This document shows, in pieces, positions 1 to 64,000 of a stretch of 64,000 nt of DNA; the first letter of the stretch is position 1, and each line of letters opens with the position of its first letter. Under the pieces are notes generated by a model. The model was not told the DNA's origin and made no database searches. It saw only the letters and a list, made by a program, of their open reading frames with translations. This DNA comes from Phycisphaerae bacterium. Its GTDB lineage: Bacteria > Planctomycetota > Phycisphaerae > FEN-1346. Location of the stretch: positions 5,513 to 69,512 of the forward strand of contig DATKXP010000079.1 in assembly GCA_035529015.1 (NCBI GenBank), read 5' to 3'. The position numbers were made by a program, and so were the translations under genes.

Positions 1-714
1 ATCGCCGCCGGCCAGAGTTCGTACCCGGACCTCTCGCGCAAGATGCACCACCAGGGGTTTGACGTCGCCCGTGGCGTGACGGACCCGAAGAAGGCCCGGA
101 AGAAGATGCGGCCGAAGGACCGGCCGCTCGAGAACGATTTCCTCTCCGCCGAGGACTTCGAGCGGCTGCTGCTGGCCTGGTTCGGCCAGGTGGCCCGCGT
201 GCTGGAACCGGGCCGCTCGTTTTTCATCTGGGGCGGGTACGCGAACCTGGGCAACTACCCGCCCGCCCTGAAGGCCTCAGGGCTCTACTTCTCACAGGGC
301 ATCGTCTGGGACAAGCAGCACCCGGTCCTCACGCGCAAGGACTTCATGGGGGCGTTTGAACTGGCGTTCTATGGATGGCGAGAAGGCGCAGGGCACAAGT
401 TCTTCGGCCCGAACAACGCCACCGACCTCTGGCACGTGAAGAAGGTGAACCCGGCCGCGATGGTCCACCTGACGGAGAAACCGGTGGAGTTGGCCGTGCG
501 GGCCATCCAGTACTCGTCGCGGTCGGGCGAGAACGTGTTGGACCTCTTCGGCGGGTCGGGATCGACCCTCATCGGGTGCGAGCAGACGGGGCGGAAGGCC
601 TACCTGATGGAGATGGACGCCCTGTACTGCGACGTCATCGTCCAGCGGTTCGAGCAGTTCACGGGGCAGAAGGCCGAGCGGCAGCAGGCAGTGGCGGCGG
701 AGGGAAAAGCGTGA
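1..714 (+). CDS. DNA N6/N4-type methyltransferase, 5' end outside window
   Basis: Frame of ORF 43..714 stays open back to base 1; motifs TEKPVEL and DLFGGSGST match the N6_N4 DNA methylase family as I remember it. Confidence 0.8.
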   Translation: MAAGQSSYPDLSRKMHHQGFDVARGVTDPKKARKKMRPKDRPLENDFLSAEDFERLLLAWFGQVARVLEPGRSFFIWGGYANLGNYPPALKASGLYFSQGIVWDKQHPVLTRKDFMGAFELAFYGWREGAGHKFFGPNNATDLWHVKKVNPAAMVHLTEKPVELAVRAIQYSSRSGENVLDLFGGSGSTLIGCEQTGRKAYLMEMDALYCDVIVQRFEQFTGQKAERQQAVAAEGKA

Positions 715-1604
715 GGATTGCCCGGGTATTTCCGCGTCGCACGAGCGCCACGCCGGACGACCCGCTCGCCTTCGTGGGCGAGCCGCCGCTCTTCCTGCCG
801 GAGGTGGACGAGGTGCATGTCTCGTGCACCTTCACCTGGGACCGCCCGGAAGCGGAGCATCTGGCGAAGGCATGGGCCGCTCAAGGCTACAAGGTCCGCC
901 TCGGTGGGCCGGCCTACGGGTCGCCGGCGGAGGATTTCACACCCGGCTTGTACGTCCAACGCGGGGTGACGATCACGAGCCGGGGCTGCATTCGGCGGTG
1001 CCCGTTCTGCTTCGTGCCGACGAGGGAAGGACCCTTGCGCCTGCTGGATATCAGACCCGGCTGGGACATCCTCGACAACAACCTGCTGGCGTGTCCACGC
1101 CGCCACGTCGAGGCCGTCCTGGACATGCTCGAAGCGCAGCCGAAGGCCGCACGGTTCACGGGCGGCATCGACGCCCGGCTATGTCGGCCGTGGTTCGCGA
1201 GGCGGCTGGGCCGGATGCGGGTGCAGATTCTCTACACGGCCTATGACCAGCCCGCCCAGCGACCGCACGTCGAACGGACCATCAAGACGCTGCGCGACGC
1301 AGGTCTCACGCAGCGGCAGGTCGGCTGCTACGTCCTCGTCGGATACGAGGGCGACACGCTGGTGCAGGCCGAGGAGCGCCTGGAGTGGGTCTTCCAGACG
1401 GGCGGAATGCCGTTCGCCATGTACTTTCGACCGCCGGATGAGCGGCGGCTTCGCATTCCACCGGCGTGGCGACGGTTCGTCAGGAAGTGGACCCGCCCGG
1501 CATGCATCTTCGCGAGCCACGAGGGTGCTGCCGGTGTGAAGGCCGAGCAGTTGGAGTTCCCGAAGAGCACGCCGGTAGGAACCGGCGTGCAGGAGGATAC
1601 GTGA
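711..1604 (+). CDS. radical SAM protein, phage-associated, function unknown
   Basis: GTG 711 overlaps the methylase stop (GTGA); SRGCIRRCPFC is a CxxxCxxC radical-SAM cluster motif; the ORF-track start at 375 is a shadow inside the methylase gene. Confidence 0.7.
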   Translation: MRIARVFPRRTSATPDDPLAFVGEPPLFLPEVDEVHVSCTFTWDRPEAEHLAKAWAAQGYKVRLGGPAYGSPAEDFTPGLYVQRGVTITSRGCIRRCPFCFVPTREGPLRLLDIRPGWDILDNNLLACPRRHVEAVLDMLEAQPKAARFTGGIDARLCRPWFARRLGRMRVQILYTAYDQPAQRPHVERTIKTLRDAGLTQRQVGCYVLVGYEGDTLVQAEERLEWVFQTGGMPFAMYFRPPDERRLRIPPAWRRFVRKWTRPACIFASHEGAAGVKAEQLEFPKSTPVGTGVQEDT

Positions 1605-1612
1605 TGTGGTGC

Positions 1613-1834
1613 CTACAGGGCCGTGACCTCGAAGTCCCACACCCACACCGTGCCGTCATCGTGTTGGGCATCCTTGGGTGTCTGGCCGGCGGTCACCTCG
1701 ACGCGGTAAAGCCAGCCGTCGTCCCATGTGGCCTTCGTGATACGGGCGTCGCACTCCTCGACGAAGTGGTCGCTGCGGACATGGACGCGGGTGCCGTTCT
1801 TCAGCCGCGGTGGGCGGGTCTTCGTCGCTGCCAT
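1613..1834 (-). CDS. hypothetical small protein (73 aa)
   Basis: Strong SD (GGAAGGAGG) before the ATG; last gene of a three-gene minus-strand operon; start lies 3 nt after the upstream stop. Confidence 0.5.
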   Translation of the reverse strand: MAATKTRPPRLKNGTRVHVRSDHFVEECDARITKATWDDGWLYRVEVTAGQTPKDAQHDDGTVWVWDFEVTAL

Positions 1835-1837
1835 GGC

Positions 1838-2137
1838 TCAGGCCTCCTTCCTGGCCAGGGCGAACTTGCCGCGGCCGACCTTCTTGAACCGCGCGTCCTT
1901 GCCCTTCTTGGCCACCTCACGGATGATGGCCGAGTAGAGCGTCGCGGCGGGCGTCTTGCCCTTCGTCTGCCACAGGCCCTTGGCGAGCATCTGCTCCACC
2001 ATCTCCTTGCAGGTCATCGGCTTCTTGGCTTCGCCGAGGACCTTGACGGCCGCGTCGAGGGCGCTGGTCTTCTTGGGCTTCGCAGCGCTGCGCTTCGCGG
2101 TCGTCGCCTTCTTCCGAATTTGCTGGTTCTTCGCCAT
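1838..2137 (-). CDS. Lys-rich DNA-binding protein, HARE-HTH-like
   Basis: SD AAGGAGA 7 nt before the ATG; basic N-terminal tail (KKATTAKRSAAKPKK) followed by MTCKEMVEQM...LYSAIIREV...RFKKVGRGKFAL, resembling HARE-HTH domains. Confidence 0.55.
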   Translation of the reverse strand: MAKNQQIRKKATTAKRSAAKPKKTSALDAAVKVLGEAKKPMTCKEMVEQMLAKGLWQTKGKTPAATLYSAIIREVAKKGKDARFKKVGRGKFALARKEA

Positions 2138-2170
2138 GGTTCCGTCTCCTTTTGCTGTTGCGCCCGGGAC

Positions 2171-2512
2171 TCAGTTCCCAGGCTTGTAGGTGTGGCTGCA
2201 GGTTTGGCACTGGACCCAGGCACCGTCATCGTCCCAGACCAGGCAATCGGTGCGGTCTTCACCGCAGGCCGGGCACGCGTCTTCCGGGGCGACATGCGCT
2301 TCGTCCTCCTCCTCGGCCAGGATGGCCTCGGCATCGCGCTCGAGGTCGGCCATGACCTTCGACAACGGCATCGCGCAGGCCCGGGCGAGGCGCCGGACTC
2401 GGCGGTGCCACCAAGTCGCTTTGCCCGAGGCCACCCACCCGGCCGTCTTCCAGGCGGCCAGGGCGTGAGCGAGCCTCTCGCGTTCGGCCAGTGCGTCGTA
2501 GGTCGTGTTCAT
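2171..2512 (-). CDS. hypothetical protein with C-terminal zinc-ribbon (CPAC...CQTC)
   Basis: SD AGGAGGA 7 nt before the internal ATG (MNTTYD...), so start taken at 2512 rather than ORF-track 2575; two CxxC pairs. Confidence 0.5.
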   Translation of the reverse strand: MNTTYDALAERERLAHALAAWKTAGWVASGKATWWHRRVRRLARACAMPLSKVMADLERDAEAILAEEEDEAHVAPEDACPACGEDRTDCLVWDDDGAWVQCQTCSHTYKPGN

Positions 2513-2619
2513 CGTCGTCTCCTCCTGTATTCGCGTCCTCACACACACAGGGGCATGCTTTCGGCCGGAAAGCAAGGCGAAATCATGGATTTTCCTGCAT
2601 AATTCTTCGAGGTGCCCGG

Positions 2620-2841
2620 ATGGCCGATGACGGCCCAGAAATGGCGAAAACGCTGAACCCGGCAGCCCTGACAGTCGCCGATGCCGCCAGGATTCTCACG
2701 GCCGCCGGCGGCGGGGCCGTCACCGCGGAGATGATCCAGGCCGACTTGGACGCCGGCGCGCCCACGAACGCCGACGGGACCATCAACCTGGTGCACTACA
2801 CGGCGTGGCTCGCGAGGGAGGTGACCTCCGGTGAAGGTTGA
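2620..2841 (+). CDS. small DNA-binding protein in small-terminase position
   Basis: 73 aa directly upstream of and overlapping the large terminase; shares an L-x-PA-x-L ... L-x-x-Y-x-AWL motif with the TerL N-terminus. Confidence 0.45.
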   Translation: MADDGPEMAKTLNPAALTVADAARILTAAGGGAVTAEMIQADLDAGAPTNADGTINLVHYTAWLAREVTSGEG

Positions 2842-5095
2842 CCCGCGCAACTTGCGGCCCGCCGAACTCGTGCGGCTACTGAACTCGACGCCTCTGGGCG
2901 AGGTCCTGCGGCCACACATCCTGTACCGTCACCGTGACCGGGCCGGGTTTCACATCGGCGACGGCCGGCACGTGGACCTTATCCGTTACGCGGCCTGGCT
3001 GATCCAGGAGCGGCGGCGACCCAAGCCGGCCCGGTCGGAACCCGACTACGAGGCGATGAAGGAGTCGGCCCGGGCCCGAAACGCCCGTCTCTCGGCCATC
3101 GGCCGGGACATCGGCGAGATCCCCGAGGTCCAGCACCCGCGCCGAAAGCGCAAGGCCCAGAAAGGCTTTGAGTACTTCTGCAAGGTCTACTTCCCGCAAG
3201 TCTTCCACCTGCCCTGGTCCAAGGACCACCTGAAGGCCATGGCCAGGATCGAGGACGGTGTCATGCGGGGCGGTCTGTTCGCCTTCGCCATGCCGCGCGG
3301 AAGCGGCAAGACGAGCCTCTGTGAGACGGCCTGTATCTGGGCCATGCTCATCGGCGCCCGCGAGTTCGTGTGCCTCATCGGAAGCGACGAGGGCCACGCC
3401 GAGGACATGCTCGACTCGATCAAGACCGAACTCGACGGCAACGACCGGCTTCTGGAGGACTTCCCGGAGGCGGTCTACCCCATCCGTCGCCTCGACGGGA
3501 TCGCTAACCGATGCAGCGGGCAACTGTACCGCGGCGAGCGGACCCATATGGTCTGGACGGCCCGCGAGATCGTCCTGCCGACCATCGACGGGAGCACCGC
3601 TTCCGGAGCCATCATCCGTGTGGCAGGTCTGACGGGCCGTATCCGCGGCATGAAGTTCAAACGGCCCGGTGGACGGAGCGTCCGGCCGTCGCTCGTCGTC
3701 CTGGACGATCCGCAGACCGACGAGTCGGCGCGAAGCGCCTCGCAGTGCGCCACGCGCGAGAGCGTCCTGGCCGGGGCGGTCCTCGGCCTGGCCGGACCCA
3801 AGAAGAAGATCGCCGGCGTCATGCCCTGCACGGTCATTCGGCCCGGCGACATGGCCGATTCGATCCTCGACCGCGAGAAACACCCCCAGTGGCAGGGGGA
3901 ACGGACGAAGATGGTCTACACCTTTCCTACGAACGAGAAGCTCTGGGCCGAGTACGCCCAGATCCGGGCGGAGAGCTTTCAGAACGGCGGCGACGGGTCA
4001 GAGGCCACCGAGTTCTACCGCAAGCACCGTGGCGAGATGGACGCGGGCGCCGTGGTGGCCTGGGCCGAACGGTACAACGAGGACGAACTGTCGGCCTTGC
4101 AGCATGCGATGAACCTCCGGTTGCAGGACGAAGCGGCGTTCTTCGCCGAGTACCAGAACGAGCCGTTACCGGAGGACGAAGGTGATGAGGAGCAACTGAC
4201 GGCCGACGAGGTCGCCGCCAAGATGAACGGCTACAAGAGGTGTCTCGTGCCCGTGGGCTGTGACCACCTGACGGCGTTCATCGACGTGCAGCAGAAGGTC
4301 CTCTTCTACGTCGTGGCGGCCTGGGGAAGCGACTTTGCCGGATACGTCATCGATTACGGCGCGTACCCGGACCAGAAACGGGCGTACTTCACGCTCCGGG
4401 ATGCCCAGCGGACGCTCGCCAGGGCGAGCCCGGGCGCGGGGCTGGAAGGGTCCATCTATGCGGGCCTCGAAGCCTTGACCGGTGACCTCCTCGGCCGCGA
4501 GTGGCGGCGGGACGATGGCACGGTCATGCGGGTCGAGCGGTGCCTGGTGGACGCCAACTGGGGCCAGTCCACCGACGTCGTGTACCAGTTCTGCCGGCAA
4601 TCGGCCCACGCGGCGGTGCTGTTGCCGAGCCACGGTCGATACGTCGGGGCATCGAGCGTTCCCTTCGCCGAGTACAAGCGCAAGCCGGGCGAGCGCGTCG
4701 GCCATCATTGGCGGATTCCGAACACGCGCGGTCAACGGGCGATCCGTCACGTCCTCGTGGACACGAACTACTGGAAGTCGTTCGTCCACGCGCGGCTGCA
4801 GGCGGCGATGGGCGACAAGGGATGCCTCTCGCTCTTCGGCCGGGATTCGAAGCGCCACCGTCTCTTCGCCGAGCACATCACGGCCGAGTACTGCGTCCGG
4901 ACCGAGGCCAGGAACCGGACGGTGGACGAGTGGAAACTCCGGGCTGGCCACCCGGAGAATCACTGGCTCGACTGCCTGGTGGGCTGTGCGGTGGCCGCGT
5001 CGGTCCAGGGCGCGGTGCTGTTCGGGACGGACGCTGGCCGGCGGGAGAAGCGTAAGCGGATCAGGCTCTCTGAGCTTCAAAGGAGCACGCGGTGA
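2831..5095 (+). CDS. terL: phage terminase large subunit
   Basis: 754 aa; Walker A AMPRGSGKT, Walker B LVVLDDPQTDE; C-terminal nuclease-sized domain; followed in the phage backbone by a portal gene. Confidence 0.85.
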   Translation: MKVDPRNLRPAELVRLLNSTPLGEVLRPHILYRHRDRAGFHIGDGRHVDLIRYAAWLIQERRRPKPARSEPDYEAMKESARARNARLSAIGRDIGEIPEVQHPRRKRKAQKGFEYFCKVYFPQVFHLPWSKDHLKAMARIEDGVMRGGLFAFAMPRGSGKTSLCETACIWAMLIGAREFVCLIGSDEGHAEDMLDSIKTELDGNDRLLEDFPEAVYPIRRLDGIANRCSGQLYRGERTHMVWTAREIVLPTIDGSTASGAIIRVAGLTGRIRGMKFKRPGGRSVRPSLVVLDDPQTDESARSASQCATRESVLAGAVLGLAGPKKKIAGVMPCTVIRPGDMADSILDREKHPQWQGERTKMVYTFPTNEKLWAEYAQIRAESFQNGGDGSEATEFYRKHRGEMDAGAVVAWAERYNEDELSALQHAMNLRLQDEAAFFAEYQNEPLPEDEGDEEQLTADEVAAKMNGYKRCLVPVGCDHLTAFIDVQQKVLFYVVAAWGSDFAGYVIDYGAYPDQKRAYFTLRDAQRTLARASPGAGLEGSIYAGLEALTGDLLGREWRRDDGTVMRVERCLVDANWGQSTDVVYQFCRQSAHAAVLLPSHGRYVGASSVPFAEYKRKPGERVGHHWRIPNTRGQRAIRHVLVDTNYWKSFVHARLQAAMGDKGCLSLFGRDSKRHRLFAEHITAEYCVRTEARNRTVDEWKLRAGHPENHWLDCLVGCAVAASVQGAVLFGTDAGRREKRKRIRLSELQRSTR

Positions 5096-5265
5096 GTGAG
5101 AACGCGACAGAGGAGAAACGCGGGCTGGAATGCCGTCACTGCGGCTGCCGGCACTTCCGCGTCATCTACACCCGCCCCGCCTGGGGCGGGCGGATTATGC
5201 GGCGGCGGGAATGTCGGAACTGCGGAAAGAGAATGACGACGTGGGAGCGGCCCCTCGGCGGATGA
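5092..5265 (+). CDS. small zinc-ribbon protein (57 aa, not in ORF track)
   Basis: Read by eye: GTG 5092 overlaps the TerL stop (GTGA); VSENATEEKRGLECRHCGCRHFRVIYTRPAWGGRIMRRRECRNCGKRMTTWERPLGG with CxxC...CxxC. Confidence 0.45.
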   Translation: MSENATEEKRGLECRHCGCRHFRVIYTRPAWGGRIMRRRECRNCGKRMTTWERPLGG

Positions 5266-5524
5266 TGGGGCCGACTCCGCACGGATTGGGAACTCGGCGG
5301 TTGCCCTATGACGCCAGCCACGGCGGGTCTTATGCCGGTCAGCATGACACTCCGCCCCAAGATGGTGGCAAGGCCAAGGTCTACTTCTCGGCGCCCTCCA
5401 GGCAGATCGCACGTTGGGCGCAGGGCATTCGAGATCTCGCCTGCAACGATGACGCCCCAGCAGTGGGCGCGCTCCGAGTACCGCGTGTGACGGAATCCGC
5501 AGTCCCGTTGAGCAGAAAAAGCAG

Positions 5525-5553
5525 TTGAAACACGCTTAGAACTGTGGCATAAG
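5525..5553 (+). promoter_or_regulatory. candidate sigma70-like promoter for the cargo operon
   Basis: TTGAAA, 17 nt spacer, CATAAG, about 90 nt upstream of the gatA-like ATG; weak -10. Confidence 0.25.
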
Positions 5554-5644
5554 GGATGTCGTGCCCGGTCTGTGCGGAAGTTGGGGCGCCAGTGTGGTGT
5601 TGTGTCTGCGCTCGCGCCGGCTGGGGCCAGAGGATAGGCTCAAC

Positions 5645-7093
5645 ATGGATCTGTCAAAGAGCACAGCTCACCAGCTGAAGTCGCTCATCGCTGGCGGCGA
5701 GACAACTTGTCGTGAGGTCATGCTTTCAGTACTGGAGGAGATCGAGCGCCGAGAGTCTGACGTGCAGGCTTTCATTACCGTTCGGGATCGCGGCGAGTTA
5801 CTTGCGGAAGCGGATGAGGTCGACCGCCGACGCAGCCGCGGCGACGCGATCGGCGCGTTGGCGGGGCTGCCGATCGCCGTTAAAGACAACATCTGCACTC
5901 AAGGAATGGCAACCACATGCGCATCCCGAATGCTGGCAGACTGGGTTCCCCCGTATGACGCAACCGTGGTTCAGCGAATCCAAGCAGCCGATGGCATCAT
6001 ACTGGGGAAGACGAACCTCGACGAGTTTGCCATGGGTTCGAGCACAGAGAACTCGGCAATGAAGACCACGCGGAACCCCCACAACCACGACTACGTGCCC
6101 GGGGGGACAAGTGGGGGGTCGGCGGCCGCTGTGGCCTCTAACGAGTGCATCTTGGCCATTGGCTCAGACACCGGAGGATCCATCAGACAGCCTGCGTCGT
6201 TCTGCGGAGTCGTCGGCATGAAGCCGACCTATGGCAGAGTGTCGAGATATGGCCTCATCGCCTATGCCTCGTCGCTCGACCAGATTGGGCCGATTGCCAA
6301 GGACGTGAGAGATGCCGCCCTCCTTCTCGAGGTGATTGCAGGACACGATCCCATGGACTCGACGAGCCTGGCGGCCGGCGTTCCGGGATACGTCGCGGGC
6401 CTTGGGAGCCAACGAGGGTTCCGGTTTGGCGTTCCCGATGAGTACTTCGGGCCGGGCGTGGACAGACAGGTCCGCAGGGCCGTAGAGGGAGCCATTGACG
6501 CCCTCAAGGAAGACGGCCAGGAAGTGGTACAGATCAGCCTTCCCCACACTGAGTACTCGGTAGCCGCGTACTACATCGCCGCGTGTTCCGAGGCTAGTTC
6601 AAATCTCGCGCGTTATGACGGATGCCAATACGGCTTCCGCGCTGAGGGCATCGGCGATATGATAGGCATGGTCAGCGAGACCAGAGCAGAGGGCTTCGGC
6701 CCGGAGGTCAAACGCCGAATCATGCTCGGAACCTACGCCTTGAGCGCTGGCTACTATGATGCATACTACCTGAAGGCCGCCAGGGTGCGTAGGCTCATCG
6801 CTCAGGACTTCGAGTCCGCATTCAAGACCTGCGACGTCATACTGCACCCTGTTGCCCCAACAGCAGCCTTCAGGATCGGCGAGAAGATCGATGATCCCCT
6901 GGCCATGTACTTGGGTGATATCTTCAGCGTGACGGCCAACCTAGCTGGCCTTCCGGCCACAAGTGTCCCTTGCGGACGCACGAGCGAAGGGCTGCCCGTC
7001 GGCATACAGTTGACAGGAAAAGCCCTCGACGAGGGGACGCTGCTCGCTGCGGCTTATCATCTTGAATGCCTGCTCCGGAGTTCTGCCGCATGA
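5645..7093 (+). CDS. gatA: Glu/Asp-tRNA amidotransferase subunit A paralog (amidase signature family)
   Basis: Near-canonical GatA blocks: AVKDNICTQGMATTCASRML, GKTNLDEFAMGSSTENS, GGTSGGSAAAVA, GSDTGGSIRQPASFCGVVGMKPTYGRVSRYGL; start taken at ATG 5645 (MDLSKS). Confidence 0.85.
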   Translation: MDLSKSTAHQLKSLIAGGETTCREVMLSVLEEIERRESDVQAFITVRDRGELLAEADEVDRRRSRGDAIGALAGLPIAVKDNICTQGMATTCASRMLADWVPPYDATVVQRIQAADGIILGKTNLDEFAMGSSTENSAMKTTRNPHNHDYVPGGTSGGSAAAVASNECILAIGSDTGGSIRQPASFCGVVGMKPTYGRVSRYGLIAYASSLDQIGPIAKDVRDAALLLEVIAGHDPMDSTSLAAGVPGYVAGLGSQRGFRFGVPDEYFGPGVDRQVRRAVEGAIDALKEDGQEVVQISLPHTEYSVAAYYIAACSEASSNLARYDGCQYGFRAEGIGDMIGMVSETRAEGFGPEVKRRIMLGTYALSAGYYDAYYLKAARVRRLIAQDFESAFKTCDVILHPVAPTAAFRIGEKIDDPLAMYLGDIFSVTANLAGLPATSVPCGRTSEGLPVGIQLTGKALDEGTLLAAAYHLECLLRSSAA

Positions 7094-7626
7094 GCGGGGA
7101 TGACATGGACACGATTCCCTGGGAAACAGACGCCACCTACCCCGACTGCCTGGGGAACCATATTCGGCTTTTGCGACGCTCCTTGCCCGACGTGGAGAGT
7201 GCGAAGAGCAAAGAACTGCTCCCCTTCTTCCACGAGACGTCATCGTTCGTACTGGAGTCCTTCGTCCCTGAACGCGACAAGGAGAGGGTACGGGGGAAAC
7301 TCCTAAGGTTAGACCTCGAGCCAAGTGTCGCTCGTGCGTGCATCCTCTCACATAGGCACACAGACGAGTATCTATGGCTGATCCATGCAGTTGCGCGAAC
7401 GCTGCTTACTGTCTGGAGGCTGAACGACCTGCTTGAAGCCGTACAAGTCGAGCTAGAAGGCCGCAGATCGGTTCTCCACATGCAAATGGGGGGGGAGCAT
7501 CTGCTCTGCCTGTTCGATAACCAAGGCCGAGGCGTGGGATGGTGTGAAGAACTGGCAACGGAGGCCCGTGCGTTCAGTGAGAACACCGTATGGCCCCGCG
7601 GCAACGGCCGCGAGCGTGCTCGTTAG
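7090..7626 (+). CDS. hypothetical protein coupled to the gatA paralog
   Basis: ATG 7090 overlaps the gatA stop (ATGA); 178 aa; no motif recognised; does not resemble GatB or GatC. Confidence 0.5.
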   Translation: MSGDDMDTIPWETDATYPDCLGNHIRLLRRSLPDVESAKSKELLPFFHETSSFVLESFVPERDKERVRGKLLRLDLEPSVARACILSHRHTDEYLWLIHAVARTLLTVWRLNDLLEAVQVELEGRRSVLHMQMGGEHLLCLFDNQGRGVGWCEELATEARAFSENTVWPRGNGRERAR

Positions 7627-7726
7627 GCCCAGCACGCGAGAATACAAGAGTGGGTGAGGGGTGCCTATTCGCCCCCAAGGCGACAGAACGGCACTGGGAC
7701 AACCCACGGGATCGGGACAGAGGGCA

Positions 7727-8263
7727 ATGTCAAGAAGCTTATTAGACTATGCAATTCTGCTTGGCTCTTACGTGGGCATTCCGGTAGGGGCCCTCGTGTT
7801 TGAGATCGGGCTAAAGGCACTGATGGCTTTTGCGGCGGATTGGTCAGACCGGACGAGAGGCGAGCGCGGGCGTACGGCGTTGCTCACGGGCGGCGATTCC
7901 CCTTCGGGTTACTCGTTCTGCGTGCTGGGACTTGCCACAGGCTTGCTCATAGCGCTGAACAGAGACCGATTGGCTGATTCCTCGACCTGTCTCCGGGACT
8001 GGCCTGTGCTTAGCCTGATTGCTTCCACGGTTCTCTCTTCACTGTCTCTGGGGGTGGCGAGCGTGCTGTGTGTTCGCATTCGATCATCCGAAATGTATGA
8101 GAGAAAGGTTTTGCTAAGTAGGCTGGTGATTGCTCCGAAACCAGGCTGGGATCGCCTGAGAGGAAGGCTCGAGCGCGCGCGAGCGAGGAAGTTGCGAGCT
8201 GTTGTTGCCGCTCTTGGGGTCTTCTCGCTGTTTGTGGCTTCCGCGGTGTTCTTTGGCATCTAG
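7727..8263 (+). CDS. multi-pass membrane protein
   Basis: Four hydrophobic helices (e.g. YAILLGSYVGIPVGALVFEIGL, FCVLGLATGLLIAL, VVAALGVFSLFVASAVFF); start uncertain (7661 or 7727). Confidence 0.5.
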   Translation: MSRSLLDYAILLGSYVGIPVGALVFEIGLKALMAFAADWSDRTRGERGRTALLTGGDSPSGYSFCVLGLATGLLIALNRDRLADSSTCLRDWPVLSLIASTVLSSLSLGVASVLCVRIRSSEMYERKVLLSRLVIAPKPGWDRLRGRLERARARKLRAVVAALGVFSLFVASAVFFGI

Positions 8264-8275
8264 GGGGGGCCGACT

Positions 8276-8689
8276 GTGGAGTTGCTCTTGTTCCTATTGG
8301 CAGGCCTGATTGCCTCGTTTGCGGCGGGGCTCATCGCGGTCTACGTGGTTGAGGCTCGCGTTGCTCCCGCGTTCGCGCGGTGGCTCCTGCGCACGCCAAG
8401 CGGGAGACGGCTGCGGGTAGCCTATCTGCTCGGCTTGTTGCGCCGCTTCGGGAGGAAGCTGCGCGGGCTCCGAGGCAGAGAGACGCCTGAAAGGGCTGAC
8501 GGTCGTGCTCATACGGCGGGCGGCATGCGCACTATGATGATCATCGTCACATTGCGCCCCGCAACCGATTGCGGTAAGCGCTGTGGGGTGGTCGGCCAGC
8601 GATTCGCTTCGGCTGCCTTCCGTGAAGCAGGTTGGCGTTCGCGGGGAGACTGGGTGCTTGTCAAGCATGGGCGAGGGCCCGTATTATGA
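8276..8689 (+). CDS. possible small single-pass membrane protein
   Basis: N-terminal helix LLLFLLAGLIASFAAGLIAVYVV then Arg-rich low-complexity tail; the true stop may be effectively earlier; weak. Confidence 0.3.
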   Translation: MELLLFLLAGLIASFAAGLIAVYVVEARVAPAFARWLLRTPSGRRLRVAYLLGLLRRFGRKLRGLRGRETPERADGRAHTAGGMRTMMIIVTLRPATDCGKRCGVVGQRFASAAFREAGWRSRGDWVLVKHGRGPVL

Positions 8690-8792
8690 GGGAGCTCGGT
8701 TGCAGGCGCAGATCATCACTCCGCGTGAACGCGGGGCGCGAGGCTCCCGAGGGCCTGCACCGGAGTCTGTCAGTATCTAAAAGGGGTAACTC

Positions 8793-10469
8793 ATGAGAAC
8801 GGTAGCGTTTTACAGTTTTAAGGGAGGAACGGGCAAATCGCTCGCGGCTGCCAACATGGCCGTCTGCCTCTCGCGCCTCGGCAAGCACTGTGCGGTTGTC
8901 GATCTCGATTTTGACTGCCCGACCCTTCATCTGAAATTCGAGAATCTGTGCGACCATGCGCCAGGCGCAGGCGGGGTCGTGGACTTTGTCCGATCCCACA
9001 CCAAGGGAGACCCCTGGACAGGCTGGAACTCGGTGAAGTTGGTAAGCAGCCGGAAGGCGCAGAAGCCGCTGTCTGACTTCACCTACCCCGTGCCGCAGCG
9101 AGGCGCCGATCTTGGCACGATTCACCTTATCGCGGCCGGTGACTACATTCACCAAGAGGAATACTTGGCAAGTGTTGCCAGTCCTGTCTGGACTATGCTC
9201 TTCGCCAGTGACGTAGGGCTCGGGGTGGGGGCCTTCACCGCGAAGCAGGCCTCCCAGTGCGAGAGATTTCTGGAAAGCTTCAAGGAACAGGTGTCGGACC
9301 TCAGCCCTGAACCCGAGTATTTTCTCCTCGACCTCCGCAGCGGTTTTGGGCCACTGAGTCGGACAACCATCAGGCTCTGGGCGGATGTCGTCGCCGTTTT
9401 CCTGGCAAGCAACGTTGAGAGCGTCAGCATTCTTAGCGGGATGCTGAGAGAGATGCAGGCTTGGTTTGACGGACCACTGACTTATGAAGCGGTTGTTCCG
9501 GTGCTGACCCGTACACCCATGACCCTCGAGACCGGGCGGGGAGTCGAGGTGAAGCAGACTATTCTTTCGATGCTTTCCTTGCAAGAGGACGAACTATACT
9601 ATCTGCATTCAGACCGCGACGTGGAGATGTTCGAGCATTTGCGGCTCGGGCTGTCGCATATGCCGCACAACTGCCTCCTTTCTCACGAGTATGTCCGGCT
9701 GTTCGCTCGACTCATGCTTCCCGCGAAGGAGTATGCAGGGCAGGATGTAACGGAACAAGTGGACGAAATGGCTAGGGCGATCAAATCAAGTATCAAGCTC
9801 GGCCAGTTTGTCCAGTGGAAGGACCGTGTGTTTAGGCTCGAGACGGAGCGCGGCGCTCTTATCAACCCTAGTGACAATGCACGCAACGTTTCATTCAAGG
9901 TGGAGACCATAAAGCTCCTACTGCACAGTTTGCGGGAGGAGTTGCTGACCCCGGCGGAGGCAGAACAGGCTCAGAGCGGGCACGATGGCACGGAGTCAGG
10001 GGCGGCGCCAACCGACGAGCCCACTGGGTTCGAGCAGGCCCTGCGCGTGGCAGGAGCGGAGTGTGGCAAGAGATTCGGCTCTGTGTTGATAAACGACGTC
10101 TGGCGTCTGAAAGGGCCAGCCAAGGAGAATCATGAGGACTGGGTGAGGAAATGGTCCGACTTCGACTCGGACGTTGGTTTCGGGCGGTTCGCACCCAAGT
10201 CAGGGAGTTTGCGCGTTGAGGGAGGACGACTGACCTCCTGCAAAATCGTTCTGCGAGAGAGTTTCCTCGCGCCTGCTCACGATTCCGAGTACGGGGACCA
10301 TGCTTTGTGCAGTTTCATCAGCGGATACATCGAAGGCGTTCTATCACACATACTCGGAGGCACCTATACGGTCATCCACGAAATTCTCGGATACGAGGAC
10401 GAGCAGTCGAGAAGCGAGAGCTGCGTGTTCAAGGTTGCGAAGAAACCAACAGGCACGACGGAGACGTAG
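8793..10469 (+). CDS. ParA/MinD-like P-loop ATPase fused to a C-terminal V4R-like ligand-binding domain
   Basis: N-terminus MRTVAFYSFKGGTGKSLAAANMAVCLSRLGKHCAVVDLDFD (deviant Walker A); C-terminus HALCSFISGYIEGVLSHILGG...ESCVFKV resembles 4-vinyl-reductase (V4R) domains. Confidence 0.65.
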   Translation: MRTVAFYSFKGGTGKSLAAANMAVCLSRLGKHCAVVDLDFDCPTLHLKFENLCDHAPGAGGVVDFVRSHTKGDPWTGWNSVKLVSSRKAQKPLSDFTYPVPQRGADLGTIHLIAAGDYIHQEEYLASVASPVWTMLFASDVGLGVGAFTAKQASQCERFLESFKEQVSDLSPEPEYFLLDLRSGFGPLSRTTIRLWADVVAVFLASNVESVSILSGMLREMQAWFDGPLTYEAVVPVLTRTPMTLETGRGVEVKQTILSMLSLQEDELYYLHSDRDVEMFEHLRLGLSHMPHNCLLSHEYVRLFARLMLPAKEYAGQDVTEQVDEMARAIKSSIKLGQFVQWKDRVFRLETERGALINPSDNARNVSFKVETIKLLLHSLREELLTPAEAEQAQSGHDGTESGAAPTDEPTGFEQALRVAGAECGKRFGSVLINDVWRLKGPAKENHEDWVRKWSDFDSDVGFGRFAPKSGSLRVEGGRLTSCKIVLRESFLAPAHDSEYGDHALCSFISGYIEGVLSHILGGTYTVIHEILGYEDEQSRSESCVFKVAKKPTGTTET

Positions 10470-10514
10470 CCTCGCGCTTGTGCATGGGCCGTACGTCCGA
10501 TGGAGGGATAGGCT

Positions 10515-11588
10515 GTGGCGAGCAAGTCGCGGGTCTGCCTGATATATACAGGCGGAACGATCGGGATGCAGAGGCTGTCGGACGGCACGCTCACCCCCCC
10601 TGACGACCCCAGAGATTTCCTTCGCGTCGCGCCCGAACTGCCCAAGATCACGGAATTCGACTTCGTACCTCTGATGAACAAGGACAGCACGAATGTGCAC
10701 CCCGGGGATTGGACCGAGATGGCGAAGGCCGTCTATGAGCGGCGCCTGGCCGGGTACGATGGCTTTGTCATCGCGCACGGCACGGACACGATGCATTTCT
10801 CGGCGTCGGCCCTGGCGTTCGCCCTCGGCCCGAACCTCGACTTCCCCGTCGTCTTCACGGGGGCCCAGACGATCCCCGAGGTCAGCCACGGGGACGCCCG
10901 GGTCAACCTCCTGCGGGCCTGCAAGGTCGCCACGACGGACCTCGCGGAGGTGGTGATCTCCTTCGGCGACTACATCTTCCGCGGCTGCCGTGCCCAGAAG
11001 AAGGACGAGCGACGGTTCGACGCGTTCGAGTCGCCCGCCTTCTTCCCCCTCGGTTATATCACGGAGGAGATCGTCATCCAGCCCCTGGCGAAGCGCCGCC
11101 ATCGCCAGGACAACATCGAGTTGAGGGCGGACTTCGTGCAGGGCGTGCTCCAGGTCTCGCTGATCCCCGGCTTGGAACCGGAGCTTCTCGTGCCGTCCCT
11201 GGAATCGCCTTTATGCAAGGGCGTCATGCTCCAGTCCTTTGGGGCGGGGAACGTCCCCCACGAAAAACCGTACGCCTTCACAGAGTTTGTCCGTCAGGCC
11301 AGAGCCTTGAACAAGCCGGTAACCATCGCGAGTCAGTTCCCGGCTAATGCCACGCTCCACACGGCATACGAGCCAGGCCGCGCAGCCGTGCAGGCGGGGG
11401 CCATCCCCACGGGGAATATGACCAGTTCCTGCGCTGCTGCCAAGTTCCGGTGGGTGTTGGCTCAGGTAGAGCGTGAGATCCGCGAGGGCGCTGTTAGCGA
11501 ATCCCAAAGACTTGATCGGGTTGCCAAGATGATGCAGACCGTGTACGTAGGAGAAATGGACGTCCCGACTGAACGGATCCGACCGTAA
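10515..11588 (+). CDS. type I L-asparaginase / GatD-like amidohydrolase
   Basis: VCLIYTGGTIGM catalytic Thr motif, AHGTDTM second Thr motif, FTGAQ; 357 aa. Confidence 0.8.
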   Translation: MASKSRVCLIYTGGTIGMQRLSDGTLTPPDDPRDFLRVAPELPKITEFDFVPLMNKDSTNVHPGDWTEMAKAVYERRLAGYDGFVIAHGTDTMHFSASALAFALGPNLDFPVVFTGAQTIPEVSHGDARVNLLRACKVATTDLAEVVISFGDYIFRGCRAQKKDERRFDAFESPAFFPLGYITEEIVIQPLAKRRHRQDNIELRADFVQGVLQVSLIPGLEPELLVPSLESPLCKGVMLQSFGAGNVPHEKPYAFTEFVRQARALNKPVTIASQFPANATLHTAYEPGRAAVQAGAIPTGNMTSSCAAAKFRWVLAQVEREIREGAVSESQRLDRVAKMMQTVYVGEMDVPTERIRP

Positions 11589-11607
11589 TCTCAAAGGAGA
11601 GGCGGCA

Positions 11608-13119
11608 ATGGGAAATCTCAAGCCAGAGAACGCCGTGGCTAGAGTCTATATCCTGTACACCGGCGGCACTATCGGGATGGTACCTGAGGACCCGGACAAC
11701 CCAGCCAGCCCGCTCGTTCCGGCGAATGAGGACGAACTCAAGATGTACGTGCCGGGCTTGGGGGAGAAGGAGGGCATTCACTGGGAAATCGGGCGACTGG
11801 TGGACGAGAAGGGCGACGACGTTCCGCCCCTCGATTCGTCCGACGTTAACTCGGAGCATTGGATTTACATGGCAACGTCCATCGAGAAAGTCTACGACGA
11901 GTTTGACGGCTTCGTCATTCTCCACGGCACTGACACCATGGCGTACACGGCTTCAGGCCTTTCCTTCCTCCTAGCCAACCTGGCAAAACCGGTTGTCATT
12001 ACCGGTTCACAGCTGCCGATCTGCCAGACGCGGACCGACGCCGTTCAGAACTTCGTGAATGCCCTTTACATCGCCGGCTACAAAGCCACAGGCTTCCCTC
12101 TCGTGCCGGAAGTCACGATCTGTTTCGGCGACGTCCTGCTTCGGGGGAACCGCACGCGCAAGGTGAGCACCGCCTCATGGCAGGGCTTCGACACGCCCAA
12201 CTTCCCAAAACTGGGTACCATCGGCGAGCACATCCGGATCAACACCAACCTTGTCCGTCCACCAGCCGACAATGAGAAGGCCCCGTTTTTCGCTCACAAG
12301 ACCCTAGTTTCCGACGTAATGGACATGGGCCTGTTCCCGGGCCTTAGGGCCACTCAATTGGAAAGGCTCCTCGGCATGGAGGGCCTGAAGGGCATTGTCC
12401 TCAGGACCTTCGGTGCGGGAAATGCACCGAGTTACGACGATTTCCTCGATGTGATCGGGAAGGCCATCAGGGGCGAAGGTCAGGGGGGGAGACTTATCCT
12501 CAACGTCACGCAGTGCGTCGAGGGCATGGTTGAGATGGGCCTCTATGCAGCCAGCAGCGGCCTGCTTGAGCGTGGAGTCATCAGCGGCTTGGACATGACG
12601 CCCGAGGCAGCGTTGGCGAAGCTGATGTGGATACTTGCCACGGAGTCGGATCCTGAAGAGATCCAGAAGCAGCTCCAGATAAACCAACGCGGGGAACAGA
12701 GCCAAAACCTGTTTGACGTTCGGTATGGCGGGGCCGGCAAGAAGTCCGAACCGCAGGCAATCGTCAAGGTCTCCGCCCGGCCTTCGGGCCAGTTTGACAA
12801 GACCGCTCTCCACCGCGCCGTCCTGCGCATTTCGGGCGTGGGTTTCGCAGACACGGCAGAGGGCGAAGATGTAGGGCTGCGCGTGTTCATCAACCTGCCC
12901 GGAGCAACTGCCGACACGCCCACAGCCGACCCGCACTTCGCGGCGGCTTTCGAGGAGAAGTACAAGGGGCCGAAGGGCACGAGGTTTCTGCGAGAGGTGA
13001 CAGCTGCCGTCAACAGGGTGGTCGAGTCCGGACGGCCGATCAACATCACACTTGTGCCGATGGGAGGAAAGAAGATCTGGTACGATGGCCTGTACCTGGC
13101 GCTATTCTGCAAGGCGTGA
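11608..13119 (+). CDS. asparaginase/GatD-like amidohydrolase with ~140 aa unknown C-terminal extension
   Basis: ILYTGGTIGM, LHGTDTMAYT, ITGSQLP motifs; 503 aa; C-terminal domain unrecognised. Confidence 0.75.
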   Translation: MGNLKPENAVARVYILYTGGTIGMVPEDPDNPASPLVPANEDELKMYVPGLGEKEGIHWEIGRLVDEKGDDVPPLDSSDVNSEHWIYMATSIEKVYDEFDGFVILHGTDTMAYTASGLSFLLANLAKPVVITGSQLPICQTRTDAVQNFVNALYIAGYKATGFPLVPEVTICFGDVLLRGNRTRKVSTASWQGFDTPNFPKLGTIGEHIRINTNLVRPPADNEKAPFFAHKTLVSDVMDMGLFPGLRATQLERLLGMEGLKGIVLRTFGAGNAPSYDDFLDVIGKAIRGEGQGGRLILNVTQCVEGMVEMGLYAASSGLLERGVISGLDMTPEAALAKLMWILATESDPEEIQKQLQINQRGEQSQNLFDVRYGGAGKKSEPQAIVKVSARPSGQFDKTALHRAVLRISGVGFADTAEGEDVGLRVFINLPGATADTPTADPHFAAAFEEKYKGPKGTRFLREVTAAVNRVVESGRPINITLVPMGGKKIWYDGLYLALFCKA

Positions 13120-13156
13120 ACCCGGCCCTGGCCCTCGGCTCAATAAGGCTTCTTCG

Positions 13157-13181
13157 GCGGCAGTTTCTGGCCGCGTTTCTT
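13157..13181 (+). terminator. weak hairpin plus T-rich tract after the second asparaginase gene
   Basis: GCGGC (13157-13161) pairs with GCCGC (13170-13174), 8-nt loop, then GTTTCTT; only a 5 bp stem. Confidence 0.25.
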
Positions 13182-13799
13182 GACAGATTTCCCTACACCT
13201 CGATCGGCCTTGGCCCGACAGTCCAGAGGCATGGCGGTCCCGGAAACGGGGCCCAGTCCGGGATCCAGGGAGCGTATACGCAAGATGGGGGAGAGAATGA
13301 CGTGCGAAGCGAGGGGTTCGTCACTGCCTGTTGGCCTCCGTGAGGAGGGACCCCATGCCGGGCCGCCCATTTGCGGTGCCAGCGTCTAGATGCGGAAGAA
13401 TCTGTGTCGAGTTGCAGTTTCCCGTCCCATTTCGCACTTCTCGTGTCGGTACAGGGCAGATGATGCAACCACTTTCGCCAACGTGTGATGTGGCGCGGCT
13501 TGAGGCGGAACTCAGCCTCGTGCCGCACGTGGACCGGGAGGAGGCCGTGCAGGAGGTGTGGCTCGCCCACCTGTCCGGGCGAAGACCCTATAAGCAGGTT
13601 TGCCATCCGCCCCCGTCTGGCTGGGCCAATCAGCAATCCGGGCCGCCCGTCGCTCTTTGGCCCAAAGCCGATGCCATAAAGCCCTAATTCCTTGGCGCCC
13701 ACTTGACAGGCTGTTACAATTCAACAGCAATCCCTGGTCCACCTGCGTTTGTGCAAAGGCGGGGATCGGCGACGCGCCGAAAGAGTGGAGGATGGCGGC

Positions 13800-14537
13800 A
13801 TGTACGGAGCGAGAATCGATGTTCCTGTAAGGGAGTTCGCGCACATCTTTTTGCGATGTCCTGATGTGGCCTTGAGAGACATTGAGGATATTGTGCTCAC
13901 AATCCGTCGCTTAGACCACGCCGTTGAGGCTGGTGATTGGGCAGCGACGCCTTGCTTGTGGAGACGACTCCGCTTTCTGACGGCACCTCTTGAGGAGAGC
14001 TGGCGCTCGGTCAGCGCGGCGGAAGTGGAGGAGTTGCAGATCTACGAACGGCATGAGAAGGACCTTCGGCAAGGCAAAGGTGTCATAGAGGGGCGCCTTA
14101 GTCGCATTCTTTACTTAAAGTCCGCCGACATTAACATCTATCGTCGGAGCTTGGCCTGCCGTGCAGGCCAGAAGCTTTGCCCTGACGTCTACAAAGCGCT
14201 CCGCGCGACGGATACGTTCCGGGAACTGTGTGATGATGTTGCAGACGTTGAGGAAGACTTGGTCAGGCCGAACTTCAACTTCCTTGTTCTCGCGCAGCGA
14301 TTGAGCGTGGATCCGGTAAGCGTGGTATGCGCAGAGTTCGACGCCTTGCTCGGCGTAGCTCTGGCTACACTGCGAAGACTGTGCGCTGGTGGGGCTCTGG
14401 ATGCTGAGTCTTGTGCCGTGCTGGAGGCGGCGATGGCTGATGAGGAAGAAAGGTTCAGGGCATTGATCCCTGAGAAGCTCGGCTGGCTGGCCCTTGCCGG
14501 TGGCGGGAGGACGGTGGCCTCGGTGGGGGCAGCGTAA
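13800..14537 (+). CDS. hypothetical all-helical protein
   Basis: SD GGAGGA 7 nt before ATG 13800; acidic LCDDVADVEEDL segment; no firm family assignment. Confidence 0.5.
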   Translation: MYGARIDVPVREFAHIFLRCPDVALRDIEDIVLTIRRLDHAVEAGDWAATPCLWRRLRFLTAPLEESWRSVSAAEVEELQIYERHEKDLRQGKGVIEGRLSRILYLKSADINIYRRSLACRAGQKLCPDVYKALRATDTFRELCDDVADVEEDLVRPNFNFLVLAQRLSVDPVSVVCAEFDALLGVALATLRRLCAGGALDAESCAVLEAAMADEEERFRALIPEKLGWLALAGGGRTVASVGAA

Positions 14538-14541
14538 CAGT

Positions 14542-15450
14542 ATGGACCGGCAGCGTTTGCTTTCGAGAAGGGCTGTGCTGTTTCCGACAGATACGTCTTT
14601 CGAAGGACGTAGCCGACTTGCAGTTGCTGTCAGGTCGCGCGGTTGCGCACATGCGCGCTCGTTTGGACCGTGCATTTACTGTGCTTGCCTAAACGATCCT
14701 CTTTGTTGCCAGAGTCCGGACGTTGCGATAAGGGACTTCGCCGCGACGATTCAGGAGTACGCTGGAGAGCAGATAGATGTAGTAAGTCTGCTGTGTCCAG
14801 GTTCCTTTCTCGACGAGCAGGACCTGCCGCGGCACACCGCCGAAGAGATGGTGCGGAGCGCGATCGACTCTTTGCGTGTCGAGACGGTCACGGTGGAAAG
14901 CCGACCGACGTTTGTGTCGGACGCGTCTGTGGAGTGGCTCCGGGGGGCCGCCGCTGGTGCACAGGTCGAGATCGCGATCGGTTTCGATACTGTCTCGGAT
15001 TCGGTCCGTAACGGCGTTATCGGCAAGAAGATCTCAAGGTACGAGCTGCGTCGAGCAGTCCAGTGTGCGAAGAGGCGCGGCACTAGACCTGTGCCCTTCG
15101 TAGTTGCTCAACCGCCCGGCGTGACACGGGCTCAGGCAGTGGCCGAAGCCGTGAGCACCGTGATCTTCCTTCGGGACTTGGGGGTTACCGAGTGCTGGAT
15201 GGAGCCGGTTCTTGTGGTTGCAGGCAGTAGGCTACAGGAGCTCTGGGAGGCTGGGGAATACCGATTGCCGGAACCCAGTATTGTCGACGAGATCGAGGCA
15301 GCGTGCTCTGAGGTGATGGGGGTCCGTCGGGGTGGTGACATCGCGTCACCGAGGGTTGTTGCGCCGAGTGCCGTTGCAGAGAGGAGGACCCAACAGCATT
15401 GCCAGAGGACGGTGGCTGGTTGTTTCTGTGGTGTCAGCAAGAGCAAGTAG
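14542..15450 (+). CDS. putative radical SAM protein with non-canonical Cx8Cx2C spacing
   Basis: RGCAHARSFGPCIYCAC near the N-terminus; overall size and pattern recall the TIGR01210/RaSEA-type branch, from memory only. Confidence 0.5.
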   Translation: MDRQRLLSRRAVLFPTDTSFEGRSRLAVAVRSRGCAHARSFGPCIYCACLNDPLCCQSPDVAIRDFAATIQEYAGEQIDVVSLLCPGSFLDEQDLPRHTAEEMVRSAIDSLRVETVTVESRPTFVSDASVEWLRGAAAGAQVEIAIGFDTVSDSVRNGVIGKKISRYELRRAVQCAKRRGTRPVPFVVAQPPGVTRAQAVAEAVSTVIFLRDLGVTECWMEPVLVVAGSRLQELWEAGEYRLPEPSIVDEIEAACSEVMGVRRGGDIASPRVVAPSAVAERRTQQHCQRTVAGCFCGVSKSK

Positions 15451-15505
15451 TCTGAGCGCGGTGTTCTGAAGCTACAACTGAGTACGGGATCCGGAGCGTA
15501 CCGAC

Positions 15506-16798
15506 ATGCATATCTGCTTTGTCTCGCCTCGCCCCTCTTCGTCGGACGGCATCTTTGGCGTTGAGCCACTCCGTATACCTCCCTTGGGTCTCCTTATTCT
15601 TGCGTCCCTTACTCCGGACACGGTTAAGGTCGACGTATTCGATGAGCATCTGGAGGAGCTTCCAGATCTCAGCACTTATGACCTGGTAGGTATGACGTGT
15701 TCCACTGCTGCATCGACGAGGGCTTACGAGATTGCCGATCACTGCAAGAACCTTGGGGTTCGGGTAGCTCTCGGAGGATGCCATCCCTCCTTGCTTCCCG
15801 AAGAGGCACTTGGGCATGCGGACTTCGTCTTCGTGGGGCCGGCCGAGAGAACGTGGCCGCAGTTCATCTCAGAGTTCGCCGCAGATTCTGCTAGACGACT
15901 GTATAGCGACACAAAGCTTGGTAGGCTTTTGAATCTGCCCTTACCGGATTTCTCCAAGGTCGCAAGACTCGCGCCGCGATATGGCACTATGAATGTAGCG
16001 CTCTCAAGCCTGGGCTGCAGTCACCGGTGTGCTTTCTGTACCGTCTACGCCTCCTCTGGGATAGGCTTCAGGCCGAGACCGATTGAGGATGTTGTTCGAG
16101 ACCTTAAGCCCATGAGCGGGCAGTTTGTGTGGTTTGTTGATGACAACCTCTATTGCAATCGGGAGTATGCGCTAAGGCTCTTCCGGGCTATCGAGCCCCT
16201 CCAGCTCACATGGCTGAACCAAGCGAGTATTTCAATCGGCCATGATCTGGACACGCTTGTAGCCGCGAAAAGGAGCGGCTGCATCTCTCTGCTGATAGGA
16301 CTGGAGTCACTTTCGGCGCGGTCCCTGAGAGCAAGCCGCAAGACCTGCAATGTGCCGGACGAATACAGATCCTGTGTTGATGCCATACGGGGGGAGGGAA
16401 TAGGTGTTGAGGCGGCTTTCATATTTGGGTTTGACGAAGAGGACGAGGGTGTCTTCGAAACGACGCTAGGGTTCTGCTACGATGCCGACGTTGAGCTGGC
16501 ACACTTCTCTATACTCACTCCTTTTCCGGGAACGAGCTTCTACGCGCGATGCCTTCGCGAAGAAAGACTTCTCAAACAAGAGTGGCGCTACTTTGATGGG
16601 TTTCACGTGGTGTTCAAGCCTGCTCTCATGTCCGCGGAGAGGCTTTTGCGAGGCTTCCGTGAGGCGTACCAGGAGTTCTATCGGCCGGAGGCAATAGCCC
16701 GTCGCCGCCGCCGCGCGGTCCAGCCGGCGTGGTATTTCTCGGCCATAAACAGGGACTACGGTGTGCTAGGCAGGAGTGCGGATTCAGGTGGAGGGTGA
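15506..16798 (+). CDS. B12-binding-domain radical SAM protein
   Basis: N-terminal Rossmann-like MHICFVSP...LLILASL...YDLVGMTC then LGCSHRCAFC (CxxxCxxC); 430 aa. Confidence 0.75.
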   Translation: MHICFVSPRPSSSDGIFGVEPLRIPPLGLLILASLTPDTVKVDVFDEHLEELPDLSTYDLVGMTCSTAASTRAYEIADHCKNLGVRVALGGCHPSLLPEEALGHADFVFVGPAERTWPQFISEFAADSARRLYSDTKLGRLLNLPLPDFSKVARLAPRYGTMNVALSSLGCSHRCAFCTVYASSGIGFRPRPIEDVVRDLKPMSGQFVWFVDDNLYCNREYALRLFRAIEPLQLTWLNQASISIGHDLDTLVAAKRSGCISLLIGLESLSARSLRASRKTCNVPDEYRSCVDAIRGEGIGVEAAFIFGFDEEDEGVFETTLGFCYDADVELAHFSILTPFPGTSFYARCLREERLLKQEWRYFDGFHVVFKPALMSAERLLRGFREAYQEFYRPEAIARRRRRAVQPAWYFSAINRDYGVLGRSADSGGG

Positions 16799-16803
16799 TC
16801 GAC

Positions 16804-17496
16804 ATGTGTGAGGCGGCAGGTGCGGAAGCACAGCCACTCCAAGACTACCGCGAGGAAGTGGAGACTCATTTCTTGGCCTGCACGGCGTTCGTTTTCTTGG
16901 TGAGCGCCGGTCACGGTCTGTCCCAGGTAGTGACGGGGTGGTTTGCCGAGAGCCCCTGGCTCCTCGGCTATGCCGCGTGGGTCGCTGCGTCGTTCATACT
17001 CTTCGGCTGTCATTGTAAGAAGTCCCGAGGGCCACACGGGGAATGGCTAAAGGCTCAGCAGGAGAAGCCTTGGCTCGTCATCTTGGTCGACCTGTTCATG
17101 ACGGGTGCGTTTGTGTTCTTGGCGGGGGGATGCAGAAGCGGCATGATGTTCCTTTTCTGCTGGTGCTTTCTCTTCGATACTGTCCTGCTTCTCCCCGTCC
17201 ACGGTGATAAGCCTCGCACGGTGCTGGCGATGGTTCTGTACGGTAGCCTGGCGCTCTTGGTTCTTGTGGCAGCGACGGTTCCGTATGAGGTCTGGAGCTT
17301 ACATCCCATGAATGTTGGGATGACGCCAGCAGAAGCCAGATTGAAACTGGGCGACAATGCTTGGCTGGTATGGCTCCAGTACGCGCTGGTGCTGTTGCTC
17401 ATTGTCGGGCTGTGCTACGCTTGCCTAGGGCTTAGACGTATTGCCCGGAGGCACCTGGCTGTTGCTGGCTTGGGAGGTGGCGCAGCGCGGAAATAG
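16804..17496 (+). CDS. multi-pass membrane protein
   Basis: Five to six hydrophobic helices; Cys/Phe-rich (MMFLFCWCFLFDTVLLL); start taken at ATG 16804. Confidence 0.55.
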   Translation: MCEAAGAEAQPLQDYREEVETHFLACTAFVFLVSAGHGLSQVVTGWFAESPWLLGYAAWVAASFILFGCHCKKSRGPHGEWLKAQQEKPWLVILVDLFMTGAFVFLAGGCRSGMMFLFCWCFLFDTVLLLPVHGDKPRTVLAMVLYGSLALLVLVAATVPYEVWSLHPMNVGMTPAEARLKLGDNAWLVWLQYALVLLLIVGLCYACLGLRRIARRHLAVAGLGGGAARK

Positions 17497-17507
17497 GTGC
17501 GGATGCC

Positions 17508-18851
17508 ATGTGGTATGTTATCGCCTACCTCGTAGCTGTCCTCGTGATTGGCGTGGCCGCAGCGCGGCGCCAGTCTGCCGAGGGCTTCATGATGGCGGAC
17601 CGCCAATTGGGTGCGTTTGCGGTAGGGAGTTCAGTCTCGGCGGGCTTCTTTGATGCCTTTGTGCTGGCGGTGTACGCTGGTTACGTCTATCAATACGGCT
17701 TGTCAGCGCTGTGGCTCTTTGTCGGTGTCGCGGTCGGACTGGGTGTCTTTGCGCTGATGGCCAGGCCTATAAAGGAAGCTTCCGATGCCGGGCGCTTCCA
17801 CACGATGGCCGACTACTTCTTCGCGCGGTTCCCACGCGACGCGAAGCCGGGTTATGCCGTCGCCGGTTTGCTGGTGGTCTTCTTTCTTGCCCTACTCCTT
17901 GTGCAGTTCATATTTGGCAGCCAAGTGCTCGCCTTTCTCACAGGTTGGAGCTACACGTCGTGCGTGCTGATCGTGGGGATTGTCGTGATGCTGTACATGG
18001 TTATCGGGGGGTTCCGGGCAAGCGTTCGCACGGACGTGTTTCAGTGGTTGCTGATCGTGCTGCTCGCGAGCATCGTGGCTCTTGTGGTGCGGAGAGATCT
18101 CGCACCATCCTGGGCTGCGGCGCGTCCCTTGGGCATCGGCATCGGTAAGAGTGCTGCCTTCCTTGTGATTGGGACGCTGAATACGATCGTGGCAGCGGAT
18201 CTCTGGCAGCGCGCTTATGCTGCGAAGTCCGTTCAGAGTCTGCGACGGGGACTGTTTCTTGCTGCTCTCATGCTCCCTCTCGCCGGCGCAGTGATTGGCA
18301 TCATAGCCCTGGCTACACGGCAGCAGTTTCCGGGCTTGGATGATCCTACTCAGGCTCTCCTGTATGGATTCGGACGGGCCTTGGGAGAAGGGTGGCGCGG
18401 TCTGGGGTTTGTCGTTTTGTTTGCCGCGATCATGTCCAGTGCAGACACGATGCTCTTCGTGATTGGCTCTAGCGTTGTCAAGGACTTCGCGGAAAGAAGA
18501 CGCCGCTGGACGGATGCAAGGAGGGTACGCCTTGTGCGCTACGCTTTGGGCGTAGCCGGTTTGCTGGGGGTGATTGTGGCCATTGCCGTACAGGACATAC
18601 TCACTATCGCTCTCAGCATAGCAGGGCTAGGTATTGGCCTGTCGCCGGCTGTTGTAGCCGTTCGGTTTTTCGATCCGCGAAGCATCTCCGTGTTCGTCAG
18701 CATCATGCTGGGTGCGGCCGCAGTTGGCGCTCTTCTTTTGAGTGGATACGTGATGCCCGAGACCTCCCTCGTATCACTGCCGGTAGCCCTGGTTGCGCTG
18801 CTCATAACTGAACTTCTCGCACGCATACGAGGGCGCGGGAAGAGTGATTGA
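17508..18851 (+). CDS. sodium:solute symporter (SSS) family transporter
   Basis: 447 aa, about 12 TM; N-terminal FMMADRQLG and MVIGGFRASVRTDVFQW blocks typical of the SSF family. Confidence 0.75.
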   Translation: MWYVIAYLVAVLVIGVAAARRQSAEGFMMADRQLGAFAVGSSVSAGFFDAFVLAVYAGYVYQYGLSALWLFVGVAVGLGVFALMARPIKEASDAGRFHTMADYFFARFPRDAKPGYAVAGLLVVFFLALLLVQFIFGSQVLAFLTGWSYTSCVLIVGIVVMLYMVIGGFRASVRTDVFQWLLIVLLASIVALVVRRDLAPSWAAARPLGIGIGKSAAFLVIGTLNTIVAADLWQRAYAAKSVQSLRRGLFLAALMLPLAGAVIGIIALATRQQFPGLDDPTQALLYGFGRALGEGWRGLGFVVLFAAIMSSADTMLFVIGSSVVKDFAERRRRWTDARRVRLVRYALGVAGLLGVIVAIAVQDILTIALSIAGLGIGLSPAVVAVRFFDPRSISVFVSIMLGAAAVGALLLSGYVMPETSLVSLPVALVALLITELLARIRGRGKSD

Positions 18852-19270
18852 CGACTGGAATCTGCTATCGTTTTCTGAGCGGTCGCTATTGGCGGCGATT
18901 CGGCTGCGGCCGGTGACCTGCTGAGTTCAGTGGGAACGCGTCACGCTAGACTTGGGACCTCAGTCGAGGGCATGCCGACGAGCAGGAAATCTCCCCAGGA
19001 GGTGGCGAGCGGTACGAGGAGCACGGGGCGAGACCCTCGTGTGGAAGGCCCGGCGGATGCGCGTTGCAGCAGGAAGTGCCACCGCAAGGGGCTGGATTGC
19101 ATCGCATAACGTACCATCAGGGCACGGACCGGGCGCCCCCCTGTGGGAAGCTCATATCTGGTCGCCCGTTCCCTTAGCTGGAATGCCCCCAAGGTCCACA
19201 TCCGTAACCATTTCACCTCACCACCCGAAAGTCTCTTCCGACCGCCCTGTGCCAACCGTATCATAGGATA

Positions 19271-19393
19271 GACAACCAGACCAGGCGACGATCCGGAGGC
19301 TGATCCCCACCGGGTTGCCACCGAAAGAATCAAGGCCGTTCGGGGCCGAACACCCGAGCGGCCTTCTCTTTTGGTTCGCCCGGCCTGGTTGTC
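19271..19393. repeat. long imperfect inverted repeat enclosing a terminator hairpin
   Basis: GACAACCAGACCAGGCG (19271-19287) pairs 15/17 with CGCCCGGCCTGGTTGTC (19377-19393); checked base by base. Confidence 0.55.
19332..19374 (+). terminator. intrinsic-terminator-like hairpin
   Basis: AAGGCCGTTCGGG (19332-19344) pairs with CCCGAGCGGCCTT (19353-19365): 13 bp with one G-U, 8-nt loop, followed by CTCTTTTGG. Confidence 0.55.
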
Positions 19394-19409
19394 GGACGGG
19401 AGGTAAGAG

Positions 19410-19601
19410 GTGGCCGACGACCTGGAACAGACGATTCGCGAGAACGCCCAGGGCCCTGCCGAGGCCACGGGCGATTCGGGTTCGATGCGCCAGCACGACC
19501 TGAAGGACCAGGTCGAGGCCGACCGTTACCTCGCCTCCAAGGACGCGGTGCGGAAGGGCCGGGGCTTTCGTCTGACGAAGCTCGTACCGCCGGGAGCATA
19601 G
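19410..19601 (+). CDS. small protein preceding the portal gene (gpW-position)
   Basis: SD GGGAGGTAAGAGG upstream; 63 aa; stop 3 nt before the portal start. Confidence 0.45.
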   Translation: MADDLEQTIRENAQGPAEATGDSGSMRQHDLKDQVEADRYLASKDAVRKGRGFRLTKLVPPGA

Positions 19602-19603
19602 GC

Positions 19604-21064
19604 TTGTTCAACTGGCTCAAGAGAATCCGTTCTTCATCGAAGCCCGCTCGTGTGAGCGACCGGCAGGGCCTCCTCTTCCGTTTCCTGCGCGGCCGCTACG
19701 ATGCGGCCACCACGACCGACGAGAACCGCCGCCACTGGGCCAGCGCCGACGGCCTCTCGGCCGACGTCGCCAACAGCCCGCAGATTCGGCGGACGCTGCG
19801 GAACCGTTCCCGCTACGAGGTCGCCAACAACTCCTACGCCCGCGGCATCGTCCTGACGCTCGCGAACGACCTGGTGGGCACCGGACCGCGCCTCCAGATG
19901 CTGACGGACGACCCGGAAGCCAATCGCCGGATCGAACGCGAGTTCGCCGAGTGGTCGAGGGCCGTGGGTCTCGCCGAAAAACTCCGGACGATGCGGATGG
20001 CCCGGGCCGAGGACGGCGAGGCGTTCGCCATGCTCGTCTCGAACGACGCACTCCCGTCCTCCGTGAAACTCGACCTGCGCCTCATCGAGGCGGACCAGGT
20101 CGCCACGCCGGACCTGAAGCCCGACGCGAAGGGCGCCGTGGACGGCATCGTGTTCGACCGGTTCGGCAATCCGCGCGAGTACCACGTCCTCAAGGCCCAT
20201 CCAGGCAGCAAACAGGCCGCGCTCGGCATGAAATACGACCGGGTCCCTGCCGAATCGATGATTCACTGGTTCCGTGCCGACCGGCCGGGCCAGTCGCGCG
20301 GTATCCCGGACATCATGCCGGCGCTGCCTCTGTTTGCCCAACTGCGCCGGTTCACCCTCGCCGTCATCGCATCCGCCGAGACGGCTGCCGAGTTCGCCGG
20401 CGTCCTCTACACCGACGCGCCGCCGAACGGCGAGGCCGACCCCATCGAGCCGATGGACGCCATCGAACTCGAACAGCGGATGCTCATGACGATGCCGGGC
20501 GGGTGGAAGATGGCCCAGGTCCACGCCGAACAGCCAGCGACGACCTACGCGGAGTTCAAGAACCAGATCCTGAACGAGATCGCCCGGTGCCTGAACATGC
20601 CGTTCAACGTCGCGGCGGGCAACTCCTCGGGCTACAACTACGCTTCGGGTCGCCTCGACCACCAGACGTACTTCAAGTCGGTCCGCGTGGAACAGGCCCA
20701 TCTCGGCGCGGTCGCCCTGGACCGCATCTTCGGGGCATGGATGCAGGAAGCGACCCGCGTGTTGAGTCTCCCGCTGCTCCTCTTGCGCAAGCGAGGCGCG
20801 TACCCGCACCAGTGGTTCTGGGACGGCTACGAGCACGTGGACCCGGCGAAGGAAGCGAGGGCCCAGACGACCCGCCTTGCGAACCACACGACCACGCTGG
20901 CGATTGAGTACGCGAAGGCGGGCCTGGACTGGGAGGAGCAGCTCCGGCAACGGGCCAAGGAGAAGGAACTGATGCGGGAACTGGGCCTGACGGAACCCGA
21001 GGCCCTGCCTGTGGCAGAAAAGGACGACGAGGATGAGCCGGAAACGAACCGTGAAGCTGCCTGA
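19604..21064 (+). CDS. phage portal protein, lambda family
   Basis: N-terminal DENRRHWASADGLSADVANSPQIRRTLRNRSRYEVANNSYARGI and GYNYASGRLDHQTYF resemble lambda-type portals; 486 aa. Confidence 0.85.
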   Translation: MFNWLKRIRSSSKPARVSDRQGLLFRFLRGRYDAATTTDENRRHWASADGLSADVANSPQIRRTLRNRSRYEVANNSYARGIVLTLANDLVGTGPRLQMLTDDPEANRRIEREFAEWSRAVGLAEKLRTMRMARAEDGEAFAMLVSNDALPSSVKLDLRLIEADQVATPDLKPDAKGAVDGIVFDRFGNPREYHVLKAHPGSKQAALGMKYDRVPAESMIHWFRADRPGQSRGIPDIMPALPLFAQLRRFTLAVIASAETAAEFAGVLYTDAPPNGEADPIEPMDAIELEQRMLMTMPGGWKMAQVHAEQPATTYAEFKNQILNEIARCLNMPFNVAAGNSSGYNYASGRLDHQTYFKSVRVEQAHLGAVALDRIFGAWMQEATRVLSLPLLLLRKRGAYPHQWFWDGYEHVDPAKEARAQTTRLANHTTTLAIEYAKAGLDWEEQLRQRAKEKELMRELGLTEPEALPVAEKDDEDEPETNREAA

Positions 21065-23153
21065 GTCGGTCCCGACGACCTTCGAGATCTGCGGCGAGGC
21101 GGGTGCTCTGGCCATCGAGGCCGCCGCCGAAGAAGGTCAGCAACTGCGGCGGTTCACGATGACGGCCTACACCGGCGGCGAGATGGTCCTGGCTGGGTGG
21201 CCCTACCCGGTGGTCGTGGACCTGAAGGGCCTGAAGATCCCGAAACAGTCGCGGCCGATTCTCAAGGACCACAACCGCAGCCTGATCGTGGGTCACACGG
21301 ACCGGATCACGAAGACCGACACCACGCTCGAGGTCACCGGTGTCATCTCCGGCGCCGGCCGCGTGGCACAGGAGGTGGTCCAGTCGAGCGAGAACGGCTT
21401 TCCCTGGCAGGCGTCGGTCGGCGCCCGGGCCGAGAAGGTCGTGTTCGTGCCGGAGGGTAAGACGGCCCGCGCAAACGGCCGCGAGTTCTCCGGGCCGGTC
21501 TACGTCGCCCGGCGTGCGACGCTCGGCGAGATGAGTTTCGTGGCATTGGGAGCGGACGAGGACACGAGTGCGAAGGTGGCCGCCCAGGCGGCCCGACAGA
21601 ACACGGAGGTGTTTGCGATGAACTTCGAAGAGTGGGTGGAAGCACAGGGCTTCACGCTGGCGGACCTGTCGGAGAAACAGGCCGAGAACCTCAAAGGCAC
21701 GTACGAGGCCATCGAGGCGAGTCAGGCCGGCGGCGAAGGTGACGATGGCGGCGAGGAGCCGCCTCCGGCCGACCCGGACGGGTCCGACGAACCGCAGGTC
21801 ACGCAAGCCGCGCCAAGCGCGGTGGACGCGAAAGCGGCCGTCGAGAACCTGCGGGCGGAACTGGCCACTGAGACGAAGCGCGTGGCCACGATCCGCAAGA
21901 CCTGCGCCGGCAGGCATCCGGAGATCGAGGCGAAGGCCATCGAGGAAGGCTGGGACGAGACGAAGACCGAGTTGGAGGTCCTTCGGGCCTCGCGTCCCAA
22001 GGCCCCGGCGGCCCACGTACCGGAGGCCGGTGTCAACGGCACCGTCCTCGAGGCCGCCTGTCTCCTGACGGCCGGTCTCCAGAAACCCGAGGACCACTGT
22101 GACGAGCAGGCGCTCGACGCGGCCGCCAAGCGGTTCCGCGGCGGCATCGGCCTCCAGGAACTGTTGCTGGAGGCGGCGTGGGCCAATGGGTACACCGGCC
22201 GCAACTTCCGAGCGACCCGCGAGGTCCTTCGGTTCGCCTTCGGCCAGAACCTGGCGGCCGCCTTCTCGACCATCGACATCGGCGGCATCCTGTCGAACGT
22301 CGCCAACAAGTTCCTCCTGGACGGGTTCTTCAGCGTCGAGCGCGTGTGGCGCAACATCTGCGCCGTCCGCAACGTCTCGGACTTCAAGACCGTCACCTCC
22401 TACCGCCTGATCGGCAAGGACCAGTACGAGCCGGTCGCGCCAGGCGGGGAACTCAAGCACGGCACGCTGGGAGAGGAACAGTACGCGAACAAGGCCGATA
22501 CCTACGGCCTGCTCCTGTCGGTCGACCGGCGTGACATCATCAACGACGACCTCGGCGCCATCACCACCGTGCCCCGGAAACTCGGCCGTGGGTCGGGCCT
22601 GAAGATCAACGACGTGTTCTGGACGATCTTCCTCGCCAACTCGGGGTTCTTCAAGACGGCCAACAAGAACTACCTGACGGGGACCGACACGGTCCTGTCG
22701 ATTGACGGCCTGACGAAGGCGGAGGTGGCGTTCCTCGACCAGGTGGACTCGGACGGCAAGCCCATCGGCATCATGCCGCAGATCGTCCTGGTGCCGACGG
22801 CCCTGTCGGCCATGGGCACGCAGCTCTACAAGTCGCTGGAACTGCGTGACACGACGGCCTCGACCAAGTACCCGGTCGCCAACCCCCACCAGGGCAAGTT
22901 CCGGGTGGAGGTCAGCCGGTACCTGGCGAACACCCATTACACCGGCGCGAGCGACAAGGCGTGGTACCTGCTGGCCGACGCGAACGACCTGCCGGTGATC
23001 GAGGTCGCGTTCCTCAACGGTCAGGAGTCGCCGACCATCGAGACGGCCGAGGCGGACTTCAACGTCCTGGGTGTCCAGATGCGGGGCTACCATGATTTCG
23101 GGGTCGCTCTGCAGGATCCGAAGGGCGGGGTGAAAAACAAGGGCGAGGCGTAG
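21033..23153 (+). CDS. prohead protease - scaffold - major capsid fusion protein
   Basis: N-terminus ILKDHNRSLIVGHTD resembles the HK97-type (S78) protease; acidic/coiled linker; C-terminal ~400 aa capsid-sized domain; sits after the portal. Confidence 0.7.
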   Translation: MSRKRTVKLPESVPTTFEICGEAGALAIEAAAEEGQQLRRFTMTAYTGGEMVLAGWPYPVVVDLKGLKIPKQSRPILKDHNRSLIVGHTDRITKTDTTLEVTGVISGAGRVAQEVVQSSENGFPWQASVGARAEKVVFVPEGKTARANGREFSGPVYVARRATLGEMSFVALGADEDTSAKVAAQAARQNTEVFAMNFEEWVEAQGFTLADLSEKQAENLKGTYEAIEASQAGGEGDDGGEEPPPADPDGSDEPQVTQAAPSAVDAKAAVENLRAELATETKRVATIRKTCAGRHPEIEAKAIEEGWDETKTELEVLRASRPKAPAAHVPEAGVNGTVLEAACLLTAGLQKPEDHCDEQALDAAAKRFRGGIGLQELLLEAAWANGYTGRNFRATREVLRFAFGQNLAAAFSTIDIGGILSNVANKFLLDGFFSVERVWRNICAVRNVSDFKTVTSYRLIGKDQYEPVAPGGELKHGTLGEEQYANKADTYGLLLSVDRRDIINDDLGAITTVPRKLGRGSGLKINDVFWTIFLANSGFFKTANKNYLTGTDTVLSIDGLTKAEVAFLDQVDSDGKPIGIMPQIVLVPTALSAMGTQLYKSLELRDTTASTKYPVANPHQGKFRVEVSRYLANTHYTGASDKAWYLLADANDLPVIEVAFLNGQESPTIETAEADFNVLGVQMRGYHDFGVALQDPKGGVKNKGEA

Positions 23154-23448
23154 GCTGATGGTCCTGAGGGCAAGGTACAAGGAAGGCGACCCCCCGGTGA
23201 CAGGCCCGGGGAGCCGTGACCGTGATACCCACGGTCCCATGCCATGCCTTGCCGCGCGCGCCACATCTCTCTGCCCGTTTCTGACGCCTGTCCGTCAGCG
23301 ATCCCAAGGGATCGAGGGAAGGGCTGTGGTTATCCCCGCATGGGGTTTTCCCGGAAGGGTCAATATGGCCTTCAAAAGACACCTCCTTCCGGCCGCTGAA
23401 GTGCGGCTAACCGCATTGTACACGCTTTGAGGGCGAAAGGAAACGAAC

Positions 23449-23784
23449 ATGGCAACTTTCGTGCATGACGGTGCGGCCGTCGATTACACGCCCGGTTCGG
23501 ACGTGGCGGCCGGCGACGTGGTGGTCCAGGGCGACCTGGTGGGCGTGGCCAAGCAGCCCATCGCGGCCGACGCGCTCGGCGCGCTCGCCGTCGCGGGCGT
23601 CTTCGACTTCCCGAAGACGGCCGGCGTCGGAGAGGCCATCGGCGCGGGCGCCAAGGTGTACTGGGACGTCGGTGACAGCGTGGCCAAGACGGACGACGAG
23701 TCGGGCGCCAACAAGCTGATCGGCAAGACGGTCGCGGCAGCCGGCGACGACGACGCGACGGTCCGCGTGCGCCTCAGCCAGTAA
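23449..23784 (+). CDS. DUF2190-like head decoration/cement protein
   Basis: 111 aa Gly/Ala/Val-rich beta protein (DYTPGSDVAAGDVVVQGDLVGVA...GAKVYWD) directly after the capsid gene. Confidence 0.6.
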   Translation: MATFVHDGAAVDYTPGSDVAAGDVVVQGDLVGVAKQPIAADALGALAVAGVFDFPKTAGVGEAIGAGAKVYWDVGDSVAKTDDESGANKLIGKTVAAAGDDDATVRVRLSQ

Positions 23785-23796
23785 GGGACCGCCGCC

Positions 23797-24183
23797 GTGG
23801 CCGACCTGCTGGAACAAGGGGCCGCCTGGCTCGATGAGCAGCGTGCCAAACACGCTTCGCAGGCGGTGACGTACGAGCGTGGCGAGGACTCGGTCGAGGT
23901 CCAGGCGACGGTCGGCCGCAAGTCCTACCAGGTGGAGGGCGGTTACGGCGCGCTGGTGTGGGCTGACTCGACGGACTTCATCGTGTCGGCAGCCGAACTG
24001 GTCCTGGGTGGCGAGGCGGTTCTGTCGGAACGGGGCGACCAGATTCGTGTGACGGATGGCCAGGCCGTCCACGTGTACGAGGTGATGTCGCCCGGAGGCG
24101 AGATGAGCCATTACGAGCCGTCGGACCCGTACCGGAAGGCGTGGCGCATTCACACGAAGCACGTGGATACGGAGGTGGTGTGA
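23797..24183 (+). CDS. head-tail joining / head closure protein candidate
   Basis: 128 aa, position and size; GTG start. Confidence 0.45.
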   Translation: MADLLEQGAAWLDEQRAKHASQAVTYERGEDSVEVQATVGRKSYQVEGGYGALVWADSTDFIVSAAELVLGGEAVLSERGDQIRVTDGQAVHVYEVMSPGGEMSHYEPSDPYRKAWRIHTKHVDTEVV

Positions 24184-24347
24184 TCCAAGAGCCAAGCGAC
24201 CATGACCTCCTGATTCGGATCGATGAGCGGTTGCAGAAGGTGGAGAGCTGCCTCGTGAACCATCTTCAGCACCACTGGGCCGTGACGATCACCGCGCTGG
24301 CTGCCGCCGTCGGCGCTATCGCGGCTGCCATCCTCGCCCTGCTGTAA
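24180..24347 (+). CDS. small C-terminally anchored membrane protein
   Basis: GTG 24180 overlaps the upstream stop (GTGA); C-terminal helix WAVTITALAAAVGAIAAAILALL. Confidence 0.4.
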   Translation: MIQEPSDHDLLIRIDERLQKVESCLVNHLQHHWAVTITALAAAVGAIAAAILALL

Positions 24348-24358
24348 GGAGACCTGAC

Positions 24359-24787
24359 ATGGCCGTCATCATCGACATCGCCGACGCGGTGGTGACCGAA
24401 CTGAACGCCGCCACGCTGAGCCTGCCGCTGACGGCCGAGCGCCATTACCGGCCCATCTTCGACCTGAAGGACATGAAGACGCTCCACGTGACGGTCGTGC
24501 CGAAAGGCGTCGAGGTAACGCCGGCGGGTCGGAGCAACAACCACTACGACTACCAGGTCGACGTGGCGGTCCAGAAGAAGTTCAGCAAGGGCGATGCGGC
24601 TGAACTCGACCCGCTCGTGACGCTCGTCGAAGAGATCGCCGACTTCTTCCGCCTCCGGCGCCTCACGGCGTACCCGACCGCCGTCTGGCGAAGGACCGAA
24701 CACCCGACCGTCTACGCACCCGAGCACATGGATGAACTGCGGCAGTTCACGAGCGTCCTAACGTTCACGTTCCGTATTGTGAGGTAA
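24359..24787 (+). CDS. neck / tail-completion protein candidate
   Basis: 142 aa in neck position; no motif. Confidence 0.45.
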   Translation: MAVIIDIADAVVTELNAATLSLPLTAERHYRPIFDLKDMKTLHVTVVPKGVEVTPAGRSNNHYDYQVDVAVQKKFSKGDAAELDPLVTLVEEIADFFRLRRLTAYPTAVWRRTEHPTVYAPEHMDELRQFTSVLTFTFRIVR

Positions 24788-24789
24788 CC

Positions 24790-25047
24790 ATGGCTAACAA
24801 CGTCCTGATGCGAAAGATCGAGGTGACGGCGAGTTACCAGCCGCTCGCCTCCGAGCCGACCGTCGTCGCCGTGACAATCTCTTCGCCCCCGACGAATACG
24901 GGGACGGTGTATTTCAAAGGCGACGACGGCTCCGACGTGCCCTGGGTGCCGGGCGAGTGGCACGACTTCGAGCGTGTGGACCTTTCAGAGATCGAGGTCA
25001 AAGGCGCGCCGGGCAACACCGTCACGCTGGTGGGAGGGACCTGGTAG
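24790..25047 (+). CDS. hypothetical phage protein (85 aa)
   Basis: Tight spacing in the operon; coding-like composition. Confidence 0.45.
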   Translation: MANNVLMRKIEVTASYQPLASEPTVVAVTISSPPTNTGTVYFKGDDGSDVPWVPGEWHDFERVDLSEIEVKGAPGNTVTLVGGTW

Positions 25048-25496
25048 TGGGGTACCGGGTGGTCAACTCGGCGCTGATCGCCGACGGCACGGTCGAGACG
25101 GTCGACCTCACCGACTGCGCTGTGACCTGCGCGAAGATCGCCAACGGCGCGGTCGCCGAGGCCAAGATTGCCGGCGGCGCCGTGACCGGTGCGAAGATCG
25201 CCTGTGGGTCGATCTGCTCGGGGCACATCTGTGGCGACAACGCGTTCACGTTCCCGCAGACGGTGGCGGTGCTGGGCGGACTCGAGGTATCGGCCGAGAC
25301 CCAGATCCAGAGCGACCTGGTCGTCGGCTACGACTTCTCCACAGGCGCCGGGTACTTCGACTACGGTCTCTTGGCCCCCTTTGGCGGCTCGGAGCTCGAG
25401 ACGGGCGGTTCGATTCGCTGGTGCACGTACGATGCCAGATTGCAGGTCTACTGCGGTGGATGCTGGTACAGCCTCCAATTCGAGAGCGGGTGCTGA
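25047..25496 (+). CDS. fibre-like protein with 11-aa repeats
   Basis: GTG 25047 overlaps the upstream TAG; three tandem A-V-x-x-A-K-I-A-x-G units (AVTCAKIANG AVAEAKIAGG AVTGAKIACG); Cys-rich C-terminus. Confidence 0.5.
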   Translation: MGYRVVNSALIADGTVETVDLTDCAVTCAKIANGAVAEAKIAGGAVTGAKIACGSICSGHICGDNAFTFPQTVAVLGGLEVSAETQIQSDLVVGYDFSTGAGYFDYGLLAPFGGSELETGGSIRWCTYDARLQVYCGGCWYSLQFESGC

Positions 25497-25509
25497 GGCC
25501 GGCCCGGAC

Positions 25510-26034
25510 GTGGACGGCCTGGCCATTCGCCCCGAGGCGACGCGGGCCATCGTGCTCACGTGGCCGGACCACGCTTTGACGTGGGAAGGGGCCGCGTGGC
25601 TATACCACCTGCTGCCGCCTGAGAACATCATCGGCTTCTGCGGCCGGAACCTGGTGGTGGCCCGGAATGCGGTGGTCAAAGAGCTGTGCCTGAAGGCACC
25701 GCCCGAGATCACGAACTTCATCCTGATGGACCGCGACATGCGGCCGGGGCAGGCGGCGCTGCCCATGCTTCAGGCCGAGGGCGACGTGGTGGGATGCACG
25801 TACCCGATCTCGCACATGGCCGGCTGGGCGGACCCGGCGATGATCCACCTGGGCATGGTGCGGGTCAGGCGGAAGGTGTTCGAGGCACTGGAGCCGCCGT
25901 GGTTCCTGTTCGGTTACGCCGAGGACGGGGCGGGCCTCGGCCTGTGTGAGTGCGGGTATTTCCGGGACAAGGTCGTGGAGGCAGGTTTCACGGTCGTCCG
26001 CGCCGGCTGGTGTGACCACGATCGGAAACGGTAG
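25510..26034 (+). CDS. possible glycosyltransferase-like protein
   Basis: Start guessed at GTG 25510; ILMDRDM (DxD-like) and Rossmann-like pattern; weak. Confidence 0.35.
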   Translation: MDGLAIRPEATRAIVLTWPDHALTWEGAAWLYHLLPPENIIGFCGRNLVVARNAVVKELCLKAPPEITNFILMDRDMRPGQAALPMLQAEGDVVGCTYPISHMAGWADPAMIHLGMVRVRRKVFEALEPPWFLFGYAEDGAGLGLCECGYFRDKVVEAGFTVVRAGWCDHDRKR

Positions 26035-26043
26035 GAGAAGGCC

Positions 26044-26268
26044 ATGGGCCGCAGGAACGAGACGCGCGAGGTCGTGGATACCGCGAAGGGCAAGCGCCTC
26101 AAGGTTGTTCACACACGGACGGACGAGCGGCTGATGGACGAGGCGCAGGTCCAGGCCGCCATCGAGAACATCGACAACCGCATCGCGCGGATGGAGGCGG
26201 AGTTGGTGGACCTGAGGGCTGCACGGGACGACCTGGCGGCCAAGAAGCCACAACTGAAGGAAGCGTGA
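26044..26268 (+). CDS. small coiled-coil protein
   Basis: 74 aa, heptad-like IENIDNRIARMEAELVDLRAARDDLAAKK. Confidence 0.45.
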   Translation: MGRRNETREVVDTAKGKRLKVVHTRTDERLMDEAQVQAAIENIDNRIARMEAELVDLRAARDDLAAKKPQLKEA

Positions 26269-26660
26269 TGGTCGGCATGACGGTGAGAACGCGAAGCGAC
26301 GTGCCGAAGGTGCTGCGCAAGGTGCGGCGGGCGACCATCGAGAGCCTGGGTCACGCCGGCGCTGCTATCCGTCTTACGGCGCGACGCAGTATCCGGCGTT
26401 CGCCTCGGCCGTCGGCGCCCGGCAAGCCGCCGCACACACGGCGCGGGCAACTTCGCGGAGCGATCCTGTATGCCGTCGAACGGGCCCAAGATCGTGTGAT
26501 CATCGGGCCGGACTATGCGGGCATCGGCCTCTCGGCCACGGCCCACGAGTTCGGCGGCAGGTACCGGCGCGGCCGGTACCCGAAACGGCCCTTCATGGGC
26601 CCGGCGCTTGAGAAACTGCGACCCAGGCTCCCGAGGCTGTGGGCCGGGTCGGTGAGGTGA
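26265..26660 (+). CDS. HK97 gp10-like neck/tail attachment protein
   Basis: ATGA overlap with the upstream gene; PGKPPHTRRGQLRGAI resembles the P-x-D/H-T-G-x-L-R motif of the gp10 family. Confidence 0.5.
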   Translation: MMVGMTVRTRSDVPKVLRKVRRATIESLGHAGAAIRLTARRSIRRSPRPSAPGKPPHTRRGQLRGAILYAVERAQDRVIIGPDYAGIGLSATAHEFGGRYRRGRYPKRPFMGPALEKLRPRLPRLWAGSVR

Positions 26661-26670
26661 GGAGCAAACC

Positions 26671-27111
26671 ATGGGATTCAAACTCGGAATGGAAGCGCGG
26701 CTGTACCAGAACACGGGCACCTACGAAACGCCGACGTGGACCGAGATCGACAACGTCAAGGACGTGACGCTGAACCTGGAGACGGGTGAGGCGGACGTCA
26801 CCACGCGCGCGAACAACGGTTGGCGTGCCACCGCGGCCACGCTGAAGGACGGGTCGGTCGAGTTCGAGATGGTCTGGGACACGGCCGACGCGGGGTTCAC
26901 GGCCATCCAGGAGGCGTACTTCGACAACACCTCCCTCGAGTTCGCCGTCATGGACGGTGACATCGCCACGAGCGGCACTCAAGGGCTCCGGGCGACGATG
27001 GCCGTCACGAACTTCTCTCGGAACGAACCGCTGGAGGAGGCCATCACCGTCAGCGTCACCATCAAGCCGACCTACGCCGACAACGCGCCCGAGTGGATGG
27101 AGGTGCCGTAG
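26671..27111 (+). CDS. major tail (tube) protein
   Basis: 146 aa; pattern EARLYQNTGTYETPTWTEIDNVKDVTLNLETGEADVTTR resembles TP901-1/GTA-type tail tube proteins. Confidence 0.7.
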   Translation: MGFKLGMEARLYQNTGTYETPTWTEIDNVKDVTLNLETGEADVTTRANNGWRATAATLKDGSVEFEMVWDTADAGFTAIQEAYFDNTSLEFAVMDGDIATSGTQGLRATMAVTNFSRNEPLEEAITVSVTIKPTYADNAPEWMEVP

Positions 27112-27114
27112 ACC

Positions 27115-27600
27115 ATGAAGACGTTCGACGACAACGCCGGGCGGACCTGGACCGTCGCTGTGACCATCAACGCCGTCAAGCGCGTCAAGGGCCTGCTGGA
27201 CGTGGACCTCACGGACCTGATGGACGGTGACCCTCCGCTGCTGACGCGCCTGGACACCGACATCGTGCTCCTGTGTGACGTGATCTTCGCCCTCGTCAAG
27301 CCCCAGGCGGACGAGCAGGGCGTGACGGACGAGGCGTTCGCCGAGGCCCTGGGCGGTGACGCGATCATCGCGGCGCACGATGCGCTGTTGGAGGAACTCG
27401 CGGATTTTTTCCGGAGCCTTCGCCGGACGGACGTCACGAAGGCGGTGGAGAAACAGATCGCCATGGTCCGGGCAGCGGTCCAGGCAGCCGAGGCGAGGAT
27501 CGAGGCAGTGGACGTGGATCGGGAGATCGAGGAGGCCTTTCGGTCTGGCGACTTATCTGGCAACTCGCCGGGCTCGTCGGAACCGACCCCGGACCGTTGA
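27115..27600 (+). CDS. tail assembly chaperone (G-like)
   Basis: Position between the tube and tape-measure genes; acidic 161 aa. Confidence 0.55.
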   Translation: MKTFDDNAGRTWTVAVTINAVKRVKGLLDVDLTDLMDGDPPLLTRLDTDIVLLCDVIFALVKPQADEQGVTDEAFAEALGGDAIIAAHDALLEELADFFRSLRRTDVTKAVEKQIAMVRAAVQAAEARIEAVDVDREIEEAFRSGDLSGNSPGSSEPTPDR

Positions 27601-27839
27601 CGCTCCGGGAACTCGTGTGGATGGCCGAGGCCCGGTGCCGGGAGGCGTGGAATCACACGAGCGCGGTGATGGCGCTGCTGGCAAACATCCACCGGGATCC
27701 CAAGAGAGGGAAGGCTTTCAAGCCGTCGGACTTCAATCCGTACGAGGTGAAGCGCGGCCAGGGCGTTCCGCTTCGGGCGGGGAACATTGGTCTGCTGAAA
27801 CAGGTCTTTGTCAGGCGCGGGAAGGGAGGAGACGTATGA
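27597..27839 (+). CDS. tail chaperone T-like ORF in the -1 frame
   Basis: Overlaps the G-like stop; the -1 frame is open for more than 70 nt upstream of that stop. Confidence 0.45.
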   Translation: MTLRELVWMAEARCREAWNHTSAVMALLANIHRDPKRGKAFKPSDFNPYEVKRGQGVPLRAGNIGLLKQVFVRRGKGGDV

Positions 27840-28189
27840 GACGACTGGCGATGTTGGGAGTGGTGTGGTGGATCGTGCTCATCCCGACCGGGGCCCTGGG
27901 GTGTCAGGCGATCCAGGTGCCGACCGAACGGCAGGCCCTTCGGGCAAGCGCGGACGTGTACGCGACGACCGTGATGTTGCTTGCCGAATACCGTCGCGCC
28001 GGCTTCATCGACGATGAGGCGGCCGAGCGGATCAACACGGCCATGCGACTTGCACGGGCAGCGCTGAACGAGTGGTACGCGGCCGTCAAGGAGAACCGGC
28101 CTGTGAGCGAGGCCGTCTCGAACTTCAACCGTCAGCTCCAGGTCCTTCTGGATGAGAAGTTGGCCGCAGACAGGAGGCGGGTGAAATGA
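27836..28189 (+). CDS. lipoprotein
   Basis: ATGA overlap; signal peptide MRRLAMLGVVWWIVLIPTGALG followed by Cys (lipobox-like ALGC). Confidence 0.55.
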   Translation: MRRLAMLGVVWWIVLIPTGALGCQAIQVPTERQALRASADVYATTVMLLAEYRRAGFIDDEAAERINTAMRLARAALNEWYAAVKENRPVSEAVSNFNRQLQVLLDEKLAADRRRVK

Positions 28190-28383
28190 CTGACCTCACG
28201 AACATTCTGATCCTGATCCACCTGATCACCGAAGCCACGGGGCTCGTGGCGCGGGCCATCGAGGCCGGCAGGGACGTGACGGACGAGGAACTCGCGGCCG
28301 TCTTCGCCCGGTGTGACCGGGCTGACGCCGCGTGGGATAAGGCGAACGCCGAAGGAACAGACAAGGGGCAGACCGATGGCTGA
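28186..28383 (+). CDS. small hypothetical protein
   Basis: ATGA overlap; hydrophobic N-terminus ILILIHLI. Confidence 0.4.
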   Translation: MTDLTNILILIHLITEATGLVARAIEAGRDVTDEELAAVFARCDRADAAWDKANAEGTDKGQTDG

Positions 28384-28564
28384 CGAGAAGAACGTCGTCG
28401 TCCAGTGGCTCGAAGGGAAGAAGACCTACGCCGTGGCGGTCACGATCCTGGTGTGCGGTGTCCTCCAGCTGTACGGCGTCGAGATCCCGGAGTTCGTGTG
28501 GGCTGCGCTGGTTGCGTTCGGCCTCGGCTTTCTCCGTGCGGGAGTCGCCAAGGGCCAGGGGTAA
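28376..28564 (+). CDS. small two-TM protein (holin-like topology)
   Basis: 62 aa; helices YAVAVTILVCGVLQLYG and FVWAALVAFGLGFL. Confidence 0.45.
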   Translation: MADEKNVVVQWLEGKKTYAVAVTILVCGVLQLYGVEIPEFVWAALVAFGLGFLRAGVAKGQG

Positions 28565-28567
28565 CCG

Positions 28568-30913
28568 ATGGTCTCGTCACGCGGTATCCGAGCGGGCGCG
28601 GCTTACGTCGAACTGTACGCCCACGATTCGAAGCTCGTCCGCGGCCTGAAGCGGGCCTCCAGGCGCCTCAAGGCGTTCGGCGCGAACGTCCGCAACATCG
28701 GTGCGCGCCTCGTCAAGGCGAGCGCCGTCATGGCTACACCGCTCGTGGCCGGCGCCAAGGTCTACGCCGACTTCGAGCAGCAGATGGCCAACGTTGCCAC
28801 GATGCTCGACAAGCCTGCTGACCACATGGACGCCTTCAAGAAGGGCATCCGGTCGATGGCGGTGGAGTTCGGCGAATCGACCGAGGCGCTGGCCGGTGGA
28901 CTGTACGACATCCTGTCGGCCAGCATTCCCGCCGAGAAGGCCCTGGAGGTCCTGGCCGTTGCTTCCAGGGCAGCGAAGGCAGGGCTCACGGACACGAAGA
29001 CGGCAGCCGACGCCATCACGACGGTCCTGAACTCGTACGGCCTCGCGGCGGAGCACGCGGGTGCTGTCTCCGACCTCCTCTTCTCCGTGGTCAAGCGCGG
29101 CAAGACGACCTTCGCCGAACTCGCCCCGCAGATCGGTATGGTCGCATCCACCGCCGCCAGCGCGGGTGTGGGCCTCGATGAACTGGGCGCGGCCCTGGCC
29201 ACCCTCACGCGCCACGGTGTGAAGACCGAGAACGCCGTCACGGCCGTTAACCAGATCGTCATGTCGTTCCTGAAGCCCTCGAAAGAGGCGGCTGACGTGG
29301 CCAGGCAACTGGGCTTTGAGATGTCGTCCGCGACGCTCCACACCGAAGGCCTCGCCGGGGTCTTCGAGAAGATCAGTCGCCTCTCGCCCGACGCCATCGC
29401 CAAACTGTTCCCGAACGCCCGGGCGCTGCGGGGCGTCATCCCGGCGCTCAAGAACATGGAAGGCTTTCTGGCGGACATCGGCGCCATGAGGACCGGAGCC
29501 GGGGCGACCGAGACCGCCTACAAGAAGATGGCCGCCACGCTCGCACACGCCTTCGCCCAGGTCAAACAGGCGGGGCTCGTGGCGCTGTCGGTGGTAGGCG
29601 AATCGCTTGCCGAGCCGCTCTCGAAGGCGGCTGCCACCATCAAGCGGTACGCTGCGTTCGTCACCGACCTCATCGCCCGGAACAAGGGCCTCGTGGTCGC
29701 TGCCGCGAAGGTCGTTGCCATCATCGGCCTGGTGGGCGGTGCGCTCGTGGTCGTGGGTGCGGCAGGTTCGGCCCTGGCGACGGTCTTTGGCGGCATCGCA
29801 GCCATCGTCACAGGTGTGGGGACGGCTATCGGCGTACTTGGCACCGTTCTGGCTGCCCTCGTCTCACCCATCGGTCTTGTGATCGCGGCCGTGGCCGCCC
29901 TCGGCGCATACATCTTGTATGCGACCGGAGCGGCGGGGAAGGCCCTGAAATGGCTCGGGGAGAAGTTCGGTCAACTGAGGGAGTTTGCCGGCGAGGCGTA
30001 CCGCGGCATCGCTGACGCCCTGGCTGCCGGCGACATCGGCCTCGCGGCTCGGATCCTGTGGCTGACGCTGAAGGTCGCCTGGCAGAAAGGCGTCGGCTGG
30101 CTCCTCCGCGTCTGGCTGCAGTTCAAGCATGGGTTCCTCTCGGTCGCCTACGCCGCGTTCTACGGGACGTTGGCGCTCGCGCGGACCGTCTGGCACGGCA
30201 TCCAGATCGCGGCCGTCGAGGCGGCCGCATTCATGCTCAAGGCCTGGGACCGGTACGTCTTCGCCGTGGCCCGGGCGATGCTGTGGCTCCAGTCACGATT
30301 GACGAAGATCTGGAACGTCCTCAAAGGGAAGTTCGACGAGACGTTCGACCCTCAGGCCGCCAATCGTGCCGTCCAGCAACAGTACGAGTACGGGAGTCAG
30401 TACCTCAAGGAGGAAGGTGCGCGTCGCCAGAAGACGCTCGAGGGGGCCCGTCAGCGGGTCCGTGAGCACGAGCAGGAGCAGTACGAGGCCGGGATGGCCG
30501 AGATCAGCCGGGCCCACCAGGCGAAGAAGCGGGCCATGGAAGAGGAGGCTCGGACTCGGACGGCCGCGGCCCAGGCCGAACTGGATCAGGCCCGCCAGGA
30601 GTGGCGCGCTGCCATCGCCGAGGCACGCAGGAAACGCGAGGCCCGTGAGGCCGCCGACGAGGGCCCCGGCAAACTCAAGGGACCTGCGAGCCTCGTAGGC
30701 AAGGTCCAGGACAGCCTGGCCGGTCTGGGTGACACGCTGAAGAAGACGGCCGAGCGCACCATCAGCGTCACCGGCACGTTCAGTGCCATGGCGGTGGCCG
30801 GACTCGGTGCCGGCAGCGTGGCCGAACGGACCGCCAAGGCGACCGAGGAGACCGCCCAGAACACCAAGAAACTCGTCACGGAAACCCGCGTCGGCGGGCT
30901 GACCTTCAGCTAG
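28568..30913 (+). CDS. tail tape measure protein
   Basis: 781 aa; helical; core block AFKKGIRSMAVEFGESTEALAGGLYDILSASIP; central TM-like Gly/Ala/Val tract. Confidence 0.85.
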   Translation: MVSSRGIRAGAAYVELYAHDSKLVRGLKRASRRLKAFGANVRNIGARLVKASAVMATPLVAGAKVYADFEQQMANVATMLDKPADHMDAFKKGIRSMAVEFGESTEALAGGLYDILSASIPAEKALEVLAVASRAAKAGLTDTKTAADAITTVLNSYGLAAEHAGAVSDLLFSVVKRGKTTFAELAPQIGMVASTAASAGVGLDELGAALATLTRHGVKTENAVTAVNQIVMSFLKPSKEAADVARQLGFEMSSATLHTEGLAGVFEKISRLSPDAIAKLFPNARALRGVIPALKNMEGFLADIGAMRTGAGATETAYKKMAATLAHAFAQVKQAGLVALSVVGESLAEPLSKAAATIKRYAAFVTDLIARNKGLVVAAAKVVAIIGLVGGALVVVGAAGSALATVFGGIAAIVTGVGTAIGVLGTVLAALVSPIGLVIAAVAALGAYILYATGAAGKALKWLGEKFGQLREFAGEAYRGIADALAAGDIGLAARILWLTLKVAWQKGVGWLLRVWLQFKHGFLSVAYAAFYGTLALARTVWHGIQIAAVEAAAFMLKAWDRYVFAVARAMLWLQSRLTKIWNVLKGKFDETFDPQAANRAVQQQYEYGSQYLKEEGARRQKTLEGARQRVREHEQEQYEAGMAEISRAHQAKKRAMEEEARTRTAAAQAELDQARQEWRAAIAEARRKREAREAADEGPGKLKGPASLVGKVQDSLAGLGDTLKKTAERTISVTGTFSAMAVAGLGAGSVAERTAKATEETAQNTKKLVTETRVGGLTFS

Positions 30914-30925
30914 CACAGGACGGCC

Positions 30926-31750
30926 ATGGCCATCACCGTTACCGAAAAGCCCGACAGCCGCCCGTCCTCGGACGGCCAGGACGCCTCAGCCGAACTCCTC
31001 TACACCGTCCGCGGGACGGCCGACGATGCTGCAGCGAAGGCGGCGCTGGCGTCCGAGGCTCCCACGACGCACGGTGACCTCGTCCGGCAGACCTGGGGCG
31101 TCGAACCGGTCCACGTCGATACCGGGAGTCCCGACGACTGTATCTGGGACGGCACGGTCCGATACGGCCGTGTGAACAACACGCCGCCGGAGACCGGCGA
31201 GTCCGTGTTCAACTTCGACACGGGCGGCGGGACGCAGCATATCACCCAGAGCCTCCAGACCGCGGGCAGTTACGCGCCGCCGGGCAAGACGGCCCCGAAC
31301 TTCAAGGGCGCGATCGGCGTCACACACGACTCGGTCGAGGGCGTGGATATCACCGTCCCGATCTACCAGTTCTCCGAGACGCATTACCTGGCCGACTCGG
31401 TCGTGACGCCCGCCTACAAGGCGACGCTCTTCAACCTGACCGGCAAGGTTAACTCGGGCGCGTTCAAGGGCTTTGAGGCGGGCGAGGTCCTGTTCCTCGG
31501 TGCGTCCGGGTCGAAGCGTGGCGAAACGGACTGGGAGATCACGTTCCGTTTTGCGGCCAGCCCGAACCGGACGGGCCTGACGGTCGGCGACATCACCGGC
31601 ATCTCGAAGAAGGGGTGGGAGTACATGTGGGTCCGCTACGCCGACGCTGAGGATGACGACGCGAAGGAGCTCGTCAAGCGGCCCACGTCCGTGCACGTGG
31701 AGAAGGTGTACGAGGAAGGGGACTTTGTGGGCTTGGGGATTGGCTCATGA
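30926..31750 (+). CDS. distal tail protein candidate
   Basis: Position after the tape measure; 274 aa beta-rich. Confidence 0.5.
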   Translation: MAITVTEKPDSRPSSDGQDASAELLYTVRGTADDAAAKAALASEAPTTHGDLVRQTWGVEPVHVDTGSPDDCIWDGTVRYGRVNNTPPETGESVFNFDTGGGTQHITQSLQTAGSYAPPGKTAPNFKGAIGVTHDSVEGVDITVPIYQFSETHYLADSVVTPAYKATLFNLTGKVNSGAFKGFEAGEVLFLGASGSKRGETDWEITFRFAASPNRTGLTVGDITGISKKGWEYMWVRYADAEDDDAKELVKRPTSVHVEKVYEEGDFVGLGIGS

Positions 31751-31776
31751 GACAGGAGAATCGCAGGTGCTGCGGC

Positions 31777-32511
31777 TCAGCAGTTGACGTACTGGATCGG
31801 GTTCCGGCTCCGCTCGCTGAAGTATCCGTCGACGGAGCGCCCGAGGTACTTCCTTCGGACAGGATCCAGTGCAACTGTTCCGACGAACTCCCACCGGCCT
31901 TTCATCGGATGGCCCTGATGGTGCCACGCGTTGAAGGTGGAACCGGACCGCAACCACTGCGATATGGCGTAGACCTCGCGGACGATGTCCCGGTACACGG
32001 CAAGGGCATATCGGGCTTTCTCTCTTCTGGTTCCGACGACCCACACGCCGCGGGTGGCGTCGTAGAGTTCGGCTTCCGAGATCCCATAATGGTACATACG
32101 GCTGATCCGGATGAGCATCACGGGTTCGGTGATCCGGGCCGGCTTCCGCTGGTAGAGCGAGAGCACCTGGTCGAGGGACATGCGGCCCTGGCGGGAACTG
32201 TGATGTCCGTGAACACGGTTAGACAGCCGGTCGAGGCCGACGAGGTCAATCGCCGCCATCTCAACAGCCAGTGCCGCCTTCTCGTCCTTCAGGCCGTGGA
32301 TGAGGACCTCTACGCGAGGTTCCAGCCCGCGCTTGCGGAGCCCCCGAATCTTGGCGCCGTGAGGGGTTTTGCCTCGCCCGTCTACGTGACAGAGCAAGCG
32401 GTTGCCTTTCCCCTTGCCGACGTAGAACACCTCGTCGGTCTCGGGGTCGACGTACAGGTAGACGTAGTAGCCCAGTTCGCGAGTGACGCACGAAGGGAGC
32501 CTCTTGATCAT
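31777..32511 (-). CDS. GIY-YIG domain nuclease
   Basis: GYYVYLYVDPETDEVFYVGKGKGNR...E motif set; the only minus-strand gene inside the tail module. Confidence 0.7.
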   Translation of the reverse strand: MIKRLPSCVTRELGYYVYLYVDPETDEVFYVGKGKGNRLLCHVDGRGKTPHGAKIRGLRKRGLEPRVEVLIHGLKDEKAALAVEMAAIDLVGLDRLSNRVHGHHSSRQGRMSLDQVLSLYQRKPARITEPVMLIRISRMYHYGISEAELYDATRGVWVVGTRREKARYALAVYRDIVREVYAISQWLRSGSTFNAWHHQGHPMKGRWEFVGTVALDPVRRKYLGRSVDGYFSERSRNPIQYVNC

Positions 32512-32624
32512 GGCTCCTCCCTCCTCCTTGCCGCACGGATGCTCAGCGTCTTCAGCACGGACACTCCCAGCGTTAAAGGCTTGTTGAACATGCGTAGTAT
32601 AGCGAGTGCTGGGGGGGATGGCGA

Positions 32625-33563
32625 GTGAGCCTGCAGAAAGTCAAGTCCGGCGACCCACTGGAGATCCCGGCACGCACCCACAACGCCTTCATCGACGCCG
32701 CCCGTGACCACCTGGCCCGGCAGCAGAACGTGGCAGGTGCGCCCGTTGCGGAACTCCGTCCTGGCGGCATCGTGCCGGTGAAGAACGCAAGCGGCGCGGA
32801 TCGCGAGCGGTTCGATATCCTGGGCATCGATGCGCCGATCTTCACGCCCACCGACAACGAGGACGGTTTCAAGAACCAAGTCGCCCTCAAAGGCGTCCTG
32901 CCCACCGAAGCCGACCACGCGGGCAGGTTCGCTATCCTCCTTGAGCCGCTGAAGGCGGGCGCCATCGGCCTCGCGTGCGTCCAGGGCGTCTGTCCTGTGA
33001 AGGTCAGCGTCGAGGACGAGGACCACCCCTGCGCCGACGTGAACGACGGCCAGGCCGGAAGTCTCAAGAGCGGCGTGAGCGGGGCTGCCTTCATCCTCTG
33101 GAAGGAGTCCGGCACGGGCGAGAAATGGGCCGTGGTCAAACTCGGCGTGCCCCCCGACTCGCTCGGCAGCCTGTTTGCCGTGCTGGTCACGAAAGACGGC
33201 GGGGTGGCCGGAGACGCCGCGACCGACTGCACGTTCACCTACACGGTCAAGGACCTTCTCGGCGCGGAACTCGCCACGGCCCTTTCGCCCCTGCGGCCGC
33301 GCTTTGCGCACACCGAGTACGTCGAGCCGGGCGCGGATTCGCCGGGCACCGCCTGGTACGACGCCCAGGGGGACCTGCAACTCCTCGAGGCGGTCGAGGA
33401 GGTGCCGAAGACCGACCTCGTCGCGGTTCTCACCAGCCTGCGCTATGACACCACCGCGCACGAGTTCCAGTACAAGAAGACCAGCGTGCGGGTCATCGAG
33501 ACCGAAGATGAGGACGCCGCATGGACCGCCATCACGGACCTGACGGAATGCGACGACACGTGA
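32625..33563 (+). CDS. tail/baseplate protein candidate
   Basis: 312 aa; position only. Confidence 0.45.
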   Translation: MSLQKVKSGDPLEIPARTHNAFIDAARDHLARQQNVAGAPVAELRPGGIVPVKNASGADRERFDILGIDAPIFTPTDNEDGFKNQVALKGVLPTEADHAGRFAILLEPLKAGAIGLACVQGVCPVKVSVEDEDHPCADVNDGQAGSLKSGVSGAAFILWKESGTGEKWAVVKLGVPPDSLGSLFAVLVTKDGGVAGDAATDCTFTYTVKDLLGAELATALSPLRPRFAHTEYVEPGADSPGTAWYDAQGDLQLLEAVEEVPKTDLVAVLTSLRYDTTAHEFQYKKTSVRVIETEDEDAAWTAITDLTECDDT

Positions 33564-33579
33564 TTCAGGGGCGCTCGCC

Positions 33580-34143
33580 GTGGCCTACTCAGACAAGCCG
33601 ATGTACAGCAAGAAGACCGGCAAGCCCATCTACCGCAAGAGCAACGACAGGCTGATCTACGGCGACCCGGACGACTGTGACTGCTGCGGGGGAATTGGCG
33701 GATGCTGCGGCTCCGACAACCCTCCCGGCCACCCCCAGAACGATGCCGTCATTACCATCGTTGGGGAGTGCGGCACGGACGAGTGGGGCGAGCCGTCCGA
33801 GTTCTGCTCCGACTGGTGTCACGAGGGGGCCGGGGCGTACGGGTGGTATGGCTGCTGGTTCCAGCAGGGGCCTCCAACCGATGGTCTCGTGTGGTACTGG
33901 TATTTCGTCCCCGAGGAGGGGCACGAGTGGCGGCTGCAAATCAATTACGACTTGGACCTGGACATCTGGCAGGCGACCCTGTGGGGACACAACGACCAGA
34001 GCGTCACCTACCAGGGCGACATCCCGCCGCTCGCGTGTGACCACACGACTCACAAGCTCAGCGGCTCGTTTTCGCTGCCGGGCCTGGCCATTGCGCCTTA
34101 TTGCGGGTGCGTAGGATGCACGGCGAACGTGACGATTGGCTGA
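33580..34143 (+). CDS. Cys/Trp-rich hypothetical tail-end protein
   Basis: DDCDCCGGIGGCCG and CGCVGC clusters; many W/Y residues. Confidence 0.45.
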   Translation: MAYSDKPMYSKKTGKPIYRKSNDRLIYGDPDDCDCCGGIGGCCGSDNPPGHPQNDAVITIVGECGTDEWGEPSEFCSDWCHEGAGAYGWYGCWFQQGPPTDGLVWYWYFVPEEGHEWRLQINYDLDLDIWQATLWGHNDQSVTYQGDIPPLACDHTTHKLSGSFSLPGLAIAPYCGCVGCTANVTIG

Positions 34144-34661
34144 GACCCGAGTTCTGCGAGTCCGCGCACTGCCACGTCGGTGCGCATTGCTGCGTCTGCC
34201 GCGACAAGGAGGGCGGTCGCCGGTGGCGACGGCTCATCGCCCAGCGGTTCGAAGTGGACGGCGTTGACTGGCCCTGTCCGCACGGGAACCCGTGGGGGTA
34301 TCAGCCGCCGGAGCGAACGCGCCGGTCCGTCCTGCCGTATGTCGCCGCCAGCCACGGCACCCTGGCAGGGCGAGCCCCTGGCAGGGCTGCGCCCGCCGTG
34401 GCCCGCTGCCGTGGCTCGACCGCGAGCCGTACCCGTGCCAGGGAGCGTCGAGCGATCTGCGATGCGTGTGAGGTGCCAGCCCTGGAGTGCGAGGTCCGGT
34501 ACAAGCGCGAACTTCAGGCGGCCAGCGGCAGAACCTGCTGGTTCAACCGATTCGTTCGCCGGGCTTCATCGTGCTGTCCCGCTGACCCGCCGAAGTGGTC
34601 GGCAGTGAACGAGCCGCGCCTGCCGGGAAGCATCATGCCGAAAGCGGCGGCATCCGTGTGA
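34116..34661 (+). CDS. Cys-rich hypothetical protein
   Basis: CESAHCHVGAHCCVC, CDACEVPALEC; Arg-rich middle part lowers confidence. Confidence 0.3.
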   Translation: MHGERDDWLRPEFCESAHCHVGAHCCVCRDKEGGRRWRRLIAQRFEVDGVDWPCPHGNPWGYQPPERTRRSVLPYVAASHGTLAGRAPGRAAPAVARCRGSTASRTRARERRAICDACEVPALECEVRYKRELQAASGRTCWFNRFVRRASSCCPADPPKWSAVNEPRLPGSIMPKAAASV

Positions 34662-34698
34662 TGGCTAAGCCCGCCTCTGCTCGTCCCTACTATCCGTG

Positions 34699-34860
34699 AT
34701 GAGAGAGACCAGCGGCCTCGAGCAGATCGTCATCTGGCAGGACGGCGACAAGAACCTCCACGTGCGGGTCAAGAAGAACGGCATCTGGTTGCCGGACGGG
34801 ACCGAACTGGACATGACGTTCAACGATTCCGGTCACGTCACGGACGGGTGGTGGGATTGA
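34699..34860 (+). CDS. mini-ORF 1 (53 aa, not in track)
   Basis: Read by eye: MRETSGLEQIVIWQDGDKNLHVRVKKNGIWLPDGTELDMTFNDSGHVTDGWWD. Confidence 0.25.
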   Translation: MRETSGLEQIVIWQDGDKNLHVRVKKNGIWLPDGTELDMTFNDSGHVTDGWWD

Positions 34861-34865
34861 GGTTG

Positions 34866-34973
34866 GTGCAGCACGGCTACACCAAGAACGGCCAGTTCTA
34901 CGGCTGGTACAGCACCATCGAGGTCGAGATCGACAAAAAAGGCCACGTAACGGGTGCTTGGCAGAGCAGCTGA
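34866..34973 (+). CDS. mini-ORF 2 (35 aa, not in track)
   Basis: VQHGYTKNGQFYGWYSTIEVEIDKKGHVTGAWQSS; shares the GHVTxxW end motif with mini-ORF 1. Confidence 0.2.
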   Translation: MQHGYTKNGQFYGWYSTIEVEIDKKGHVTGAWQSS

Positions 34974-35292
34974 CGGTGCCTGTGTGTGCCACTTCTCAGC
35001 CGCCCCCACTGTCAGACCCCGCGCGCCGCCGCGCTTCCGCTGGCGCTCCCCCACCGGCAACTTCCCGTGGACCGCCACCGCTCACGCACGTGCTCATGGT
35101 TCGGTAAGGCACGTGCAAACAGGAAGGCCGGGTACACCGTTGGGAGGATTCCTGAGCAGCCAGCACCCGGCGTCTGCGGATCCTATGCCCAAGGTGCGCA
35201 ACATCGTGTTGCGCGATGGGTCGGACTTGACGCCGTGCAACGGATGTGGTACCTTAGGCTTGACTAGGGTAGACGATGAGGGGCTTGGCGGA

Positions 35293-35529
35293 ATGCCTAC
35301 CGAAGTCAACGGCACAGAGTATTTCTCAACCACAGAGGTTGCGGAGCGCGCCTGCGTGTCGAGGCAGACAATATGGCGCTGGCGAAAGAGCGGCGTGATC
35401 CCTCCTGGGCGTAGGTACCGGAACGGTCAGGTGCTTTTTACGGAGGAAGAGGCGGATGCCATCGAGGCGCACGCAAACAGGCTCGAACCTCTTGACAGTG
35501 GATTCCAGACGCACCCCACGCTATTCTGA
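35293..35529 (+). CDS. MerR/excisionase-type HTH protein
   Basis: YFSTTEVAERACVSRQTIWRWRKSGVIPP; SD GAGGGG before ATG 35293 (alternative start 35185). Confidence 0.6.
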   Translation: MPTEVNGTEYFSTTEVAERACVSRQTIWRWRKSGVIPPGRRYRNGQVLFTEEEADAIEAHANRLEPLDSGFQTHPTLF

Positions 35530-35565
35530 CAGAGCCCTTGTTTGACACAGGAAGGCAGAATCTCT

Positions 35566-36741
35566 GTGCATGAAGTATATTTGGACAACAACTCGACAAC
35601 GAAGCTGCTTCCGGAGGTCTGCGAAGCTGTCATTGCGGCCGCGCAAGGGGACGCGTCCAACCCGTCGAGCTCGCAGCCATCTGGCGATAGAGCTCGAGCG
35701 GTTTTGCGAGACTCGCGTGCCGCGCTTGCGGAGCTCATTGGCTGTGATCCTGGCAGTCTCTACTTCACGAGCGGAGGCACCGAAGCGAACAGTTGGGTCC
35801 TGCAGGCGCTGGCGCGCAGGGAGGTAGCCACGGCCAACAGGATCCTGACGTCTCCCATCGAACATGCGTCGATCTTGCGGACGTGCGACGCCTTGGCAGA
35901 TATTGGGGTGACCGTCGACCTGCTACCAGCTGATGTCTGCGGTCGGGTAAACGTTGTTGATCTGGCAGCGTCCCTGCAGCGGCCAACCACGCTGGTAAGT
36001 ATTCAATGGGCCAACAATGAGACCGGCGTCGTTCAGCCTATCCAGGCCATTGCCGAGGAATGTCGGCGAAGAGGTGTGCTTTTCCACACCGATGCCGCTC
36101 AGGCTGTCGGGAAGCTACCCATTGACCTCCACGAGCTTCCTGCCGATTTTCTCACCCTAACCGCCCACAAGTGGCATGGACCGGCAGGTGTGGGTGCCCT
36201 CTACGTTCGCTCCCCTCGTCGGTTCGGGCCACTCTTCTTCGGTGGTGGACAGGAAGCTGGGCTTAGGCCTGGCACGGAGAACATCCTTGGCATCGCCGGG
36301 ATGGGCTGCGCAGCTCGATTGCGTTCTGCACGACTCGCCGAGGTTTCTGCCGCGATGCAACGACTCCGAGACGAGTTCGAACAACAGTTGCTGCAGCGCA
36401 TTCCCAGCGCAGTGATCAATGGCGGGGGGGCAGATCGCATCTGCAATACGTCGAACGTGCTCTTTGCAGGAATCGACGGCGAAGCGATGGTGGCGCAGCT
36501 GGGGCTTGAGGGGATCTCCTGCTCTCAGGGCTCCGCTTGTGAATCGATGCGGCCCGAGCCCTCGCGCGTCCTCAGGGCGATGGGGCTAAGTGAGGAGGAC
36601 GCCTATGCTAGCATCAGGTTTAGCTTCTCGGAGCTGAATAGCAACCTCGACGTCGATGTCGCGGTGGAGACTATTGGCCGTGTCCATGAGCTTATTGCGG
36701 CGCGTTCGCGCTCGCTAGCCCGCCAAAGGAGTGAGGTGTAA
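35566..36741 (+). CDS. sspA: cysteine desulfurase (SspA/DndA-like)
   Basis: PLP-lysine block LTLTAHKWHGPAGVGALYV, catalytic loop SCSQGSACES; GTG 35566 preceded by AGGAAGG (ORF-track TTG 35542 possible). Confidence 0.8.
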   Translation: MHEVYLDNNSTTKLLPEVCEAVIAAAQGDASNPSSSQPSGDRARAVLRDSRAALAELIGCDPGSLYFTSGGTEANSWVLQALARREVATANRILTSPIEHASILRTCDALADIGVTVDLLPADVCGRVNVVDLAASLQRPTTLVSIQWANNETGVVQPIQAIAEECRRRGVLFHTDAAQAVGKLPIDLHELPADFLTLTAHKWHGPAGVGALYVRSPRRFGPLFFGGGQEAGLRPGTENILGIAGMGCAARLRSARLAEVSAAMQRLRDEFEQQLLQRIPSAVINGGGADRICNTSNVLFAGIDGEAMVAQLGLEGISCSQGSACESMRPEPSRVLRAMGLSEEDAYASIRFSFSELNSNLDVDVAVETIGRVHELIAARSRSLARQRSEV

Positions 36742-36743
36742 CG

Positions 36744-37649
36744 GTGCGTTTTTCGGGGCACGAGACATTTCCGGTCCGAGATGGGTGGCTACATAAAGGC
36801 TTAGCATTGTTGTTGGGGGCCCCTGAGGAGTTCCACTCGAAGCATGCGGCAGACTACTTGGGGGTTGGGAAAAACATGGCCCGGTCAATCAAGCATTGGC
36901 TCCAAGCCACGAAACTTGCCATGCCCGATCCCTCTCGCCGGGGACATCTCAATGTTACCGACTTCGGCCACTGCGTCGCAGAGCAGGATATCTACTTCGC
37001 CGAGCCCGGCACATGGTGGTTCCTGCATATTAACCTCCTCGGCGAGCCGGTGTACGCTGATACTTGGTTCTGGTTCTTCAATTCTTTTGGTCTGCAGCGA
37101 TTCGAGCGGGCCACTGTAGTCGAGAATCTACGTCGCTTTCTGCAAGCCCAGGCTAGGCGGATGCCGAGCCATACGACGCTCCAAAGAGACGTGGCTTGCC
37201 TTCTGGCGAGCTACGCTCGGTCCATTCCAGGTGAGAGGCTGGACCCCGAGGAATCTCGCGACTGCCCCTTCCAGGAATTGGACCTGATGAGCCACTTCCA
37301 GACATCTGGCTACTACCAAGCCCATCAAGGCCCTAGGAGTATTGAGCCGGAGGTCTTGGGCTACTGCTTGTCGGCTGCCTTTGCGGATGGCCAAGAAGGC
37401 GGTGCGCGGAGGGATGTCCGTGTGTCAGAGGCTGCGCGGGTGGCTGGCGGGCCTGGGAAGGCCTTTGCTTTGAGCCCGGAGGGAGTGCTCGATTCGGCAC
37501 TTCAGGCTGAGGAACACAGCAGCGGTGAAATTGAAGTCGCAGGCCACGCGGGTGAACGCGTGATCCGCTTCATGCCTCGCACTCCGGTGCAGTGGGCCCA
37601 GCGCTACTACGACCGGGCACACCATATGGGGGAACAGCATGCCGCATAG
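36744..37649 (+). CDS. sspB: DUF4007-type protein (SspB-like)
   Basis: Opening RFSGHETFPVRDGWLHKG is the DUF4007 signature as I recall it; sits between the desulfurase and the large ATPase. Confidence 0.7.
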   Translation: MRFSGHETFPVRDGWLHKGLALLLGAPEEFHSKHAADYLGVGKNMARSIKHWLQATKLAMPDPSRRGHLNVTDFGHCVAEQDIYFAEPGTWWFLHINLLGEPVYADTWFWFFNSFGLQRFERATVVENLRRFLQAQARRMPSHTTLQRDVACLLASYARSIPGERLDPEESRDCPFQELDLMSHFQTSGYYQAHQGPRSIEPEVLGYCLSAAFADGQEGGARRDVRVSEAARVAGGPGKAFALSPEGVLDSALQAEEHSSGEIEVAGHAGERVIRFMPRTPVQWAQRYYDRAHHMGEQHAA

Positions 37650-40600
37650 AGCGGGTCGGCGCGCAGGCGGTGATGGGGGCCTTTCGGCAGAGCGGGTCCT
37701 GCGTTCGATTAACCTCTGCTACGATGCAAGTGCTCCAGAGAGAATCTCGCACTTCCGCCCCACAAGCAAGAGCGTGGCTCTGGTGCGTAGCCTCCTTGCC
37801 CAAGCCGAGGAGCGCGCCTTTCTCATCGTCGCTCCGTATGGCTCGGGAAAGTCGATAACGCTTGCATATCTGCTGCAGCTCATAGAGAACCGCGCGTCTG
37901 CACAGGCTACGCTCAAGGCTATTGAAGGGCGGCTTGCGGGCGTGTCGCCTGAGTTGCACCGTTTTGCTCGACGTAGGCGTCGACAGGGGAGAAAGGGCCT
38001 TGTTGTGGCCCTCCATGGCTACTGCAGCGACTTGCCAATGCGTCTCAAGGAAGCAGTCCTAGAGGCCATGGGGAGAATGAAACTGGGGCGCCAAGCGAGG
38101 ACCATTGGGGCACTGCCTTCCGGTTCTATCGAACAGGCTGTCAACCTCCTCGCCGTTCTCCAACAGAAGTGTCGAGCAAGTGGCTTGGATAGAATCAGCA
38201 TTATGTGGGACGAGGCAGGTCGGCACATTGAGGCCTTGGTGAGCCACGGTCGTGCCTCTGAACTGGCAGACATTCAGCTACTTGCCGAGTTTGCCTCCAG
38301 ATCGAGTGATCTGCCAATCACCTTGGGCCTCGCACTTCACCAGGCCCTCTTTCACTATGCGGGGCAGATGCCGCAGTCAGTGCGCACCGAGTGGATGAAG
38401 ATCTCGGGCCGCTTCCAGGAAACCCAGTACATCGACGATAGCCGAGAGGTATACCGCTTGGTGTCCGAGGTTGTGGCAGCCAACAGAGGCAAGGTGGGGC
38501 GGCCGCCAAGGAAGCGATTCCTGGATATAGCCCGACGGTGCCGCGACGATCTCGGCCTCTTCCCTGGCGTGGCGCTGACGCAACTGGCCGAAATGCTCGG
38601 GCGAGCGTATCCGTTGGAACCCATAGCCTTCTACCTCCTGCCCAGGGTATCCGCCCGTGTCGCCCAGTACGAAAGAACCCTTTTTACATTCCTTTACTCG
38701 GTGGACATGACTCGACCCATCTCCGCGGCCGACTTGTATGACTACTTCTCTTCGGCCATGAGGGCTGACACTACTGTTGGGGGAACGTACAAGCAGTGGC
38801 TGGAGACGCAGAGCGCCCTTCTGAAGGTCCACGACGACCCCAAGCAAGCCCAGGTGTTGAAGACCGCCTGTCTGCTGGGTCTGGGGACGAGCGGAGAACG
38901 AGCTAGAGCTGGGCGGGAGATGGTGACGGTGGCTTTGGCTGGTCTTGACGACAAGGCGCCGTGGAACGACACCATTGATGCGCTTATTGAAAGAAATTTG
39001 CTTCTCCATCGCAAGCATAATGATGAGCTTTCGGTGTGGCACGGCACAGATTTCGACCTTCGCGGGAAACTCGAGGAGGAGAAGAGCCGGCATGCTGGCA
39101 GCTTCGCCCTCGTAGAGTTCCTCACACGCGAGGCACCCCCCAAGACATGGAAGCCGCTGCAGCATAACAGTAGATGCGGCGTCTGTCGGTACTGGGAAGG
39201 TGAGTACGTTTCCCCAGAGGCCTTTGCCTCTCTTGCACGTGGCGAGCGGGAAGCTTCGATCCCGGTGGGGTGTGACAGCAAGATCCTCTATCTTCTAGCG
39301 GAGGACCACGAGCAACTCAAGCTTGCCGGCAATCTAGCGAAACGTTGGCGCGCAGATCCACGGTTGCTTGTGGTGGTGCCTGCCAGACCTCTACGGGCAC
39401 GCGATGCAGCCCTAGAGGTCTTCTGCCTCTCCGAGATGGTCCACAATGGCGACCTCGTTGGCAGCGATCCGCTCGTAGCGCCCCAACTTCAGCAGATGAT
39501 GGACGACGCACGGTCGCACCTCCACAGAATGCTTGACGGGATGCTCATTCCCGGGAGGGATGGTCCGGCGTGGTTCTGGCAGGGAGAGGAGATGGCTGCA
39601 GGAACTGTAGGCGAACTGCGCCGAACTCTATCGGATATCGCTGACCAGGTGTTCCCCTTGACACCAGTGATCCGGAACGAATTGGTCGTCAGGCGGAAAC
39701 CCTCGGGGACAGTTGTCAATTCGAGGAAGAAGCTCTTGCTCGGGATCCTCGATAGACATGGCCAAGAGAACCTTGGGATAAGGGGGCACTTCCCGGACTA
39801 CTCCATGTTTCGCACTGTGCTTGTCCATACCGGACTCTATCGAGAGGGCGAGGGTCGATGGGGCTATGTCGCGCCCTCCTGCAAAGGACTGGAGCGCGGC
39901 ATCGCAGCGGTATGGCAGAAGCTCCAGACCTTCTTTGGCGAGCCCAGCGAGAAGCCGAAAAGACCTGCTGACTTACTCAGGGAACTGCGCGAACCACCTT
40001 ATGGCGTCAGAGAGGGCCTGCTGCCTATTCTGTTTGCGGCTGGTTTCAAGGCGTTCTCGCGGGTCGTATCGCTGACCAAGGACGGCCGGTACGTCACGGA
40101 CGTCATGCCTGACGACATCGAGGATCTATGTCGCCATCCGGACTCCTACGCTCTCTCGGTCCTAGCCTTGGGCGAGGACGAACTCCGCTACCTACGCAGG
40201 CTGCACAGCTGCTTTAGCCCGGTGTCCGACGTCATCGTGGCAGAGAATGACCTGATCCGCCTCTGCTACGACGCGATTCAGGGATGGAAGTTCCAGCTGC
40301 CGTCGTCCGCCTTGGCCACGAAGAGCTTGTCAGGCCAAGCGATGCAGTTCCAGCAGGCGCTGCGAGAGGACGAGGATCCGGTCAAGCTGTTGCTTCAGGA
40401 TCTTCCTGCAATTGCCGGGGTTCAGGTTGAGAAGGTTGATGAGGTCCTCGATGCCATCCGCGAAATGAGGCGCGGGATGGAAGGCGTAGCCAAGACTTTC
40501 GTGGACAAGGCGTCAGCCTCCATACGCAAAGCGTTAACCCATGGTTCTTCCGAAGGCGCAGGTGACCTTCGCGAACTCGCGTCCCGTTGGTCGGCTAGCA

Positions 40601-40995
40601 TTCCCGAAGCAGTTCTGGCCGGAGCTGTTCCTGCCGTTGCCAAGGGCCTTCTCAGTCGAATGCAGAGCGAGTACGATATCGATGAGCTCTTGGTCGAGTC
40701 GCTGTCTTTGCTGATCGTTGGGCGTCCGATAAGTCGCTGGGACGATGGCACTGCAGTAACCTTTGACAGCCGCCTCCGCGACATGGTACACAGGATCGAA
40801 GAGGCCGCACTTGACACCAAGGTGAATGGAGAAGACCGCCGTCACTGGGAGGGCATGAGTGATGTGATTCGTCAGCGCCTGGACTATCTCCTGAGGCAAT
40901 TGGTCAGGTTGGCCGGTGAAGACGAGGCAAGAAGAGCTGTGGACGAGGTGCTGAGACGGCATCTGAGTGAGAAACCGCATGGCAGCGCTAGTTGA
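37639..40995 (+). CDS. sspC: large P-loop ATPase (SspC-like)
   Basis: 1118 aa; Walker A APYGSGKS; overlaps both neighbours; call rests on synteny. Confidence 0.65.
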   Translation: MPHRAGRRAGGDGGLSAERVLRSINLCYDASAPERISHFRPTSKSVALVRSLLAQAEERAFLIVAPYGSGKSITLAYLLQLIENRASAQATLKAIEGRLAGVSPELHRFARRRRRQGRKGLVVALHGYCSDLPMRLKEAVLEAMGRMKLGRQARTIGALPSGSIEQAVNLLAVLQQKCRASGLDRISIMWDEAGRHIEALVSHGRASELADIQLLAEFASRSSDLPITLGLALHQALFHYAGQMPQSVRTEWMKISGRFQETQYIDDSREVYRLVSEVVAANRGKVGRPPRKRFLDIARRCRDDLGLFPGVALTQLAEMLGRAYPLEPIAFYLLPRVSARVAQYERTLFTFLYSVDMTRPISAADLYDYFSSAMRADTTVGGTYKQWLETQSALLKVHDDPKQAQVLKTACLLGLGTSGERARAGREMVTVALAGLDDKAPWNDTIDALIERNLLLHRKHNDELSVWHGTDFDLRGKLEEEKSRHAGSFALVEFLTREAPPKTWKPLQHNSRCGVCRYWEGEYVSPEAFASLARGEREASIPVGCDSKILYLLAEDHEQLKLAGNLAKRWRADPRLLVVVPARPLRARDAALEVFCLSEMVHNGDLVGSDPLVAPQLQQMMDDARSHLHRMLDGMLIPGRDGPAWFWQGEEMAAGTVGELRRTLSDIADQVFPLTPVIRNELVVRRKPSGTVVNSRKKLLLGILDRHGQENLGIRGHFPDYSMFRTVLVHTGLYREGEGRWGYVAPSCKGLERGIAAVWQKLQTFFGEPSEKPKRPADLLRELREPPYGVREGLLPILFAAGFKAFSRVVSLTKDGRYVTDVMPDDIEDLCRHPDSYALSVLALGEDELRYLRRLHSCFSPVSDVIVAENDLIRLCYDAIQGWKFQLPSSALATKSLSGQAMQFQQALREDEDPVKLLLQDLPAIAGVQVEKVDEVLDAIREMRRGMEGVAKTFVDKASASIRKALTHGSSEGAGDLRELASRWSASIPEAVLAGAVPAVAKGLLSRMQSEYDIDELLVESLSLLIVGRPISRWDDGTAVTFDSRLRDMVHRIEEAALDTKVNGEDRRHWEGMSDVIRQRLDYLLRQLVRLAGEDEARRAVDEVLRRHLSEKPHGSAS

Positions 40996-41791
40996 AGCGA
41001 TTGCAACCATAGAGAAGCAGCCTGAGGTGCGGCACATCGTCAGCATTTCGGGCGGGAAAGACTCCGCGGCCTTGGCGGTCTATCTCCGCCAAGCCTATCC
41101 CAAGATCCCGGTGGAGTATGTTTTCTGTGATACGGGATGCGAGCTTCCGGAGACCTATGACTACCTTGAGCGGCTGCAGGGATTGCTGGGGAAGAGTATC
41201 GTTCGGGTGAACGCCTTCGACGTACTCCGCGTTCCCGAGAAGCCCGGCCGCAACCCGTTTGACCTGTGGCTCAGTATGTACGGAGGCTTTCTGCCGAATC
41301 CCAGAAGTCGCTGGTGTACACGAGCACTCAAGATCGAGCCATTCGAGGAGTCCATTGGCAACGACACCGCGTTCAGCTACATCGGCATTCGCGGCGATGA
41401 GGACCGCCAAGGGTATCGCCCGAAGAAGCCTCCGAAATTCTCACAGCGTCCCAACATCATCCCGGTGTACCCGTTCAAAGACGACGCCATTTGCCTTGAG
41501 GACGTGAAATGTATCCTCGAGGAATCCGGTCTAGGCCTGCCAGAATACTACCGCTGGCGGTCGCGCTCTGGCTGCTACTTCTGCTTCTACCAGCAGATTG
41601 GTGAATGGCAAGGCCTGCTCGAGAACCATCCGGATCTCTTCGAGAGGGCGAGGCAATACGAGACCAAGAAGAACGGCCGGGACTTCACCTGGGTCGACGG
41701 AAGGACGCTCGGGGATATTGAGCGGTTGGGGGAACGCTACCCCGTGCCCACGATGGACGAAGTTGAGGGCTGCGCCATCTGTCACCTCTAG
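40967..41791 (+). CDS. sspD: PAPS-reductase/ATP-pyrophosphatase family protein (SspD-like)
   Basis: PP-loop SISGGKDSAA; 274 aa; C-terminal Cys pair CAIC. Confidence 0.8.
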   Translation: MRNRMAALVEAIATIEKQPEVRHIVSISGGKDSAALAVYLRQAYPKIPVEYVFCDTGCELPETYDYLERLQGLLGKSIVRVNAFDVLRVPEKPGRNPFDLWLSMYGGFLPNPRSRWCTRALKIEPFEESIGNDTAFSYIGIRGDEDRQGYRPKKPPKFSQRPNIIPVYPFKDDAICLEDVKCILEESGLGLPEYYRWRSRSGCYFCFYQQIGEWQGLLENHPDLFERARQYETKKNGRDFTWVDGRTLGDIERLGERYPVPTMDEVEGCAICHL

Positions 41792-41824
41792 CCCCGCTGG
41801 GCTAGTTACATCCGAGGCACCCAC

Positions 41825-42253
41825 GTGAAACTCTATGTTGCATCCCATTCCCTGGAAAAGGCACAGGAGATGCGGGATCTGCTCCTGCAGCGCGGCCACG
41901 AAGTGACGTCACGCTGGATCACAGAGGACAGCAAGTTCCACCTTCCTGGGGACGCATACACGCCAGATGAGCGTGAGAAGATAGCCGTAATGGACGAGGC
42001 GGATGTCAGACTTGCCGGTGATGGAGTGGTTGTCTTGAGCGAGGAGTCGGGGCGGTGTGTGCCCGGGGGCAAGCACGTTGAGGCAGGCATAGCACTGGGC
42101 CTCGGCAGGCCAGTATACGTTGTGGGCCATAGGGAGAACATCTTCCACTGGCACCCCCGGGTTCGAGTCTTTGGCGATGCGCACCAGCTCCTTGGCTACT
42201 TGGCGCGCCTTGAGGAGTGTTCGGCTGCCCCTCCCGAGGGGACACAAGCATAG
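41825..42253 (+). CDS. nucleoside 2-deoxyribosyltransferase-like protein
   Basis: 142 aa; KLYVASH...DEADVRLAGDGVVVL...GGKHVEAGIALGLGRPVYVVG matches the NDT/Rcl-like fold pattern with a conserved Glu. Confidence 0.55.
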   Translation: MKLYVASHSLEKAQEMRDLLLQRGHEVTSRWITEDSKFHLPGDAYTPDEREKIAVMDEADVRLAGDGVVVLSEESGRCVPGGKHVEAGIALGLGRPVYVVGHRENIFHWHPRVRVFGDAHQLLGYLARLEECSAAPPEGTQA

Positions 42254-42863
42254 GGCGCGCGTCTGCCCCTGGGGCCGGAGGGTCTGATCCTGAACCGTCT
42301 CCTCCTGCCCACAGAACACTGGTCCAGATTACAGCCAGGACAAAACCTAGAGCAGCTATCGCTTCAACAGCCCATATCCAGTACTTGACTTTGGTAGCCT
42401 TGTGGCCGGTTTTTAGGTCGACCGTTTCCAAGGCTTTCCGATCAGGCTCGATCCGAGCTAAGCCGAGCTGCTGGTCCTTTGCCTTCCCTGGCCGGGTGTA
42501 CCGAAATGAATCGGGGAAGACCCACTGCCTCTCCATCTCATCAAGTACTGCCGATGCACGCTCGACAAACGCGAGCATGCGCACATCGAAGGCAATGAAC
42601 GCGATGGACACTATGAAGCCGAAGCTCCCCGCGAAGACGGCGATGGGATGGAGCCCTTCCCTGATCGCCAATACGATGGCATTAGCAAGGATGCCCACTG
42701 CAAGAAGAAAATAGTTAAAGAACAGCATGCGCTGCCGCGAAGCGGATTCGAAGTACTTCCAGGCGTAGTCAAGACGTGACTTCAGCAACTCGGCGTGGTC
42801 TTGCCTGTCTTTACTCACGATCGGCGCCTCGATACGGCCGCAGGGCGTATTCAGTGCCCCCAC
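42006..42863 (-). CDS. three-TM membrane protein (SLATT-like topology), 3' tail overlaps the convergent NDT-like gene
   Basis: Helices MLFFNYFLLAVGILANAIVLAI, IAVFAGSFGFIVSIAFIAF, YWIWAVEAIAALGFVLAVIW; the last ~85 codons are low-complexity and overlap 41825..42253. Confidence 0.5.
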   Translation of the reverse strand: MGALNTPCGRIEAPIVSKDRQDHAELLKSRLDYAWKYFESASRQRMLFFNYFLLAVGILANAIVLAIREGLHPIAVFAGSFGFIVSIAFIAFDVRMLAFVERASAVLDEMERQWVFPDSFRYTRPGKAKDQQLGLARIEPDRKALETVDLKTGHKATKVKYWIWAVEAIAALGFVLAVIWTSVLWAGGDGSGSDPPAPGADARPMLVSPREGQPNTPQGAPSSQGAGAHRQRLEPGGASGRCSPYGPQRILACRGPVLCLPQRACPRAHTAPTPRSRQPLHHRQV

Positions 42864-43038
42864 CTAGACGGGCAATGGCTTCCTAAGAGGGTACATCCTC
42901 AGCGAACGCGGCACAAGTGTCCGTTTTCGAAGGCATGTGTTTCGCCGCAAGTTACGGGCGCGGTTGTGCCCTCGGGTGGCGATCCGCAGAAGTCCCACGG
43001 GACAAGCTCATGCTGCCGCGCCGGCGGCTGTTAGGTAC

Positions 43039-43068
43039 TTGCACGCGAGGATGCTGTCGCGGTATGAT
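43039..43068 (+). promoter_or_regulatory. candidate sigma70-like promoter for the helicase/GHKL/PLD operon
   Basis: TTGCAC, 18 nt spacer, TATGAT, 77 nt upstream of GTG 43145. Confidence 0.4.
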
Positions 43069-43144
43069 GCCGCATGTTTGACGCCCATCTTCAGGTTGCA
43101 CGGTGCACGATGGTGGTTGGCCGTCTAGTTGGGGGGGAGTCGTC

Positions 43145-44761
43145 GTGACGAAGCTTCTTGAGACGCTTACGCGCTTGGGTACTGGCCTGCTTGCCCAGTT
43201 CTTGGGCGAAAGCACGGTTAGTCTTCTGGAGCTTCTCGGCCTGAAGCAACTACAGCCTCATCGCTTGGCAGAGCTGGTCCTGAGGCAGGTGGGCCCTGAA
43301 GACCTTCTGTTGGTCAAGAGCCGCAGGGACGAGATTACGGACGCGCTGAGTCGCGAGGATGCGGACAGACTCGCCCGGCTTCTGGGCCTATCGTCAACAG
43401 ATGATCCCTGGCATTCGGTGAGAAGCCTACCCGTCTCGCCGAACAGCCCCGCCTGCGAAGTCCTATTCGCCTTCTTCGGTTGTCGCTTACCCAAGGAGCG
43501 TGAAGGGTCAGATAAGCCCTCGAGTTTGCGGATCGATCCCGGCTACAGTCTGTTCCAACATCAGGTGAAGGCATGTCGCGAGACAGCGTCATTCCTCGAG
43601 GAAGCATCGCAGCCACGAGTCATGCTTCACATGCCGACGGGGGCGGGTAAAACCAGGACGGCGATGAATGTGATCGCCACTTTCTTGCGAGACCGATTCA
43701 GCAGTGACGATGTAGTTGTCTGGGTCGCACACAGTGAGGAGCTCTGCGAACAAGCAGCTGAGGAGTTCGAGAAGGCCTGGTCCTTTCTCGGAAACCGCCC
43801 CGTCGCAGTACAACGTGCCTTTGGCCGGTACCGGACCCCCCTTGATAAAATGAGCGGGGGGATCTTGATCGCGGGGCTGCAACTCCTGTACAGAAGGAGC
43901 CTTTCGGAACAAGGCGTGTTCCTGAAGCTCGCACGCCGTACCCCTCTAGTGGTGATGGATGAGGCCCACCAGGCGATCGCGCCGGCATACCAGCAAGTTC
44001 TCAATCTTCTCGCTGGGGACCCGCGGACAGCCATATTAGGCTTGTCTGCCACCCCTGGTCGTAGCCTGCTTGATGCGCATCAGGATATGGAGCTAGCGCA
44101 GTTCTTTAAGAGGCACAAGGTCACCCTGAGGGTGGAAGGCTATGACAGCCCCGTCCAATACCTGCAAGAGAATGGCTACCTTGCCAAAGTAGACTATGAC
44201 TACGTTCCGTACGCTCCAGGGCCCGATTTCGCCCTCACCCGAGACGAAGTCACCCGGCTTCAGACTGAACTCGACCTACCCGACTCCGTCATTGCCCGAC
44301 TCGGGGCAGACCACAAGCGCAACTTCCTTATCGTGACCAGGCTGATTGAGGAGGCCAAGCAAGGCGGGAAGATCTTGGTCTTCGCCTGCTCAGTGGAGCA
44401 TGCTCATTTGCTCGCCAGCATATTGTCTGCGAAGGGATTACGTGCAGCAGCTGTCTCGACCAGGACCTCGCCGGCCAGAAGGCGGCAGTTCATCGCGCAG
44501 TACAAAGAAGAAGGTGGCATCCAGATTCTCTGCAACTACGGAGTCCTTACTATGGGTTTTGACGCCCCCAAGACAAGTTGTGCTCTGATCGCTAGGCCAA
44601 CACAGTCTGTTGTCCTCTACAGCCAGATGGTTGGGCGCGCTGCAAGGGGCCCCAAGGTGGGAGGCAATGTTACGTGCAGGGTCATCACCGTTGTGGACCG
44701 CCTTCCGGGCTTTCGGAGTGTCGCGGAAGCATTCGAGTACTTTGAGGAGATCTGGGAATGA
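43145..44761 (+). CDS. DEAD/DEAH (ResIII-type) SF2 helicase
   Basis: MLHMPTGAGKT (motif I), VVMDEAHQ (motif II), LSATPGR (motif III), QMVGRAAR (motif VI); GTG 43145 after GGGGGGA (ORF-track start 43103). Confidence 0.8.
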   Translation: MTKLLETLTRLGTGLLAQFLGESTVSLLELLGLKQLQPHRLAELVLRQVGPEDLLLVKSRRDEITDALSREDADRLARLLGLSSTDDPWHSVRSLPVSPNSPACEVLFAFFGCRLPKEREGSDKPSSLRIDPGYSLFQHQVKACRETASFLEEASQPRVMLHMPTGAGKTRTAMNVIATFLRDRFSSDDVVVWVAHSEELCEQAAEEFEKAWSFLGNRPVAVQRAFGRYRTPLDKMSGGILIAGLQLLYRRSLSEQGVFLKLARRTPLVVMDEAHQAIAPAYQQVLNLLAGDPRTAILGLSATPGRSLLDAHQDMELAQFFKRHKVTLRVEGYDSPVQYLQENGYLAKVDYDYVPYAPGPDFALTRDEVTRLQTELDLPDSVIARLGADHKRNFLIVTRLIEEAKQGGKILVFACSVEHAHLLASILSAKGLRAAAVSTRTSPARRRQFIAQYKEEGGIQILCNYGVLTMGFDAPKTSCALIARPTQSVVLYSQMVGRAARGPKVGGNVTCRVITVVDRLPGFRSVAEAFEYFEEIWE

Positions 44762-46554
44762 CCACTCACGCGAAGCAAGAGCAGTATGAGATTCTCCCTC
44801 CGCATCTCGCTGTTAAGGCGATGCGTGACTCAGGCTACCGGGACACGGCACACGCCTTGGCAGAGCTTGTGGACAACAGTGTTCAGGCCGGCCAGGAAAT
44901 CGACAGCCGTACGGAGGTCGAGGTGCTCTGCATTGACAAGGTCGAGCTGGTGGGAGAGCGGCGCCGTCAGCGCATATGCGAGATCGGCGTGTACGACAAC
45001 GCTTGTGGGATGGATGCCGAAACGCTTCGCATTGCCCTGCAGTTTGGGAATGGCAAGCACCTTGAACCGGCCGAGCAGAAGGGCATTGGCAAGTTTGGGA
45101 TGGGGCTCCCCAACGCCTCGATTTCGCAGTGTCGCCGTGTCGACGTGTGGTCCTGGCAAAACGGTGCCTGCGTGCACACCTGCATTGATGTGGACGAGAT
45201 ACTCAGCGGGAAGCTCCGTAGCGTGCCGGAGCCCAAGTCATCCGGGATTCCCAAGAAGTGGCGTGGGCTCTTCCGGGCCGATGTAGAGGAACATGGGACT
45301 CTCGTGGTATGGTCAAAGATCGACCGCGTGCGATGGAAGACTAGCACAGCCTTCCTCCGGCACGCGGAATTCCTGCTTGGGCGCATGTATCGGTACTTCC
45401 TCGACCACAAAAGGATCACCATACGGCTGTGCTCGTTTGAGGAAACGGGTGGCGACCACAGCACTAGGATCGACCGTGATGTGTTGCCAAACGACCCGAT
45501 GTACCTGATGAAAGGCACTTCGGCGCCCGCCCCGTTCGACGAGGAGCCGGCATTCGATCTCTTTACCGAATACCCCTTGGCTGTGGCCGCAGACGGAAAC
45601 GAATACGAGGTCCGGCTGCGGTTCTCAGTGACGACCAAGAAAGCTCGCCACTGCGGCGGGAGTGCCCCGATCGGCAAGCATGCGGCTAAGAACCTGGGGG
45701 TCTCTCTAGTCAGAGCCGACCGTGAACTGGAAATGAACAACACCTTTGACCTGCGCTACGACCCTCGAGAGAGGTGGTGGGGTGTGGAAGTCCTCTTCGG
45801 TCCGGAGCTCGATGCCGTCTTCGGCGTGACCAATACCAAACAGGCCGCGACTGCGTTCAGGCAATGTGAGCTGGATGAGGACGCGGCGGCTGAAGACTTG
45901 ACGCCGGGCGAATACGAGGAACAGCTTAGGGAATCCAACGATCCACGACTCGCGGTTTACAAGATATCGCACGAAATCACGAAGAACCTCGGGACAATCC
46001 GTGAGCAGATCCAGCGCATGCGCGAGGGTACGCGGAAGCCAGAGGATGTAGCTCCGCCTCCGGGCTCAGCCGAGGACATTGCCACAAAGGCCACGAAGCG
46101 GCGGCGCGAGGAGCTTGGAAAAGAAGGGAAAAGCGACGAGGATGAGGGGCGTCCAGAAGATGAGCGAGAAAAGGAACTTGCGGGCGAACTGATTGCCGAG
46201 GGCGTGGAAGAGAAGGAAGCCAAGGAGATTGCGGTTCAGTATGTTCGTAAGCAAATCAAATACCTCTTCCAGGAAGCGCCGATTCCGGGCGCTGCGATCT
46301 TTGACATTCGTGCCAAGGCCGGCACGATCATCATCCTTATAAACACACGTCATCCTGCCAGCGAACACCTTTTTGCGCTACTAAAGGAGGACGATGATGG
46401 GAGCACGCCGGCCTTGGAGGCGCTGAAGCTGTTGCTGACGGCTTGGGCACGACTTGAGGACGAGGCGGGCGAGATGCGTACGCAGGAGTTGGAGGACATT
46501 CGGTCCGATTGGGGGCGGATTGCGAGAGACTTCCTCCAGGCAGCCGAGGACTAG
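44758..46554 (+). CDS. GHKL (HATPase_c_3 / MORC-like) ATPase
   Basis: ATGA overlap with the helicase; N-box ALAELVDNSVQAG, DNACGMD, GIGKFGMG boxes; acidic coiled region near the C-terminus. Confidence 0.7.
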   Translation: MTTHAKQEQYEILPPHLAVKAMRDSGYRDTAHALAELVDNSVQAGQEIDSRTEVEVLCIDKVELVGERRRQRICEIGVYDNACGMDAETLRIALQFGNGKHLEPAEQKGIGKFGMGLPNASISQCRRVDVWSWQNGACVHTCIDVDEILSGKLRSVPEPKSSGIPKKWRGLFRADVEEHGTLVVWSKIDRVRWKTSTAFLRHAEFLLGRMYRYFLDHKRITIRLCSFEETGGDHSTRIDRDVLPNDPMYLMKGTSAPAPFDEEPAFDLFTEYPLAVAADGNEYEVRLRFSVTTKKARHCGGSAPIGKHAAKNLGVSLVRADRELEMNNTFDLRYDPRERWWGVEVLFGPELDAVFGVTNTKQAATAFRQCELDEDAAAEDLTPGEYEEQLRESNDPRLAVYKISHEITKNLGTIREQIQRMREGTRKPEDVAPPPGSAEDIATKATKRRREELGKEGKSDEDEGRPEDEREKELAGELIAEGVEEKEAKEIAVQYVRKQIKYLFQEAPIPGAAIFDIRAKAGTIIILINTRHPASEHLFALLKEDDDGSTPALEALKLLLTAWARLEDEAGEMRTQELEDIRSDWGRIARDFLQAAED

Positions 46555-46557
46555 CAC

Positions 46558-47526
46558 GTGGCGGATGCCCCGATGGCCTACTTAGTGTGGCAGCCGATAG
46601 GGCTTTTCCTGGAGGAGGTGCTGGGTGGAAAGGACGCGCCTCTCTTGTTCATTGTGCCCTTCATACAGCGAAGGGCGATTGCGCGCATGCTGGACGCGTG
46701 CAGGGACACGGATCAGCTCAAGGTCGTGACTCGATGGCGGGCCGGCGACATTCTGTCGGGAGTCTCGGACCTCGGTGTTTACGACGAGTTGCGGGAGCGC
46801 CGTATACCCCTGTATGTGAATGACCGCATTCACCTGAAATTGCTCGTGTTGAACTCAAACGAATGCTTTGCCGGAAGTGCCAACCTGACTGACGCAGGCC
46901 TCGGCTACGCTCAACACCAGAACATCGAGCTCGGCTGTCGCTCTTTGTTGGAGTCGAGGGACTGGGGGCATGTGTTCAGGATAGTGGAGGAGAGCGCACT
47001 CGTTGACGACACTGTGTTTGAACAAGCCAAGCGTTTCGTTGCAGAGAATGAAACTCAGCCGGAGGAGACCCTTGCCACAAAGCCCTTCACGCACCCACAA
47101 AAGGAGTTCTCCCTTAACGCCTTACCGGCAACGGCGGACCCTTTGCGACTGGAGCAGTTCTTCTGCTCCACGTCACAATCCCATGACGACCCGGAGACGG
47201 AGCGACGAGCGCTCCACGACTTGGTGGTGTTTGACATAGCTGAAGACACTCCTTCGGATAGTTTCCGCGCAGTCCTGGGCGAACGCTTCCGGGCGAAGCC
47301 ATTTGTTCGCGCCTTCGTGGGCTACCTGGAAAGCAAGTGCAGGCTTCGGTTCGGCGAAGCCAATGCGTGGATACATTCGCACTGCTCCGACGTGCCTCTC
47401 CCATACCGTTGGCAGATCAAGGAGAACACGCATATTCTCTACGACTGGCTCGCGTTCTTCTACGACGAGATCAAATGGCGGGTACCTGGGCGCCGATCGC
47501 AGGTGATCTTCTGGGAGCCGGCTTAG
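46558..47526 (+). CDS. PLD-family (single HKD) nuclease-like protein
   Basis: HLKLLVLNSNECFAGSANLT = HxK...GSxN HKD-type motif. Confidence 0.65.
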   Translation: MADAPMAYLVWQPIGLFLEEVLGGKDAPLLFIVPFIQRRAIARMLDACRDTDQLKVVTRWRAGDILSGVSDLGVYDELRERRIPLYVNDRIHLKLLVLNSNECFAGSANLTDAGLGYAQHQNIELGCRSLLESRDWGHVFRIVEESALVDDTVFEQAKRFVAENETQPEETLATKPFTHPQKEFSLNALPATADPLRLEQFFCSTSQSHDDPETERRALHDLVVFDIAEDTPSDSFRAVLGERFRAKPFVRAFVGYLESKCRLRFGEANAWIHSHCSDVPLPYRWQIKENTHILYDWLAFFYDEIKWRVPGRRSQVIFWEPA

Positions 47527-47686
47527 GCCCACGTCGGAGTTGCCCCATGACCCAGACAGCAAGCAAGTCGCGCGCCATATGGCCTCACAACGGTGAGCAC
47601 CCCGATGGCGCCAAACTCGTCGAGTTGACTAACTTCGAAGGCCTGGCCCGCTGAATATCACAGCATGTTGCTGCCGCACCGCGTCT

Positions 47687-47715
47687 CTTGCGGTTCTTGG
47701 TCCACGTGGTTACCA
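47687..47715 (+). promoter_or_regulatory. candidate promoter with palindromic operator for the ArsR-type gene
   Basis: TTGCGG, 17 nt spacer, TACCAT; the spacer contains the perfect palindrome CCACGTGG (47701-47708); 28 nt upstream of the ATG. Confidence 0.3.
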
Positions 47716-47743
47716 TCAGGCGGGCACGCGAAAGAACCTCAAC

Positions 47744-48034
47744 ATGGCAAAGGGAAGCAGATCTGCATTTCGCGACCAGGCCCAGGGTTTTGGGCTGCTC
47801 TCGGATCCGACACGTCTGGGCATCCTCTCGCTCCTCGCGAAGGGCCCGAAGAACGTCACGGCATTGTGCAAGGCCCTCGGCCTGAAGCAGCCCACGGTTA
47901 GCCACCATCTCGGGCTACTCCGGATGGGCCGGCTTGTCATCAATACTCGTCAGGGCAAGTCCGTGGTGTACTCGACGGACAAGGCGAACCTGAAGGCGCT
48001 GGCGTCGGCGCTGGCGAAGCTGATGCCGAAGTAG
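47744..48034 (+). CDS. ArsR/SmtB-family transcriptional regulator
   Basis: LSDPTRLGILSLLAKGPKNVTALCKALGLKQPTVSHHLGLLRMGRLV is a textbook ArsR winged-HTH. Confidence 0.75.
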   Translation: MAKGSRSAFRDQAQGFGLLSDPTRLGILSLLAKGPKNVTALCKALGLKQPTVSHHLGLLRMGRLVINTRQGKSVVYSTDKANLKALASALAKLMPK

Positions 48035-48181
48035 GCTGGCTTATGGGGGCATTGGCCTGTCCTCGTCTCCCCGGTGCGGCCCATTCTCAGCGCCATCCTG
48101 TGGGTCGTCTTGGCGCGGCGGCTATGCCCTGATACGATAGCATCGCCATCAATGGCATTACTGGCTTCGAGGAGGCACACG

Positions 48182-48495
48182 ATGGGCAAGATGGAGCAGA
48201 CGCTCAAGTCCGAGATCACACGACTTGCCAAGAAGCAGGTGCGGGCGACCTGGCCACGCTCGTTGGCGTGTCGAGCAGTGCGGTTGGGTCCTGGGAGTAC
48301 GGGAAGGCCAAGCCCGAAGGCCACAACCGAGAGGCGTTGGTGGCGCTGCGAAAACTGGGCAAGCGCGAGGTGCGAGGAATCTTGGCCGCAAAGGCAGTGG
48401 AATCGCCGACGGAAGCCAAAGGCAGGGCTAGAAGCCGGGAAAAACGACGCGAGGCTTGGCGAATTGGGCGTCTCACATTATGCCACCACCATTAA
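48182..48495 (+). pseudogene. frameshifted XRE-type HTH gene
   Basis: MGKMEQTLKSEITRLAKKQVRA in one frame; from ~48245 the HTH (DLATLVGVSSSAVGSWEYGKAKPEGHNREALVALRKL) continues in another frame with no own start. Confidence 0.4.
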
Positions 48496-48618
48496 GTAAG
48501 ACGGGTGCCCTTGGGGACCGAGCGTTGCCCAGAGCTTCCAGACGGACCTCAAGCAGATTCTGGATGGCCTTGGGCTGGCTGATCGCGTGCGGTTTGAACC
48601 GACAGGAGGGATGAACCC

Positions 48619-49746
48619 GTGATTCGGTTCCTGCACACGAGCGACTGGCAGTTGGGAATGACCCGCCACTTTTTTGCGGAGGGTGCGCAGGAACGCTACA
48701 GCCAGTCGCGGTTCGATGCCGTTCGCACCATGGGCCGCATCGCCAGGGATGAGCAATGCCAGTTCATGCTGGTGTGCGGCGACGCCTTTGAGTCGAACCA
48801 GGTGGACCGGAAGACCGTTGCCCGCGCTCTGGAGGCGCTCAAGGATGTGCCCGTTCCGGTGTTCATCCTTCCGGGTAACCATGACCCTTTGAACGCGGCT
48901 TCCGTATATCGTTCGAGCACCTTCATTGAGCGGAAGCCCCCGCAGGTGCAGGTGATTGAGACCGCCGCACCCATCAAGGTCGCAGAGGGCGTGGAACTGG
49001 TGGGTGCGCCGTGGATGTCGAAGCGACCGGTCACCAATCCCATTGAGGATGCGATCAACGCCCTTGCGCCTGCGAACGGGGTTGCCCGCATTTGCATGGG
49101 TCACGGTGCAGTCGATACGCTTACGCCAGACCGAGAGTCCGCCGGGATCATTTTAGTCGCCGTGCTCGAACGAGCCCTTGGCGAAGGGAAGACTGACTTC
49201 GTGGCGCTTGGCGACCGGCATTCTCTGACCAAGGTCGGCGGCGACCGTATCTGGTATTCGGGGACGCCCGAGGCCACGGATTTTCGGGAGACACAGTCCG
49301 GGTATGCTCTCATCGTGGAGATCGGTGACGGCAGTGTGAACACCAAGGGTATCCAGGTCGGCCAGTGGCGGTTCCTCGAGCGCGAACGGGTTGATCTCAA
49401 CACCGCCGATGATGTGGAAGCGTTATGGAAGTCACTGGAGGGAATTGAGAACAAGGACCGCACAGTCGTTCGGTTGAACCTCGTTGGCTCGCTTTCCCTG
49501 GCCTTGAGCGGCGCGCTTCAGAATCACCTCCTCGCCGCGAAGGACGTTTTCGGTGCCTTCGATGTTCGGGACGACGCACTTCTCGTGCTGCCGGACGATA
49601 CGGATTTTGCCAACCTTGGATTCTCGGGCTTTGCCGACGGAACCGTGCAACGGCTCCGAAGCAAGATTGCGGATGGTGGAGATGAAGGTACGGTGGCCCG
49701 CGAAGCCTTGATGCTTCTGCTTCGGCTGGCAAGGGGGGCGGCATGA
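48619..49746 (+). CDS. SbcD/Mre11-like metallophosphoesterase nuclease
   Basis: FLHTSDWQLG, CGDAFES, LPGNHD, MGHG phosphoesterase motifs in order. Confidence 0.75.
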   Translation: MIRFLHTSDWQLGMTRHFFAEGAQERYSQSRFDAVRTMGRIARDEQCQFMLVCGDAFESNQVDRKTVARALEALKDVPVPVFILPGNHDPLNAASVYRSSTFIERKPPQVQVIETAAPIKVAEGVELVGAPWMSKRPVTNPIEDAINALAPANGVARICMGHGAVDTLTPDRESAGIILVAVLERALGEGKTDFVALGDRHSLTKVGGDRIWYSGTPEATDFRETQSGYALIVEIGDGSVNTKGIQVGQWRFLERERVDLNTADDVEALWKSLEGIENKDRTVVRLNLVGSLSLALSGALQNHLLAAKDVFGAFDVRDDALLVLPDDTDFANLGFSGFADGTVQRLRSKIADGGDEGTVAREALMLLLRLARGAA

Positions 49747-52376
49747 AATTCACTCGCCTTCGAGTCGTAAACTACAGGGGCATAGCTGCCGCCGAAGTGA
49801 AGTTCGGTCCCGCTGGCATTACGCTCGTGCAGGGCCCGAATGAAGCCGGGAAAACCAGTCTTGGCGAGGCCATAGGGCTTCTCTTCGAGTACTTGGATTC
49901 AAGCAAGCATCGGAATATCGAAGCCATCAAGCCGGTCCATCGGGACGAAGGGCCGGAGATCGAGCTGCAAGCGGAAAGCGGGCCTTACGCCTTCACCTAT
50001 CTCAAGCGATTCCTCAAAAGACCGGAAACCAAACTCACTATTACCAAACCCAAGCCCGAAAACCACACGGGACGCGAAGCACACGAACGCGCCGAGGCCA
50101 TCCTCCGCGAAACTCTCGACATTGACCTCTGGAAGGCGCTGACCATTCAACAAGGCGACGCCATTCACCAGCCTGTCCTAACGAAACAGACATCGCTTTC
50201 GGCCGCGCTCGATAAAGCGGCTGGCGGTCGCCCCGCCGATCCTCGGGAAGAAGGCCTGTTCGACAAGGTACAGGATGAATACCTCCGGTACTACACCGAA
50301 CGTGGAGCGGAGCGAAAGGAACTTGCGGAGTCCCGCAAGGCACTGTCAGACACCGAAGCGGAAGTTGCCCGTATCGAGCAGGCAATCCGCGACCTTGACC
50401 AGGACATCGACCGTGCGGCCGCTCTTCAGGGGGAACTGGGCCAACTGAGGAAGCAGGAAGACGAGCTGACGAAGGCAGTGACTGCTCACGCAGCTTCACT
50501 TGAGGAAATAGGCACTTTGGAAAATGCTCTTTCGGCGGCTCGCCTGAAGTTGGAGTCGGCGCAGAAATCCGAGCAGGTCGCCCGCCGAGACAAGGACGCA
50601 CGCCAAGGACTCATTGATGCGGTTGGCAAAGCTGCCAAGGCGCATGGGGACATTGAGGAATCCGGCGTCATGTCGCTCTCGGCGCTGGATCAGGCCGAGG
50701 TCAAGCTCAAGGAAGCGCAGAAGGCTTTCGATGAGAGCGACCAGAAGAGAAAGGCGGCTGATACCCTTGCCGCTCTCGGGCGTGCTGATTTTGACTACTA
50801 CAACAACAAACTGCATCTCGAACAACTCCGGGAACGCAAGGAACGCATTGACCAAGCCAGGAAGAACGCTGCCCAAGCGGAGGAGGTGCTGGTCCGAAAC
50901 AAGGTGGACTCGCGCGCATTGAAGTTAATCGAGGACGCCGAACGTGGGTTGCTGACCGCCAACGCGCAGTTGCAGATCGGTGCACCGAGCGTGCTCCTTC
51001 GCGGCCTGGCCGATTGCCGAATATCCGTTGACGATGCCGAGGTCAAGCTTGGCAAGGGGGAGGTTCGGACGATCTCAGTCGCGGACAGATCCCGTCTGAC
51101 CATACCCGGCGCGTTGGACGTAGAGATCACGGCGGGGGCTGGTGCCGAAGGGCTGTCCAGAAAGGTCGAACAGGCGCGTCGAGTTCTGGATGATGCCTGC
51201 GCCAGAGCGGGCGTTTCCAGCCCCGATGAGGCGAGAAAGGCGTATGAAGAGCGCCGCGAAGCAACCCGGCATGTGGAATTCATAACGCAGGTGGAGAAGG
51301 ATAATCTGCGCGATCTGACCTATGAGGAACTGGACAAGAAACTGCTTGGCCTTCAGACAGCGATGCCCGGCTATCTTGCCAAGCGTGTGGTCGAACCCGC
51401 CATTTGTCCTGACCTGGATTCGGCGAAGAAAGAGCGGGCAAGTGCTGAGGCGTTACAGCAGGAAAGGGGTGGTCAGTGGGAATCGGCTCGCGAGTCACTT
51501 GATGCCGGCCGAAGCGTGCGGGATGGCTTGAACACCAAGCACCAGGAATTGCGGGTCCAACTCGACCTGTTGTCCCAAGACCTCAACCACGCACGCGAAA
51601 ACCTCGAACGGGCGAGAAAGAGCGTTCCCGACGATGCTCTGGAGACAGCTCTGGTGAACGCGGTCCAGACCGTGGCTTCCGAGGATGCCAGCGTTCGTGC
51701 CGCCGAGACCTCACTCAAGGCGAAGAACCCCGACCGGGTGAGGGTATTGGCCGAGACGGCCAAAGGCTCCTTGCGAACGACGCAGAATCGACGGAATGCA
51801 GCTCAAACCGAACTCACCGAGGTACAGACGCGGCTCAAAATCCACGGCGAGGAAGGGCTTCACGAGAAGCTACACGTGGCTCAGACCGGCCTTGAGCGTC
51901 TTGTGGCAGACAACACATCCCTGTTTCGGCGGGCGTCTTCAGCCAAATGTCTCTTCGAGACCATACGAGAAGAGCGAGACAAGGCGCGGCGGGCGTATGT
52001 GGCCCCGCTCAAGGAGAAGATTGAACAGATGGGCCGTTTAGTCTTCGATGACTCCTTCCAAGTGGACATCAGCGAGGAATTACGGATTGCCAGTCGGACG
52101 CTGAAGGGCATCACCGTGCCGTTTGACTCGTTGAGCGGTGGCACAAGGGAACAGCTTTCGCTGATCTTCCGTTCCGCTTGCTCGATGATCGTCGCCAAGG
52201 ATGGTGGAACGCCGCTCATCCTGGATGATGCGTTGGGCTATACGGACCCGGATCGGTTGCGTCTCATGGGGGCCGTGCTGGCAAAGGCCGCCAAGGACTG
52301 CCAGATCGTGATCTTCACGTGTGTGCCCGACCGCTATGGTAACATTGGCGAGGCAACCGTCGTTTCATTGCGATGA
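49743..52376 (+). CDS. SbcC/Rad50-like (YhaN-type) AAA ATPase
   Basis: ATGA overlap with the nuclease; Walker A GPNEAGKTS; ~600 aa coiled coil; signature SLSGGTREQ and Walker B LILDDALGYTD. Confidence 0.75.
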   Translation: MKFTRLRVVNYRGIAAAEVKFGPAGITLVQGPNEAGKTSLGEAIGLLFEYLDSSKHRNIEAIKPVHRDEGPEIELQAESGPYAFTYLKRFLKRPETKLTITKPKPENHTGREAHERAEAILRETLDIDLWKALTIQQGDAIHQPVLTKQTSLSAALDKAAGGRPADPREEGLFDKVQDEYLRYYTERGAERKELAESRKALSDTEAEVARIEQAIRDLDQDIDRAAALQGELGQLRKQEDELTKAVTAHAASLEEIGTLENALSAARLKLESAQKSEQVARRDKDARQGLIDAVGKAAKAHGDIEESGVMSLSALDQAEVKLKEAQKAFDESDQKRKAADTLAALGRADFDYYNNKLHLEQLRERKERIDQARKNAAQAEEVLVRNKVDSRALKLIEDAERGLLTANAQLQIGAPSVLLRGLADCRISVDDAEVKLGKGEVRTISVADRSRLTIPGALDVEITAGAGAEGLSRKVEQARRVLDDACARAGVSSPDEARKAYEERREATRHVEFITQVEKDNLRDLTYEELDKKLLGLQTAMPGYLAKRVVEPAICPDLDSAKKERASAEALQQERGGQWESARESLDAGRSVRDGLNTKHQELRVQLDLLSQDLNHARENLERARKSVPDDALETALVNAVQTVASEDASVRAAETSLKAKNPDRVRVLAETAKGSLRTTQNRRNAAQTELTEVQTRLKIHGEEGLHEKLHVAQTGLERLVADNTSLFRRASSAKCLFETIREERDKARRAYVAPLKEKIEQMGRLVFDDSFQVDISEELRIASRTLKGITVPFDSLSGGTREQLSLIFRSACSMIVAKDGGTPLILDDALGYTDPDRLRLMGAVLAKAAKDCQIVIFTCVPDRYGNIGEATVVSLR

Positions 52377-52384
52377 GCCGATGT

Positions 52385-52631
52385 TCACGTAGATGCCAGC
52401 TCGGCAACAGCTTTGAGTTGCTGGTGCGCGTCATCGAACAGCGTGATGGGCCGCAGGAGGCGTTCGGAAATGGCAGGACGCTCCACCGTGGCGGGCATGG
52501 CCAGTACGGCGCTCCTGAATTTCCGGCACGAGGCGGAGAAGCATCATGATCTGCGTGACGCGGGCGCGCGTGAGGCCTTGAGGTGACAGACGCCTTGTGC
52601 CAAGCACACGGCACCCCACCTGCCGAACCAC
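52385..52631 (-). pseudogene. frameshifted remnant of a small ParB/KorB-like HTH gene
   Basis: GLTRARVTQIMMLLRLVPEIQE in one frame; after one extra C the natural continuation (R)VLAMPATVERPAISERLLRPITLFDDAHQQLKAVAELAST lies in the +1 frame. Confidence 0.35.
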
Positions 52632-52656
52632 CCCACATCAGGCACAAATGGCGGCC

Positions 52657-52685
52657 TTTCCCCCGTGTTCGGCAACGAGTATAAT
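52657..52685 (+). promoter_or_regulatory. candidate promoter for the 52768-54946 gene pair
   Basis: Perfect -10 TATAAT at 52680-52685; poor -35 (TTTCCC); 83 nt upstream of the ATG. Confidence 0.3.
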
Positions 52686-52767
52686 GCCTGCCATTACTGG
52701 TGTCTGCGCCGATTTCCTGTCGGCTGGGGGCCGGAGGGAACGGCAGGTGATACAGGGAGAACAAACG

Positions 52768-53940
52768 ATGGCTCGTCAGTACTCGCCCAAGACGTTCCTA
52801 CGGCAAACACCGAACGTGATTCTGAAGCAGTACTTCACGCAAAAGAATCTGCTCGGCGAGATTGACTTCGACACCTTGGGAGAAACGGAGGTAGAGCCCA
52901 TCTTCGCGGCACTCGAGCAACTACCGCCCGAGGGCCAGGCTACCATCGAAAGGGACTTTTGCGCGATCAACGAGTTGGCTGCGGCGGCTGGCACACAAGC
53001 GATCCTGGAGGAGGCGACGACGTTCTGGAAGAGGGGTTGGGCCGATCAGTTTGAGGCCATGAAGAACCATTATGAACGAGCCTTCTGGACGTTCCTAAAC
53101 GAGCCGCGCATCTTTGGAGTGGCCGGAGACATTGCATTCATGGACCGGATCGGTTCCTGGCGACATCGGTTTGTCGGGGCAAACTTGACGCCCGGCGTCG
53201 GGCCCTCAGACCTGAAGGCCTTGGGGGACGGAGTGTCTAGCCTTTATGTCAAAGAGGGCCGGGGGCGGCACTGCAAAGTGGACAACTACCTGCGACAGAA
53301 CCTGGAACGGCACTGCTACTTTGCCTACCCCGAAGACTACGCGACCACCGACATGGAGTTTGACGAGGAGGGGCAGTTCCAGCATCGCCCACGCAAACCC
53401 GCATTCGAGAACATCTTCGTGTATCGTCCGGCAGAAGGTCTGCTCGAGGTCCATGCCTACGGGAAGAAAGAGCATATCGAGGCCTTGATGGAGGTCTTTT
53501 GTCAGGCAATACTCGGGATGGAGAAACTGCCGGACGAGAGCAAGAAACGGGTCTACGATCTGTCGGACCTCAGGAGCCGTGGCGTCTCATTCGTGACCGA
53601 TCCGGCGGACGGCGTCGAGTCCGTGACCGTCCGTCGACTCCGAATGGACCTTCCCGGAAGCACCAGGCGTCGCATCATCCTGGAGGCAAACGCCTCTCCC
53701 CGCTCTCCACAGGCCATCTACGACCTGATGGATCAGGCCCTGAACAAGGAAAACATTCCCTTGGGTGAGGTCACACTCTCCCAAGCCAAGCTACGGTTTA
53801 CCTTCGCCTCCCGCGACGGCCGGAAAGGTAAGACGTTGACGTTTGAGATCTCCATCCCGGATGGATGCACTCTAAAGGATGATCCGCAGGACCAGGTGGC
53901 AAAGAAGTACCTGCGCAAGTGGGGCCTAATCCGTGAATGA
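52768..53940 (+). CDS. hypothetical protein (390 aa)
   Basis: SD GGGAGA 8 nt before ATG 52768; coding-like composition; no motif recognised. Confidence 0.55.
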   Translation: MARQYSPKTFLRQTPNVILKQYFTQKNLLGEIDFDTLGETEVEPIFAALEQLPPEGQATIERDFCAINELAAAAGTQAILEEATTFWKRGWADQFEAMKNHYERAFWTFLNEPRIFGVAGDIAFMDRIGSWRHRFVGANLTPGVGPSDLKALGDGVSSLYVKEGRGRHCKVDNYLRQNLERHCYFAYPEDYATTDMEFDEEGQFQHRPRKPAFENIFVYRPAEGLLEVHAYGKKEHIEALMEVFCQAILGMEKLPDESKKRVYDLSDLRSRGVSFVTDPADGVESVTVRRLRMDLPGSTRRRIILEANASPRSPQAIYDLMDQALNKENIPLGEVTLSQAKLRFTFASRDGRKGKTLTFEISIPDGCTLKDDPQDQVAKKYLRKWGLIRE

Positions 53941-54946
53941 CCTTCTTCACGTTATCCTGACGCGCGCCGACGTGCCGGAGGCGTCGGTTTTCTCGGCCGA
54001 TGAGGTTGTCCGCTGGCCGCCAGGCGCTCTGGACCTTCTCCTTCGGTCAGGTCTCCTGCGGGAAACTGCCCCCGCAAATGGTCTTGTCTGTGACCAGTGC
54101 GAGGAGGCCTGTTGGATTGAGCCGGATATCCGCGAGGATCCCCAAACTGGCAAGAAGATAGGCGTGTTCTTCTGCACCCGGCGCGAAGACATTGGCCGAT
54201 TCACCGTGGATCTTGAGAGGCTCAGGCAATGGGAGGTCAGCCTACCCGGCTTGGCTGAGGCAGTGGGCAATACGTTATCGCGTGCTCGTCCAGCAGAACC
54301 GATTCTTGACGACAGGTTGTACCTGCTGGGAACGTTCTCGCTAGGGGGCGAGTCGCGAGACTTCTTCCTACTGCGTGGTCTGGCTTGGCCGGATGCTCCT
54401 GCCGTGTTCAAGAATGCCCCCCGGCTGCAAAGTGCTCGGTCGACGGCGGTGCTCGTTCCTGCCATTCTGCCCCCAAGAGGAGGCTGGAGGCCGCCTGCGG
54501 CCCGCGTCGTGCCGCTCATCGAGGTTGCCGCGCTCGATAAGACGGGTCTCCGCCTGGACCTTGAGGAGCTGTCTCTTGAACTGGCGGGAAAGAAGTCAAG
54601 ACGCACGGGCGAGGCCACAAGGAAAGCGAAGATTGCGGCGGAGAAGGGCCTCTTGGCCGCCGTCCTTTTCAAACACCATGGACTTGAAATGGAAACTTTC
54701 AACTGGCAGCCCGCAACACAGAAAGAACTGAAAAAAGATACCGGCTGGAGCCAGTCCAAGGTCAGCCGGACCATGGCAAAGCTTTTCGGGCCAAAACCGA
54801 TGAAGAAGTACCGCAATCTTTGCAGCCGACAGGGCCTTAAGGGTTTCCTCAAGCGATTGGATGATGAAAGCCTCGTCACAGAAGTCCCTTACTACAGCAC
54901 CTCGCATCCGACCGAACTCGAAGAACGTCGGTTTCTCAACGACTGA
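53933..54946 (+). CDS. hypothetical protein with CxxC motif and C-terminal HTH-like segment
   Basis: 8-nt overlap with the upstream gene; CDQCEEAC; LKKDTGWSQSKVSRTMAKLF looks like an HTH. Confidence 0.5.
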   Translation: MNDLLHVILTRADVPEASVFSADEVVRWPPGALDLLLRSGLLRETAPANGLVCDQCEEACWIEPDIREDPQTGKKIGVFFCTRREDIGRFTVDLERLRQWEVSLPGLAEAVGNTLSRARPAEPILDDRLYLLGTFSLGGESRDFFLLRGLAWPDAPAVFKNAPRLQSARSTAVLVPAILPPRGGWRPPAARVVPLIEVAALDKTGLRLDLEELSLELAGKKSRRTGEATRKAKIAAEKGLLAAVLFKHHGLEMETFNWQPATQKELKKDTGWSQSKVSRTMAKLFGPKPMKKYRNLCSRQGLKGFLKRLDDESLVTEVPYYSTSHPTELEERRFLND

Positions 54947-55125
54947 TCCCGTATGCAGTTTTGCGCTCCCGTTTGCATAATGCATAAAAATCTCGGCCCT
55001 CCTAAGATGTTGTAGCACAAACACTTAGCCACGCCGCAGGACTTCTGTCCCTCATTGGCTGCATAATTCCTACGCTTACATCGGGACGCGATAAGAGGCC
55101 TTTCTGAGCACATGGAGGACTTGCG

Positions 55126-55377
55126 ATGGAGCCTCTAACCGAAGCAGGGCACCCCATGAACGGTGCTGGCCGGTCTCCAGTACCTGCCGCGCTGCTAAAC
55201 GTGCACCAAGTCGCCGAATTGCTCGGTTGTTCGGTGCGGCACGTCTATCGGTTGGCCGAGACAGGCAGAATGCCCAAGCCCGCCAAACTCGGCGCGCTGG
55301 TGCGATGGCCCCAAAGGGCGATTGAATCGTGGATTGCAGACGGTTGTCCATCGTGCTGCACAGGAGGTGAACGATGA
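55126..55377 (+). CDS. AlpA/excisionase-family HTH protein
   Basis: LLNVHQVAELLGCSVRHVYRLAETGRMPKPAKLGALVRWPQRAIESWI. Confidence 0.6.
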   Translation: MEPLTEAGHPMNGAGRSPVPAALLNVHQVAELLGCSVRHVYRLAETGRMPKPAKLGALVRWPQRAIESWIADGCPSCCTGGER

Positions 55378-55595
55378 GCGTCGAGAGTACTCCGGCTTCC
55401 TGCCAACTGCTGACCGTCAAACAACTCGCGACGATGCTCGAGATTCACGAGCGGACATGCTGGCGTTTGTCAGCGCTGGCGGAAGCGGGACTTTCTGATT
55501 TCCCGAAGCCACTGCGCATCGGGCCCAAAACCGTTCGCTGGCGGCTCTCGGACGTGCAGGCGTACTTGGCGGCTCTGGCCGGGGTTACTGGATGA
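55374..55595 (+). CDS. second AlpA-family HTH protein
   Basis: LLTVKQLATMLEIHERTCWRL...PKPLRIGPKTVRWRLSDVQAYL; ATGA overlap. Confidence 0.6.
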   Translation: MSVESTPASCQLLTVKQLATMLEIHERTCWRLSALAEAGLSDFPKPLRIGPKTVRWRLSDVQAYLAALAGVTG

Positions 55596-56452
55596 TGACT
55601 GGTGCCTGGATACGAGTCTCGAGGAACCGGCGCTGCCCAGTCTGTGACCATGCGGATTGGTGCCTGATTTCCGAGGACGGCAGCGCCGCGATTTGCCCGC
55701 GCGTCGAATCGGCCGAGCGCGTGGGTGAGGCAGGATGGCTCCATCGACTCAGAGATTCGACGGCTTGGGAAGCGCGTTCTCGGCACATCGTGCTGGAACC
55801 GCGGCCGGCGTTCGCGGAGATATCAAGACTGGCGGCACGGTATCACGAAGTTGCAGCGAGAGGTGGCTGGTTGGACAATCTGTCGGAAGAACTTGGCCTC
55901 TCCGTTGAATCACTACGGCAGTTTCGCGTTGGCTGGTGCAGCCAAGAGCGATGCTCCACATGGCCCATGTACGACGGCAGTGGCCGAATCGTGGGGATCA
56001 ACCGCCGGTTCAGAGACGGGTCGAAGAAGGTCGTGTTCGGACATCGAGCCGGGCTCTACCTTGCCGACGACATGCCGGTGGCCCTATCCAGCCTCCCGCT
56101 GCTGGTCTGCGAGGGCGGAACGGACGCTGCTGCTGGTCGCGACATGGGCCTTGTGAGCGTGGGTCGGTTTTCCTGCACACATGGCGCGAGATTGCTGGCG
56201 GATCTGGTGAGGCGGCGTCGGCCGGACCTGTTGGTGATCGTTGCCGATGCCGACGGCCCCGGTCGTCGTGGCGCGGAGTCACTGGCCTCAGCGCTTCTGC
56301 CCTATGTCGCCCACCTCAAGATAATCCAACCCCCTGCCGCGCACAAGGATCTCAGGACATGGAAACGGACCGGCGCCAGCAGTGACGATGTGCGCCGATT
56401 GATTGAGTCTGCCCCGCCCAGACGACTGGCCGTCAAAGTGAGACAGATGTGA
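55592..56452 (+). CDS. zinc-finger/Toprim primase-like protein
   Basis: CPVCDHADWC...CPR zinc motif; Toprim LLVCEGGTDAAA and VADADGPG. Confidence 0.7.
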   Translation: MMTGAWIRVSRNRRCPVCDHADWCLISEDGSAAICPRVESAERVGEAGWLHRLRDSTAWEARSRHIVLEPRPAFAEISRLAARYHEVAARGGWLDNLSEELGLSVESLRQFRVGWCSQERCSTWPMYDGSGRIVGINRRFRDGSKKVVFGHRAGLYLADDMPVALSSLPLLVCEGGTDAAAGRDMGLVSVGRFSCTHGARLLADLVRRRRPDLLVIVADADGPGRRGAESLASALLPYVAHLKIIQPPAAHKDLRTWKRTGASSDDVRRLIESAPPRRLAVKVRQM

Positions 56453-58323
56453 CGCAAACATCTCCTATCACGCCACCCAGCGCAAACGGCGAACTTGTGA
56501 TCGAACCTCGATTCACTGGTCGGACGTACGTGGCCGTGCTGCGTGTCCTGGTACGCGGAGAATCGGCTCTCGTGAGCAAGATCGACCTGGCCAAGGATGG
56601 CGCGCGGGACACCTTCGTTAAGACACTCGTCCAACGCCTTCCAGGAGTGGACTCAACTGAGGTGGAATCCCAACTCCTGAGGTTGTGTGACGACCGCGCG
56701 GCCTGGCTGCAGAGCGCGGATGAGGCCGCGGCCGAGAAGGGCACTGACCCCACGATTGCCGACCTGCTCGTCGAGATCGCCTTCGACGAAGCCGAGCTAT
56801 GTCACGACAAGGATCAGAACGCCTACGCGACCATCCAGGTGGCCGACCACTGCGAAACCTGGCCGGTCAGGTCGAGGGGGTTCCGGCTCTGGCTGCGTCG
56901 GCGCCTGCGGGAAGAACAGGATCGGTCGGCACACTCCGAGGCTGTGAGCACCGCCATCGAGGAAATCGAAGCCAAGGCACTGTTCGATGAACCAGAAGTC
57001 GAGGTGTACGTCCGCATTGCCGAGCACGACGGCGCAATCTGGCTGGACTTGGCCGACGAGGCGTGGCGGACGGTACGGATCACAGCCTCCGGCTGGCAAC
57101 TCGTTGAGGATAAGCCACCAGTTCGGTTTATCCGGTCGCGCGGGATGCTTCCTCTGCCCGCGCCCGAGCATGGCGGAAAGGTCGATGACCTGCGCCAGTT
57201 CCTGAACGTCAAGGACGACTCGGATTTCGTGTTGATCGTGTCGTGGTTGCTGGCCTGCCTGCGGTCCCGCGGTCCGTTTCCGGTCCTCAACGTCAACGGC
57301 GTGCAGGGGTCAGCCAAGACCACCGTGGAGCGTTTTCTGAGGGGACTCATCGATCCGAACTCGGCCCCGCTGCGCAGCGAACCGAGAGAGCCGCGCGATC
57401 TTGTGATCTCGGCCGCGAACTCCTGGATCATCGGGTACGATAACCTTTCAAGGATATCGCCGTGGCTTAGCGACGCGCTCTGCCGCCTGTCCACTGGCGG
57501 CGGTTTCGCCACTCGCCAACTCTACACCGACCGCGAAGAGGTGATATTCGAGTCCCAGCGGCCCGTCCTGTTCAACGGCATCACAGAACTGGCGACGAGG
57601 CCCGATCTGCTCGACCGGTGCCTGCTGATCACGCTGACCGCAATTCCCGAACACCACCGGAAGGACGAGAAGGCGCTGTGGAAGTCCTTCAACGCGGAAC
57701 GCCCTCGGATTCTCGGGGCCCTGCTGCGCGCCGTCGCCGCCGGCCTTGCCCACGAGCACACGGTAAAGCCGGGCCACCTGCCACGTATGGCGGACTTTGC
57801 GCTGTGGATGTGCGCCTGCGAGCCGGGCCTCGACTGGCCCTCGGGTACGTTCATGAACGCCTACACCGCCAACCGAGCTTCCGCGAACGACGCAGCGATT
57901 GAAGCATCCGTCGTGGGGACGGCAATCCAAGCCTTCATGACAGATCGCGAGTCCTGGCAAGGTACGGCGGCAGACCTGCTGGGCGACCTTGAGGAGGCCG
58001 TGGACGACAGGACACGACACGGCAAAGCCTGGCCTAAATCACCCCGCAAACTGTCCGGCGATCTGCGCCGGGTAGCACCGAATCTCCGTGCAACGGGCAT
58101 CGACGTCGATTTCAAGAAATCCGGCAAGAGGTTGGTCTTCCTTGGGCGCAGGACCGACGGCGCGGACGGTATGGGCGAGACACAGACCACATACGGACCA
58201 GGCGATAAAGGCTTGTTTGACAAGGACTTACAGAACGCCCCGGACGGTATGGACGGTATGGACGGTGTTTTGCACCCGTTTTCGGAAGACGGAATTGACG
58301 AATCGGACGAGGTGGAGCTGTGA
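56449..58323 (+). CDS. P-loop replicative helicase-like protein (P4 alpha / D5 / VirE-type)
   Basis: Walker A NGVQGSAKTT, Walker B-like WIIGYDNL; 624 aa; coupled to the primase. Confidence 0.65.
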   Translation: MTQTSPITPPSANGELVIEPRFTGRTYVAVLRVLVRGESALVSKIDLAKDGARDTFVKTLVQRLPGVDSTEVESQLLRLCDDRAAWLQSADEAAAEKGTDPTIADLLVEIAFDEAELCHDKDQNAYATIQVADHCETWPVRSRGFRLWLRRRLREEQDRSAHSEAVSTAIEEIEAKALFDEPEVEVYVRIAEHDGAIWLDLADEAWRTVRITASGWQLVEDKPPVRFIRSRGMLPLPAPEHGGKVDDLRQFLNVKDDSDFVLIVSWLLACLRSRGPFPVLNVNGVQGSAKTTVERFLRGLIDPNSAPLRSEPREPRDLVISAANSWIIGYDNLSRISPWLSDALCRLSTGGGFATRQLYTDREEVIFESQRPVLFNGITELATRPDLLDRCLLITLTAIPEHHRKDEKALWKSFNAERPRILGALLRAVAAGLAHEHTVKPGHLPRMADFALWMCACEPGLDWPSGTFMNAYTANRASANDAAIEASVVGTAIQAFMTDRESWQGTAADLLGDLEEAVDDRTRHGKAWPKSPRKLSGDLRRVAPNLRATGIDVDFKKSGKRLVFLGRRTDGADGMGETQTTYGPGDKGLFDKDLQNAPDGMDGMDGVLHPFSEDGIDESDEVEL

Positions 58324-58664
58324 ACACGGCTGCCGCACTTCTGGCTGAACTCGACGGGCTTGGCATATCCGCCAGGGTCAAGAACGGCAACCTGCGTCTG
58401 CGACCGAAAGGCAAGGTCACGCCTGAGATCATGGCGCGGCTGCGACCACACAAGGTCGAAATCGTCCGGGCTCTCCGGCTCAAGCGGCTGGCCGCACTGA
58501 ATGACGACCAGCGCGATGCATGGCAGGAGCGCGTAGCGATCTGCACCATCGACGGCGGCCTGAGCGAGGAGGAGGCCGAGAGCATCGCCTGGGCTGAAAT
58601 AGACGGTCAACCGGTGTCAGAAAGCCGCAAAAGACAACTTGAACCGGGTAGCCGACAGAGGTAA
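58320..58664 (+). CDS. small protein with TubC-N-like docking motif
   Basis: [47 protein letters not shown]; GTGA overlap. Confidence 0.45.
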
Positions 58665-58708
58665 GGGTCAAAGGTAAGGGTACGAGAGGCAAAGGCAGAC
58701 AGAAGGAG

Positions 58709-60220
58709 TTGATCATGGCGAGCATTTACCGACGCACGAAAGGCGGCCGTTACTGCATCACATACCAGGTGCGACCTGGCGTGCGGAAGACGGTCAGAGG
58801 GTGCAAGGACCGCGCGGCCACCGAGGCCCTGGCGCGCAAACTCGAAGCCGACGCGATGCTCCGGCGTGAGGGCGTGATCGACACCAAGGCCGACCAATAT
58901 GCGAAAGCCGAAGTCAAGCCGTTGATGGTTAAGGACGCCGAAGGTAACGTCACCGGCGGTCACCTCGCGCAGTTCTATGCATCGCTGCTCGCCAAGGGGA
59001 CAACCAAGAAACACGCGCAGCTGGTACGCACACGGGCGGCGACGGTCATCGACCTGTGCAATGCCCGGCGCCTGAGTGGGCTGACGCCGTCGGTGGTCCA
59101 GACGGCCATCGGGTTGCTTCGGGATAACGAGGGCCTTTCGCTTCAGACGTGCAACCACTACCTGCGGGCCATCAAGCAGTTCTCACGGTGGCTGTGGCGC
59201 GATGGACGTACACGCGACGACGCTCTCGTCCACCTTGCCGGTTACAACGTCAAACTCGACCGGCGACACGACCGGCGGGCCTTGACCGACGAGGAACTCG
59301 CGCGGCTGATTCAGGCCGCGGAGCGTGGCCCTAAGGTGCGAGGCATGTTTGGTCCAAACCGAGCCATGCTCTACCAGCTGGCGGTGGGTACAGGCTTCAG
59401 GGCGGGCGAACTTGCGAGCCTTACACCCGAGTCGTTCGACCTCGATGCCGAGCCCCCGACGGTGACCATCGAGGCGGCCTACTCGAAGCATCGCCGGCAA
59501 GACGAGCAGCCGATTCGCCGCGACCTTGCTGACCTTCTGAAGCCATGGCTCAAAGGCAGAAAACGCGGCCAGCTCGTGTTCAAGATGCCGGACAAGCCGG
59601 TGAAACTCATTCAGGCCGACCTCAGAGCGGCGCGGGAGGCGTGGCTGAACGAAGCCGCGTCGGAGAAGGAACGCAAGGCCCGCGACAAAACGTCATTCCT
59701 CAAGTACCGCGACCGGGCGAACTGCGTCGCGGATTTCCATGCCTTGCGGCACACGTACATCAGCCGCCTGATCCAGAGCGGCGTGAACGTCAAGGTAGCA
59801 CAAGAGCTTGCCCGCCACTCAACGCCAACGCTGACGCTCGGCCGGTACGCCCACATTGGCCTGGTGGATGAGACCAGAGCGCTCGACGCCCTGCCCTCCA
59901 TCGAGATGCCGGACCCGAAGCGCGAAGCCGTGAGGGCGACCGGCACGGACGATGCCGTCGCGGACCCTAAGGGGCGGCGTCCCGCGCGCAGCGCATTTGC
60001 AGCGCGCAGGTTGCCCGGGACGCCAAAACTCGCCATCACTTGCCAAGACGGGGAGTTAGGTAACGCGAGTGGCGGGAGGAGCGTAAGCCGCGCACGTGTC
60101 GCCACTTACCAAGACTTGCCATTACCTGACAGTGGTGCGCCCGGGGTGACTCGAACACCCGACCTGCGGTTTAGGAAACCGCCGCTCTATCCTGCTGAGC
60201 TACGGGCGCAAGGGTTTTGA
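58709..60220 (+). CDS. int: tyrosine recombinase/integrase (ORF runs through the tRNA gene to a host-side stop)
   Basis: Box [22 protein letters not shown] (HxxR), [16 protein letters not shown] (catalytic Tyr); the last ~115 codons after the catalytic Tyr are low-complexity and antisense to tRNA-Arg. Confidence 0.85.
60133..60209 (-). tRNA. tRNA-Arg: tRNA-Arg (anticodon CCU), CCA encoded
   Basis: Hand-folded cloverleaf: acceptor GCGCCCG/CGGGCGC, D stem GCTC/GAGC, anticodon stem GCGGT/ACCGC with loop TTCCTAA, T arm GGGTG-TTCGAGT-CACCC, discriminator A, CCA. Confidence 0.9.
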
Positions 60221-60238
60221 TGGAAAACACTTACAGAG

Positions 60239-60526
60239 TTACGACCCGACGGTGCCGACAACCGTAACGAGGACCGCCTGAGCCGCCGGAAACTTGTATC
60301 CTGACACTCCCCCTCGGTCAAGCGTATTCGTAAGCCCTTCCTTCCAGGGGATTTGCGTCGCACGGGCGAACAGCGCGAGAGCACAACGCACGCAGGGGCG
60401 GAAACGGGCCTCGTCGAGCCACGGGTAGACCTGTTCCTCCACGGCAGCCTGGCAGGCCTTGTGGGGTTCCATGACGCCCAACGCTCCGTCCTGGTTCGTG
60501 TCGGCGTGCTTTGGTGAGGCCGGCAT
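60239..60526 (-). CDS. hypothetical small protein downstream of the RND pump
   Basis: Starts 17 nt after the pump stop on the same strand; no motif. Confidence 0.3.
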   Translation of the reverse strand: MPASPKHADTNQDGALGVMEPHKACQAAVEEQVYPWLDEARFRPCVRCALALFARATQIPWKEGLTNTLDRGGVSGYKFPAAQAVLVTVVGTVGS

Positions 60527-60542
60527 CGCCCCTGACCGGGCC

Positions 60543-63500
60543 TCAGACGGTCTTCTGCGGCCGGCGGGGGCCCCCGTAGAGGCTCGTGAACGCTCGCCGT
60601 ACGTCGTCGGCCATCACGTACAGCGACGGGACGATCACCAGGGTGATGACCGTGGCAAAGAGGATGCCGAACCCCAGCGACAGCGCCATGGGGATGAGAA
60701 ACCGCGCCTGGCGAGACGTCTCGAAGATTATCGGTGCCAGCCCGCCGAACGTCGTGACGGTGGTCAGCAGGATCGGCCGGAACCGCTGGATCCCCGCCGA
60801 GTGAATGGCGTCCTGGTGGGGCAGGCCGTCGTCGCGGCGCCGCCGGTTGGCGAAGTCGATCAGGATCAGCGAATCGTTCACCACCACCCCCGACAGCGCC
60901 ACGATCCCGAACATGCTGGGAATGCACAGGTCGTAGCCCATCAGCAGGTGCCCGAAGACGGCGCCGACGACGCCAAACGGGATGCTGACCATGATGATCG
61001 CCGGCTGGATGTAACTGCGGAACGGGATCGCCAGCATCGCATAGATCGCCAGCATGGCCAGGATGAACGTCACCTTCAGACTCCCCATGCTTTCGCTGAT
61101 GTCGGCCTGATGGCCCTCGAAACTGTAACGGAGCCCGCGGTGCGTCTCGAGCAGGCCGGGCAGCACGTCGGCCTCCAGGTCGTCGAGCACCTCGCCGGCC
61201 TTGCTCCGGGGGATGATGTCGGCCGATACCTGGACGACGCGGCGGCCGTTGCGGCGATCGATCGTCGTGTACGCCCGTCCCCGGCGAACGCCCGCCACCT
61301 CGCGCAGCGGCACGAACGGCCCGGCCGGTGTTCTGACCATCAGGTCGGTGACGGTTTGTTCGGTCGATCGGTCCTGCTCCGGCCGCCGGACGCGGATCTT
61401 GATCTCGTTGCGGCCGCGCTGCTGACGCAGCACCTCGGCGCCGTAGAACGCGTGGCGCACCTGGTCGGCGACACCGCGGGCCGTCAGGCCGAGGCTCTTG
61501 CCCTCGGGTTTGACGACGAAGTCCAGTTGCGGTTTGCCCGGTTGGAACCCGTCGTCGATATCGCGGACGCGCGGGTACGTGCCGAGGACGTCGGCCAGTT
61601 CTGTGCTGGCCTGTTCGAGGACGGCGATGTCGCGGTGGCTGAGTTCGACGGTGACGGGTCGTCCGCGGCTGCCGGGCCCGCCGGCGTCGGAGGCGAACTT
61701 CAGGTACTCGATGCCGGCGACCTCGCCCACCACCTCGCGCCACCGGTTCGTGAACGCCTCGGTGCTCATGGTCCGGTCGCGGACCTCGGGGTCGGCGAGT
61801 TCGACGCGCATCCGTCCGCTGTGGCTCCCGGAGATGCCCACGTCGCTGAGGATGGCCTCCACCAGTTCCGGGTGCCCGCATTCGGCGATGACCCGCTCCG
61901 CCCCTTTCAGCAGGCGCTGCATGACGGCTTCGGTCTGTTCAACCGGCGCCCCATACGGCAGCAGGACCTCGGCCTCCGAGCGGTCCGACTCGACCACGGG
62001 ATACAGCGCGAACCCCAGGCGGCCGCTCCACGCATAGGCCAGGGTGGCCCCCAGGAGGCTGAGTGCGACCGCGATGGTCAGATACCGGTGCCGAAGCGTG
62101 AACTCCAGAAACGGCCCGTATCGGACCGCGACCCATCGCCGGAACCCGTGGCTGAACGCCTGCTGCCTCTGATGCAGCCAACGCGCCAGCCCGCGGCGGC
62201 GCCGTTCCCGATGGTGGCCCAGATGGGCCGGCAGCACGAACAGACACTCCGCCAGCGAGATCAGGAACACGATGCACACGACGACCGGGATCATCTTGAA
62301 GATCTTGCCCGTGGTGCCCGGAACGAAGTAAATCGGGAGGAAGGCCACCATGTTTGTCAGGATGCTGAACGTGACCGGCATGGCCACCTCGCGCGCACCC
62401 CGGACGGCCGCCTTCAGGAAAGGCACCCCCTCCTGGTGGTAGTGATACACGTTCTCACCCACCACGATGGCGTCGTCCACCACGATCCCCAGGGCGATGA
62501 TGTACGCAAAGAGCGAGATCATGTTGATCGTCACACCGACCCCGGACAGGAACAGGAACGACCCGAGAAACGAGATCGGAATCCCCATCATCACCCAGAA
62601 CGCCAGCCGCGCCTCCAGGAACAGACCCAACATCAACAGCACCAGGAGCAGCCCCAGGCCGCCGTTCTTGAGCAGCAGTTCGACGCGTTGCCGGTAGATG
62701 TCGGAGCGGTCGCGCCGGATGTCGGCCTGGATGCCCGGCGGCAGCATGGACCGGATCTCGTCGAGTTGACCTCGGACGGCATCGGAGACCTCCACCGGCG
62801 TCTGCTCGCCCACCCGGTACACCTCGATCTCGACGGCGGGCTGCCCGTTGAAGCGGGCGTAGCGGTCCGTTTCCTCGAAACCGTCGTCGATCGTGGCGAT
62901 GTCGCGGAGCCGGACGACGCCGCCGTCGGCCGTCGTGATGACCGGCAGGTCGGCGAACTCGCGGCCGTAGTCCCGGCGTTCCTTGACGCGGACGAGCACC
63001 TCTCCGGCCTTCGTCTTGAGCCCGCCGCCGGGCAGTTCGACCGAGGCGTTGCGCAGTCGGCCGGCCACCTCGCCCAGGGTCAGCCCGTAGCGCCGCAGGT
63101 TCTCCTGCGAGATCTCGATGCTGATTTCCAGCGGTGGCACGCCCGCCAGTTCCACCTGCGTAATCGCCGGGTCCTGGACGAGATGGTCCCTCACCTGTTC
63201 GCCCAGTTCGTGCAGCACGGTGTCCGGGGCATCGCCGTACAGGGCCACCGACAACACCTCGTGCTTGTGCGAGGCGACGCTGACCTGGGGCTCCTCGGCG
63301 TCTTCGGGGAAAGAGCGGATGCGGTCCACCTCGCTCTTGATGTCCTGGGCCAGTCGCTGCACGTCGGCGCCCAGCAGAAGTTCCACGGTGACGCTGCCCC
63401 CGCCCTCGCGTGCAACCGACCTGACCTCGTCCACACCGTCAAGACCGCGGACCGCCTCCTCGATTGCCAGGACGATCCCCTTCTCGACTTCCTCCGGGCT

Positions 63501-63692
63501 GGCCCCCGGGTACGAGACGGCCACCATCACGGCGTCGAGTTGGACGTCCGGGAAGACCTCCTGTTTGATGTTCCGGAGCGACAGATACCCGCCGACCAGG
63601 CACACCAGCATGATGAGGTTGGCCGCGACGGTGTGCCCGGCCATCCATCCGATGGGGCCGCGCTTCTCTCGGGCGTTCAGTCCGTCGGTCAT
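60543..63692 (-). CDS. RND efflux transporter permease (AcrB/HAE1-like)
   Basis: 1049 aa, 12-TM two-lobe architecture; block ALGIVVDDAIVVGENV typical of RND pumps. Confidence 0.9.
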   Translation of the reverse strand: MTDGLNAREKRGPIGWMAGHTVAANLIMLVCLVGGYLSLRNIKQEVFPDVQLDAVMVAVSYPGASPEEVEKGIVLAIEEAVRGLDGVDEVRSVAREGGGSVTVELLLGADVQRLAQDIKSEVDRIRSFPEDAEEPQVSVASHKHEVLSVALYGDAPDTVLHELGEQVRDHLVQDPAITQVELAGVPPLEISIEISQENLRRYGLTLGEVAGRLRNASVELPGGGLKTKAGEVLVRVKERRDYGREFADLPVITTADGGVVRLRDIATIDDGFEETDRYARFNGQPAVEIEVYRVGEQTPVEVSDAVRGQLDEIRSMLPPGIQADIRRDRSDIYRQRVELLLKNGGLGLLLVLLMLGLFLEARLAFWVMMGIPISFLGSFLFLSGVGVTINMISLFAYIIALGIVVDDAIVVGENVYHYHQEGVPFLKAAVRGAREVAMPVTFSILTNMVAFLPIYFVPGTTGKIFKMIPVVVCIVFLISLAECLFVLPAHLGHHRERRRRGLARWLHQRQQAFSHGFRRWVAVRYGPFLEFTLRHRYLTIAVALSLLGATLAYAWSGRLGFALYPVVESDRSEAEVLLPYGAPVEQTEAVMQRLLKGAERVIAECGHPELVEAILSDVGISGSHSGRMRVELADPEVRDRTMSTEAFTNRWREVVGEVAGIEYLKFASDAGGPGSRGRPVTVELSHRDIAVLEQASTELADVLGTYPRVRDIDDGFQPGKPQLDFVVKPEGKSLGLTARGVADQVRHAFYGAEVLRQQRGRNEIKIRVRRPEQDRSTEQTVTDLMVRTPAGPFVPLREVAGVRRGRAYTTIDRRNGRRVVQVSADIIPRSKAGEVLDDLEADVLPGLLETHRGLRYSFEGHQADISESMGSLKVTFILAMLAIYAMLAIPFRSYIQPAIIMVSIPFGVVGAVFGHLLMGYDLCIPSMFGIVALSGVVVNDSLILIDFANRRRRDDGLPHQDAIHSAGIQRFRPILLTTVTTFGGLAPIIFETSRQARFLIPMALSLGFGILFATVITLVIVPSLYVMADDVRRAFTSLYGGPRRPQKTV

Positions 63693-64000
63693 GGCCGGCG
63701 CTCCGCTGCGTCGTCGCCCGCCGGTCGCTCGGCGGGAGCCCGGCCCGGCGGCTCGCCGGCTTCCACCGCCGTCCGCAGCGCCATGCCCTGGACCGGGGAC
63801 GCCAGGTTGCTCGTAATCAGCCGGTCGCCGTCGGCCAGGCCCTCGCTGACGTAAACGTGATCGTTGCCGCTCCAGGCGATCGTCACGTCGCGGATGTCCA
63901 GGGTCCGGTCTGCGGTCATGACCCAGACGCGTCGCCCGTCGCGCAGCGCGGTCCGCGAAACCCGCACCACGCCGTCAAGTGCCTGCCCGTCAATCTGGAC
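63689..64000 (-). CDS. RND periplasmic adaptor (MFP), 5' end outside window
   Basis: Frame open to the window edge; 4-nt overlap with the pump start; C-terminal beta-barrel-like sequence then Pro/Ala tail. Confidence 0.65.
   Translation of the reverse strand, partial: VQIDGQALDGVVRVSRTALRDGRRVWVMTADRTLDIRDVTIAWSGNDHVYVSEGLADGDRLITSNLASPVQGMALRTAVEAGEPPGRAPAERPAGDDAAERRP

Follow-up and report, generated by a model that had tools for sequence, protein, structure and literature searches.

In known amidotransferases, ammonia is generated by subunits of the GatA and GatD types, and V4R domains bind small molecules. Relatives of all three occur together in a block of cargo genes in the window, that is, the whole stretch of 64,000 nt of Phycisphaerae bacterium DNA analysed here, where the block lies between two packaging genes of a lambda-type phage. 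As the sequence-only reading had supposed, the gene set is unlike any described system: PADLOC recognised nothing in the block except a weak, ParA-domain match of its ATPase to the candidate PDC-M28B, and no matching system was found in the literature. The whole is best explained, with a probability of roughly 0.45, as a composite island of ~14.0 kb in a cargo hotspot of the phage family, of which the first half (module A) would be an undescribed conflict (anti-phage) system.

First of all, the observation itself is real, and the gene order and coordinates first read are confirmed: ~14.0 kb of co-directional, lower-GC genes on the + strand separate TerL and a zinc-ribbon ORF from the gpW-position ORF and the portal (Table 1). 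GC is 0.57–0.63 over 5–19 kb (cargo genes 0.59–0.60) versus 0.66–0.67 on both sides, and GC3 is 0.61–0.82 in the cargo genes versus 0.83–0.87 in TerL, gpW and the portal gene (the zinc-ribbon ORF, of only 58 codons, has 0.79). The tetranucleotide signatures of backbone segments correlate with one another at 0.84–0.86, and those of cargo and backbone at 0.50–0.75. A flat composition is excluded by these three profiles, and it is supported that the block is foreign, compositionally distinct and inserted between genes which relatives have side by side.

Table 1. Features of the island and of its phage flanks, in positions of the window.
Feature	Coordinates	Strand	Evidence or remark
Large terminase TerL (lambda gpA type)	2831–5095	+	PF20454 GpA_nuclease, E 8.6e-28; left conserved hotspot flank
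NrdR-type zinc-ribbon ORF, 57 aa, backbone gene	5092–5265	+	PF22811, E 2.9e-11
Left non-coding spacer, 379 nt, part of insert	5266–5644		GC 0.63; 15-nt palindrome at 5425–5444
GatA-like amidase-signature amidase, 482 aa	5645–7093	+	PF01425, E 3e-154
178-aa protein, translationally coupled to GatA	7090–7626	+	lone homologue in L092
Two small predicted membrane proteins, 200 aa (3 TM) and 137 aa (1 TM)	7661–8689	+	hydropathy scan
ParA/MinD-type ATPase, 558 aa, with fused V4R/Bet3-like C-terminal domain	8793–10469	+	CbiA/ParA Pfam matches, NF047398
Short type I asparaginase / GatD-like amidohydrolase, 357 aa	10515–11588	+	PF00710, PF17763
Long type I asparaginase, 503 aa	11608–13119	+	PDB AnsA matches, E 2e-70
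A/B module junction, two doubtful ORFs	13120–13799	+	terminator-like 13157–13174; promoter-like 13692–13720 with TG extension
245-aa all-helical protein, first module B gene	13800–14537	+	single-sequence AF2 model helical, low confidence (pLDDT 51)
Radical SAM enzyme, distant RaSEA (archaeosine synthesis) relative	14575–15450	+	TIGR01210 100 bits, cutoff 212
B12-binding radical SAM enzyme, 430 aa	15506–16798	+	PF02310, PF04055
Predicted 5-TM membrane protein, 230 aa, orphan	16804–17496	+	hydropathy scan
Sodium:solute symporter family transporter, 447 aa, 12 TM, last cargo gene	17508–18851	+	PF00474, E 6e-23
Right non-coding spacer, part of insert	18852–19268		GC 0.62
Conserved phage intergenic region, right hotspot border	19269–19409	+	~70% DNA identity with L061 and L004 from 19269 on
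gpW-position ORF, 63 aa	19410–19601	+	in 75/80 relatives; part of right conserved flank
Lambda-family portal	19604–21064	+	PF05136, E 7.6e-61; in 74/80 relatives; part of right flank

For comparison, 80 IMG/VR sequences were kept whose TerL is 67–74% identical in amino acids, 75 of them scorable at the junction; their TerL, portal and protease-capsid matches are 60–75% identical, and the gpW-position ORF and portal lie downstream of TerL in every relative that has them. In the 75 relatives the median distance from the zinc-ribbon ORF or TerL to gpW is 160 nt, and the uninterrupted junction foreseen by the sequence-only reading is found in 57 of them (79–578 nt). The other 18 carry inserts of 0.7–4.4 kb at the same spot, each lower in GC than its own flanks. 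Encoded in these inserts are AbiEi/AbiEii (4 inserts), Tiamat TmtA (E 8e-73), REase-ARP (2), PD-(D/E)XK, HNH, PLD, MazG_C and AAA_14/DUF4143, together with non-defence genes such as carbonic-anhydrase-like, metallo-beta-lactamase, DUF1643 and others. That is to say, the phage family has a hotspot at the TerL–portal junction, where cargo is found repeatedly, and several of the inserts are known anti-phage systems. The cargo of the window is found in 0 of the 80 relatives and shares no gene with their inserts. The hotspot nature of the junction, with known defence genes in relatives, had been missed by the sequence-only reading.

As for the borders, DNA homology to the relatives is lost at ~5258–5265, where the stop codon of the zinc-ribbon ORF (found in 63 of the 80) forms the left border, and is regained at ~19269, so that the left border first proposed stands and the right one, placed at 19410, does not. 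The insert accordingly spans ~5266–19268 (14.0 kb), and the final 140 nt of what had been taken as the right spacer are phage backbone. They hold a strong terminator-like hairpin just upstream of gpW (19332–19365; 13 bp stem with T-run, dG −27 kcal/mol), and similar AAGGCC...GGCCTTT hairpins are seen in four relatives that carry inserts (L004, L040, L061 and L077) as well as in L034. Neither of the two spacers within the insert has homology to any relative, and no consensus sigma-70 promoter was found in the left one. Direct or inverted repeats marking the borders, for which a search had been proposed, were not found, and Pfam and NCBIfam family searches gave no integrase or transposase match in any ORF of the block, as had been noted before. 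Insertion by a transposon was considered and rejected, the junction being a family cargo hotspot. What brought the island in was probably recombination at the conserved flanks between related phages, and not mobility genes of its own.

The block had been described as thirteen genes in one operon. The genes are indeed co-directional, with 12–14 ORFs and short intergenic gaps (−4 to 112 nt); however, they form two modules, A (5645–13119) and B (13800–18851), and two ORFs between them, 13116–13343 (75 aa) and 13355–13687 (110 aa), are doubtful as genes, having high GC2 and no homologues found. The block is a composite accessory island, and it appears doubtful as a single obvious operon or a single system because only module A recurs elsewhere. 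Transcription together with the phage late operon, another part of the earlier interpretation, finds no support: there is a terminator-like site after the second asparaginase, there are promoter-like sites in the two largest internal gaps (8658–8687 and 13692–13720), and there is the terminator before gpW, which may shield the island from the downstream late genes; promoter-like sites number 3 versus 3.5 expected in shuffled sequence, i.e., they are not in excess.

In module A, the GatA-like amidase scores 612 bits with TIGR00132 gatA (cutoff 481) and has the catalytic-triad lysine and the GGTSGG and GSDTGGSIR motifs, while neither GatB nor GatC is present alongside it. The 178-aa protein has no match in Pfam, NCBIfam or PDB, and its sole homologue is the ORF that follows GatA in L092 (37% identity, E 1e-30). 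The 200-aa and 137-aa membrane proteins are orphans, absent from the other ATPase/asparaginase loci, and the codon-position GC pattern of their ORFs is weak. The ATPase has a deviant Walker A motif (KGGTGKS), and its AF2 model (pLDDT 80.5) finds FlhG, MinD, Soj and ParA as best Foldseek matches. Its C-terminal domain is V4R-like by weak Pfam matches (V4R E 0.0057; TRAPP E 6.9e-6 in the L098 relative), with C424, C506, H529 and C544 conserved. The short asparaginase keeps the TGGTIGM and HGTDT motifs and scores 219 bits with asnASE_I, under the cutoff of 260; the long one carries a C-terminal domain of ~135 aa resembling that of polyphenol oxidase (profile to 7xio, E 5.6e-4), and its catalytic motifs are invariant across 24 orthologues. 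Judged by motif, both type I asparaginases are predicted to be catalytically intact.

Genome and metagenome scans gave ~35 distinct loci from several phyla, and in every one with enough flanking sequence the V4R-type protein adjoins a long asparaginase (38–65% identity), even where it lacks the ParA domain. Module A is thus built on a conserved pair, a V4R-domain protein (here fused to ParA/MinD) and a long asparaginase. Some of these loci also have GatA or the short asparaginase, the former at 55–68% identity beside the pair in L088, L092, L095, L182 and L185 and the latter at 60–69% in L095, L189 and L191. The distribution of the pair is very sparse and phylogenetically patchy: among 185,579 species genomes there are three full-length members (two in Verrucomicrobiales MAGs) and six with the C-terminal domain only, in five further taxa, and the C-terminal domain family comprises 264 clusters among 1.84 billion representatives. 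No family member was found in 72.5k plasmids, and none of the 50.7k GenBank phages searched with the long asparaginase has its C-terminal extension. The neighbours of the pair are often of conflict type, namely AbiE (L088), TIR (L091), HEPN/NTase and PIN/VapB (L092), PIN, DUF4062 and Schlafen-AlbA (L090), TrwC relaxase and SNF2 (L085), PNP_UDP_1 (three loci), AAA_16/TPR, and AAA_15/21/23. In several other loci, the pair stands beside sigma-70-like proteins and PALP, TauD, ATP-grasp and GHMP kinase genes of amino-acid-type biosynthesis, neighbours that suit regulation or biosynthesis no less than conflict.

The combination of genes in module B is unique to the window, and they are absent from all other pair loci examined. 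Its 245-aa protein has no match in Pfam, NCBIfam or PDB, nor has the 230-aa membrane protein a family match. The only database homologues of the RaSEA-like enzyme are 26–29% identical and include archaeal RaSEA genes beside ArcS; its PDB match to queuine lyase is weak, and no ArcS-like gene lies in the window. The B12 radical SAM enzyme has HpnJ as top NCBIfam match (89 bits, far under cutoff) and stand-alone homologues (~40% identity) in unrelated contexts, and the symporter scores 107 bits with TIGR00813, below cutoff.

Our best guess is that module A is a candidate new conflict system with amidohydrolase effectors, its anti-phage activity being putative from gene context. The ATPase/V4R protein would control the amidohydrolases, either as a switch that depends on nucleotides or as a sensor of small molecules, and we infer an effector role for the long asparaginase, the short asparaginase and the GatA-like amidase, with free Asn/Gln, aminoacyl-tRNA or protein as conceivable substrates. 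In the simplest form, by destroying the cell's Asn/Gln pools or by deamidating a target, the effectors would stall translation and so keep the infecting phage from replicating. Module B would be cargo in its own right, and a modified small molecule may be what it makes or imports.

Since three intact ammonia-releasing hydrolases and a sodium:solute symporter lie within one co-directional block, the set could simply serve nitrogen catabolism. According to this explanation, which is unlikely on balance, the block is a metabolic moron/AMG by which the lysogen scavenges nitrogen, the symporter importing an amide-bearing nutrient such as Asn, Gln or one of their derivatives, the asparaginases and amidase freeing ammonia and the ATPase/V4R protein regulating in response to a ligand. 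A small-molecule binding domain of V4R type, the non-defence part of the relatives' inserts, and the sigma-70-like regulators and amino-acid metabolism genes at other loci all agree with it. However, module B, transporter included, never accompanies the pair elsewhere, so there is no conserved transport-plus-hydrolysis pathway; the pair is far rarer and patchier than useful catabolic operons, toxin-antitoxin, TIR, AbiE or PNP genes are often its neighbours, two radical SAM enzymes are left without a role, and relatives use the site for AbiE, Tiamat and nucleases.

It is also rather improbable that the block is a biosynthetic cluster whose product is a modified nucleobase or small molecule, with a 7-deazaguanine-type modification or an antiviral/antibiotic metabolite as candidates. 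Here GatA and the asparaginases, as glutaminase subunits, would supply the ammonia for steps that depend on ATP or on radical SAM chemistry, the two radical SAM enzymes would tailor the product, and the membrane protein and symporter would move precursor or product. The GatA/GatD-type family scores, the archaeal RaSEA homologues and weak queuine lyase match of the first radical SAM enzyme, and PLP-dependent, ATP-grasp, kinase or oxygenase genes beside the pair in four other loci point this way. But no gene like GatB, GatC, GatE, ArcS, TGT/DpdA or QueC/D/E turned up near the block, the ATPase is MinD-like in Walker A and fold rather than built like the BioD/CobQ/CTP-synthase ligases, modules A and B co-occur nowhere else, and the B12 radical SAM enzyme's nearest relatives stand alone.

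A similarly low chance is given to a defective or domesticated prophage, with structural genes decaying or repurposed and the cargo mere chromosomal island DNA that landed there. The insert is the largest seen, 3 times any of the 18 in relatives, another low-GC island, of ~20 kb, lies beyond the tail genes, and, as long relative contigs are mostly 25–45 kb, the backbone plus 14 kb and 20 kb may exceed capsid capacity. Against this, none of the TerL, zinc-ribbon, gpW-position, portal, protease-capsid, cement and tape-measure ORFs is truncated, the architecture is kept in at least 3 assemblies, and most of the changes by which TerL differs from one assembly to another are synonymous (43 S, 7 N), which suggests purifying selection. 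Moreover, this explanation leaves the function of the cargo unaccounted for, and it could hold alongside the hotspot explanation.

No misassembly lies behind the arrangement: another assembly repeats it with 99.7% identity, and the cargo is matched at 100% by two Logan contigs. A chimeric assembly, or foreign DNA linking the remnants of two unrelated phages, is extremely improbable, for although the window is metagenome-assembled, Logan contigs end near both borders (4968; 19362–19364) and one assembly has a SNP-dense patch in TerL, independent assemblies span both junctions identically with zero SNPs across 3860–20439, and TerL, zinc-ribbon ORF, gpW and portal are collinear, with similar divergence, in 74–75 of the 80 relatives.

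Taken as a whole, the interpretation of the sequence-only reading is partly supported. Because the junction is a recurrent hotspot carrying known defence genes, the likeliest reading of the island shifts from metabolic AMG to defence/conflict cargo.

The junction between the large terminase and the portal is a place where this phage family repeatedly carries cargo genes, and the insert found there in the window is by far the largest load among the relatives scored. IMG/VR was scanned with TerL, and 80 loci with 67–74% amino acid identity were kept; the GenBank phages offered no useful reference phage, their TerL matches being at most 32% identical and covering about half of the protein. The order TerL, zinc-ribbon ORF, gpW-position ORF, portal is kept in 74–75 of the 80 relatives, so both flanks belong to one phage lineage, and the possibility raised in the sequence-only reading that they come from two unrelated phage remnants falls away. 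The zinc-ribbon ORF, present in 63 of the 80, is in every case the left boundary of the site. The distance from this ORF (or from TerL) to the gpW-position ORF could be scored in 75 loci, with a median of 160 nt; in 57 of them it is 79–578 nt, that is to say, the uninterrupted junction that the sequence-only reading proposed to look for does exist. In the other 18, about a quarter of those scored, inserts of 0.7–4.4 kb lie at exactly the same place, their gene content differs, and the GC of every one is lower than that of its own flanks.

A family scan of 35 ORFs from these inserts found AbiEi/AbiEii pairs in four inserts, together with REase-ARP, PD-(D/E)XK, HNH, PLD, MazG_C and AAA_14/DUF4143 families, an HTH plus M78 peptidase combination and a few non-defence families. 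On raw counts, the junction has the marks of a defence hotspot: the same flanking core genes, variable content and recognised anti-phage systems. From the short junctions and the varied inserts it follows that the site is a recurrent cargo hotspot of the phage family, with much of the cargo being defence. None of the window's own cargo genes occurs in any of the 80 relatives. One relative (L079) carries in the hotspot, at 5404–9531 on the minus strand, a complete 1375-aa Tiamat TmtA-like gene (PADLOC E 8e-73; Sacsin/HATPase, NOV_C).

In the window, DNA homology with the relatives stops at 5258–5265 and restarts at about 19269, and these two points define the insert. Between 5645 and 18851 there are 12–14 ORFs, all in the same direction and with gaps of −4 to 112 nt, while non-coding stretches of 379 nt and 558 nt lie at the edges. 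The composition profile is not flat, in agreement with the sequence-only reading, and a sharp step is seen at the cargo in all three measures: GC is 0.57–0.63 (summary value 0.59–0.60) against 0.66–0.67 outside, GC3 is 0.61–0.82 against 0.83–0.87 in the backbone, and the tetranucleotide correlation is 0.50–0.75 between cargo and backbone against 0.84–0.86 within the backbone. The absence of an integrase or transposase noticed in that reading holds as well, since no cargo ORF matches such a family. The direct or inverted repeats that might have marked the edges did not appear: the scan of 4800–19800 gave nothing beyond short matches of the kind that arise by chance, none of them an att-like or terminal repeat at the borders. 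An integrative mobile element (transposon, integron or recombinase island) was rejected in view of the missing recombinase or transposase match and border repeats.

Downstream, the 140 nt retained 5′ of the gpW-position ORF contain a hairpin with a 13-bp stem and a T-run, which looks like a terminator shielding the late genes from cargo transcription. Promoter-like sites are internal (8658 and 13692) with none in the left spacer, and their count is not above that of shuffled sequence. Terminator-like hairpins of the form AAGGCC...GGCCTTT (dG −23 to −29 kcal/mol), 45–130 nt 5′ of the gpW-position ORF, occur in the window, in L034 and in four relatives with an insert (L004, L040, L061 and L077), mainly in insert carriers; relatives with an empty site have a different, weaker conserved element, CCGGGTA...ATAGGCG.

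Features of the window around the terminase–portal insert and beyond it (genes in order; cells are empty where no value was given)
Feature	Position (nt)	Strand	Remark
ParB_N + N6/N4 DNA methyltransferase fusion	43-714		continues upstream (L081 594-1922)
Large terminase TerL, gpA-type	2831-5095	+	PF20454
57-aa NrdR-type zinc-ribbon ORF	5092-5265	+	overlaps TerL stop codon
Insert	~5266-19268	+
Module A	5645-13119	+
GatA-like amidase		+
178-aa protein		+	coupled to the amidase
Two small membrane proteins		+
558-aa ParA/MinD ATPase		+	V4R-type C-terminal domain
357-aa type I asparaginase		+	short asparaginase
503-aa type I asparaginase		+	long asparaginase
Two doubtful small ORFs		+
Terminator-like site	13157-13174		directly after the long asparaginase
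Promoter-like site	13692-13720
Module B	13800-18851	+
245-aa helical orphan		+
RaSEA-like radical SAM enzyme		+
B12-binding radical SAM enzyme		+
5-TM protein		+
Sodium:solute symporter		+
Hairpin with T-run	19332-19365		5′ of the gpW-position ORF
63-aa ORF, gpW position	19410-19601	+
Lambda-family portal	19604-21064	+
Second lower-GC island	35542-56000		directly after the tail genes
tRNA-Arg	60133-60209	-	anticodon CCT

The GatA-like amidase that opens module A scores 612 bits against the NCBI gatA equivalog cutoff of 481, and its triad motifs are present. The 558-aa ATPase has a deviant Walker A motif, KGGTGKS, conserved in its family; its AF2 model (pLDDT 80.5) has a MinD-like fold, and Foldseek returns FlhG, MinD, Soj and ParA with E values of 6e-9 to 1e-6. 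By the signature lysine and this fold it fits the ParA/MinD class, with no ParB- or MinE-type partner identifiable. Its C-terminal part of about 215 residues is a V4R/Bet3-like domain with conserved Cys and His; Foldseek gave no independent match for it, as the ParA domain dominated the search with the whole model. In the PDB the long asparaginase finds AnsA structures (E 2e-70), and the catalytic motifs (the Thr of TGGTIGM, the Thr-Asp of HGTDT, and Lys) are invariant in 24 orthologues. By sequence it is a putative L-asparaginase of class 1, type I (cytoplasmic, AnsA-like); the NCBIfam scores of the asparaginases lie just under the equivalog cutoffs. Moreover, the long asparaginase is extended at its C-terminus by a domain of about 135 aa, and a profile of this domain hits the C-terminal one of polyphenol oxidase 7xio (E 5.6e-4). 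In polyphenol oxidases the C-terminal domain shields the active site, and by analogy this resemblance hints that the long asparaginase may be latent or regulated.

For the ORFs of 178, 200, 137, 75, 110, 245 and 230 aa, permissive Pfam, NCBIfam, PADLOC and PDB sequence searches found nothing. When jackhmmer was run against all ORFs of 30 related loci, the sole link obtained was from the 178-aa ORF to one ORF of L092, and no connection was found from the 178-aa ORF to the sigma-70-like proteins of other loci. A hydropathy scan of the neighbours likewise found no conserved membrane partner. The 245-aa ORF gives an impression of phytoene/squalene-synthase-like DxxED motifs, and its single-sequence AF2 model (pLDDT 51) is too poor for a fold search.

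The ATPase is rare, and its distribution is sparse and patchy: about 26 full-length homologues were found in 5.8 billion proteins and three full-length members in 185,579 species genomes, and its C-terminal domain matches 264 clusters in a set of 1.84 billion representatives. The 72.5k plasmids searched gave no member of the pair, and the 50.7k GenBank phages gave no long asparaginase with the C-terminal extension. About 35 distinct loci were retrieved for comparison of neighbourhoods, and in every one with enough sequence an orthologue of the long asparaginase (38–65% identity) adjoins a V4R-type protein. The pairing holds without the ParA domain too, the neighbours there being PAD_porph-like, PNP_UDP_1, AAA_16 or TPR proteins. 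Among the other genes of module A, GatA recurs in five loci, the short asparaginase in three to six and the 178-aa protein in one; in L095 the order is GatA, then further on the ATPase, the short and the long asparaginase, as in the window. No module B gene, neither of the two membrane proteins and no phage gene of any kind occurs in another locus of the pair. The island is therefore composite, with module A being a rare conserved module and module B a one-off combination, and this division is consistent with the terminator-like and promoter-like sites between them.

The enzymes that join the pair vary by locus (amidase-signature amidase, CN-hydrolase, a second asparaginase or a PAD/agmatine-deiminase-like protein), and all of them hydrolyse C–N bonds of amide or guanidino groups. 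The pair also has as direct neighbours AbiE (L088), a TIR protein (L091), HEPN/NTase and PIN/VapB (L092), PIN, DUF4062 and a Schlafen-AlbA ATPase (L090), a TrwC relaxase and SNF2 helicase (L085), and AAA_15/21/23 ATPases. Two variants of the architecture were seen as well. In L176 (1542–5852) and L177, two ParA-V4R ATPase paralogues in tandem (31% and 36% identical to that of the window) stand on either side of a short asparaginase, a duplicated version of the module. In L098 (8070–13123), L099 (6504–11791) and L100 (1095–5040), from Hyphomicrobiales, Kapaibacterium and Bacteroidota MAGs, a sister architecture lacks the ParA domain and combines the long asparaginase with three other proteins: one PAD_porph-like, one V4R/TRAPP-like and about 400 aa long, and one of the PNP_UDP_1 phosphorylase superfamily.

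Several known systems share single components with the insert. The first cargo gene lies above the GatA cutoff, as in GatCAB, and no GatB or GatC family match was found among the neighbouring ORFs; the asparaginases share the superfamily of GatD, and they score 191 and 148 bits against the gatD_arch cutoff of 324, lack the GatD N-terminal domain and have no GatE beside them. Unlike in GatCAB and GatDE, the partner in the window is a ParA/MinD-V4R ATPase. The RaSEA-like enzyme of module B reaches 100 bits for TIGR01210 against a cutoff of 212, and its nearest relatives (26–29% identity) are archaeal RaSEA genes beside ArcS; a tblastn of the window with two archaeal ArcS proteins, an insensitive test, was negative, and no ArcS/TGT partner of the archaeosine pathway was found in the window. 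In a PADLOC-DB v2 scan of ten cargo proteins, not among them the 357-aa asparaginase, the two radical SAM enzymes and the symporter, no system was called; PDC-M28B alone matched, weakly and within the ParA domain (E 8e-9 over 45 residues). In summary, since the defining partners are absent or the scores lie under the cutoffs, the insert is not a GatCAB, GatDE or ArcS-RaSEA system, nor, for the ten proteins scanned, a PADLOC system.

It is proposed, tentatively and with a probability of roughly 0.4, that module A is a conflict system. The ATPase/V4R protein may sense a ligand or serve as a nucleotide-dependent switch, and the amidohydrolases may be metabolite-destroying or deamidating effectors; in the simplest version, depletion of Asn and Gln would lead to translational arrest. 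Immune effectors that deplete metabolites include NAD+-degrading TIR and SIR2 proteins, the ATP-degrading PNP of CBASS and Detocs, dCTP deaminase and dGTPase, and PNP enzymes are known as nucleotide-degrading immune effectors. The proposal resembles them in that a sensor or switch would control an enzyme destroying an essential metabolite, and PNP_UDP_1 stands beside the pair in three loci; it differs in that the proposed substrates are amide amino acids, and neither a type I asparaginase nor an amidase-signature amidase has been reported as a defence effector. In the literature, no report was found on a part in phage defence for asparaginases, V4R domains or this ATPase family. Against the conflict reading stand the empty PADLOC result for the scanned cargo and the sigma-70-like proteins and amino-acid-type biosynthetic genes that flank the pair in several loci; a symporter together with three enzymes that release ammonia would also suit nitrogen catabolism.

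The wider proposal, doubtful as a whole, is that module A represents a new class of immune system, spread by phages through the packaging-module hotspot, in which a V4R sensor would unleash a latent asparaginase or amidase. Infection would be sensed by a V4R protein, either on its own or as part of a ParA/MinD ATPase; Asn and Gln would then be stripped, or charged tRNA or proteins deamidated, so that phage replication would be aborted by translational starvation, and related versions would swap in arginine/agmatine-deiminase-like and PNP nucleosidase enzymes.

Among the rival explanations, a metabolic moron, in which the symporter and the three hydrolases would serve nitrogen catabolism, is unlikely; the symporter belongs to the module that does not travel with the pair. 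A cluster for the biosynthesis of a small molecule or nucleobase is still less probable. It could draw on the two radical SAM enzymes; the homologues of the B12 radical SAM enzyme are stand-alone genes, and no conserved operon was seen around them. Equally improbable is that the cargo sits in a defective prophage, an explanation compatible with the other readings. The portal is followed by a protease–capsid fusion, a cement protein and a tape measure, and an insert of 14 kb in the packaging module raises the question of capsid capacity and prophage viability, on which the lengths of the relatives' contigs give no more than a hint.

An artefact is very improbable, since a second assembly (L082) has the same architecture at 99.7% identity without gaps and two Logan contigs are 100% identical, which shows that the insert is real DNA and not a chimera. 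The two assemblies differ by 50 SNPs, 43 of them synonymous, packed in 750 nt of TerL (3106–3859), and zero SNPs occur in the 16.6 kb of 3860–20439, inside which the whole cargo lies. This pattern suggests recombination among co-occurring phage variants that moves the cargo segment intact, or a strain mixture. Because the cargo is identical in both, the SNP analysis is uninformative about selection on it.

As for the site itself, the closest parallel is given by the hotspots of antiviral systems in P2/P4-type prophages and satellites (Rousset et al. 2022, PMC9122126). In both cases conserved core genes flank a site whose content varies between related phages, is of lower GC, includes known defence (AbiE, Tiamat, nucleases) and has no dedicated integrase. 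The differences are that the present family has a lambda-gpA terminase and a lambda-type portal, that its site lies inside the packaging/head module, between TerL/zinc ribbon and gpW/portal, and that the window's insert measures 14 kb and matches no catalogued system. A moron, in the concept of Hendrix and Juhala, is reportedly an added transcription unit that separates two genes lying side by side in related phages. As with lambdoid morons, the island stands between genes that are neighbours in relatives, has a distinct composition and is followed by a strong terminator-like hairpin; classical morons comprise one or a few genes, whereas the island has 12–14 ORFs in two modules and its own promoter is weakly predicted. 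The phenomenon is thus a phage hotspot of accessory/defence genes that fits the moron concept and contains a candidate new system; it differs from the described cases in the phage family, the terminase–portal position and the insert size.

Other parts of the window deserve mention. The second island (GC 0.59) opens with a set of SspABCD-like genes for phosphorothioation (Aminotran_5, DUF4007, a 1118-aa ORF and PAPS_reduct), and continues with a ResIII/Helicase_C protein, a HATPase_c_3 protein and an 877-aa SMC/SbcC-like ATPase. In tetranucleotide signature the island is closer to the 5–19 kb cargo (r 0.74–0.86) than the phage backbone is, and the closest tail-gene relative (L259) has a PAPS_reduct-like ORF at 13394–13816, after the last tail gene; these findings point to another cargo hotspot, at the phage's right end. 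GC returns to 0.64–0.69 from about 56 kb. The tRNA-Arg, the sole RNA gene in an Rfam scan of the whole window, is a possible prophage attachment site. The ParB_N/methyltransferase fusion 5′ of the terminase, 442 aa long in the full contig, is conserved in 48 of the 80 relatives.

Cargo hotspots of temperate phages are a productive source of new immune systems, and the present analysis adds one at an unusual site, where terminase and portal meet in a phage family that is widespread in the environment. A second outcome is a rare conserved gene pair, made up of a long asparaginase and a protein with a V4R domain, in many cases joined to a ParA ATPase; to our knowledge no database or paper describes this pair. 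If the cargo is metabolic or biosynthetic, it would still be a phage-borne pathway of unusual size, and one that includes two radical SAM enzymes. If the pair serves defence, an idea that is directly testable because asparaginases are well-studied enzymes, amino-acid-amide depletion or deamidation would join the depletion of NAD+, ATP and dNTP as an immune strategy.

Follow-up and report, generated by a model that had tools for sequence, protein, structure and literature searches.

What is a set of amide-hydrolyzing enzymes doing between the TerL and portal genes of a prophage, and do these enzymes belong together? An earlier note on this DNA had drawn attention to a GatA-like ORF, a 178-aa ORF coupled to it through an ATGA overlap, and two asparaginase genes, one with an extra domain of 140 aa. 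All of these were found where that note had placed them in the window (the whole 64-kb stretch of DNA analyzed here). Its inventory was right about the amide-hydrolase triad but left out three genes lying between p178 and the asparaginases, including that of a 558-aa ATPase (Table 1). The region is a single operon of prophage cargo, joined from two conserved, undescribed gene modules. Module 1 would consist of a putative glutaminase of the GatA family (GatA') and p178, and module 2 of a MinD/ParA-type switch ATPase with a V4R-like, presumably ligand-binding, domain and two type-I asparaginase paralogs (AsnS and AsnL). The predicted target of both modules is the side-chain amide of glutamine or asparagine.

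Table 1. Features of the cargo island, in window coordinates
Feature	Position	Strand	Remarks
Cargo island	5096..19603	.	14.5 kb, from TerL to the gpW-like/portal genes
GatA'	5645..7093	+	GatA-family amidase, 482 aa; Pfam Amidase, E=2.8e-154
p178	7090..7626	+	Soluble, 178 aa; ATG overlaps the TGA of GatA' (ATGA)
p200	7661..8263	+	Three predicted membrane segments (hydropathy); alternative start at 7727 gives 178 aa
p137	8276..8689	+	N-terminal membrane anchor (hydropathy)
Switch ATPase	8793..10469	+	558 aa; Pfam CbiA/ParA/MipZ match
AsnS	10515..11588	+	Short type-I asparaginase paralog, 357 aa; Pfam Asparaginase and Asparaginase_C
AsnL	11608..13119	+	Long type-I asparaginase, 503 aa; Pfam Asparaginase N- and C-terminal domains
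End of unit 1	13157..13174	+	Terminator-like hairpin, weak; closes the GatA'-to-AsnL transcription unit
Unit 2	13355..18851	+	Domains assigned by Pfam and NCBIfam

The phage linkage reported in the earlier note stands, as the window carries genes for TerL (gpA type, 2831-5095), a lambda-family portal (19604-21064), and a capsid protein (21033-23153). The composition of the island is foreign to the phage, with GC3 values of 0.61 to 0.82 against 0.83 to 0.90 in the TerL, gpW-like, portal, and capsid genes. Among related viral contigs (n = 74), TerL and portal are separated by a median of ∼590 bp and never by more than 4.9 kb. The TerL-portal junction is a cargo hotspot, where related phages carry AbiE and restriction genes; the inserts found there in 13 of them include AbiEi/AbiEii (4 members), REase-ARP, PD-(D/E)XK, HNH, and MazG. 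No flanking repeats were found around the island. The hairpin that closes unit 1 comes from a consensus scan only and is therefore weak evidence; beyond it come a gap of 235 bp and a promoter-like site (13692-13720). Unit 2 encodes p110, p245, a RaSEA-like radical SAM protein, a B12-binding radical SAM protein, a protein with five transmembrane segments, and an SSF-family transporter, with GC3 values (0.61 to 0.69) similar to those of unit 1. Apart from one weak radical SAM match in one locus (L031), no homologs of unit 2 were found beside the module in other loci. A strong terminator-like hairpin also lies inside the island (19332-19365).

GatA' scores well above the TIGR00132 gatA cutoff (612.8 versus 481.1 bits) and aligns end to end with its best PDB matches, the GatA chains 3h0l, 2df4, and 4wj3 (E about 1e-150). 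Its conserved residues include the catalytic Lys and Ser nucleophile, R358, and D425 and, going by the Staphylococcus aureus GatA structure, cover those that contact the alpha-amino group and the alpha-carboxyl group of glutamine. Because its amidase signature reads GGTSGG, the cis-Ser of the catalytic triad is replaced by Thr (T155, aligned with S154 of S. aureus GatA), and GatA' could for this reason be a poor hydrolase. The closest relatives of GatA' are the amidases of three other loci (L256, L257, and L258; 66 to 71% identity), all other GatAs being at most 60% identical. Within this clade, 3/4 members carry the Thr (window, L257, and L258), compared with 0/17 other full-length GatAs from the fetched loci and 0/3 PDB GatAs; its recurrence in two further members marks it as a clade trait, not decay. 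We classify GatA' as a diverged GatA paralog whose clade is set apart by its pairing with p178-family proteins. The proposal that it is not the housekeeping gatA is upheld, since it has a foreign codon composition, lies on a prophage, forms its own clade, and is unaccompanied by gatC and gatB. Indeed, tblastn across the whole window gave only noise-level matches to GatB and GatC relatives, in agreement with their previously reported absence.

The place where GatC and GatB would stand is taken by p178. This protein had been listed as unknown; it is not unique, as exhaustive HMMER searches retrieved 34 homologs of 155 to 187 aa, with the conserved motifs PFF.EPSLFQ, LTVWRVN..LD.LQVN, and YMQTGG in their alignment. 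It matched nothing in Pfam, PHROG, NCBIfam, PADLOC, or the PDB, and profile comparisons revealed no relationship with GatC, GatB, V4R, or PPO-C. A p178 homolog lies directly 3' of GatA' in 3/3 contexts looked up (4/4 with the window), the amidases in these three sharing 66 to 70% identity with that of the window. On this pattern, p178 belongs to a new family of ∼165-aa proteins that appear to be dedicated, translationally coupled partners of the GatA' clade, and this coupling, together with residence on mobile elements, sets GatA' apart from GatCAB. None of the other asparaginase-module loci has a p178-family member, which shows that one module can occur without the other. A known parallel is AtzE-AtzG, the 1-carboxybiuret hydrolase, which consists of a GatA-like amidase and a small GatC-like partner. 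Here too, a GatA-derived amidase outside translation has a small dedicated partner encoded next to it; however, GatA' scores only 287 to 302 bits on AtzE models, less than half its score on the GatA model, and p178 is larger and lacks similarity to GatC.

The conservation of this pairing bears on the idea that the island holds passenger genes without a joint function, i.e., a chromosomal fragment acquired by illegitimate recombination in which GatA is decaying and the triad is inherited synteny. The foreign composition without flanking mobility repeats, the missing gatC and gatB, the substituted catalytic triad, and the unit 2 genes that are not conserved with the module would all suit such an origin. 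Yet the operon ORFs are all intact and do not differ among four contigs from as many samples (AsnL is on eight contigs altogether), the Thr variant is a trait of the clade, the coupled p178 pairing is conserved, and module order and partners are conserved across phyla (see below). We consider this origin very improbable. The earlier view that these genes function together, as opposed to being clustered by chance, is borne out by the conservation of both the GatA-p178 pair and the asparaginase tandem.

The earlier note had also suggested channeled amidation of some other substrate. On this view, GatA'-p178 would be a portable glutaminase feeding ammonia to a synthetase, here the ParA-like ATPase or a unit 2 enzyme, and the asparaginases would be further ammonia donors, like GatD in GatDE. 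The suggestion retains value as a lead for the GatA'-p178 pair, given its kept glutamine-binding residues and translational coupling: in L257, the corresponding GatA'-p166 pair comes immediately after a class-II aaRS catalytic core of 377 aa, for which the PDB entries matching best are archaeal AsnRS and the archaeal asparagine synthetase A, and in L258 the pair is preceded by a GXGXG (glutamate-synthase-type) protein. For the asparaginases it finds no support, as both fall below the GatD cutoffs (see below). The window itself contains no aaRS-like, GatB/GatE-like, or other recognizable ammonia-accepting synthetase by Pfam, NCBIfam, or tblastn, p178 shows no similarity to GatB or GatC and is missing from other asparaginase-module loci, and the ATPase is of the wrong type (see below). 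Overall, channeled amidation appears improbable, though less so than a passenger origin.

Both asparaginases retain the TGGT and HGTDT motifs (TGGTIGM and HGTDT in AsnS) and are predicted to be active. They fall just below the curated type-I asparaginase cutoff (TIGR00519, 260.5 bits), with 249.7 bits for AsnL and 219.5 for AsnS. AsnL has >100 full-length homologs of ∼490 aa each, and in about 20 loci the gene immediately upstream of the long paralog encodes an AsnS homolog (44 to 71% identity); the two proteins probably form a hetero-oligomer. The best structural matches of the AsnL core (AF2 model, pLDDT 90.3) are the type-I asparaginases ASPG (the mammalian 60-kDa enzyme) and Escherichia coli AnsA, at E values of about 1e-32 to 1e-28 and 35 to 38% identity, with the catalytic Thr/Thr-Asp/Lys motifs kept. 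The comparison with GatD made in the earlier note is not sustained. The asparaginase fold and the company of a transamidation-type enzyme do recall GatDE, and GatD (1zq1) is a significant structural match, but it ranks 48th; the window proteins score 190.9 and 147.6 bits on TIGR02153 (cutoff, 324) and 190.5 and 156.4 bits on NF003217 (cutoff, 310), no GatE is recognized, and neither asparaginase has the N-terminal domain of GatD (alignment to the GatD profile starts at position 62 for AsnS and at about 76 to 102 for AsnL).

Profile and fold comparisons of the extra ∼140 aa of AsnL support a polyphenol-oxidase-type β-sandwich at residues ∼366 to 502. The region is modeled as an all-β domain, its profile matches residues 404 to 476 of the polyphenol oxidase 7xio_A (E=5.1e-6; motif VFVNLP.A..D.P..DP.F), and Pfam PPO1_KFDV matches weakly, below the gathering threshold, in 7/20 AsnL members. 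Domains of this type keep phenoloxidases latent and cover the active site in latent PPOs, although in AsnL the domain is attached to an asparaginase and not to a copper oxidase. AnsA is allosteric, and ASPG bears a C-terminal regulatory extension of ankyrin repeats; AsnL differs from both in the nature of its extension and in being encoded alongside a second paralog and an ATPase.

This ATPase, overlooked when the cluster was said to have no recognizable kinase subunit, accompanies the asparaginases more regularly than any other protein, although it looks like a MinD/ParA-type switch and not a carboxylate kinase. Its N-terminal half is a MinD/ParA-type P-loop domain with the deviant Walker A motif KGGTGKS, and it scores 79.6 bits on NF047398 (KGGVGR ATPase; cutoff, 90). 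Foldseek searches with the AF2 model (pLDDT 80.5) place FlhG, MinD, ParA, and Soj at the top. The Walker A motif and fold speak against a CobQ/DTBS-type carboxylate-activating enzyme, with CTP synthase ranking only 39th. In most relatives, the Walker A Lys is replaced by Arg, which is a further argument against channeled amidation. The C-terminal ∼200 aa are assigned as a V4R/TRAPP-like domain from V4R matches in 8/16 members and TRAPP matches in 5/16, all below the gathering score; the V4R and PPO assignments together draw on such subthreshold Pfam scores and one PDB profile match. A V4R-like profile matches every ATPase partner as well as P-loop-less proteins of 326 to 468 aa beside AsnL. 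Upstream of the ATPase, no sequence homologs of p200 were detected, but in one locus (L007) a four-transmembrane protein, p164, occupies the analogous position between gatA and the ATPase, and p136, which has an N-terminal transmembrane segment, is the positional counterpart of p137.

The region had been called an orphan, but the arrangement recurs across phyla, with module order and partners conserved. When neighbors of 62 distinct AsnL loci were clustered, only three partners were recurrent: a second asparaginase (tandem in about 20/62 loci, in many phyla), the ATPase/V4R protein (24/62, always on the AsnL strand), and GatA. GatA or gatCAB lies ≤7 kb from the long asparaginase in 17/62 loci, whereas 0/80 ordinary gatA loci contain the module. 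At an expected rate of 0.004 to 0.02, the binomial P value is 1e-26 to 4e-15, or 1e-10 to 2e-6 if only 6/20 lineages are counted as independent. The adjacency takes at least five gene orders in several phyla, including a same-strand, tightly spaced insertion between gatA and gatB, and the adjacent GatAs tested (10/10) exceed the TIGR00132 cutoff and group by taxon like housekeeping copies. If the purpose is conflict (see below), this repeated linkage to genuine gatCAB operons would imply a system operating in, or reliant on, hosts whose Asn-tRNA and Gln-tRNA are formed by transamidation.

Such linkage also speaks for nitrogen scavenging, raised in the earlier note, which stays the main rival. 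In this reading, the module would salvage amide nitrogen or produce ammonia in a regulated way, in connection with tRNA-dependent synthesis of Asn and Gln. Hosts without AsnRS or GlnRS cannot charge free Asn and Gln directly; the asparaginases would give Asp and Glu for nondiscriminating synthetases, GatCAB would re-amidate these on tRNA, and the freed ammonia could supply nitrogen or aid acid resistance. By sensing metabolites, the V4R-ATPase would guard against futile depletion, and the prophage copy would be a lysogenic-conversion trait working with the SSF transporter. It would be unusual for defense genes to reside within or next to an operon essential for translation, as seen here in several phyla, and a physiological link to GatCAB fits this location better. 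Metabolic neighbors (2-hydroxyacid dehydrogenase [2-Hacid_dh] in 5 loci, a PLP decarboxylase, the ammonium transporter Amt, and, in the window, the SSF transporter), solitary AsnL genes in plain housekeeping contexts (e.g., cultured Ilyobacter polytropus, L254), and the closeness of AsnL to the allosterically regulated AnsA point the same way. However, absence from ordinary gatA loci indicates that the module is not part of a core pathway, and in two loci (L030 and L036) it is compositionally foreign within the resident gatA-gatB operon. The Abi and restriction cargo at the prophage hotspot in relatives is likewise unexpected for salvage, as are the variants described next and the settings in mobile elements or defense islands, and we judge salvage possible but rather unlikely.

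Several variants of module 2 have a conflict-type character, with STAND NTPases or TPR fusions replacing the ATPase. Five loci encode AsnS as a fusion with a STAND-type (AAA_35) NTPase, and in these fusions the asparaginase has lost its nucleophile Thr (TGGT to TGGM); loss of this residue makes it a pseudoenzyme, which suggests a regulatory subunit for AsnL. ATPase-TPR fusions stand in for the ATPase in L005/L014 and L047, the V4R-like domain is fused to TIR_2 in L026, PNP_UDP_1 proteins lie within the operon in L034, L055, and L063, and a NACHT-FGE protein lies inside the L012/L015 cluster. Other neighbors include PIN, rve, DDE, AAA_16, and Pycsar-type TIR domains. This context and the defense hotspot suggest a conflict system in which hydrolysis is regulated, a reading absent from the earlier note.

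Because of the island position and the module 2 variants, we regard conflict as the most likely purpose and tentatively favor, at somewhat short of even confidence, an NTPase-gated Asn/Gln-hydrolyzing conflict system. In the mechanism that we infer from gene content and domain homology, the ATPase or V4R sensor would keep the asparaginase pair inactive until a signal leads it to release or assemble the pair. The asparaginases and GatA' would then hydrolyze the amides of free Asn and Gln, leaving Asp and Glu plus ammonia and collapsing the amide-nitrogen donor pool of the cell. The outcome could be an anti-phage or superinfection-exclusion growth arrest through metabolite depletion. Against this reading, PNP_UDP_1 and TPR domains also occur beyond conflict systems, the operon proteins match no PADLOC defense model except for a P-loop similarity of the ATPase to the candidate PDC-M28B, no viral contig in IMG/VR carries the long asparaginase, and some neighbors are metabolic and some AsnL genes solitary, as noted above.

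Known metabolite-depleting anti-phage systems include TIR/SIR2 NAD depletion, PNP-type ATP degradation, and dNTP depletion, and P2/P4-type prophages have comparable hotspots. The predicted pairing of a sensor NTPase with a latent catabolic enzyme resembles these systems, as do the STAND, TPR, and TIR variants and the occurrence of the module on prophages, on integrative elements, and beside defense-like clusters. It differs in its putative target, amino-acid amides, for which no depletion system was found described in the literature searched, and in its gatCAB linkage, which has no parallel among them. A colinear cluster of DUF4007, large ATPase, PAPS-reductase, and helicase genes is present both on the window and on an integrase-bearing element (L010).

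The window lies within an 80.8-kb metagenome contig, and contigs from three other samples hold identical copies of the region. On the basis of its terminase, portal, capsid, tape-measure, and integrase genes, it is a prophage, with the overlap between the integrase gene and tRNA-Arg(CCT) as its right-hand attachment end. Between the terminase gene and a 63-aa gpW-like gene sits a 14.5-kb island with a GC3 of 0.61 to 0.82, compared with 0.83 to 0.90 for the phage structural genes. Consensus scans suggest two transcription units in the island, 5645-13119 (unit 1) and about 13355/13800-18851 (unit 2). Unit 1 coincides exactly with the region flagged in an earlier note as an orphan group of amide hydrolases. 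The genes named in that note are all present; two small membrane proteins and an ATPase lying between them had gone undiscussed. Upstream of the terminase, an ORF at 375-1604 has a weak radical S-adenosylmethionine (SAM) match (23 bits, below cut-off), and gene calls in 1-2800 are uncertain owing to overlapping high-GC ORFs.

Features of the prophage and its cargo island (window coordinates)
Feature	Position	Remarks
Large terminase (TerL), gpA-type	2831-5095	
GatA' (GatA-family amidase)	5645-7093	482 aa
p178	7090-7626	178 aa
ParA-like ATPase	8793-10469	558 aa
AsnS (shorter asparaginase)	10515-11588	357 aa
AsnL (longer asparaginase)	11608-13119	503 aa
Terminator-like hairpin	13157-13174	Ends unit 5645-13119; consensus scan
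Strong hairpin	19332-19365	Ends unit about 13355/13800-18851; consensus scan
Portal, lambda-family	19604-21064	
Protease-capsid fusion	21033-23153	
Tape-measure protein	28568-30913	
Tyrosine integrase	58709-60220	3' end overlaps tRNA-Arg(CCT), opposite strand
tRNA-Arg(CCT)	60133-60209	Overlapped by integrase gene
AcrB-family pump	60543-63692	Host gene, beyond integrase/tRNA

Among 74 related viral contigs (TerL 67 to 74% identical), the median gap between TerL and portal is about 590 bp, and inserts of 1.6 to 4.9 kb occur there in 14 of the 74, compared with 14.5 kb in the window. None of them carries any of the island genes. The 13 inserts examined encode AbiEi/AbiEii, REase-ARP, PD-(D/E)XK, HNH, MazG, and AAA_14/DUF4143 proteins. 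Because the inserts of relatives vary and encode such genes, the TerL-portal junction is an accessory or defense hotspot, and the island has the marks of its cargo: a variable insert of foreign composition at a fixed junction that holds defense genes in relatives. Insertion as a repeat-flanked element was rejected, as no meaningful flanking repeats were detected. The idea that the asparaginase module (AsnS, AsnL, and the ATPase) is a common phage gene set was also rejected: megablast against GenBank phages gave no match to it, and IMG/VR lacks AsnL and holds a single distant GatA. GatA matches in "phage" records, about 50% identical and mostly from unannotated or metagenome-derived entries, are taken to be host-like GatA.

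Unit 2 (13355-18851) encodes a RaSEA/MnmL-like radical SAM protein (TIGR01210, 100 bits versus a cut-off of 212), a B12-binding radical SAM protein, two further proteins, a 5-TM protein, and an SSF-family symporter, which together are unusual phage cargo. The radical SAM and transporter genes were not found beside the asparaginase module elsewhere and were rejected as part of it.

The two asparaginase-fold genes described in the earlier note were confirmed, as was the extension of some 140 residues on the second (AsnS and AsnL, respectively: PF00710, E = 1.5e-50 and 1.1e-52; PF17763, E = 1.9e-15 and 7e-27). Both carry the type I motifs TGGTIGM and HGTDT, and the Lys is invariant in the AsnL family. 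Against the curated type I model TIGR00519 (cut-off 260.5 bits), AsnS scores 219.5 and AsnL 249.7; judged by sequence, the two are divergent members of the type I L-asparaginases. Their proposed likeness to GatD was not borne out. AsnS reaches 190.9 of 324 bits (TIGR02153) and 190.5 of 310 bits (NF003217), AsnL reaches 147.6 and 156.4 bits against the same cut-offs, and alignment to the GatD profile starts only at position 62 (AsnS) or about 76 to 102 (AsnL), the GatD-specific N-terminal domain being absent. The core of AsnL (AlphaFold2 model, pLDDT 90.3) has mammalian ASPG and bacterial AnsA as its nearest structural matches (E of about 1e-32), with GatD ranking 48th. The absence of a GatE partner was upheld, as no GatB or GatE domain occurs in any island ORF, nor was one found by tblastn with GatB.

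Foldseek of whole AsnL was dominated by the asparaginase core, and its C-terminal domain was resolved by profile searches. This domain is a predicted all-beta sandwich whose family profile matches the C-terminal part of a polyphenol oxidase (PPO; 7xio_A, E = 5.1e-6). The match to PF12143 (PPO1_KFDV) is weak (18.9 bits versus a gathering score of 26), with 7 of 20 family members matching. In phenoloxidases, the PPO C-terminal domain keeps the active site covered before the enzyme is activated. More than 100 full-length AsnL homologues (about 490 aa, 50 to 72% identity) were retrieved from Alphaproteobacteria, Acidobacteriota, Armatimonadota, Eremiobacterota, Actinomycetota, Chloroflexota, Verrucomicrobiota, Planctomycetota, and Campylobacterota, among others. 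Nearly all carriers are metagenome-assembled genomes; one, Ilyobacter polytropus (DSM 2926), is cultured. Its solitary AsnL homologue (pILYOP01, 638623-640002; 37% identity, 96% coverage) is flanked by dnaN and a cation:proton antiporter gene and has no feature in the PLSDB table.

The ATPase that precedes the asparaginases has a MinD/ParA/FlhG fold, with FlhG, MinD, ParA, and Soj leading its Foldseek matches (E = 6e-9 to 1e-7). Its Walker A motif is deviant, of the KGGxxK[ST] type (SFKGGTGKS, residues 8 to 16). In most of the corresponding ATPases at other loci the motif reads KGGxGR[TS], compared with KGGTGKS here, and the window protein stays below the cut-off of NF047398, the KGGVGR-motif AAA ATPase model (79.6 versus 90 bits). 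The last 200 residues of the protein show a sub-threshold likeness to V4R/TRAPP domains: PF02830 (V4R) matches 8 of 16 family members, all below the 31-bit threshold (best E = 7.7e-4), and the TRAPP family, which shares the V4R fold, matches 5 of the 16. There was no PDB sequence match to this domain. A profile built from it matches every partner ATPase as well as P-loop-less proteins (326 to 468 aa) adjoining AsnL. It also matches a 506-aa protein at L026 (2890-4410), in which the V4R-like domain is fused to TIR_2 at the N terminus; this protein is encoded 5 kb upstream of an AsnL gene. The small proteins found at different loci (p200/p164, p137/p136, and p245/p227/p241) showed no detectable homology to one another and are alike just in position and membrane topology.

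All ORFs within 7 kb of AsnL were clustered over 62 distinct loci. Only three neighbors recur: AsnS, the ATPase or its C-terminal domain, and GatA. The asparaginase tandem is conserved, with the shorter enzyme near AsnL in about 20 of the 62 loci. The ATPase or its C-terminal domain is present in 24, on the same strand every time. We consider mere hitch-hiking of the unit 1 genes, without a joint function, unlikely. Five loci (L011, L023, L040, L057, and L064) encode fusions of 614 to 751 aa between an AAA_35 NTPase and an AsnS-like domain whose nucleophilic Thr is replaced (TGGT to TGGM). Four of these (L011, L023, L057, and L064) encode a second, free-standing AAA_35 protein upstream of the fusion. 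Because a catalytically dead AsnS paralog is fused to an NTPase, the sequences suggest that AsnS and AsnL may form a hetero-oligomer under NTPase control.

GatA lies near AsnL in 17 of the 62 loci and GatB in 5. In L005/L014, L007/L030, and L036, the module sits within a gatC-gatA-...-gatB operon and separates gatA from gatB; it is convergent with gatCAB in L013/L046, and directly follows gatB in L054 and L056; other loci adjoin a lone gatA on either strand. Given a chance expectation of 0.4 to 2% per locus, the probability of 17/62 is between 1e-26 and 4e-15; counting just six events as independent among 20 lineages leaves it at 1e-10 to 2e-6. The reverse control covered the 80 ordinary gatA loci nearest to the GatA of the window, and none contained an asparaginase or the ATPase. 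All 10 module-adjacent GatAs tested exceed the gatA equivalog cut-off, and in a neighbor-joining tree such GatAs group by taxon. The module is foreign to the resident operon in L030 (GC3 of 0.45 to 0.59 versus 0.70) and L036 (0.24 to 0.30 versus 0.55 to 0.58). In L027, L076, L018, and L043, the adjacent GatA has the composition of the module and seems to travel with it. Other neighbors encode NACHT-FGE, TPR, PIN, rve, DDE, AAA_16, and Pycsar-type TIR proteins, and metabolic ones include an ammonium transporter and a PLP decarboxylase besides a 2-hydroxyacid dehydrogenase (five loci).

A physiological role, namely salvage of Asn and Gln into the indirect tRNA-charging pathway, or generation of ammonia, draws on the strong linkage to gatCAB, the metabolic neighbors, and the solitary AsnL genes in housekeeping contexts. 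We hold such a role to be possible but rather doubtful. Other features of the module are those of a conflict system. These are its interchangeable NTPase sensors (ParA-like, AAA_35, NACHT, and TPR-fused), its pseudo-enzyme regulatory subunit, the latency-type domain of its effector, its TIR and PNP companions, its horizontal mobility, and its place in a prophage hotspot. Our preferred, still tentative reading, which we give somewhat less than even odds, is that an NTPase-gated Asn/Gln hydrolase arrests growth by depleting amide donors; both the gating and the substrates are inferred.

The GatA' gene of the window was present as the earlier note had it (Pfam Amidase, E = 2.8e-154) and scores 612.8 bits over residues 13 to 475 against the curated equivalog model TIGR00132 (cut-off 481.1). 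Its signature is GGTSGG instead of GGSSGG, T155 aligning to cis-Ser154 of Staphylococcus aureus GatA. The Lys and the Ser nucleophile are kept, and the triad differs from Ser-cisSer-Lys at the cis-Ser; the catalytic roles of these residues are those in the published S. aureus structure. Also kept are R358 and D425, at what we take to be the positions of the glutamine-binding residues of S. aureus GatA. The Thr occurs in 3 of 4 GatAs paired with a p178 homologue and in none of 17 other full-length GatAs from the fetched loci or 3 GatAs from the PDB, all of which have Ser. The four p178-paired GatAs form one clade in a neighbor-joining tree, in line with the earlier view of a distinct paralog, and all other GatAs are at most 60% identical to the window GatA. 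Recent capture from a known host lineage was rejected, since the closest ordinary GatAs are just 51 to 60% identical. GatA' is not encoded beside GatC or GatB, and no relative of either was found anywhere in the 64-kb window, as the earlier note had proposed. Neither a gatC pseudogene upstream nor a gatB remnant downstream was found; the upstream ORF 5130-5528 has no family match and was judged noncoding by appearance.

The 3' neighbor of GatA' is p178, whose ATG overlaps the GatA stop codon in the ATGA coupling previously described. A word-indexed search retrieved only p178 itself, and its apparent orphan status was overturned by an exhaustive HMMER search, which returned 34 homologues, all 155 to 187 aa long with strong shared motifs. 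All three homologues looked up lie directly 3' of an amidase 66 to 70% identical to the window GatA, which establishes the GatA-p178 pair as conserved in these contexts. The ATGA overlap recurs in L257, and the pair genes abut in L258, where they follow a GXGXG protein. That p178 is neither GatB nor GatC was corroborated: a GatC-like or GatB-like subunit is ruled out by hhalign (probability of <1%), with no PDB match. Profile comparison revealed no relation between p178 and the domains of the asparaginase module, and no family member occurs in other asparaginase-module loci. Because p178 pairs with its own GatA clade and is absent from those loci, unit 1 joins two modules that can occur apart, each concerned with Asn/Gln amide chemistry.

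L257 is an integrase-bearing element on which an AsnRS/AsnA-like catalytic core of 377 aa precedes the pair. The operon there (4565-10501) encodes a radical SAM protein, a 431-aa protein, the AsnRS/AsnA-like core, GatA', and a p178-family protein; the core is of class II without an anticodon-binding domain, and the element also bears ParA/ParB. This operon may encode a glutamine-dependent asparagine synthetase in split form, or else a system for tRNA-independent transamidation. GatA'-p178 may be a new two-subunit glutaminase in which the places of GatB and GatC are taken by an unrelated protein of about 165 aa and which may plug into varying partners, be they an AsnA-like aminoacyl-tRNA synthetase core, a GXGXG protein, or asparaginases. 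Channeled amidation of another substrate, the idea of the earlier note, is plausible mainly for GatA'-p178 in such other contexts and is improbable on the whole.

In a bolder form of the gated-depletion reading, an immune mechanism not described before, NTPase- or V4R-gated asparaginases together with a free-standing GatA-type glutaminase would starve the infected cell of Asn/Gln amide nitrogen. The system might be tolerated in, or co-adapted with, hosts that make Asn-tRNA and Gln-tRNA via GatCAB, which would explain its repeated landing in or beside gatCAB, or the presence of its own GatA. That both novelties are present together, this amide-starvation immunity and the new GatA'-p178 glutaminase, we regard as conceivable, with considerable doubt. 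A known defense system was rejected, as no PADLOC system matched: in PADLOC-DB 2.0, the ATPase P-loop resembles candidate PDC-M28B (E = 8e-9, residues 2 to 46), and nine other proteins gave no match. A literature search on asparaginases in connection with defense, STAND, gatCAB neighborhoods, KGGVGR, or V4R returned nothing relevant.

Should the module serve defense, immune strategies that deplete NAD, ATP, or dNTPs would be extended by one that depletes amino-acid amides, forming a bacterial counterpart of asparaginase therapy and linking immunity to the indirect tRNA-charging pathway. Should it be physiological, the GatCAB pathway of many uncultured phyla would have an accessory layer that has gone unrecognized and that handles Asn/Gln salvage under ATPase control. 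Under either reading, three uncharacterized families, namely p178 and its homologues, the V4R-like domain found in the ATPases, and the PPO-type domain found on asparaginases, gain clear partners and testable roles, and a GatA clade with a triad Thr and a new small subunit bears on the re-use of amidotransferase subunits. The solitary AsnL of cultured I. polytropus offers an immediate experimental handle.

Elsewhere in the window, a second low-GC cargo island (35542-47526) encodes a class V aminotransferase (cysteine-desulfurase-like), a 301-aa homologue of a DUF4007 protein, a 1118-aa protein, a PAPS-reductase-like protein, a ResIII/DEAD helicase, an HATPase_c_3 protein, and a PLD-like protein. 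We take this gene set to resemble a DNA phosphorothioation defense system of the SspABCD-SspFGH type. It is colinear (25 to 48% identity) with a cluster in L009/L010 (14294-21533), which in the integrase-bearing element L010 lies directly 3' of the ATPase-AsnS-AsnL genes. Nearer the integrase end, an 877-aa SMC/AAA_15/AAA_23-type ATPase (49743-52376) is followed by large ORFs (447 and 624 aa) without a Pfam match (52597-58323); the genes of 49743-58323 are possibly another defense-like system.

Follow-up and report, generated by a model that had tools for sequence, protein, structure and literature searches.

A helical protein and an Elp3/RaSEA-type radical SAM enzyme form a conserved pair, carried in a Planctomycetota prophage within an operon that points to an isoprenoid-linked small-molecule pathway

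In archaeosine synthesis, a tRNA modification, the radical SAM enzyme RaSEA is active only in complex with its group-transfer partner, and the ArcS-RaSEA complex is obligate (PMC11298593). A different enzyme type, the class I isoprenoid synthases, usually has two separated motifs and includes the terpene-cyclase-fold N-prenyltransferases KabA and DabA; enzymes of this fold can use DMAPP, the substrate of KabA, to prenylate amino acids (PMC13761273). Here we analyse an operon in the window (the whole stretch of 64,000 nucleotides studied, from a Planctomycetota MAG) whose short radical SAM enzyme belongs to the same sequence family as RaSEA (TIGR01210). The operon core, which consists of an importer, a helical enzyme and this Elp3/RaSEA-type radical SAM enzyme, recurs in other microbes next to IPP isomerases or fused with them, and this recurrence suggests a so far undescribed small-molecule pathway with a link to isoprenoids.

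The region 13800-18851 is best explained as a single horizontally acquired operon of five genes (Table 1). All positions given in the initial annotation for these genes, for both cluster motifs and for the acidic patch were confirmed. A GGAGG sequence lies 8 nt ahead of the ATG of the helical gene, and the promoter-like site upstream of it is weak evidence, as it is a consensus match only and one such site was found where 1.8 are expected by chance. On identical metagenome contigs, the start that gene callers favour for the short radical SAM gene is an alternative one, GTG 14575 (291 aa). Riboswitches or other Rfam families were not found across 12900-19700.

Table 1. Features of the operon and of the cargo island that contains it (window positions).
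Feature	Start	End	Strand	Details
Cargo island	5100	19185	+	low GC, about 14.1 kb (composition profile); operon is its last module
Terminator-like hairpin	13157	13174		within the gap 13120-13799
Promoter-like site	13692	13720	+	TTGGCG-17-TACAAT with TG extension (extended -10); about 80 nt 5' of the helical gene
Helical protein	13800	14537	+	ATG start, 245 aa; DDVADVEEDL at residues 145-154
Short radical SAM enzyme	14542	15450	+	302 aa; CAHARSFGPCIYC, Cx8Cx2C motif at residue 35
B12 radical SAM enzyme	15506	16798	+	430 aa; CSHRCAFC
Membrane protein	16804	17496	+	230 aa, 9 Cys, about 5 hydrophobic spans (hydropathy)
SSS symporter	17508	18851	+	447 aa; PF00474, 81.8 bits
Terminator-like hairpin	19332	19365	+	strong; 13 pairs, 9 of them G-C, then a T run

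The operon is foreign DNA, carried as cargo in a lambda-like prophage, at its terminase-gpW hot spot. The cargo island is flanked by the gene for the terminase large subunit (2831-5095) on one side and by a gpW-like gene (19410-19601) and a lambda-type portal gene (19604-21064) on the other, with GpA_nuclease and Phage_portal_2 as the Pfam matches at the flanks. Its right boundary is set by the sister phages L013 and L014, whose nucleotide identity to the window begins at 19182-19188, and GC3 is 0.61-0.69 in the operon compared to 0.87 in phage genes. Known cargo and defence hot spots of prophages (P2, lambda-like moron sites) are likewise variable in length and content, and some sister phages carry defence genes here; in the window, however, the content looks metabolic (importer and enzymes) and has no counterpart among known defence systems. 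Judged by its sequence, the strong hairpin just 3' of the cargo, in the shared phage backbone, would end operon read-through.

Upstream, two ORFs (13116-13343 and 13355-13687) lie in the gap 13120-13799, where the initial annotation saw no obvious precursor peptide. Neither has the GC1/2/3 pattern of real genes, and neither has a counterpart 5' of the helical/radical SAM pair in the closest relative (L094). Two asparaginase genes farther upstream have a GC3 of 0.76-0.82, higher than that of the operon, while that of an amidase gene (0.70) is no different from it; between these upstream genes and the operon lie one terminator-like and one promoter-like site. The initial annotation had combined these amidohydrolases with the radical SAM genes into a small-molecule, lipid or nucleoside modification pathway. 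The look of small-molecule modification stands, with neither radical SAM enzyme belonging to a housekeeping family, but the amidohydrolases never occur beside the pair in eight other contexts and are modules separate from the operon.

The short radical SAM enzyme (291-302 aa) falls into the Elp3/RaSEA/MnmL clade, and its cluster cysteines (C35, C44 and C47) are invariant across 63 sequences. Its Cx8Cx2C motif, at first regarded as a deviation from CxxxCxxC, is the norm in the RaSEA-like family: among 150 family representatives the spacing is 8 (58 sequences), 9 (47), 7 (23) or 10 (5), that is 7-10 residues in 133. RaSEA itself has the long form, Cx8-9Cx2C, and the equally long cluster loop of Elp3 (C.H......CIYC) is very similar. 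A genuine radical SAM barrel is predicted by the AF2 model (pLDDT 92, pTM 0.89), for which the best Foldseek match is the radical SAM domain of Elp3 (E 1.5e-11, TM 0.63-0.68). Among named NCBIfam families RaSEA ranks first, at 100.1 bits against a cut-off of 212, followed by MnmL/YtqA and Elp3, whose model TIGR01211 gives 17.5 bits against 350. In contrast to most RaSEA-like proteins, including RaSEA, the enzyme and its clade lack the C-terminal Cys-rich module, and in contrast to Elp3 (about 550 aa) the enzyme has no acetyl-CoA-binding KAT/GNAT domain. Among 1.84 billion representatives, no more than four 50%-identity clusters reach E <1e-30, and the tree places the enzyme in an isolated clade of four members with 100% support. 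All characterised relatives (Elp3, RaSEA, MnmL and, at E 0.03, queuine lyase) act on nucleobases, an observation that counts against a prenylated small-molecule reading.

The real finding of the neighbourhood comparison is that the helical protein, rather than the second radical SAM enzyme, is the conserved partner of the short one. Six independent metagenomic loci have the two genes side by side. In L004, L005, L006, L007 and L094 the helical gene lies directly 5' of a radical SAM gene whose product is 36-59% identical to that of the window, and the same order is found in the distant operon L175, with an identity of about 29% for the radical SAM enzyme and with the motif REVFDDIRDYHEDAATRSFN retained in the helical homologue (hhalign probability 93.9%, E 1.6e-7). 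Moreover, at least six protein clusters are fusions of the two domains: the helical domain lies on the C-terminal side of the radical SAM domain in P0126 (hmmsearch E 9e-15) and on its N-terminal side in P0013, P0074, P0082, P0107 and P0119 (hhalign probability 89%, E 2.4e-6). An importer accompanies the pair nearly always, either an SSS symporter (window, L004, L005, L006/L007) or a Tau/Ssu-type ABC system (L175 and L196, the latter with an SsuA-family binding protein), and in P0118 the radical SAM domain is itself part of a fusion with a binding protein and an ABC ATPase. A small multi-span membrane protein adjoins the pair in every locus with visible flanks; homology between the membrane proteins of different loci was not detectable (hhalign probabilities <1%), and the SSS transporters, too, are not clearly orthologous between loci. 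Because most related contigs span only 2.6-5.4 kb, neighbours may be missing.

Two types of IPP isomerase, isofunctional and unrelated to each other, connect the pair with isoprenoid metabolism; they occur in two distant relatives among the eight inspectable contexts. The L175 operon encodes a type 2 enzyme (TIGR02151, 295.6 bits against a cut-off of 281.3), whose gene overlaps the preceding operon gene by 14 nt, while P0126 is a triple fusion with, at its N-terminus, a Nudix domain resembling type 1 IDI (NF002995, 124.5 bits against 127). The window's own operon contains no IPP isomerase.

The helical protein is soluble and all-helical and founds a family without annotation; it has no match in Pfam (its terpene and prenyl families included), NCBIfam or PADLOC. 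In alignments of the family the residues R5, E12, D39, E43, E86, K107, D110, R135, R141, E142, D145, D146, D149, E152, D153, F159 and N160 are invariant, and they outline the motifs LKSxDxxxYRR and RELxDDxxDxxEDLxxPNFN, of which DDxxDxxED…FN is invariant. Nearly all of the top 50 Foldseek matches to its AF2 model (pLDDT 85, pTM 0.83) are prenyl synthases, terpene cyclases or UbiA; these matches are weak (E 0.05-0.6, TM 0.35-0.56), and helical folds of unrelated kind score far lower. They include solanesyl-PP, GGPP and octaprenyl synthases, aristolochene and 2-MIB synthases, UbiA and KabA. As in class I isoprenoid synthases, an Asp-rich motif ends a long helix of an all-alpha bundle. On the other hand, the protein is much smaller (245 aa), has one contiguous DDxxDxxED...FN instead of two separated motifs (a second metal-binding motif of the NSE/DTE or DDxxD type was not identified), and shows no profile-profile match to the polyprenyl synthases of the host clade (probability 0.2%). 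We propose that it is an enzyme of the class I isoprenoid synthase fold which binds Mg2+ and diphosphate and serves as partner of the radical SAM enzyme, and the IPP isomerase linkage suggests that it shares the substrate DMAPP with KabA (PMC13761273).

Tentatively, and at somewhat below an even chance, we hypothesize that the operon encodes an import-coupled pathway acting on DMAPP or IPP in which partner enzyme and radical SAM enzyme cooperate much as ArcS and RaSEA do. In the scheme that we infer, for substrates, chemistry and product alike, the SSS symporter would bring in a small polar substrate. The helical enzyme would bind a C5 prenyl diphosphate (DMAPP or IPP) via Mg2+ on DDxxDxxED and couple or ionise it onto the imported substrate, in the manner of KabA and DabA. 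The short radical SAM enzyme would then, probably while bound to the helical protein, use the 5'-deoxyadenosyl radical to take a hydrogen from the adduct, which may be cleaved, rearranged or cyclised, as RaSEA acts on the adduct made by its obligate partner. At the window locus only, the B12 radical SAM enzyme could add a further step, most likely C-methylation. By analogy, then, the radical SAM enzyme may be tied to an adduct-building partner as in archaeosine synthesis; however, that partner is TGT-like ArcS there and an unrelated all-helical Asp-rich protein here, and the bacterial pair occurs with importers and IPP isomerases, outside a tRNA-modification context. The host has genes for IspH and two polyprenyl synthases; it therefore makes DMAPP and IPP and can supply the substrate.

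Could the pair instead act on nucleobases, nucleosides or tRNA? The short radical SAM enzyme would then resemble RaSEA or queuine lyase in acting on a C-N bond of a 7-deazapurine or another modified base, with the symporter salvaging the modified base or nucleoside and the helical protein as a non-catalytic or substrate-presenting partner. The nearest named families, which all act on tRNA or nucleobases, and the top structural match described above are all consistent with this, as are queuine lyase 6p78 (E 0.033), the sole PDB sequence match spanning the cluster region, the B3/4 tRNA-binding-type domain protein that follows relative P0005, and the combination of one enzyme with one transporter, which is typical of salvage pathways. 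We nevertheless consider this unlikely: the enzyme scores far under every family cut-off, TGT, ArcS and Que genes are absent from the operon and all related loci, a deazapurine pathway does not explain two IPP isomerase types beside the pair, and the invariant acidic motif of the helical partner is typical of metal/diphosphate catalysis.

An anti-phage role, as defence or counter-defence cargo that makes a toxic or protective small molecule (viperin-like) or depletes a metabolite during superinfection, would explain why a phage hot spot carries the operon. The terminase-gpW gap varies from 84 bp to >9 kb among related phages and in relatives carries type I-E Cas genes, GmrSD, or MazG with an M78 peptidase; SspABCD lies in the same prophage region, a fusion of a SIR2 domain to a RaSEA-like enzyme is known (P0007), and viperins are among the structural matches of the short radical SAM enzyme. 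Such a role seems quite improbable to us, as PADLOC matches none of the five operon proteins, IPP isomerases and importers are atypical of defence systems, metabolic morons also ride in hot spots, and the operon of the related pair in L196, located next to DnaB and DnaX, is of metabolic style, encoding TrmB regulators and an importer with a substrate-binding protein.

The B12 radical SAM enzyme was correctly recognised at the outset as a B12-binding-domain protein (Pfam B12-binding, 37.2 bits against a cut-off of 32.1; Radical_SAM, 42.6 against 29.5), and the multi-TM protein and SSS symporter that follow it are also as first described. With its CxxxCxxC motif and DUF4070-like tail it shares the architecture of the class B radical SAM methyltransferases HpnJ, BchE, HpnR and PhpK, but it scores far under the cut-off of each (HpnJ 89 bits against 578, BchE 67 against 481) and belongs to a large unnamed family with hundreds of homologues of about 40% identity in heterogeneous contexts. 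The initial idea of two dissimilar radical SAM enzymes as a conserved pair has to be abandoned, since the B12 enzyme accompanies only the window locus and is not beside the pair in L004, L175 or L196; it is a lineage-specific, local add-on to the module. Its domains suggest that it is probably a methyltransferase or catalyses another B12-dependent tailoring step. The closest NCBIfam models of the SSS symporter are PutP and PanF, both under cut-off, and we presume from its family that it imports the polar substrate of the pathway.

Tailoring of a membrane isoprenoid lipid, in which the helical protein and both radical SAM enzymes modify a polyprenyl or hopanoid-like lipid and the Cys-rich membrane protein faces the lipid, would account for HpnJ as the best NCBIfam match of the B12 enzyme, ahead of a ladderane-type lipid B12 radical SAM family (56 bits) and HpnR (52 bits), for UbiA among the fold matches of the helical protein and for the constant presence of a membrane protein. 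We regard it as improbable to a high degree: these lipid-family scores are all 5-10 times under their cut-offs, the pair is conserved without the B12 enzyme, squalene/phytoene synthase occurs in 0/13 host-clade genomes, and dedicated importers with a soluble binding protein favour a water-soluble substrate. Maturation of a small ribosomal peptide encoded nearby by both radical SAM enzymes, as B12 radical SAM enzymes paired with a second radical SAM enzyme in proteusin-type RiPP clusters and a weak ApyD match (53 bits, 14 times under cut-off) might suggest, is very improbable indeed, because no small ORF is credible, a RiPP recognition element, protease and exporter are all absent, and the short radical SAM enzyme has as its conserved partner a helical, enzyme-like protein, to which it is fused in six clusters.

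The five genes named in the initial annotation are all present on the plus strand, tightly packed with intergenic gaps of 4, 55, 5 and 11 nt in order, and the cluster motifs and the acidic patch are in place. A terminator-like hairpin (13157-13174) lies 3' of the upstream asparaginase gene, and the helical gene is preceded by an extended -10 promoter-like site (13692-13720) and a GGAGG. Because of these signals the operon looks like a separate transcription unit, consensus matches of this kind being weak evidence. A Rfam search of 12900-19700 matched zero families, riboswitches included. The symporter reaches 81.8 bits with the Pfam SSF model (gathering score 22.8) and none of the equivalogs PutP, PanF and ActP.

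Genes of the operon and of the phage module that surrounds it
Feature	Position in the window	Strand	Characteristics
Terminase large subunit	2831-5095		GpA_nuclease
Helical protein	13800-14537	+	DDVADVEEDL patch
Radical SAM enzyme	14542-15450	+	CAHARSFGPCIYC
B12 radical SAM enzyme	15506-16798	+	CSHRCAFC
Membrane protein	16804-17496	+	9 Cys, ~5 spans
SSS symporter	17508-18851	+	PF00474
gpW-like gene, 63 aa	19410-19601		low-GC stretch lies between it and the terminase gene
Portal	19604-21064		Phage_portal_2; followed by capsid and tape measure

The earlier failure to see a precursor peptide in front of the operon is borne out. As a test for a RiPP precursor, conserved or coding-like small ORFs were sought in the gap 13120-13799 and around 16700-16810, and none was found. 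Two ORFs in the gap have a GC2 of 0.53-0.55 while GC1 and GC3 are flat, a pattern that no real gene of this region shows, and the region upstream of the closest relative (locus L094) contains neither a counterpart of these ORFs nor any similarity to the gap. Metagenome gene finders call a 110-aa ORF at 13355-13687, in which the stretch REEAVQEVWLAHLSG is similar to ECF sigma factor region 2; the ORF does not have the codon-position GC of a gene, and either decay of a former gene or coincidence may account for the similarity.

The second gene is predicted to encode a genuine radical SAM enzyme. Its AlphaFold (AF2) model, built on a 63-sequence alignment, has a pLDDT of 92.1 and a pTM of 0.89 with alternating strands and helices, and the radical SAM barrel, which the initial annotation had allowed might be lacking, is modelled. 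A Foldseek search returned 121 PDB matches at E ≤ 1e-3, the best 50 of these 121 being all radical SAM enzymes and the closest the radical SAM domains of Elp3 (E 1.5e-11, TM 0.63-0.68). The Pfam model PF04055 stays sub-threshold at 25.1 bits vs. 29.5. The cysteines C35, C44 and C47 that form the Cx8Cx2C cluster are invariant across the 63-sequence family alignment. This spacing is the normal motif of the RaSEA-like family: among 150 representatives the first cysteines are separated by 8 (58 sequences), 9 (47), 7 (23) or 10 (5) residues.

Among NCBIfam models RaSEA (TIGR01210) ranks first, followed by MnmL/YtqA and Elp3, and the RaSEA score of 100.1 bits lies below the curated cut-off of 212.15. 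The closest relatives, P0002-P0004, score 63-87 bits. In an exhaustive HMMER scan of 1.84 billion cluster representatives only four clusters were found at E < 1e-30, namely the window protein and P0002-P0004 (36-43% identity), and in the family tree these form an isolated clade with 100% support. A word-indexed homologue search returned the enzyme itself only, and it was found in 0 of 30 host relatives, four genomes of the same genus included. Most RaSEA-like members carry a C-terminal Cys-rich module (NCxxC...CxC); P0002-P0004 stop short of it, and in the window enzyme it is missing and the tail is modelled at pLDDT < 50.

How does this enzyme compare with the characterized systems? In contrast to RaSEA, its best family match, it has no partner of the ArcS/TGT type, as no such neighbour was found at the window locus or in eight related loci. 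Elp3 is a fusion of radical SAM and KAT/GNAT domains, whereas the window protein has 302 aa, no GNAT domain and a TIGR01211 score of 17.5 bits vs. 350. The PDB sequence search gave only marginal matches, the queuine lyase QueL (6p78) without significant similarity (phmmer E 0.033, 16.6 bits), and QueL is not among the best 50 of the 121 structural matches. GNAT fusions do occur in the RaSEA-like family (P0023 and others). Acetyltransferase-like domains, N- or C-terminal, are seen among P0023, P0109, P0113, P0125 and P0045, an arrangement reminiscent of Elp3 in reversed domain order; the GNAT call in these fusions comes from reading the sequences, and Pfam gives no support for it in P0023. Another member, P0007, has an N-terminal SIR2 fusion, and in locus L178 (3329-5358) a B3/4-domain protein of the tRNA-binding type, standing alone, comes directly after P0005 (TIGR01210, 174 bits), in an island with integrase and HTH regulators.

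A homologue of the helical protein (228-245 aa) lies directly 5' of the radical SAM gene on the contigs of P0002-P0004 and in loci L007 and L094, the latter encoding a closer relative of the window enzyme (59% identical). In a more distant relative, P0006 (radical SAM enzyme ~29% identical), the operon (L175) runs ABC permease, ABC ATPase of the Tau/Ssu type, 282-aa protein, radical SAM enzyme, 6-span membrane protein and type 2 IPP isomerase; the 282-aa protein is a helical-family homologue (hhalign probability 93.9%, E 1.6e-7) that keeps K.AD...L and REVFDDIRDYHEDAATRSFN. Finally, the two partners are fused in single polypeptides: P0013, P0074, P0082, P0107 and P0119 carry the helical domain at the N-terminus (hhalign probability 89%, E 2.4e-6), and the 750-aa P0126 carries it at the C-terminus (hmmsearch E 9e-15), behind a type 1 IDI-like Nudix domain (NF002995, 124.5 bits vs. 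127) and a RaSEA-like radical SAM domain. Adjacency in related loci and the fusions therefore show the helical protein and the radical SAM enzyme to be predicted functional partners.

A putative dedicated importer is shown by the same contexts to accompany the pair nearly always. In the set made up of the P0002-P0004 contigs, L007 and L094, a small membrane protein with several spans and an SSS symporter are found near it wherever the flanks are visible, the membrane proteins of different loci sharing no detectable homology. In the P0126 operon (L196) the fusion gene is accompanied by genes for an SsuA-family binding protein, a permease and an ABC ATPase, and TrmB-type regulators flank the operon. 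P0118 combines its radical SAM domain with ABC ATPase and NMT1-type binding-protein domains in one polypeptide. A look-up of the SSS proteins of L004 and L005 led only to the same short contigs, and contig scans with a family profile gave 0 loci in genome contigs, 0 in viral contigs and one new locus, L094, in metagenomes. Two members of these architectures, P0013 (helical domain plus radical SAM) and P0118, exceed the RaSEA cut-off of 212 with 221.8 and 239.1 bits. Automatic annotation would label both as archaeosine enzymes, probably wrongly.

The contexts of the pair also show two non-homologous IPP-DMAPP isomerases, apparently recruited to it independently. One is the type 2 enzyme of the P0006 operon (TIGR02151, 295.6 bits vs. 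a cut-off of 281.3), whose gene overlaps the preceding one by 14 nt, and the other is the type 1-like domain of P0126; the link comes from two distant relatives among the eight contexts inspected, most related contigs being short. To our knowledge, tRNA and nucleobase chemistry is the only setting in which enzymes of the Elp3/RaSEA clade have been described. In the present case a deep branch of this clade is tied, through adjacency, gene fusion and the two isomerases, to dedicated importers and to a helical protein that has no annotation and shows terpene-synthase-like features. The analysis exposes a predicted partnership that is undescribed, widespread and, in the window's form, rare, with a testable link to isoprenoid metabolism.

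The helical protein itself belongs to a very small family. Only ~5 sequences were found in 5.8 billion clusters, a word-indexed search yielded four proteins, and Pfam, NCBIfam and PADLOC provide no annotation. The motifs LKSxDxxxYRR and RELxDDxxDxxEDLxxPNFN are strictly kept in the family. DDVAD occupies residues 145-149, followed by ED at 152-153, and D145, D146, D149, E152 and D153 show no variation among 7 sequences; the fusion proteins retain D145, D149 and D153 and replace E152 conservatively by Asp. The motif matches the Asp-rich DDxxD metal-binding motif of class I isoprenoid synthases. A second metal motif (NSE/DTE or second DDxxD) is not evident, and the invariant acidic residues E12, D39, E43, E86 and D110 could supply a second metal site. 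Distant stand-alone relatives, which keep the motif DIEDDLxQYxEDxxxxxYN and have no adjacent radical SAM gene, are encoded in two other Planctomycetota genomes (G098:C140, L182 9645-10385, E 9e-10; G193:C220, L183 7346-8095, E 1.4e-7).

The AF2 model of the helical protein (pLDDT 85, pTM 0.83) is a bundle of ~12 helices, a long one of which carries DDVAD at its C-terminal end. Its top 50 PDB matches in Foldseek are mostly prenyl synthases, terpene cyclases and UbiA, including solanesyl-, geranylgeranyl- and octaprenyl-diphosphate synthases, aristolochene and 2-methylisoborneol synthases and the N-prenyltransferase DsKabA, with probabilities of up to 1.00 and weak scores (E 0.05-0.6, TM 0.35-0.56). 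Profile homology to class I isoprenoid synthases was not detected: comparison of the helical-family alignment with 12 polyprenyl synthases of the host clade by hhalign gave a probability of 0.2%, no similarity. The model has no match among viral structures, and the sole PDB sequence match of the family, DNA ligase III (E 0.054), is spurious. We therefore treat the class I isoprenoid synthase fold as a lead from the model, not as membership. The isomerase linkage makes this lead credible, and the type 2 isomerase in the P0006 operon together with the type 1-like fusion in P0126 lends indirect support to prenyl-diphosphate use as a candidate activity.

Which reaction might the pair carry out? 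In ArcS-RaSEA, activity of the radical SAM enzyme requires complex formation with a transferase by which the adduct is made beforehand (PMC11298593), and for KabA-type terpene-cyclase-fold enzymes DMAPP is usable to prenylate a small polar substrate (PMC13761273). From this analogy and this precedent we infer an order of steps in which the symporter would bring in a small polar substrate, the helical enzyme would modify it with DMAPP or IPP, Mg2+ being held by DDxxDxxED, and the radical SAM enzyme would abstract hydrogen from the adduct; at the window locus only, the B12 radical SAM enzyme might add an extra step. The host makes DMAPP and IPP, to judge from its IspH and two polyprenyl synthases, and is without IDI-2 and without squalene/phytoene synthases. 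At its widest, the proposal is that the helical protein and the RaSEA-like enzyme constitute a previously unrecognised radical enzyme system in C5 isoprenoid metabolism, serving IPP/DMAPP salvage or formation from an imported precursor, or a new hemiterpenoid metabolite or cofactor, and that it spreads as a self-contained import-plus-enzyme cassette, phage-mobilised here; we rate this as improbable in full. Should the pair really use DMAPP or IPP, it would represent both a new type of radical SAM chemistry, acting on hemiterpenoid adducts, and a new, minimal family of prenyl-diphosphate enzymes; the version with salvage or formation of IPP/DMAPP would open a new route to isoprenoid precursors. 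Practical test objects are the single-polypeptide fusion P0126 and the L196 operon, which combines it with an importer.

The third gene was correctly called a B12-binding-domain radical SAM enzyme with CSHRCAFC (at residue 171): PF02310 (37.2 vs. 32.1) and PF04055 (42.6 vs. 29.5) are both above cut-off, and by its domains the product is assigned to the class B architecture, an N-terminal cobalamin-binding domain followed by a CxxxCxxC radical SAM domain. All named families stay below cut-off (HpnJ 89/577.6, BchE 67/481, HpnR 52/650, PhpK 48/600). Homologues number in the hundreds at ~40% identity in unrelated contexts, and the neighbourhoods of the closest ones are heterogeneous and uninformative. 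Beside the pair the gene is missing in L004, L175 and L196. The B12 enzyme is a local accessory, not a conserved partner, and the two dissimilar radical SAM enzymes do not hold as the unit first proposed.

The same applies to the upstream amidohydrolases. A supply of substrate by the amidase and the asparaginases was rejected, as these genes are never seen beside the pair elsewhere, the GC3 of the asparaginases differs, and the terminator-like and promoter-like sites intervene. The initial reading of the region stands as far as a small-molecule-type pathway with an unnamed product is concerned; the amidohydrolases and the B12 enzyme as partner fall away. The amidase, GatA-like, is located at 5561-7093 (PF01425, 515 bits), and the segment 8793-13119 encodes a KGGVGR-variant ParA-like ATPase (NF047398, 79.6 bits vs. 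90) with a long C-terminal extension, 5' of two type I asparaginase/GatD-like genes. The ParA-like ATPase, asparaginase and amidase genes are separate cargo modules.

The window (C79:5513-69512) belongs to a 5.6 Mb MAG of 701 contigs and 66.9% GC, whose RpoB is 81-83% identical to those of Planctomycetales/Planctomycetaceae MAGs and Zavarzinella. The operon lies inside a low-GC stretch (58-61%) that interrupts a lambda-like prophage, and the cargo is a mosaic, as judged from GC3 (0.61-0.69 in the operon, 0.76-0.82 in the asparaginases, 0.87 in phage genes); the amidase and asparaginase modules never occur with the pair elsewhere. The sister phages L013 and L014, with portals 94-98% identical, share nucleotide identity only from ~19185 onward and carry other DNA upstream. 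Around the island, direct and inverted repeats do not exceed the length expected by chance. Upstream of the terminase gene, an ORF at 375-1604 with a weak N-terminal Radical_SAM match (E 1e-4) would bring the radical SAM-like genes of the prophage to three.

The terminase-gpW junction is a cargo hot spot of this phage family (loci L017-L091). Across related IMG/VR phages, of which more than 50 were compared, the gap measures 84 bp to more than 9 kb, compared to 14.3 kb in the window, and cargo of relatives includes the type I-E Cas genes Cse1 and Cas7 (L059), GmrSD (L075), and MazG with an IrrE-like M78 peptidase (L027). The place that holds a metabolic cassette here is occupied by CRISPR-Cas or restriction genes in sister phages. 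Given this position, a defence role of the operon is possible. However, none of the five operon proteins matched a PADLOC defence model at E ≤ 0.01, and in L196 the pair is part of an ordinary importer operon with regulators.

Defence genes are found elsewhere in the window. Downstream of the prophage tail genes the GC content is low a second time, and this stretch contains a complete SspABCD phosphorothioation module (35542-41791 and 43103-47526; PADLOC SspA 404, SspB 348, SspC 559 and SspD 308 bits), followed by a PbeA-like helicase, a HATPase_c_3 protein and a PLD-like protein that may represent the restriction arm. At 48619-52376 a calcineurin-like phosphoesterase precedes an SMC/AAA_15-type ATPase of 877 aa that matches LmuB and AriA weakly, and the two may be an SbcCD-like or Lamassu-like defence pair. 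Near the end of this region, a tRNA-Arg(CCT) gene on the minus strand (60133-60209) may mark the integration site of the whole prophage-and-island element.
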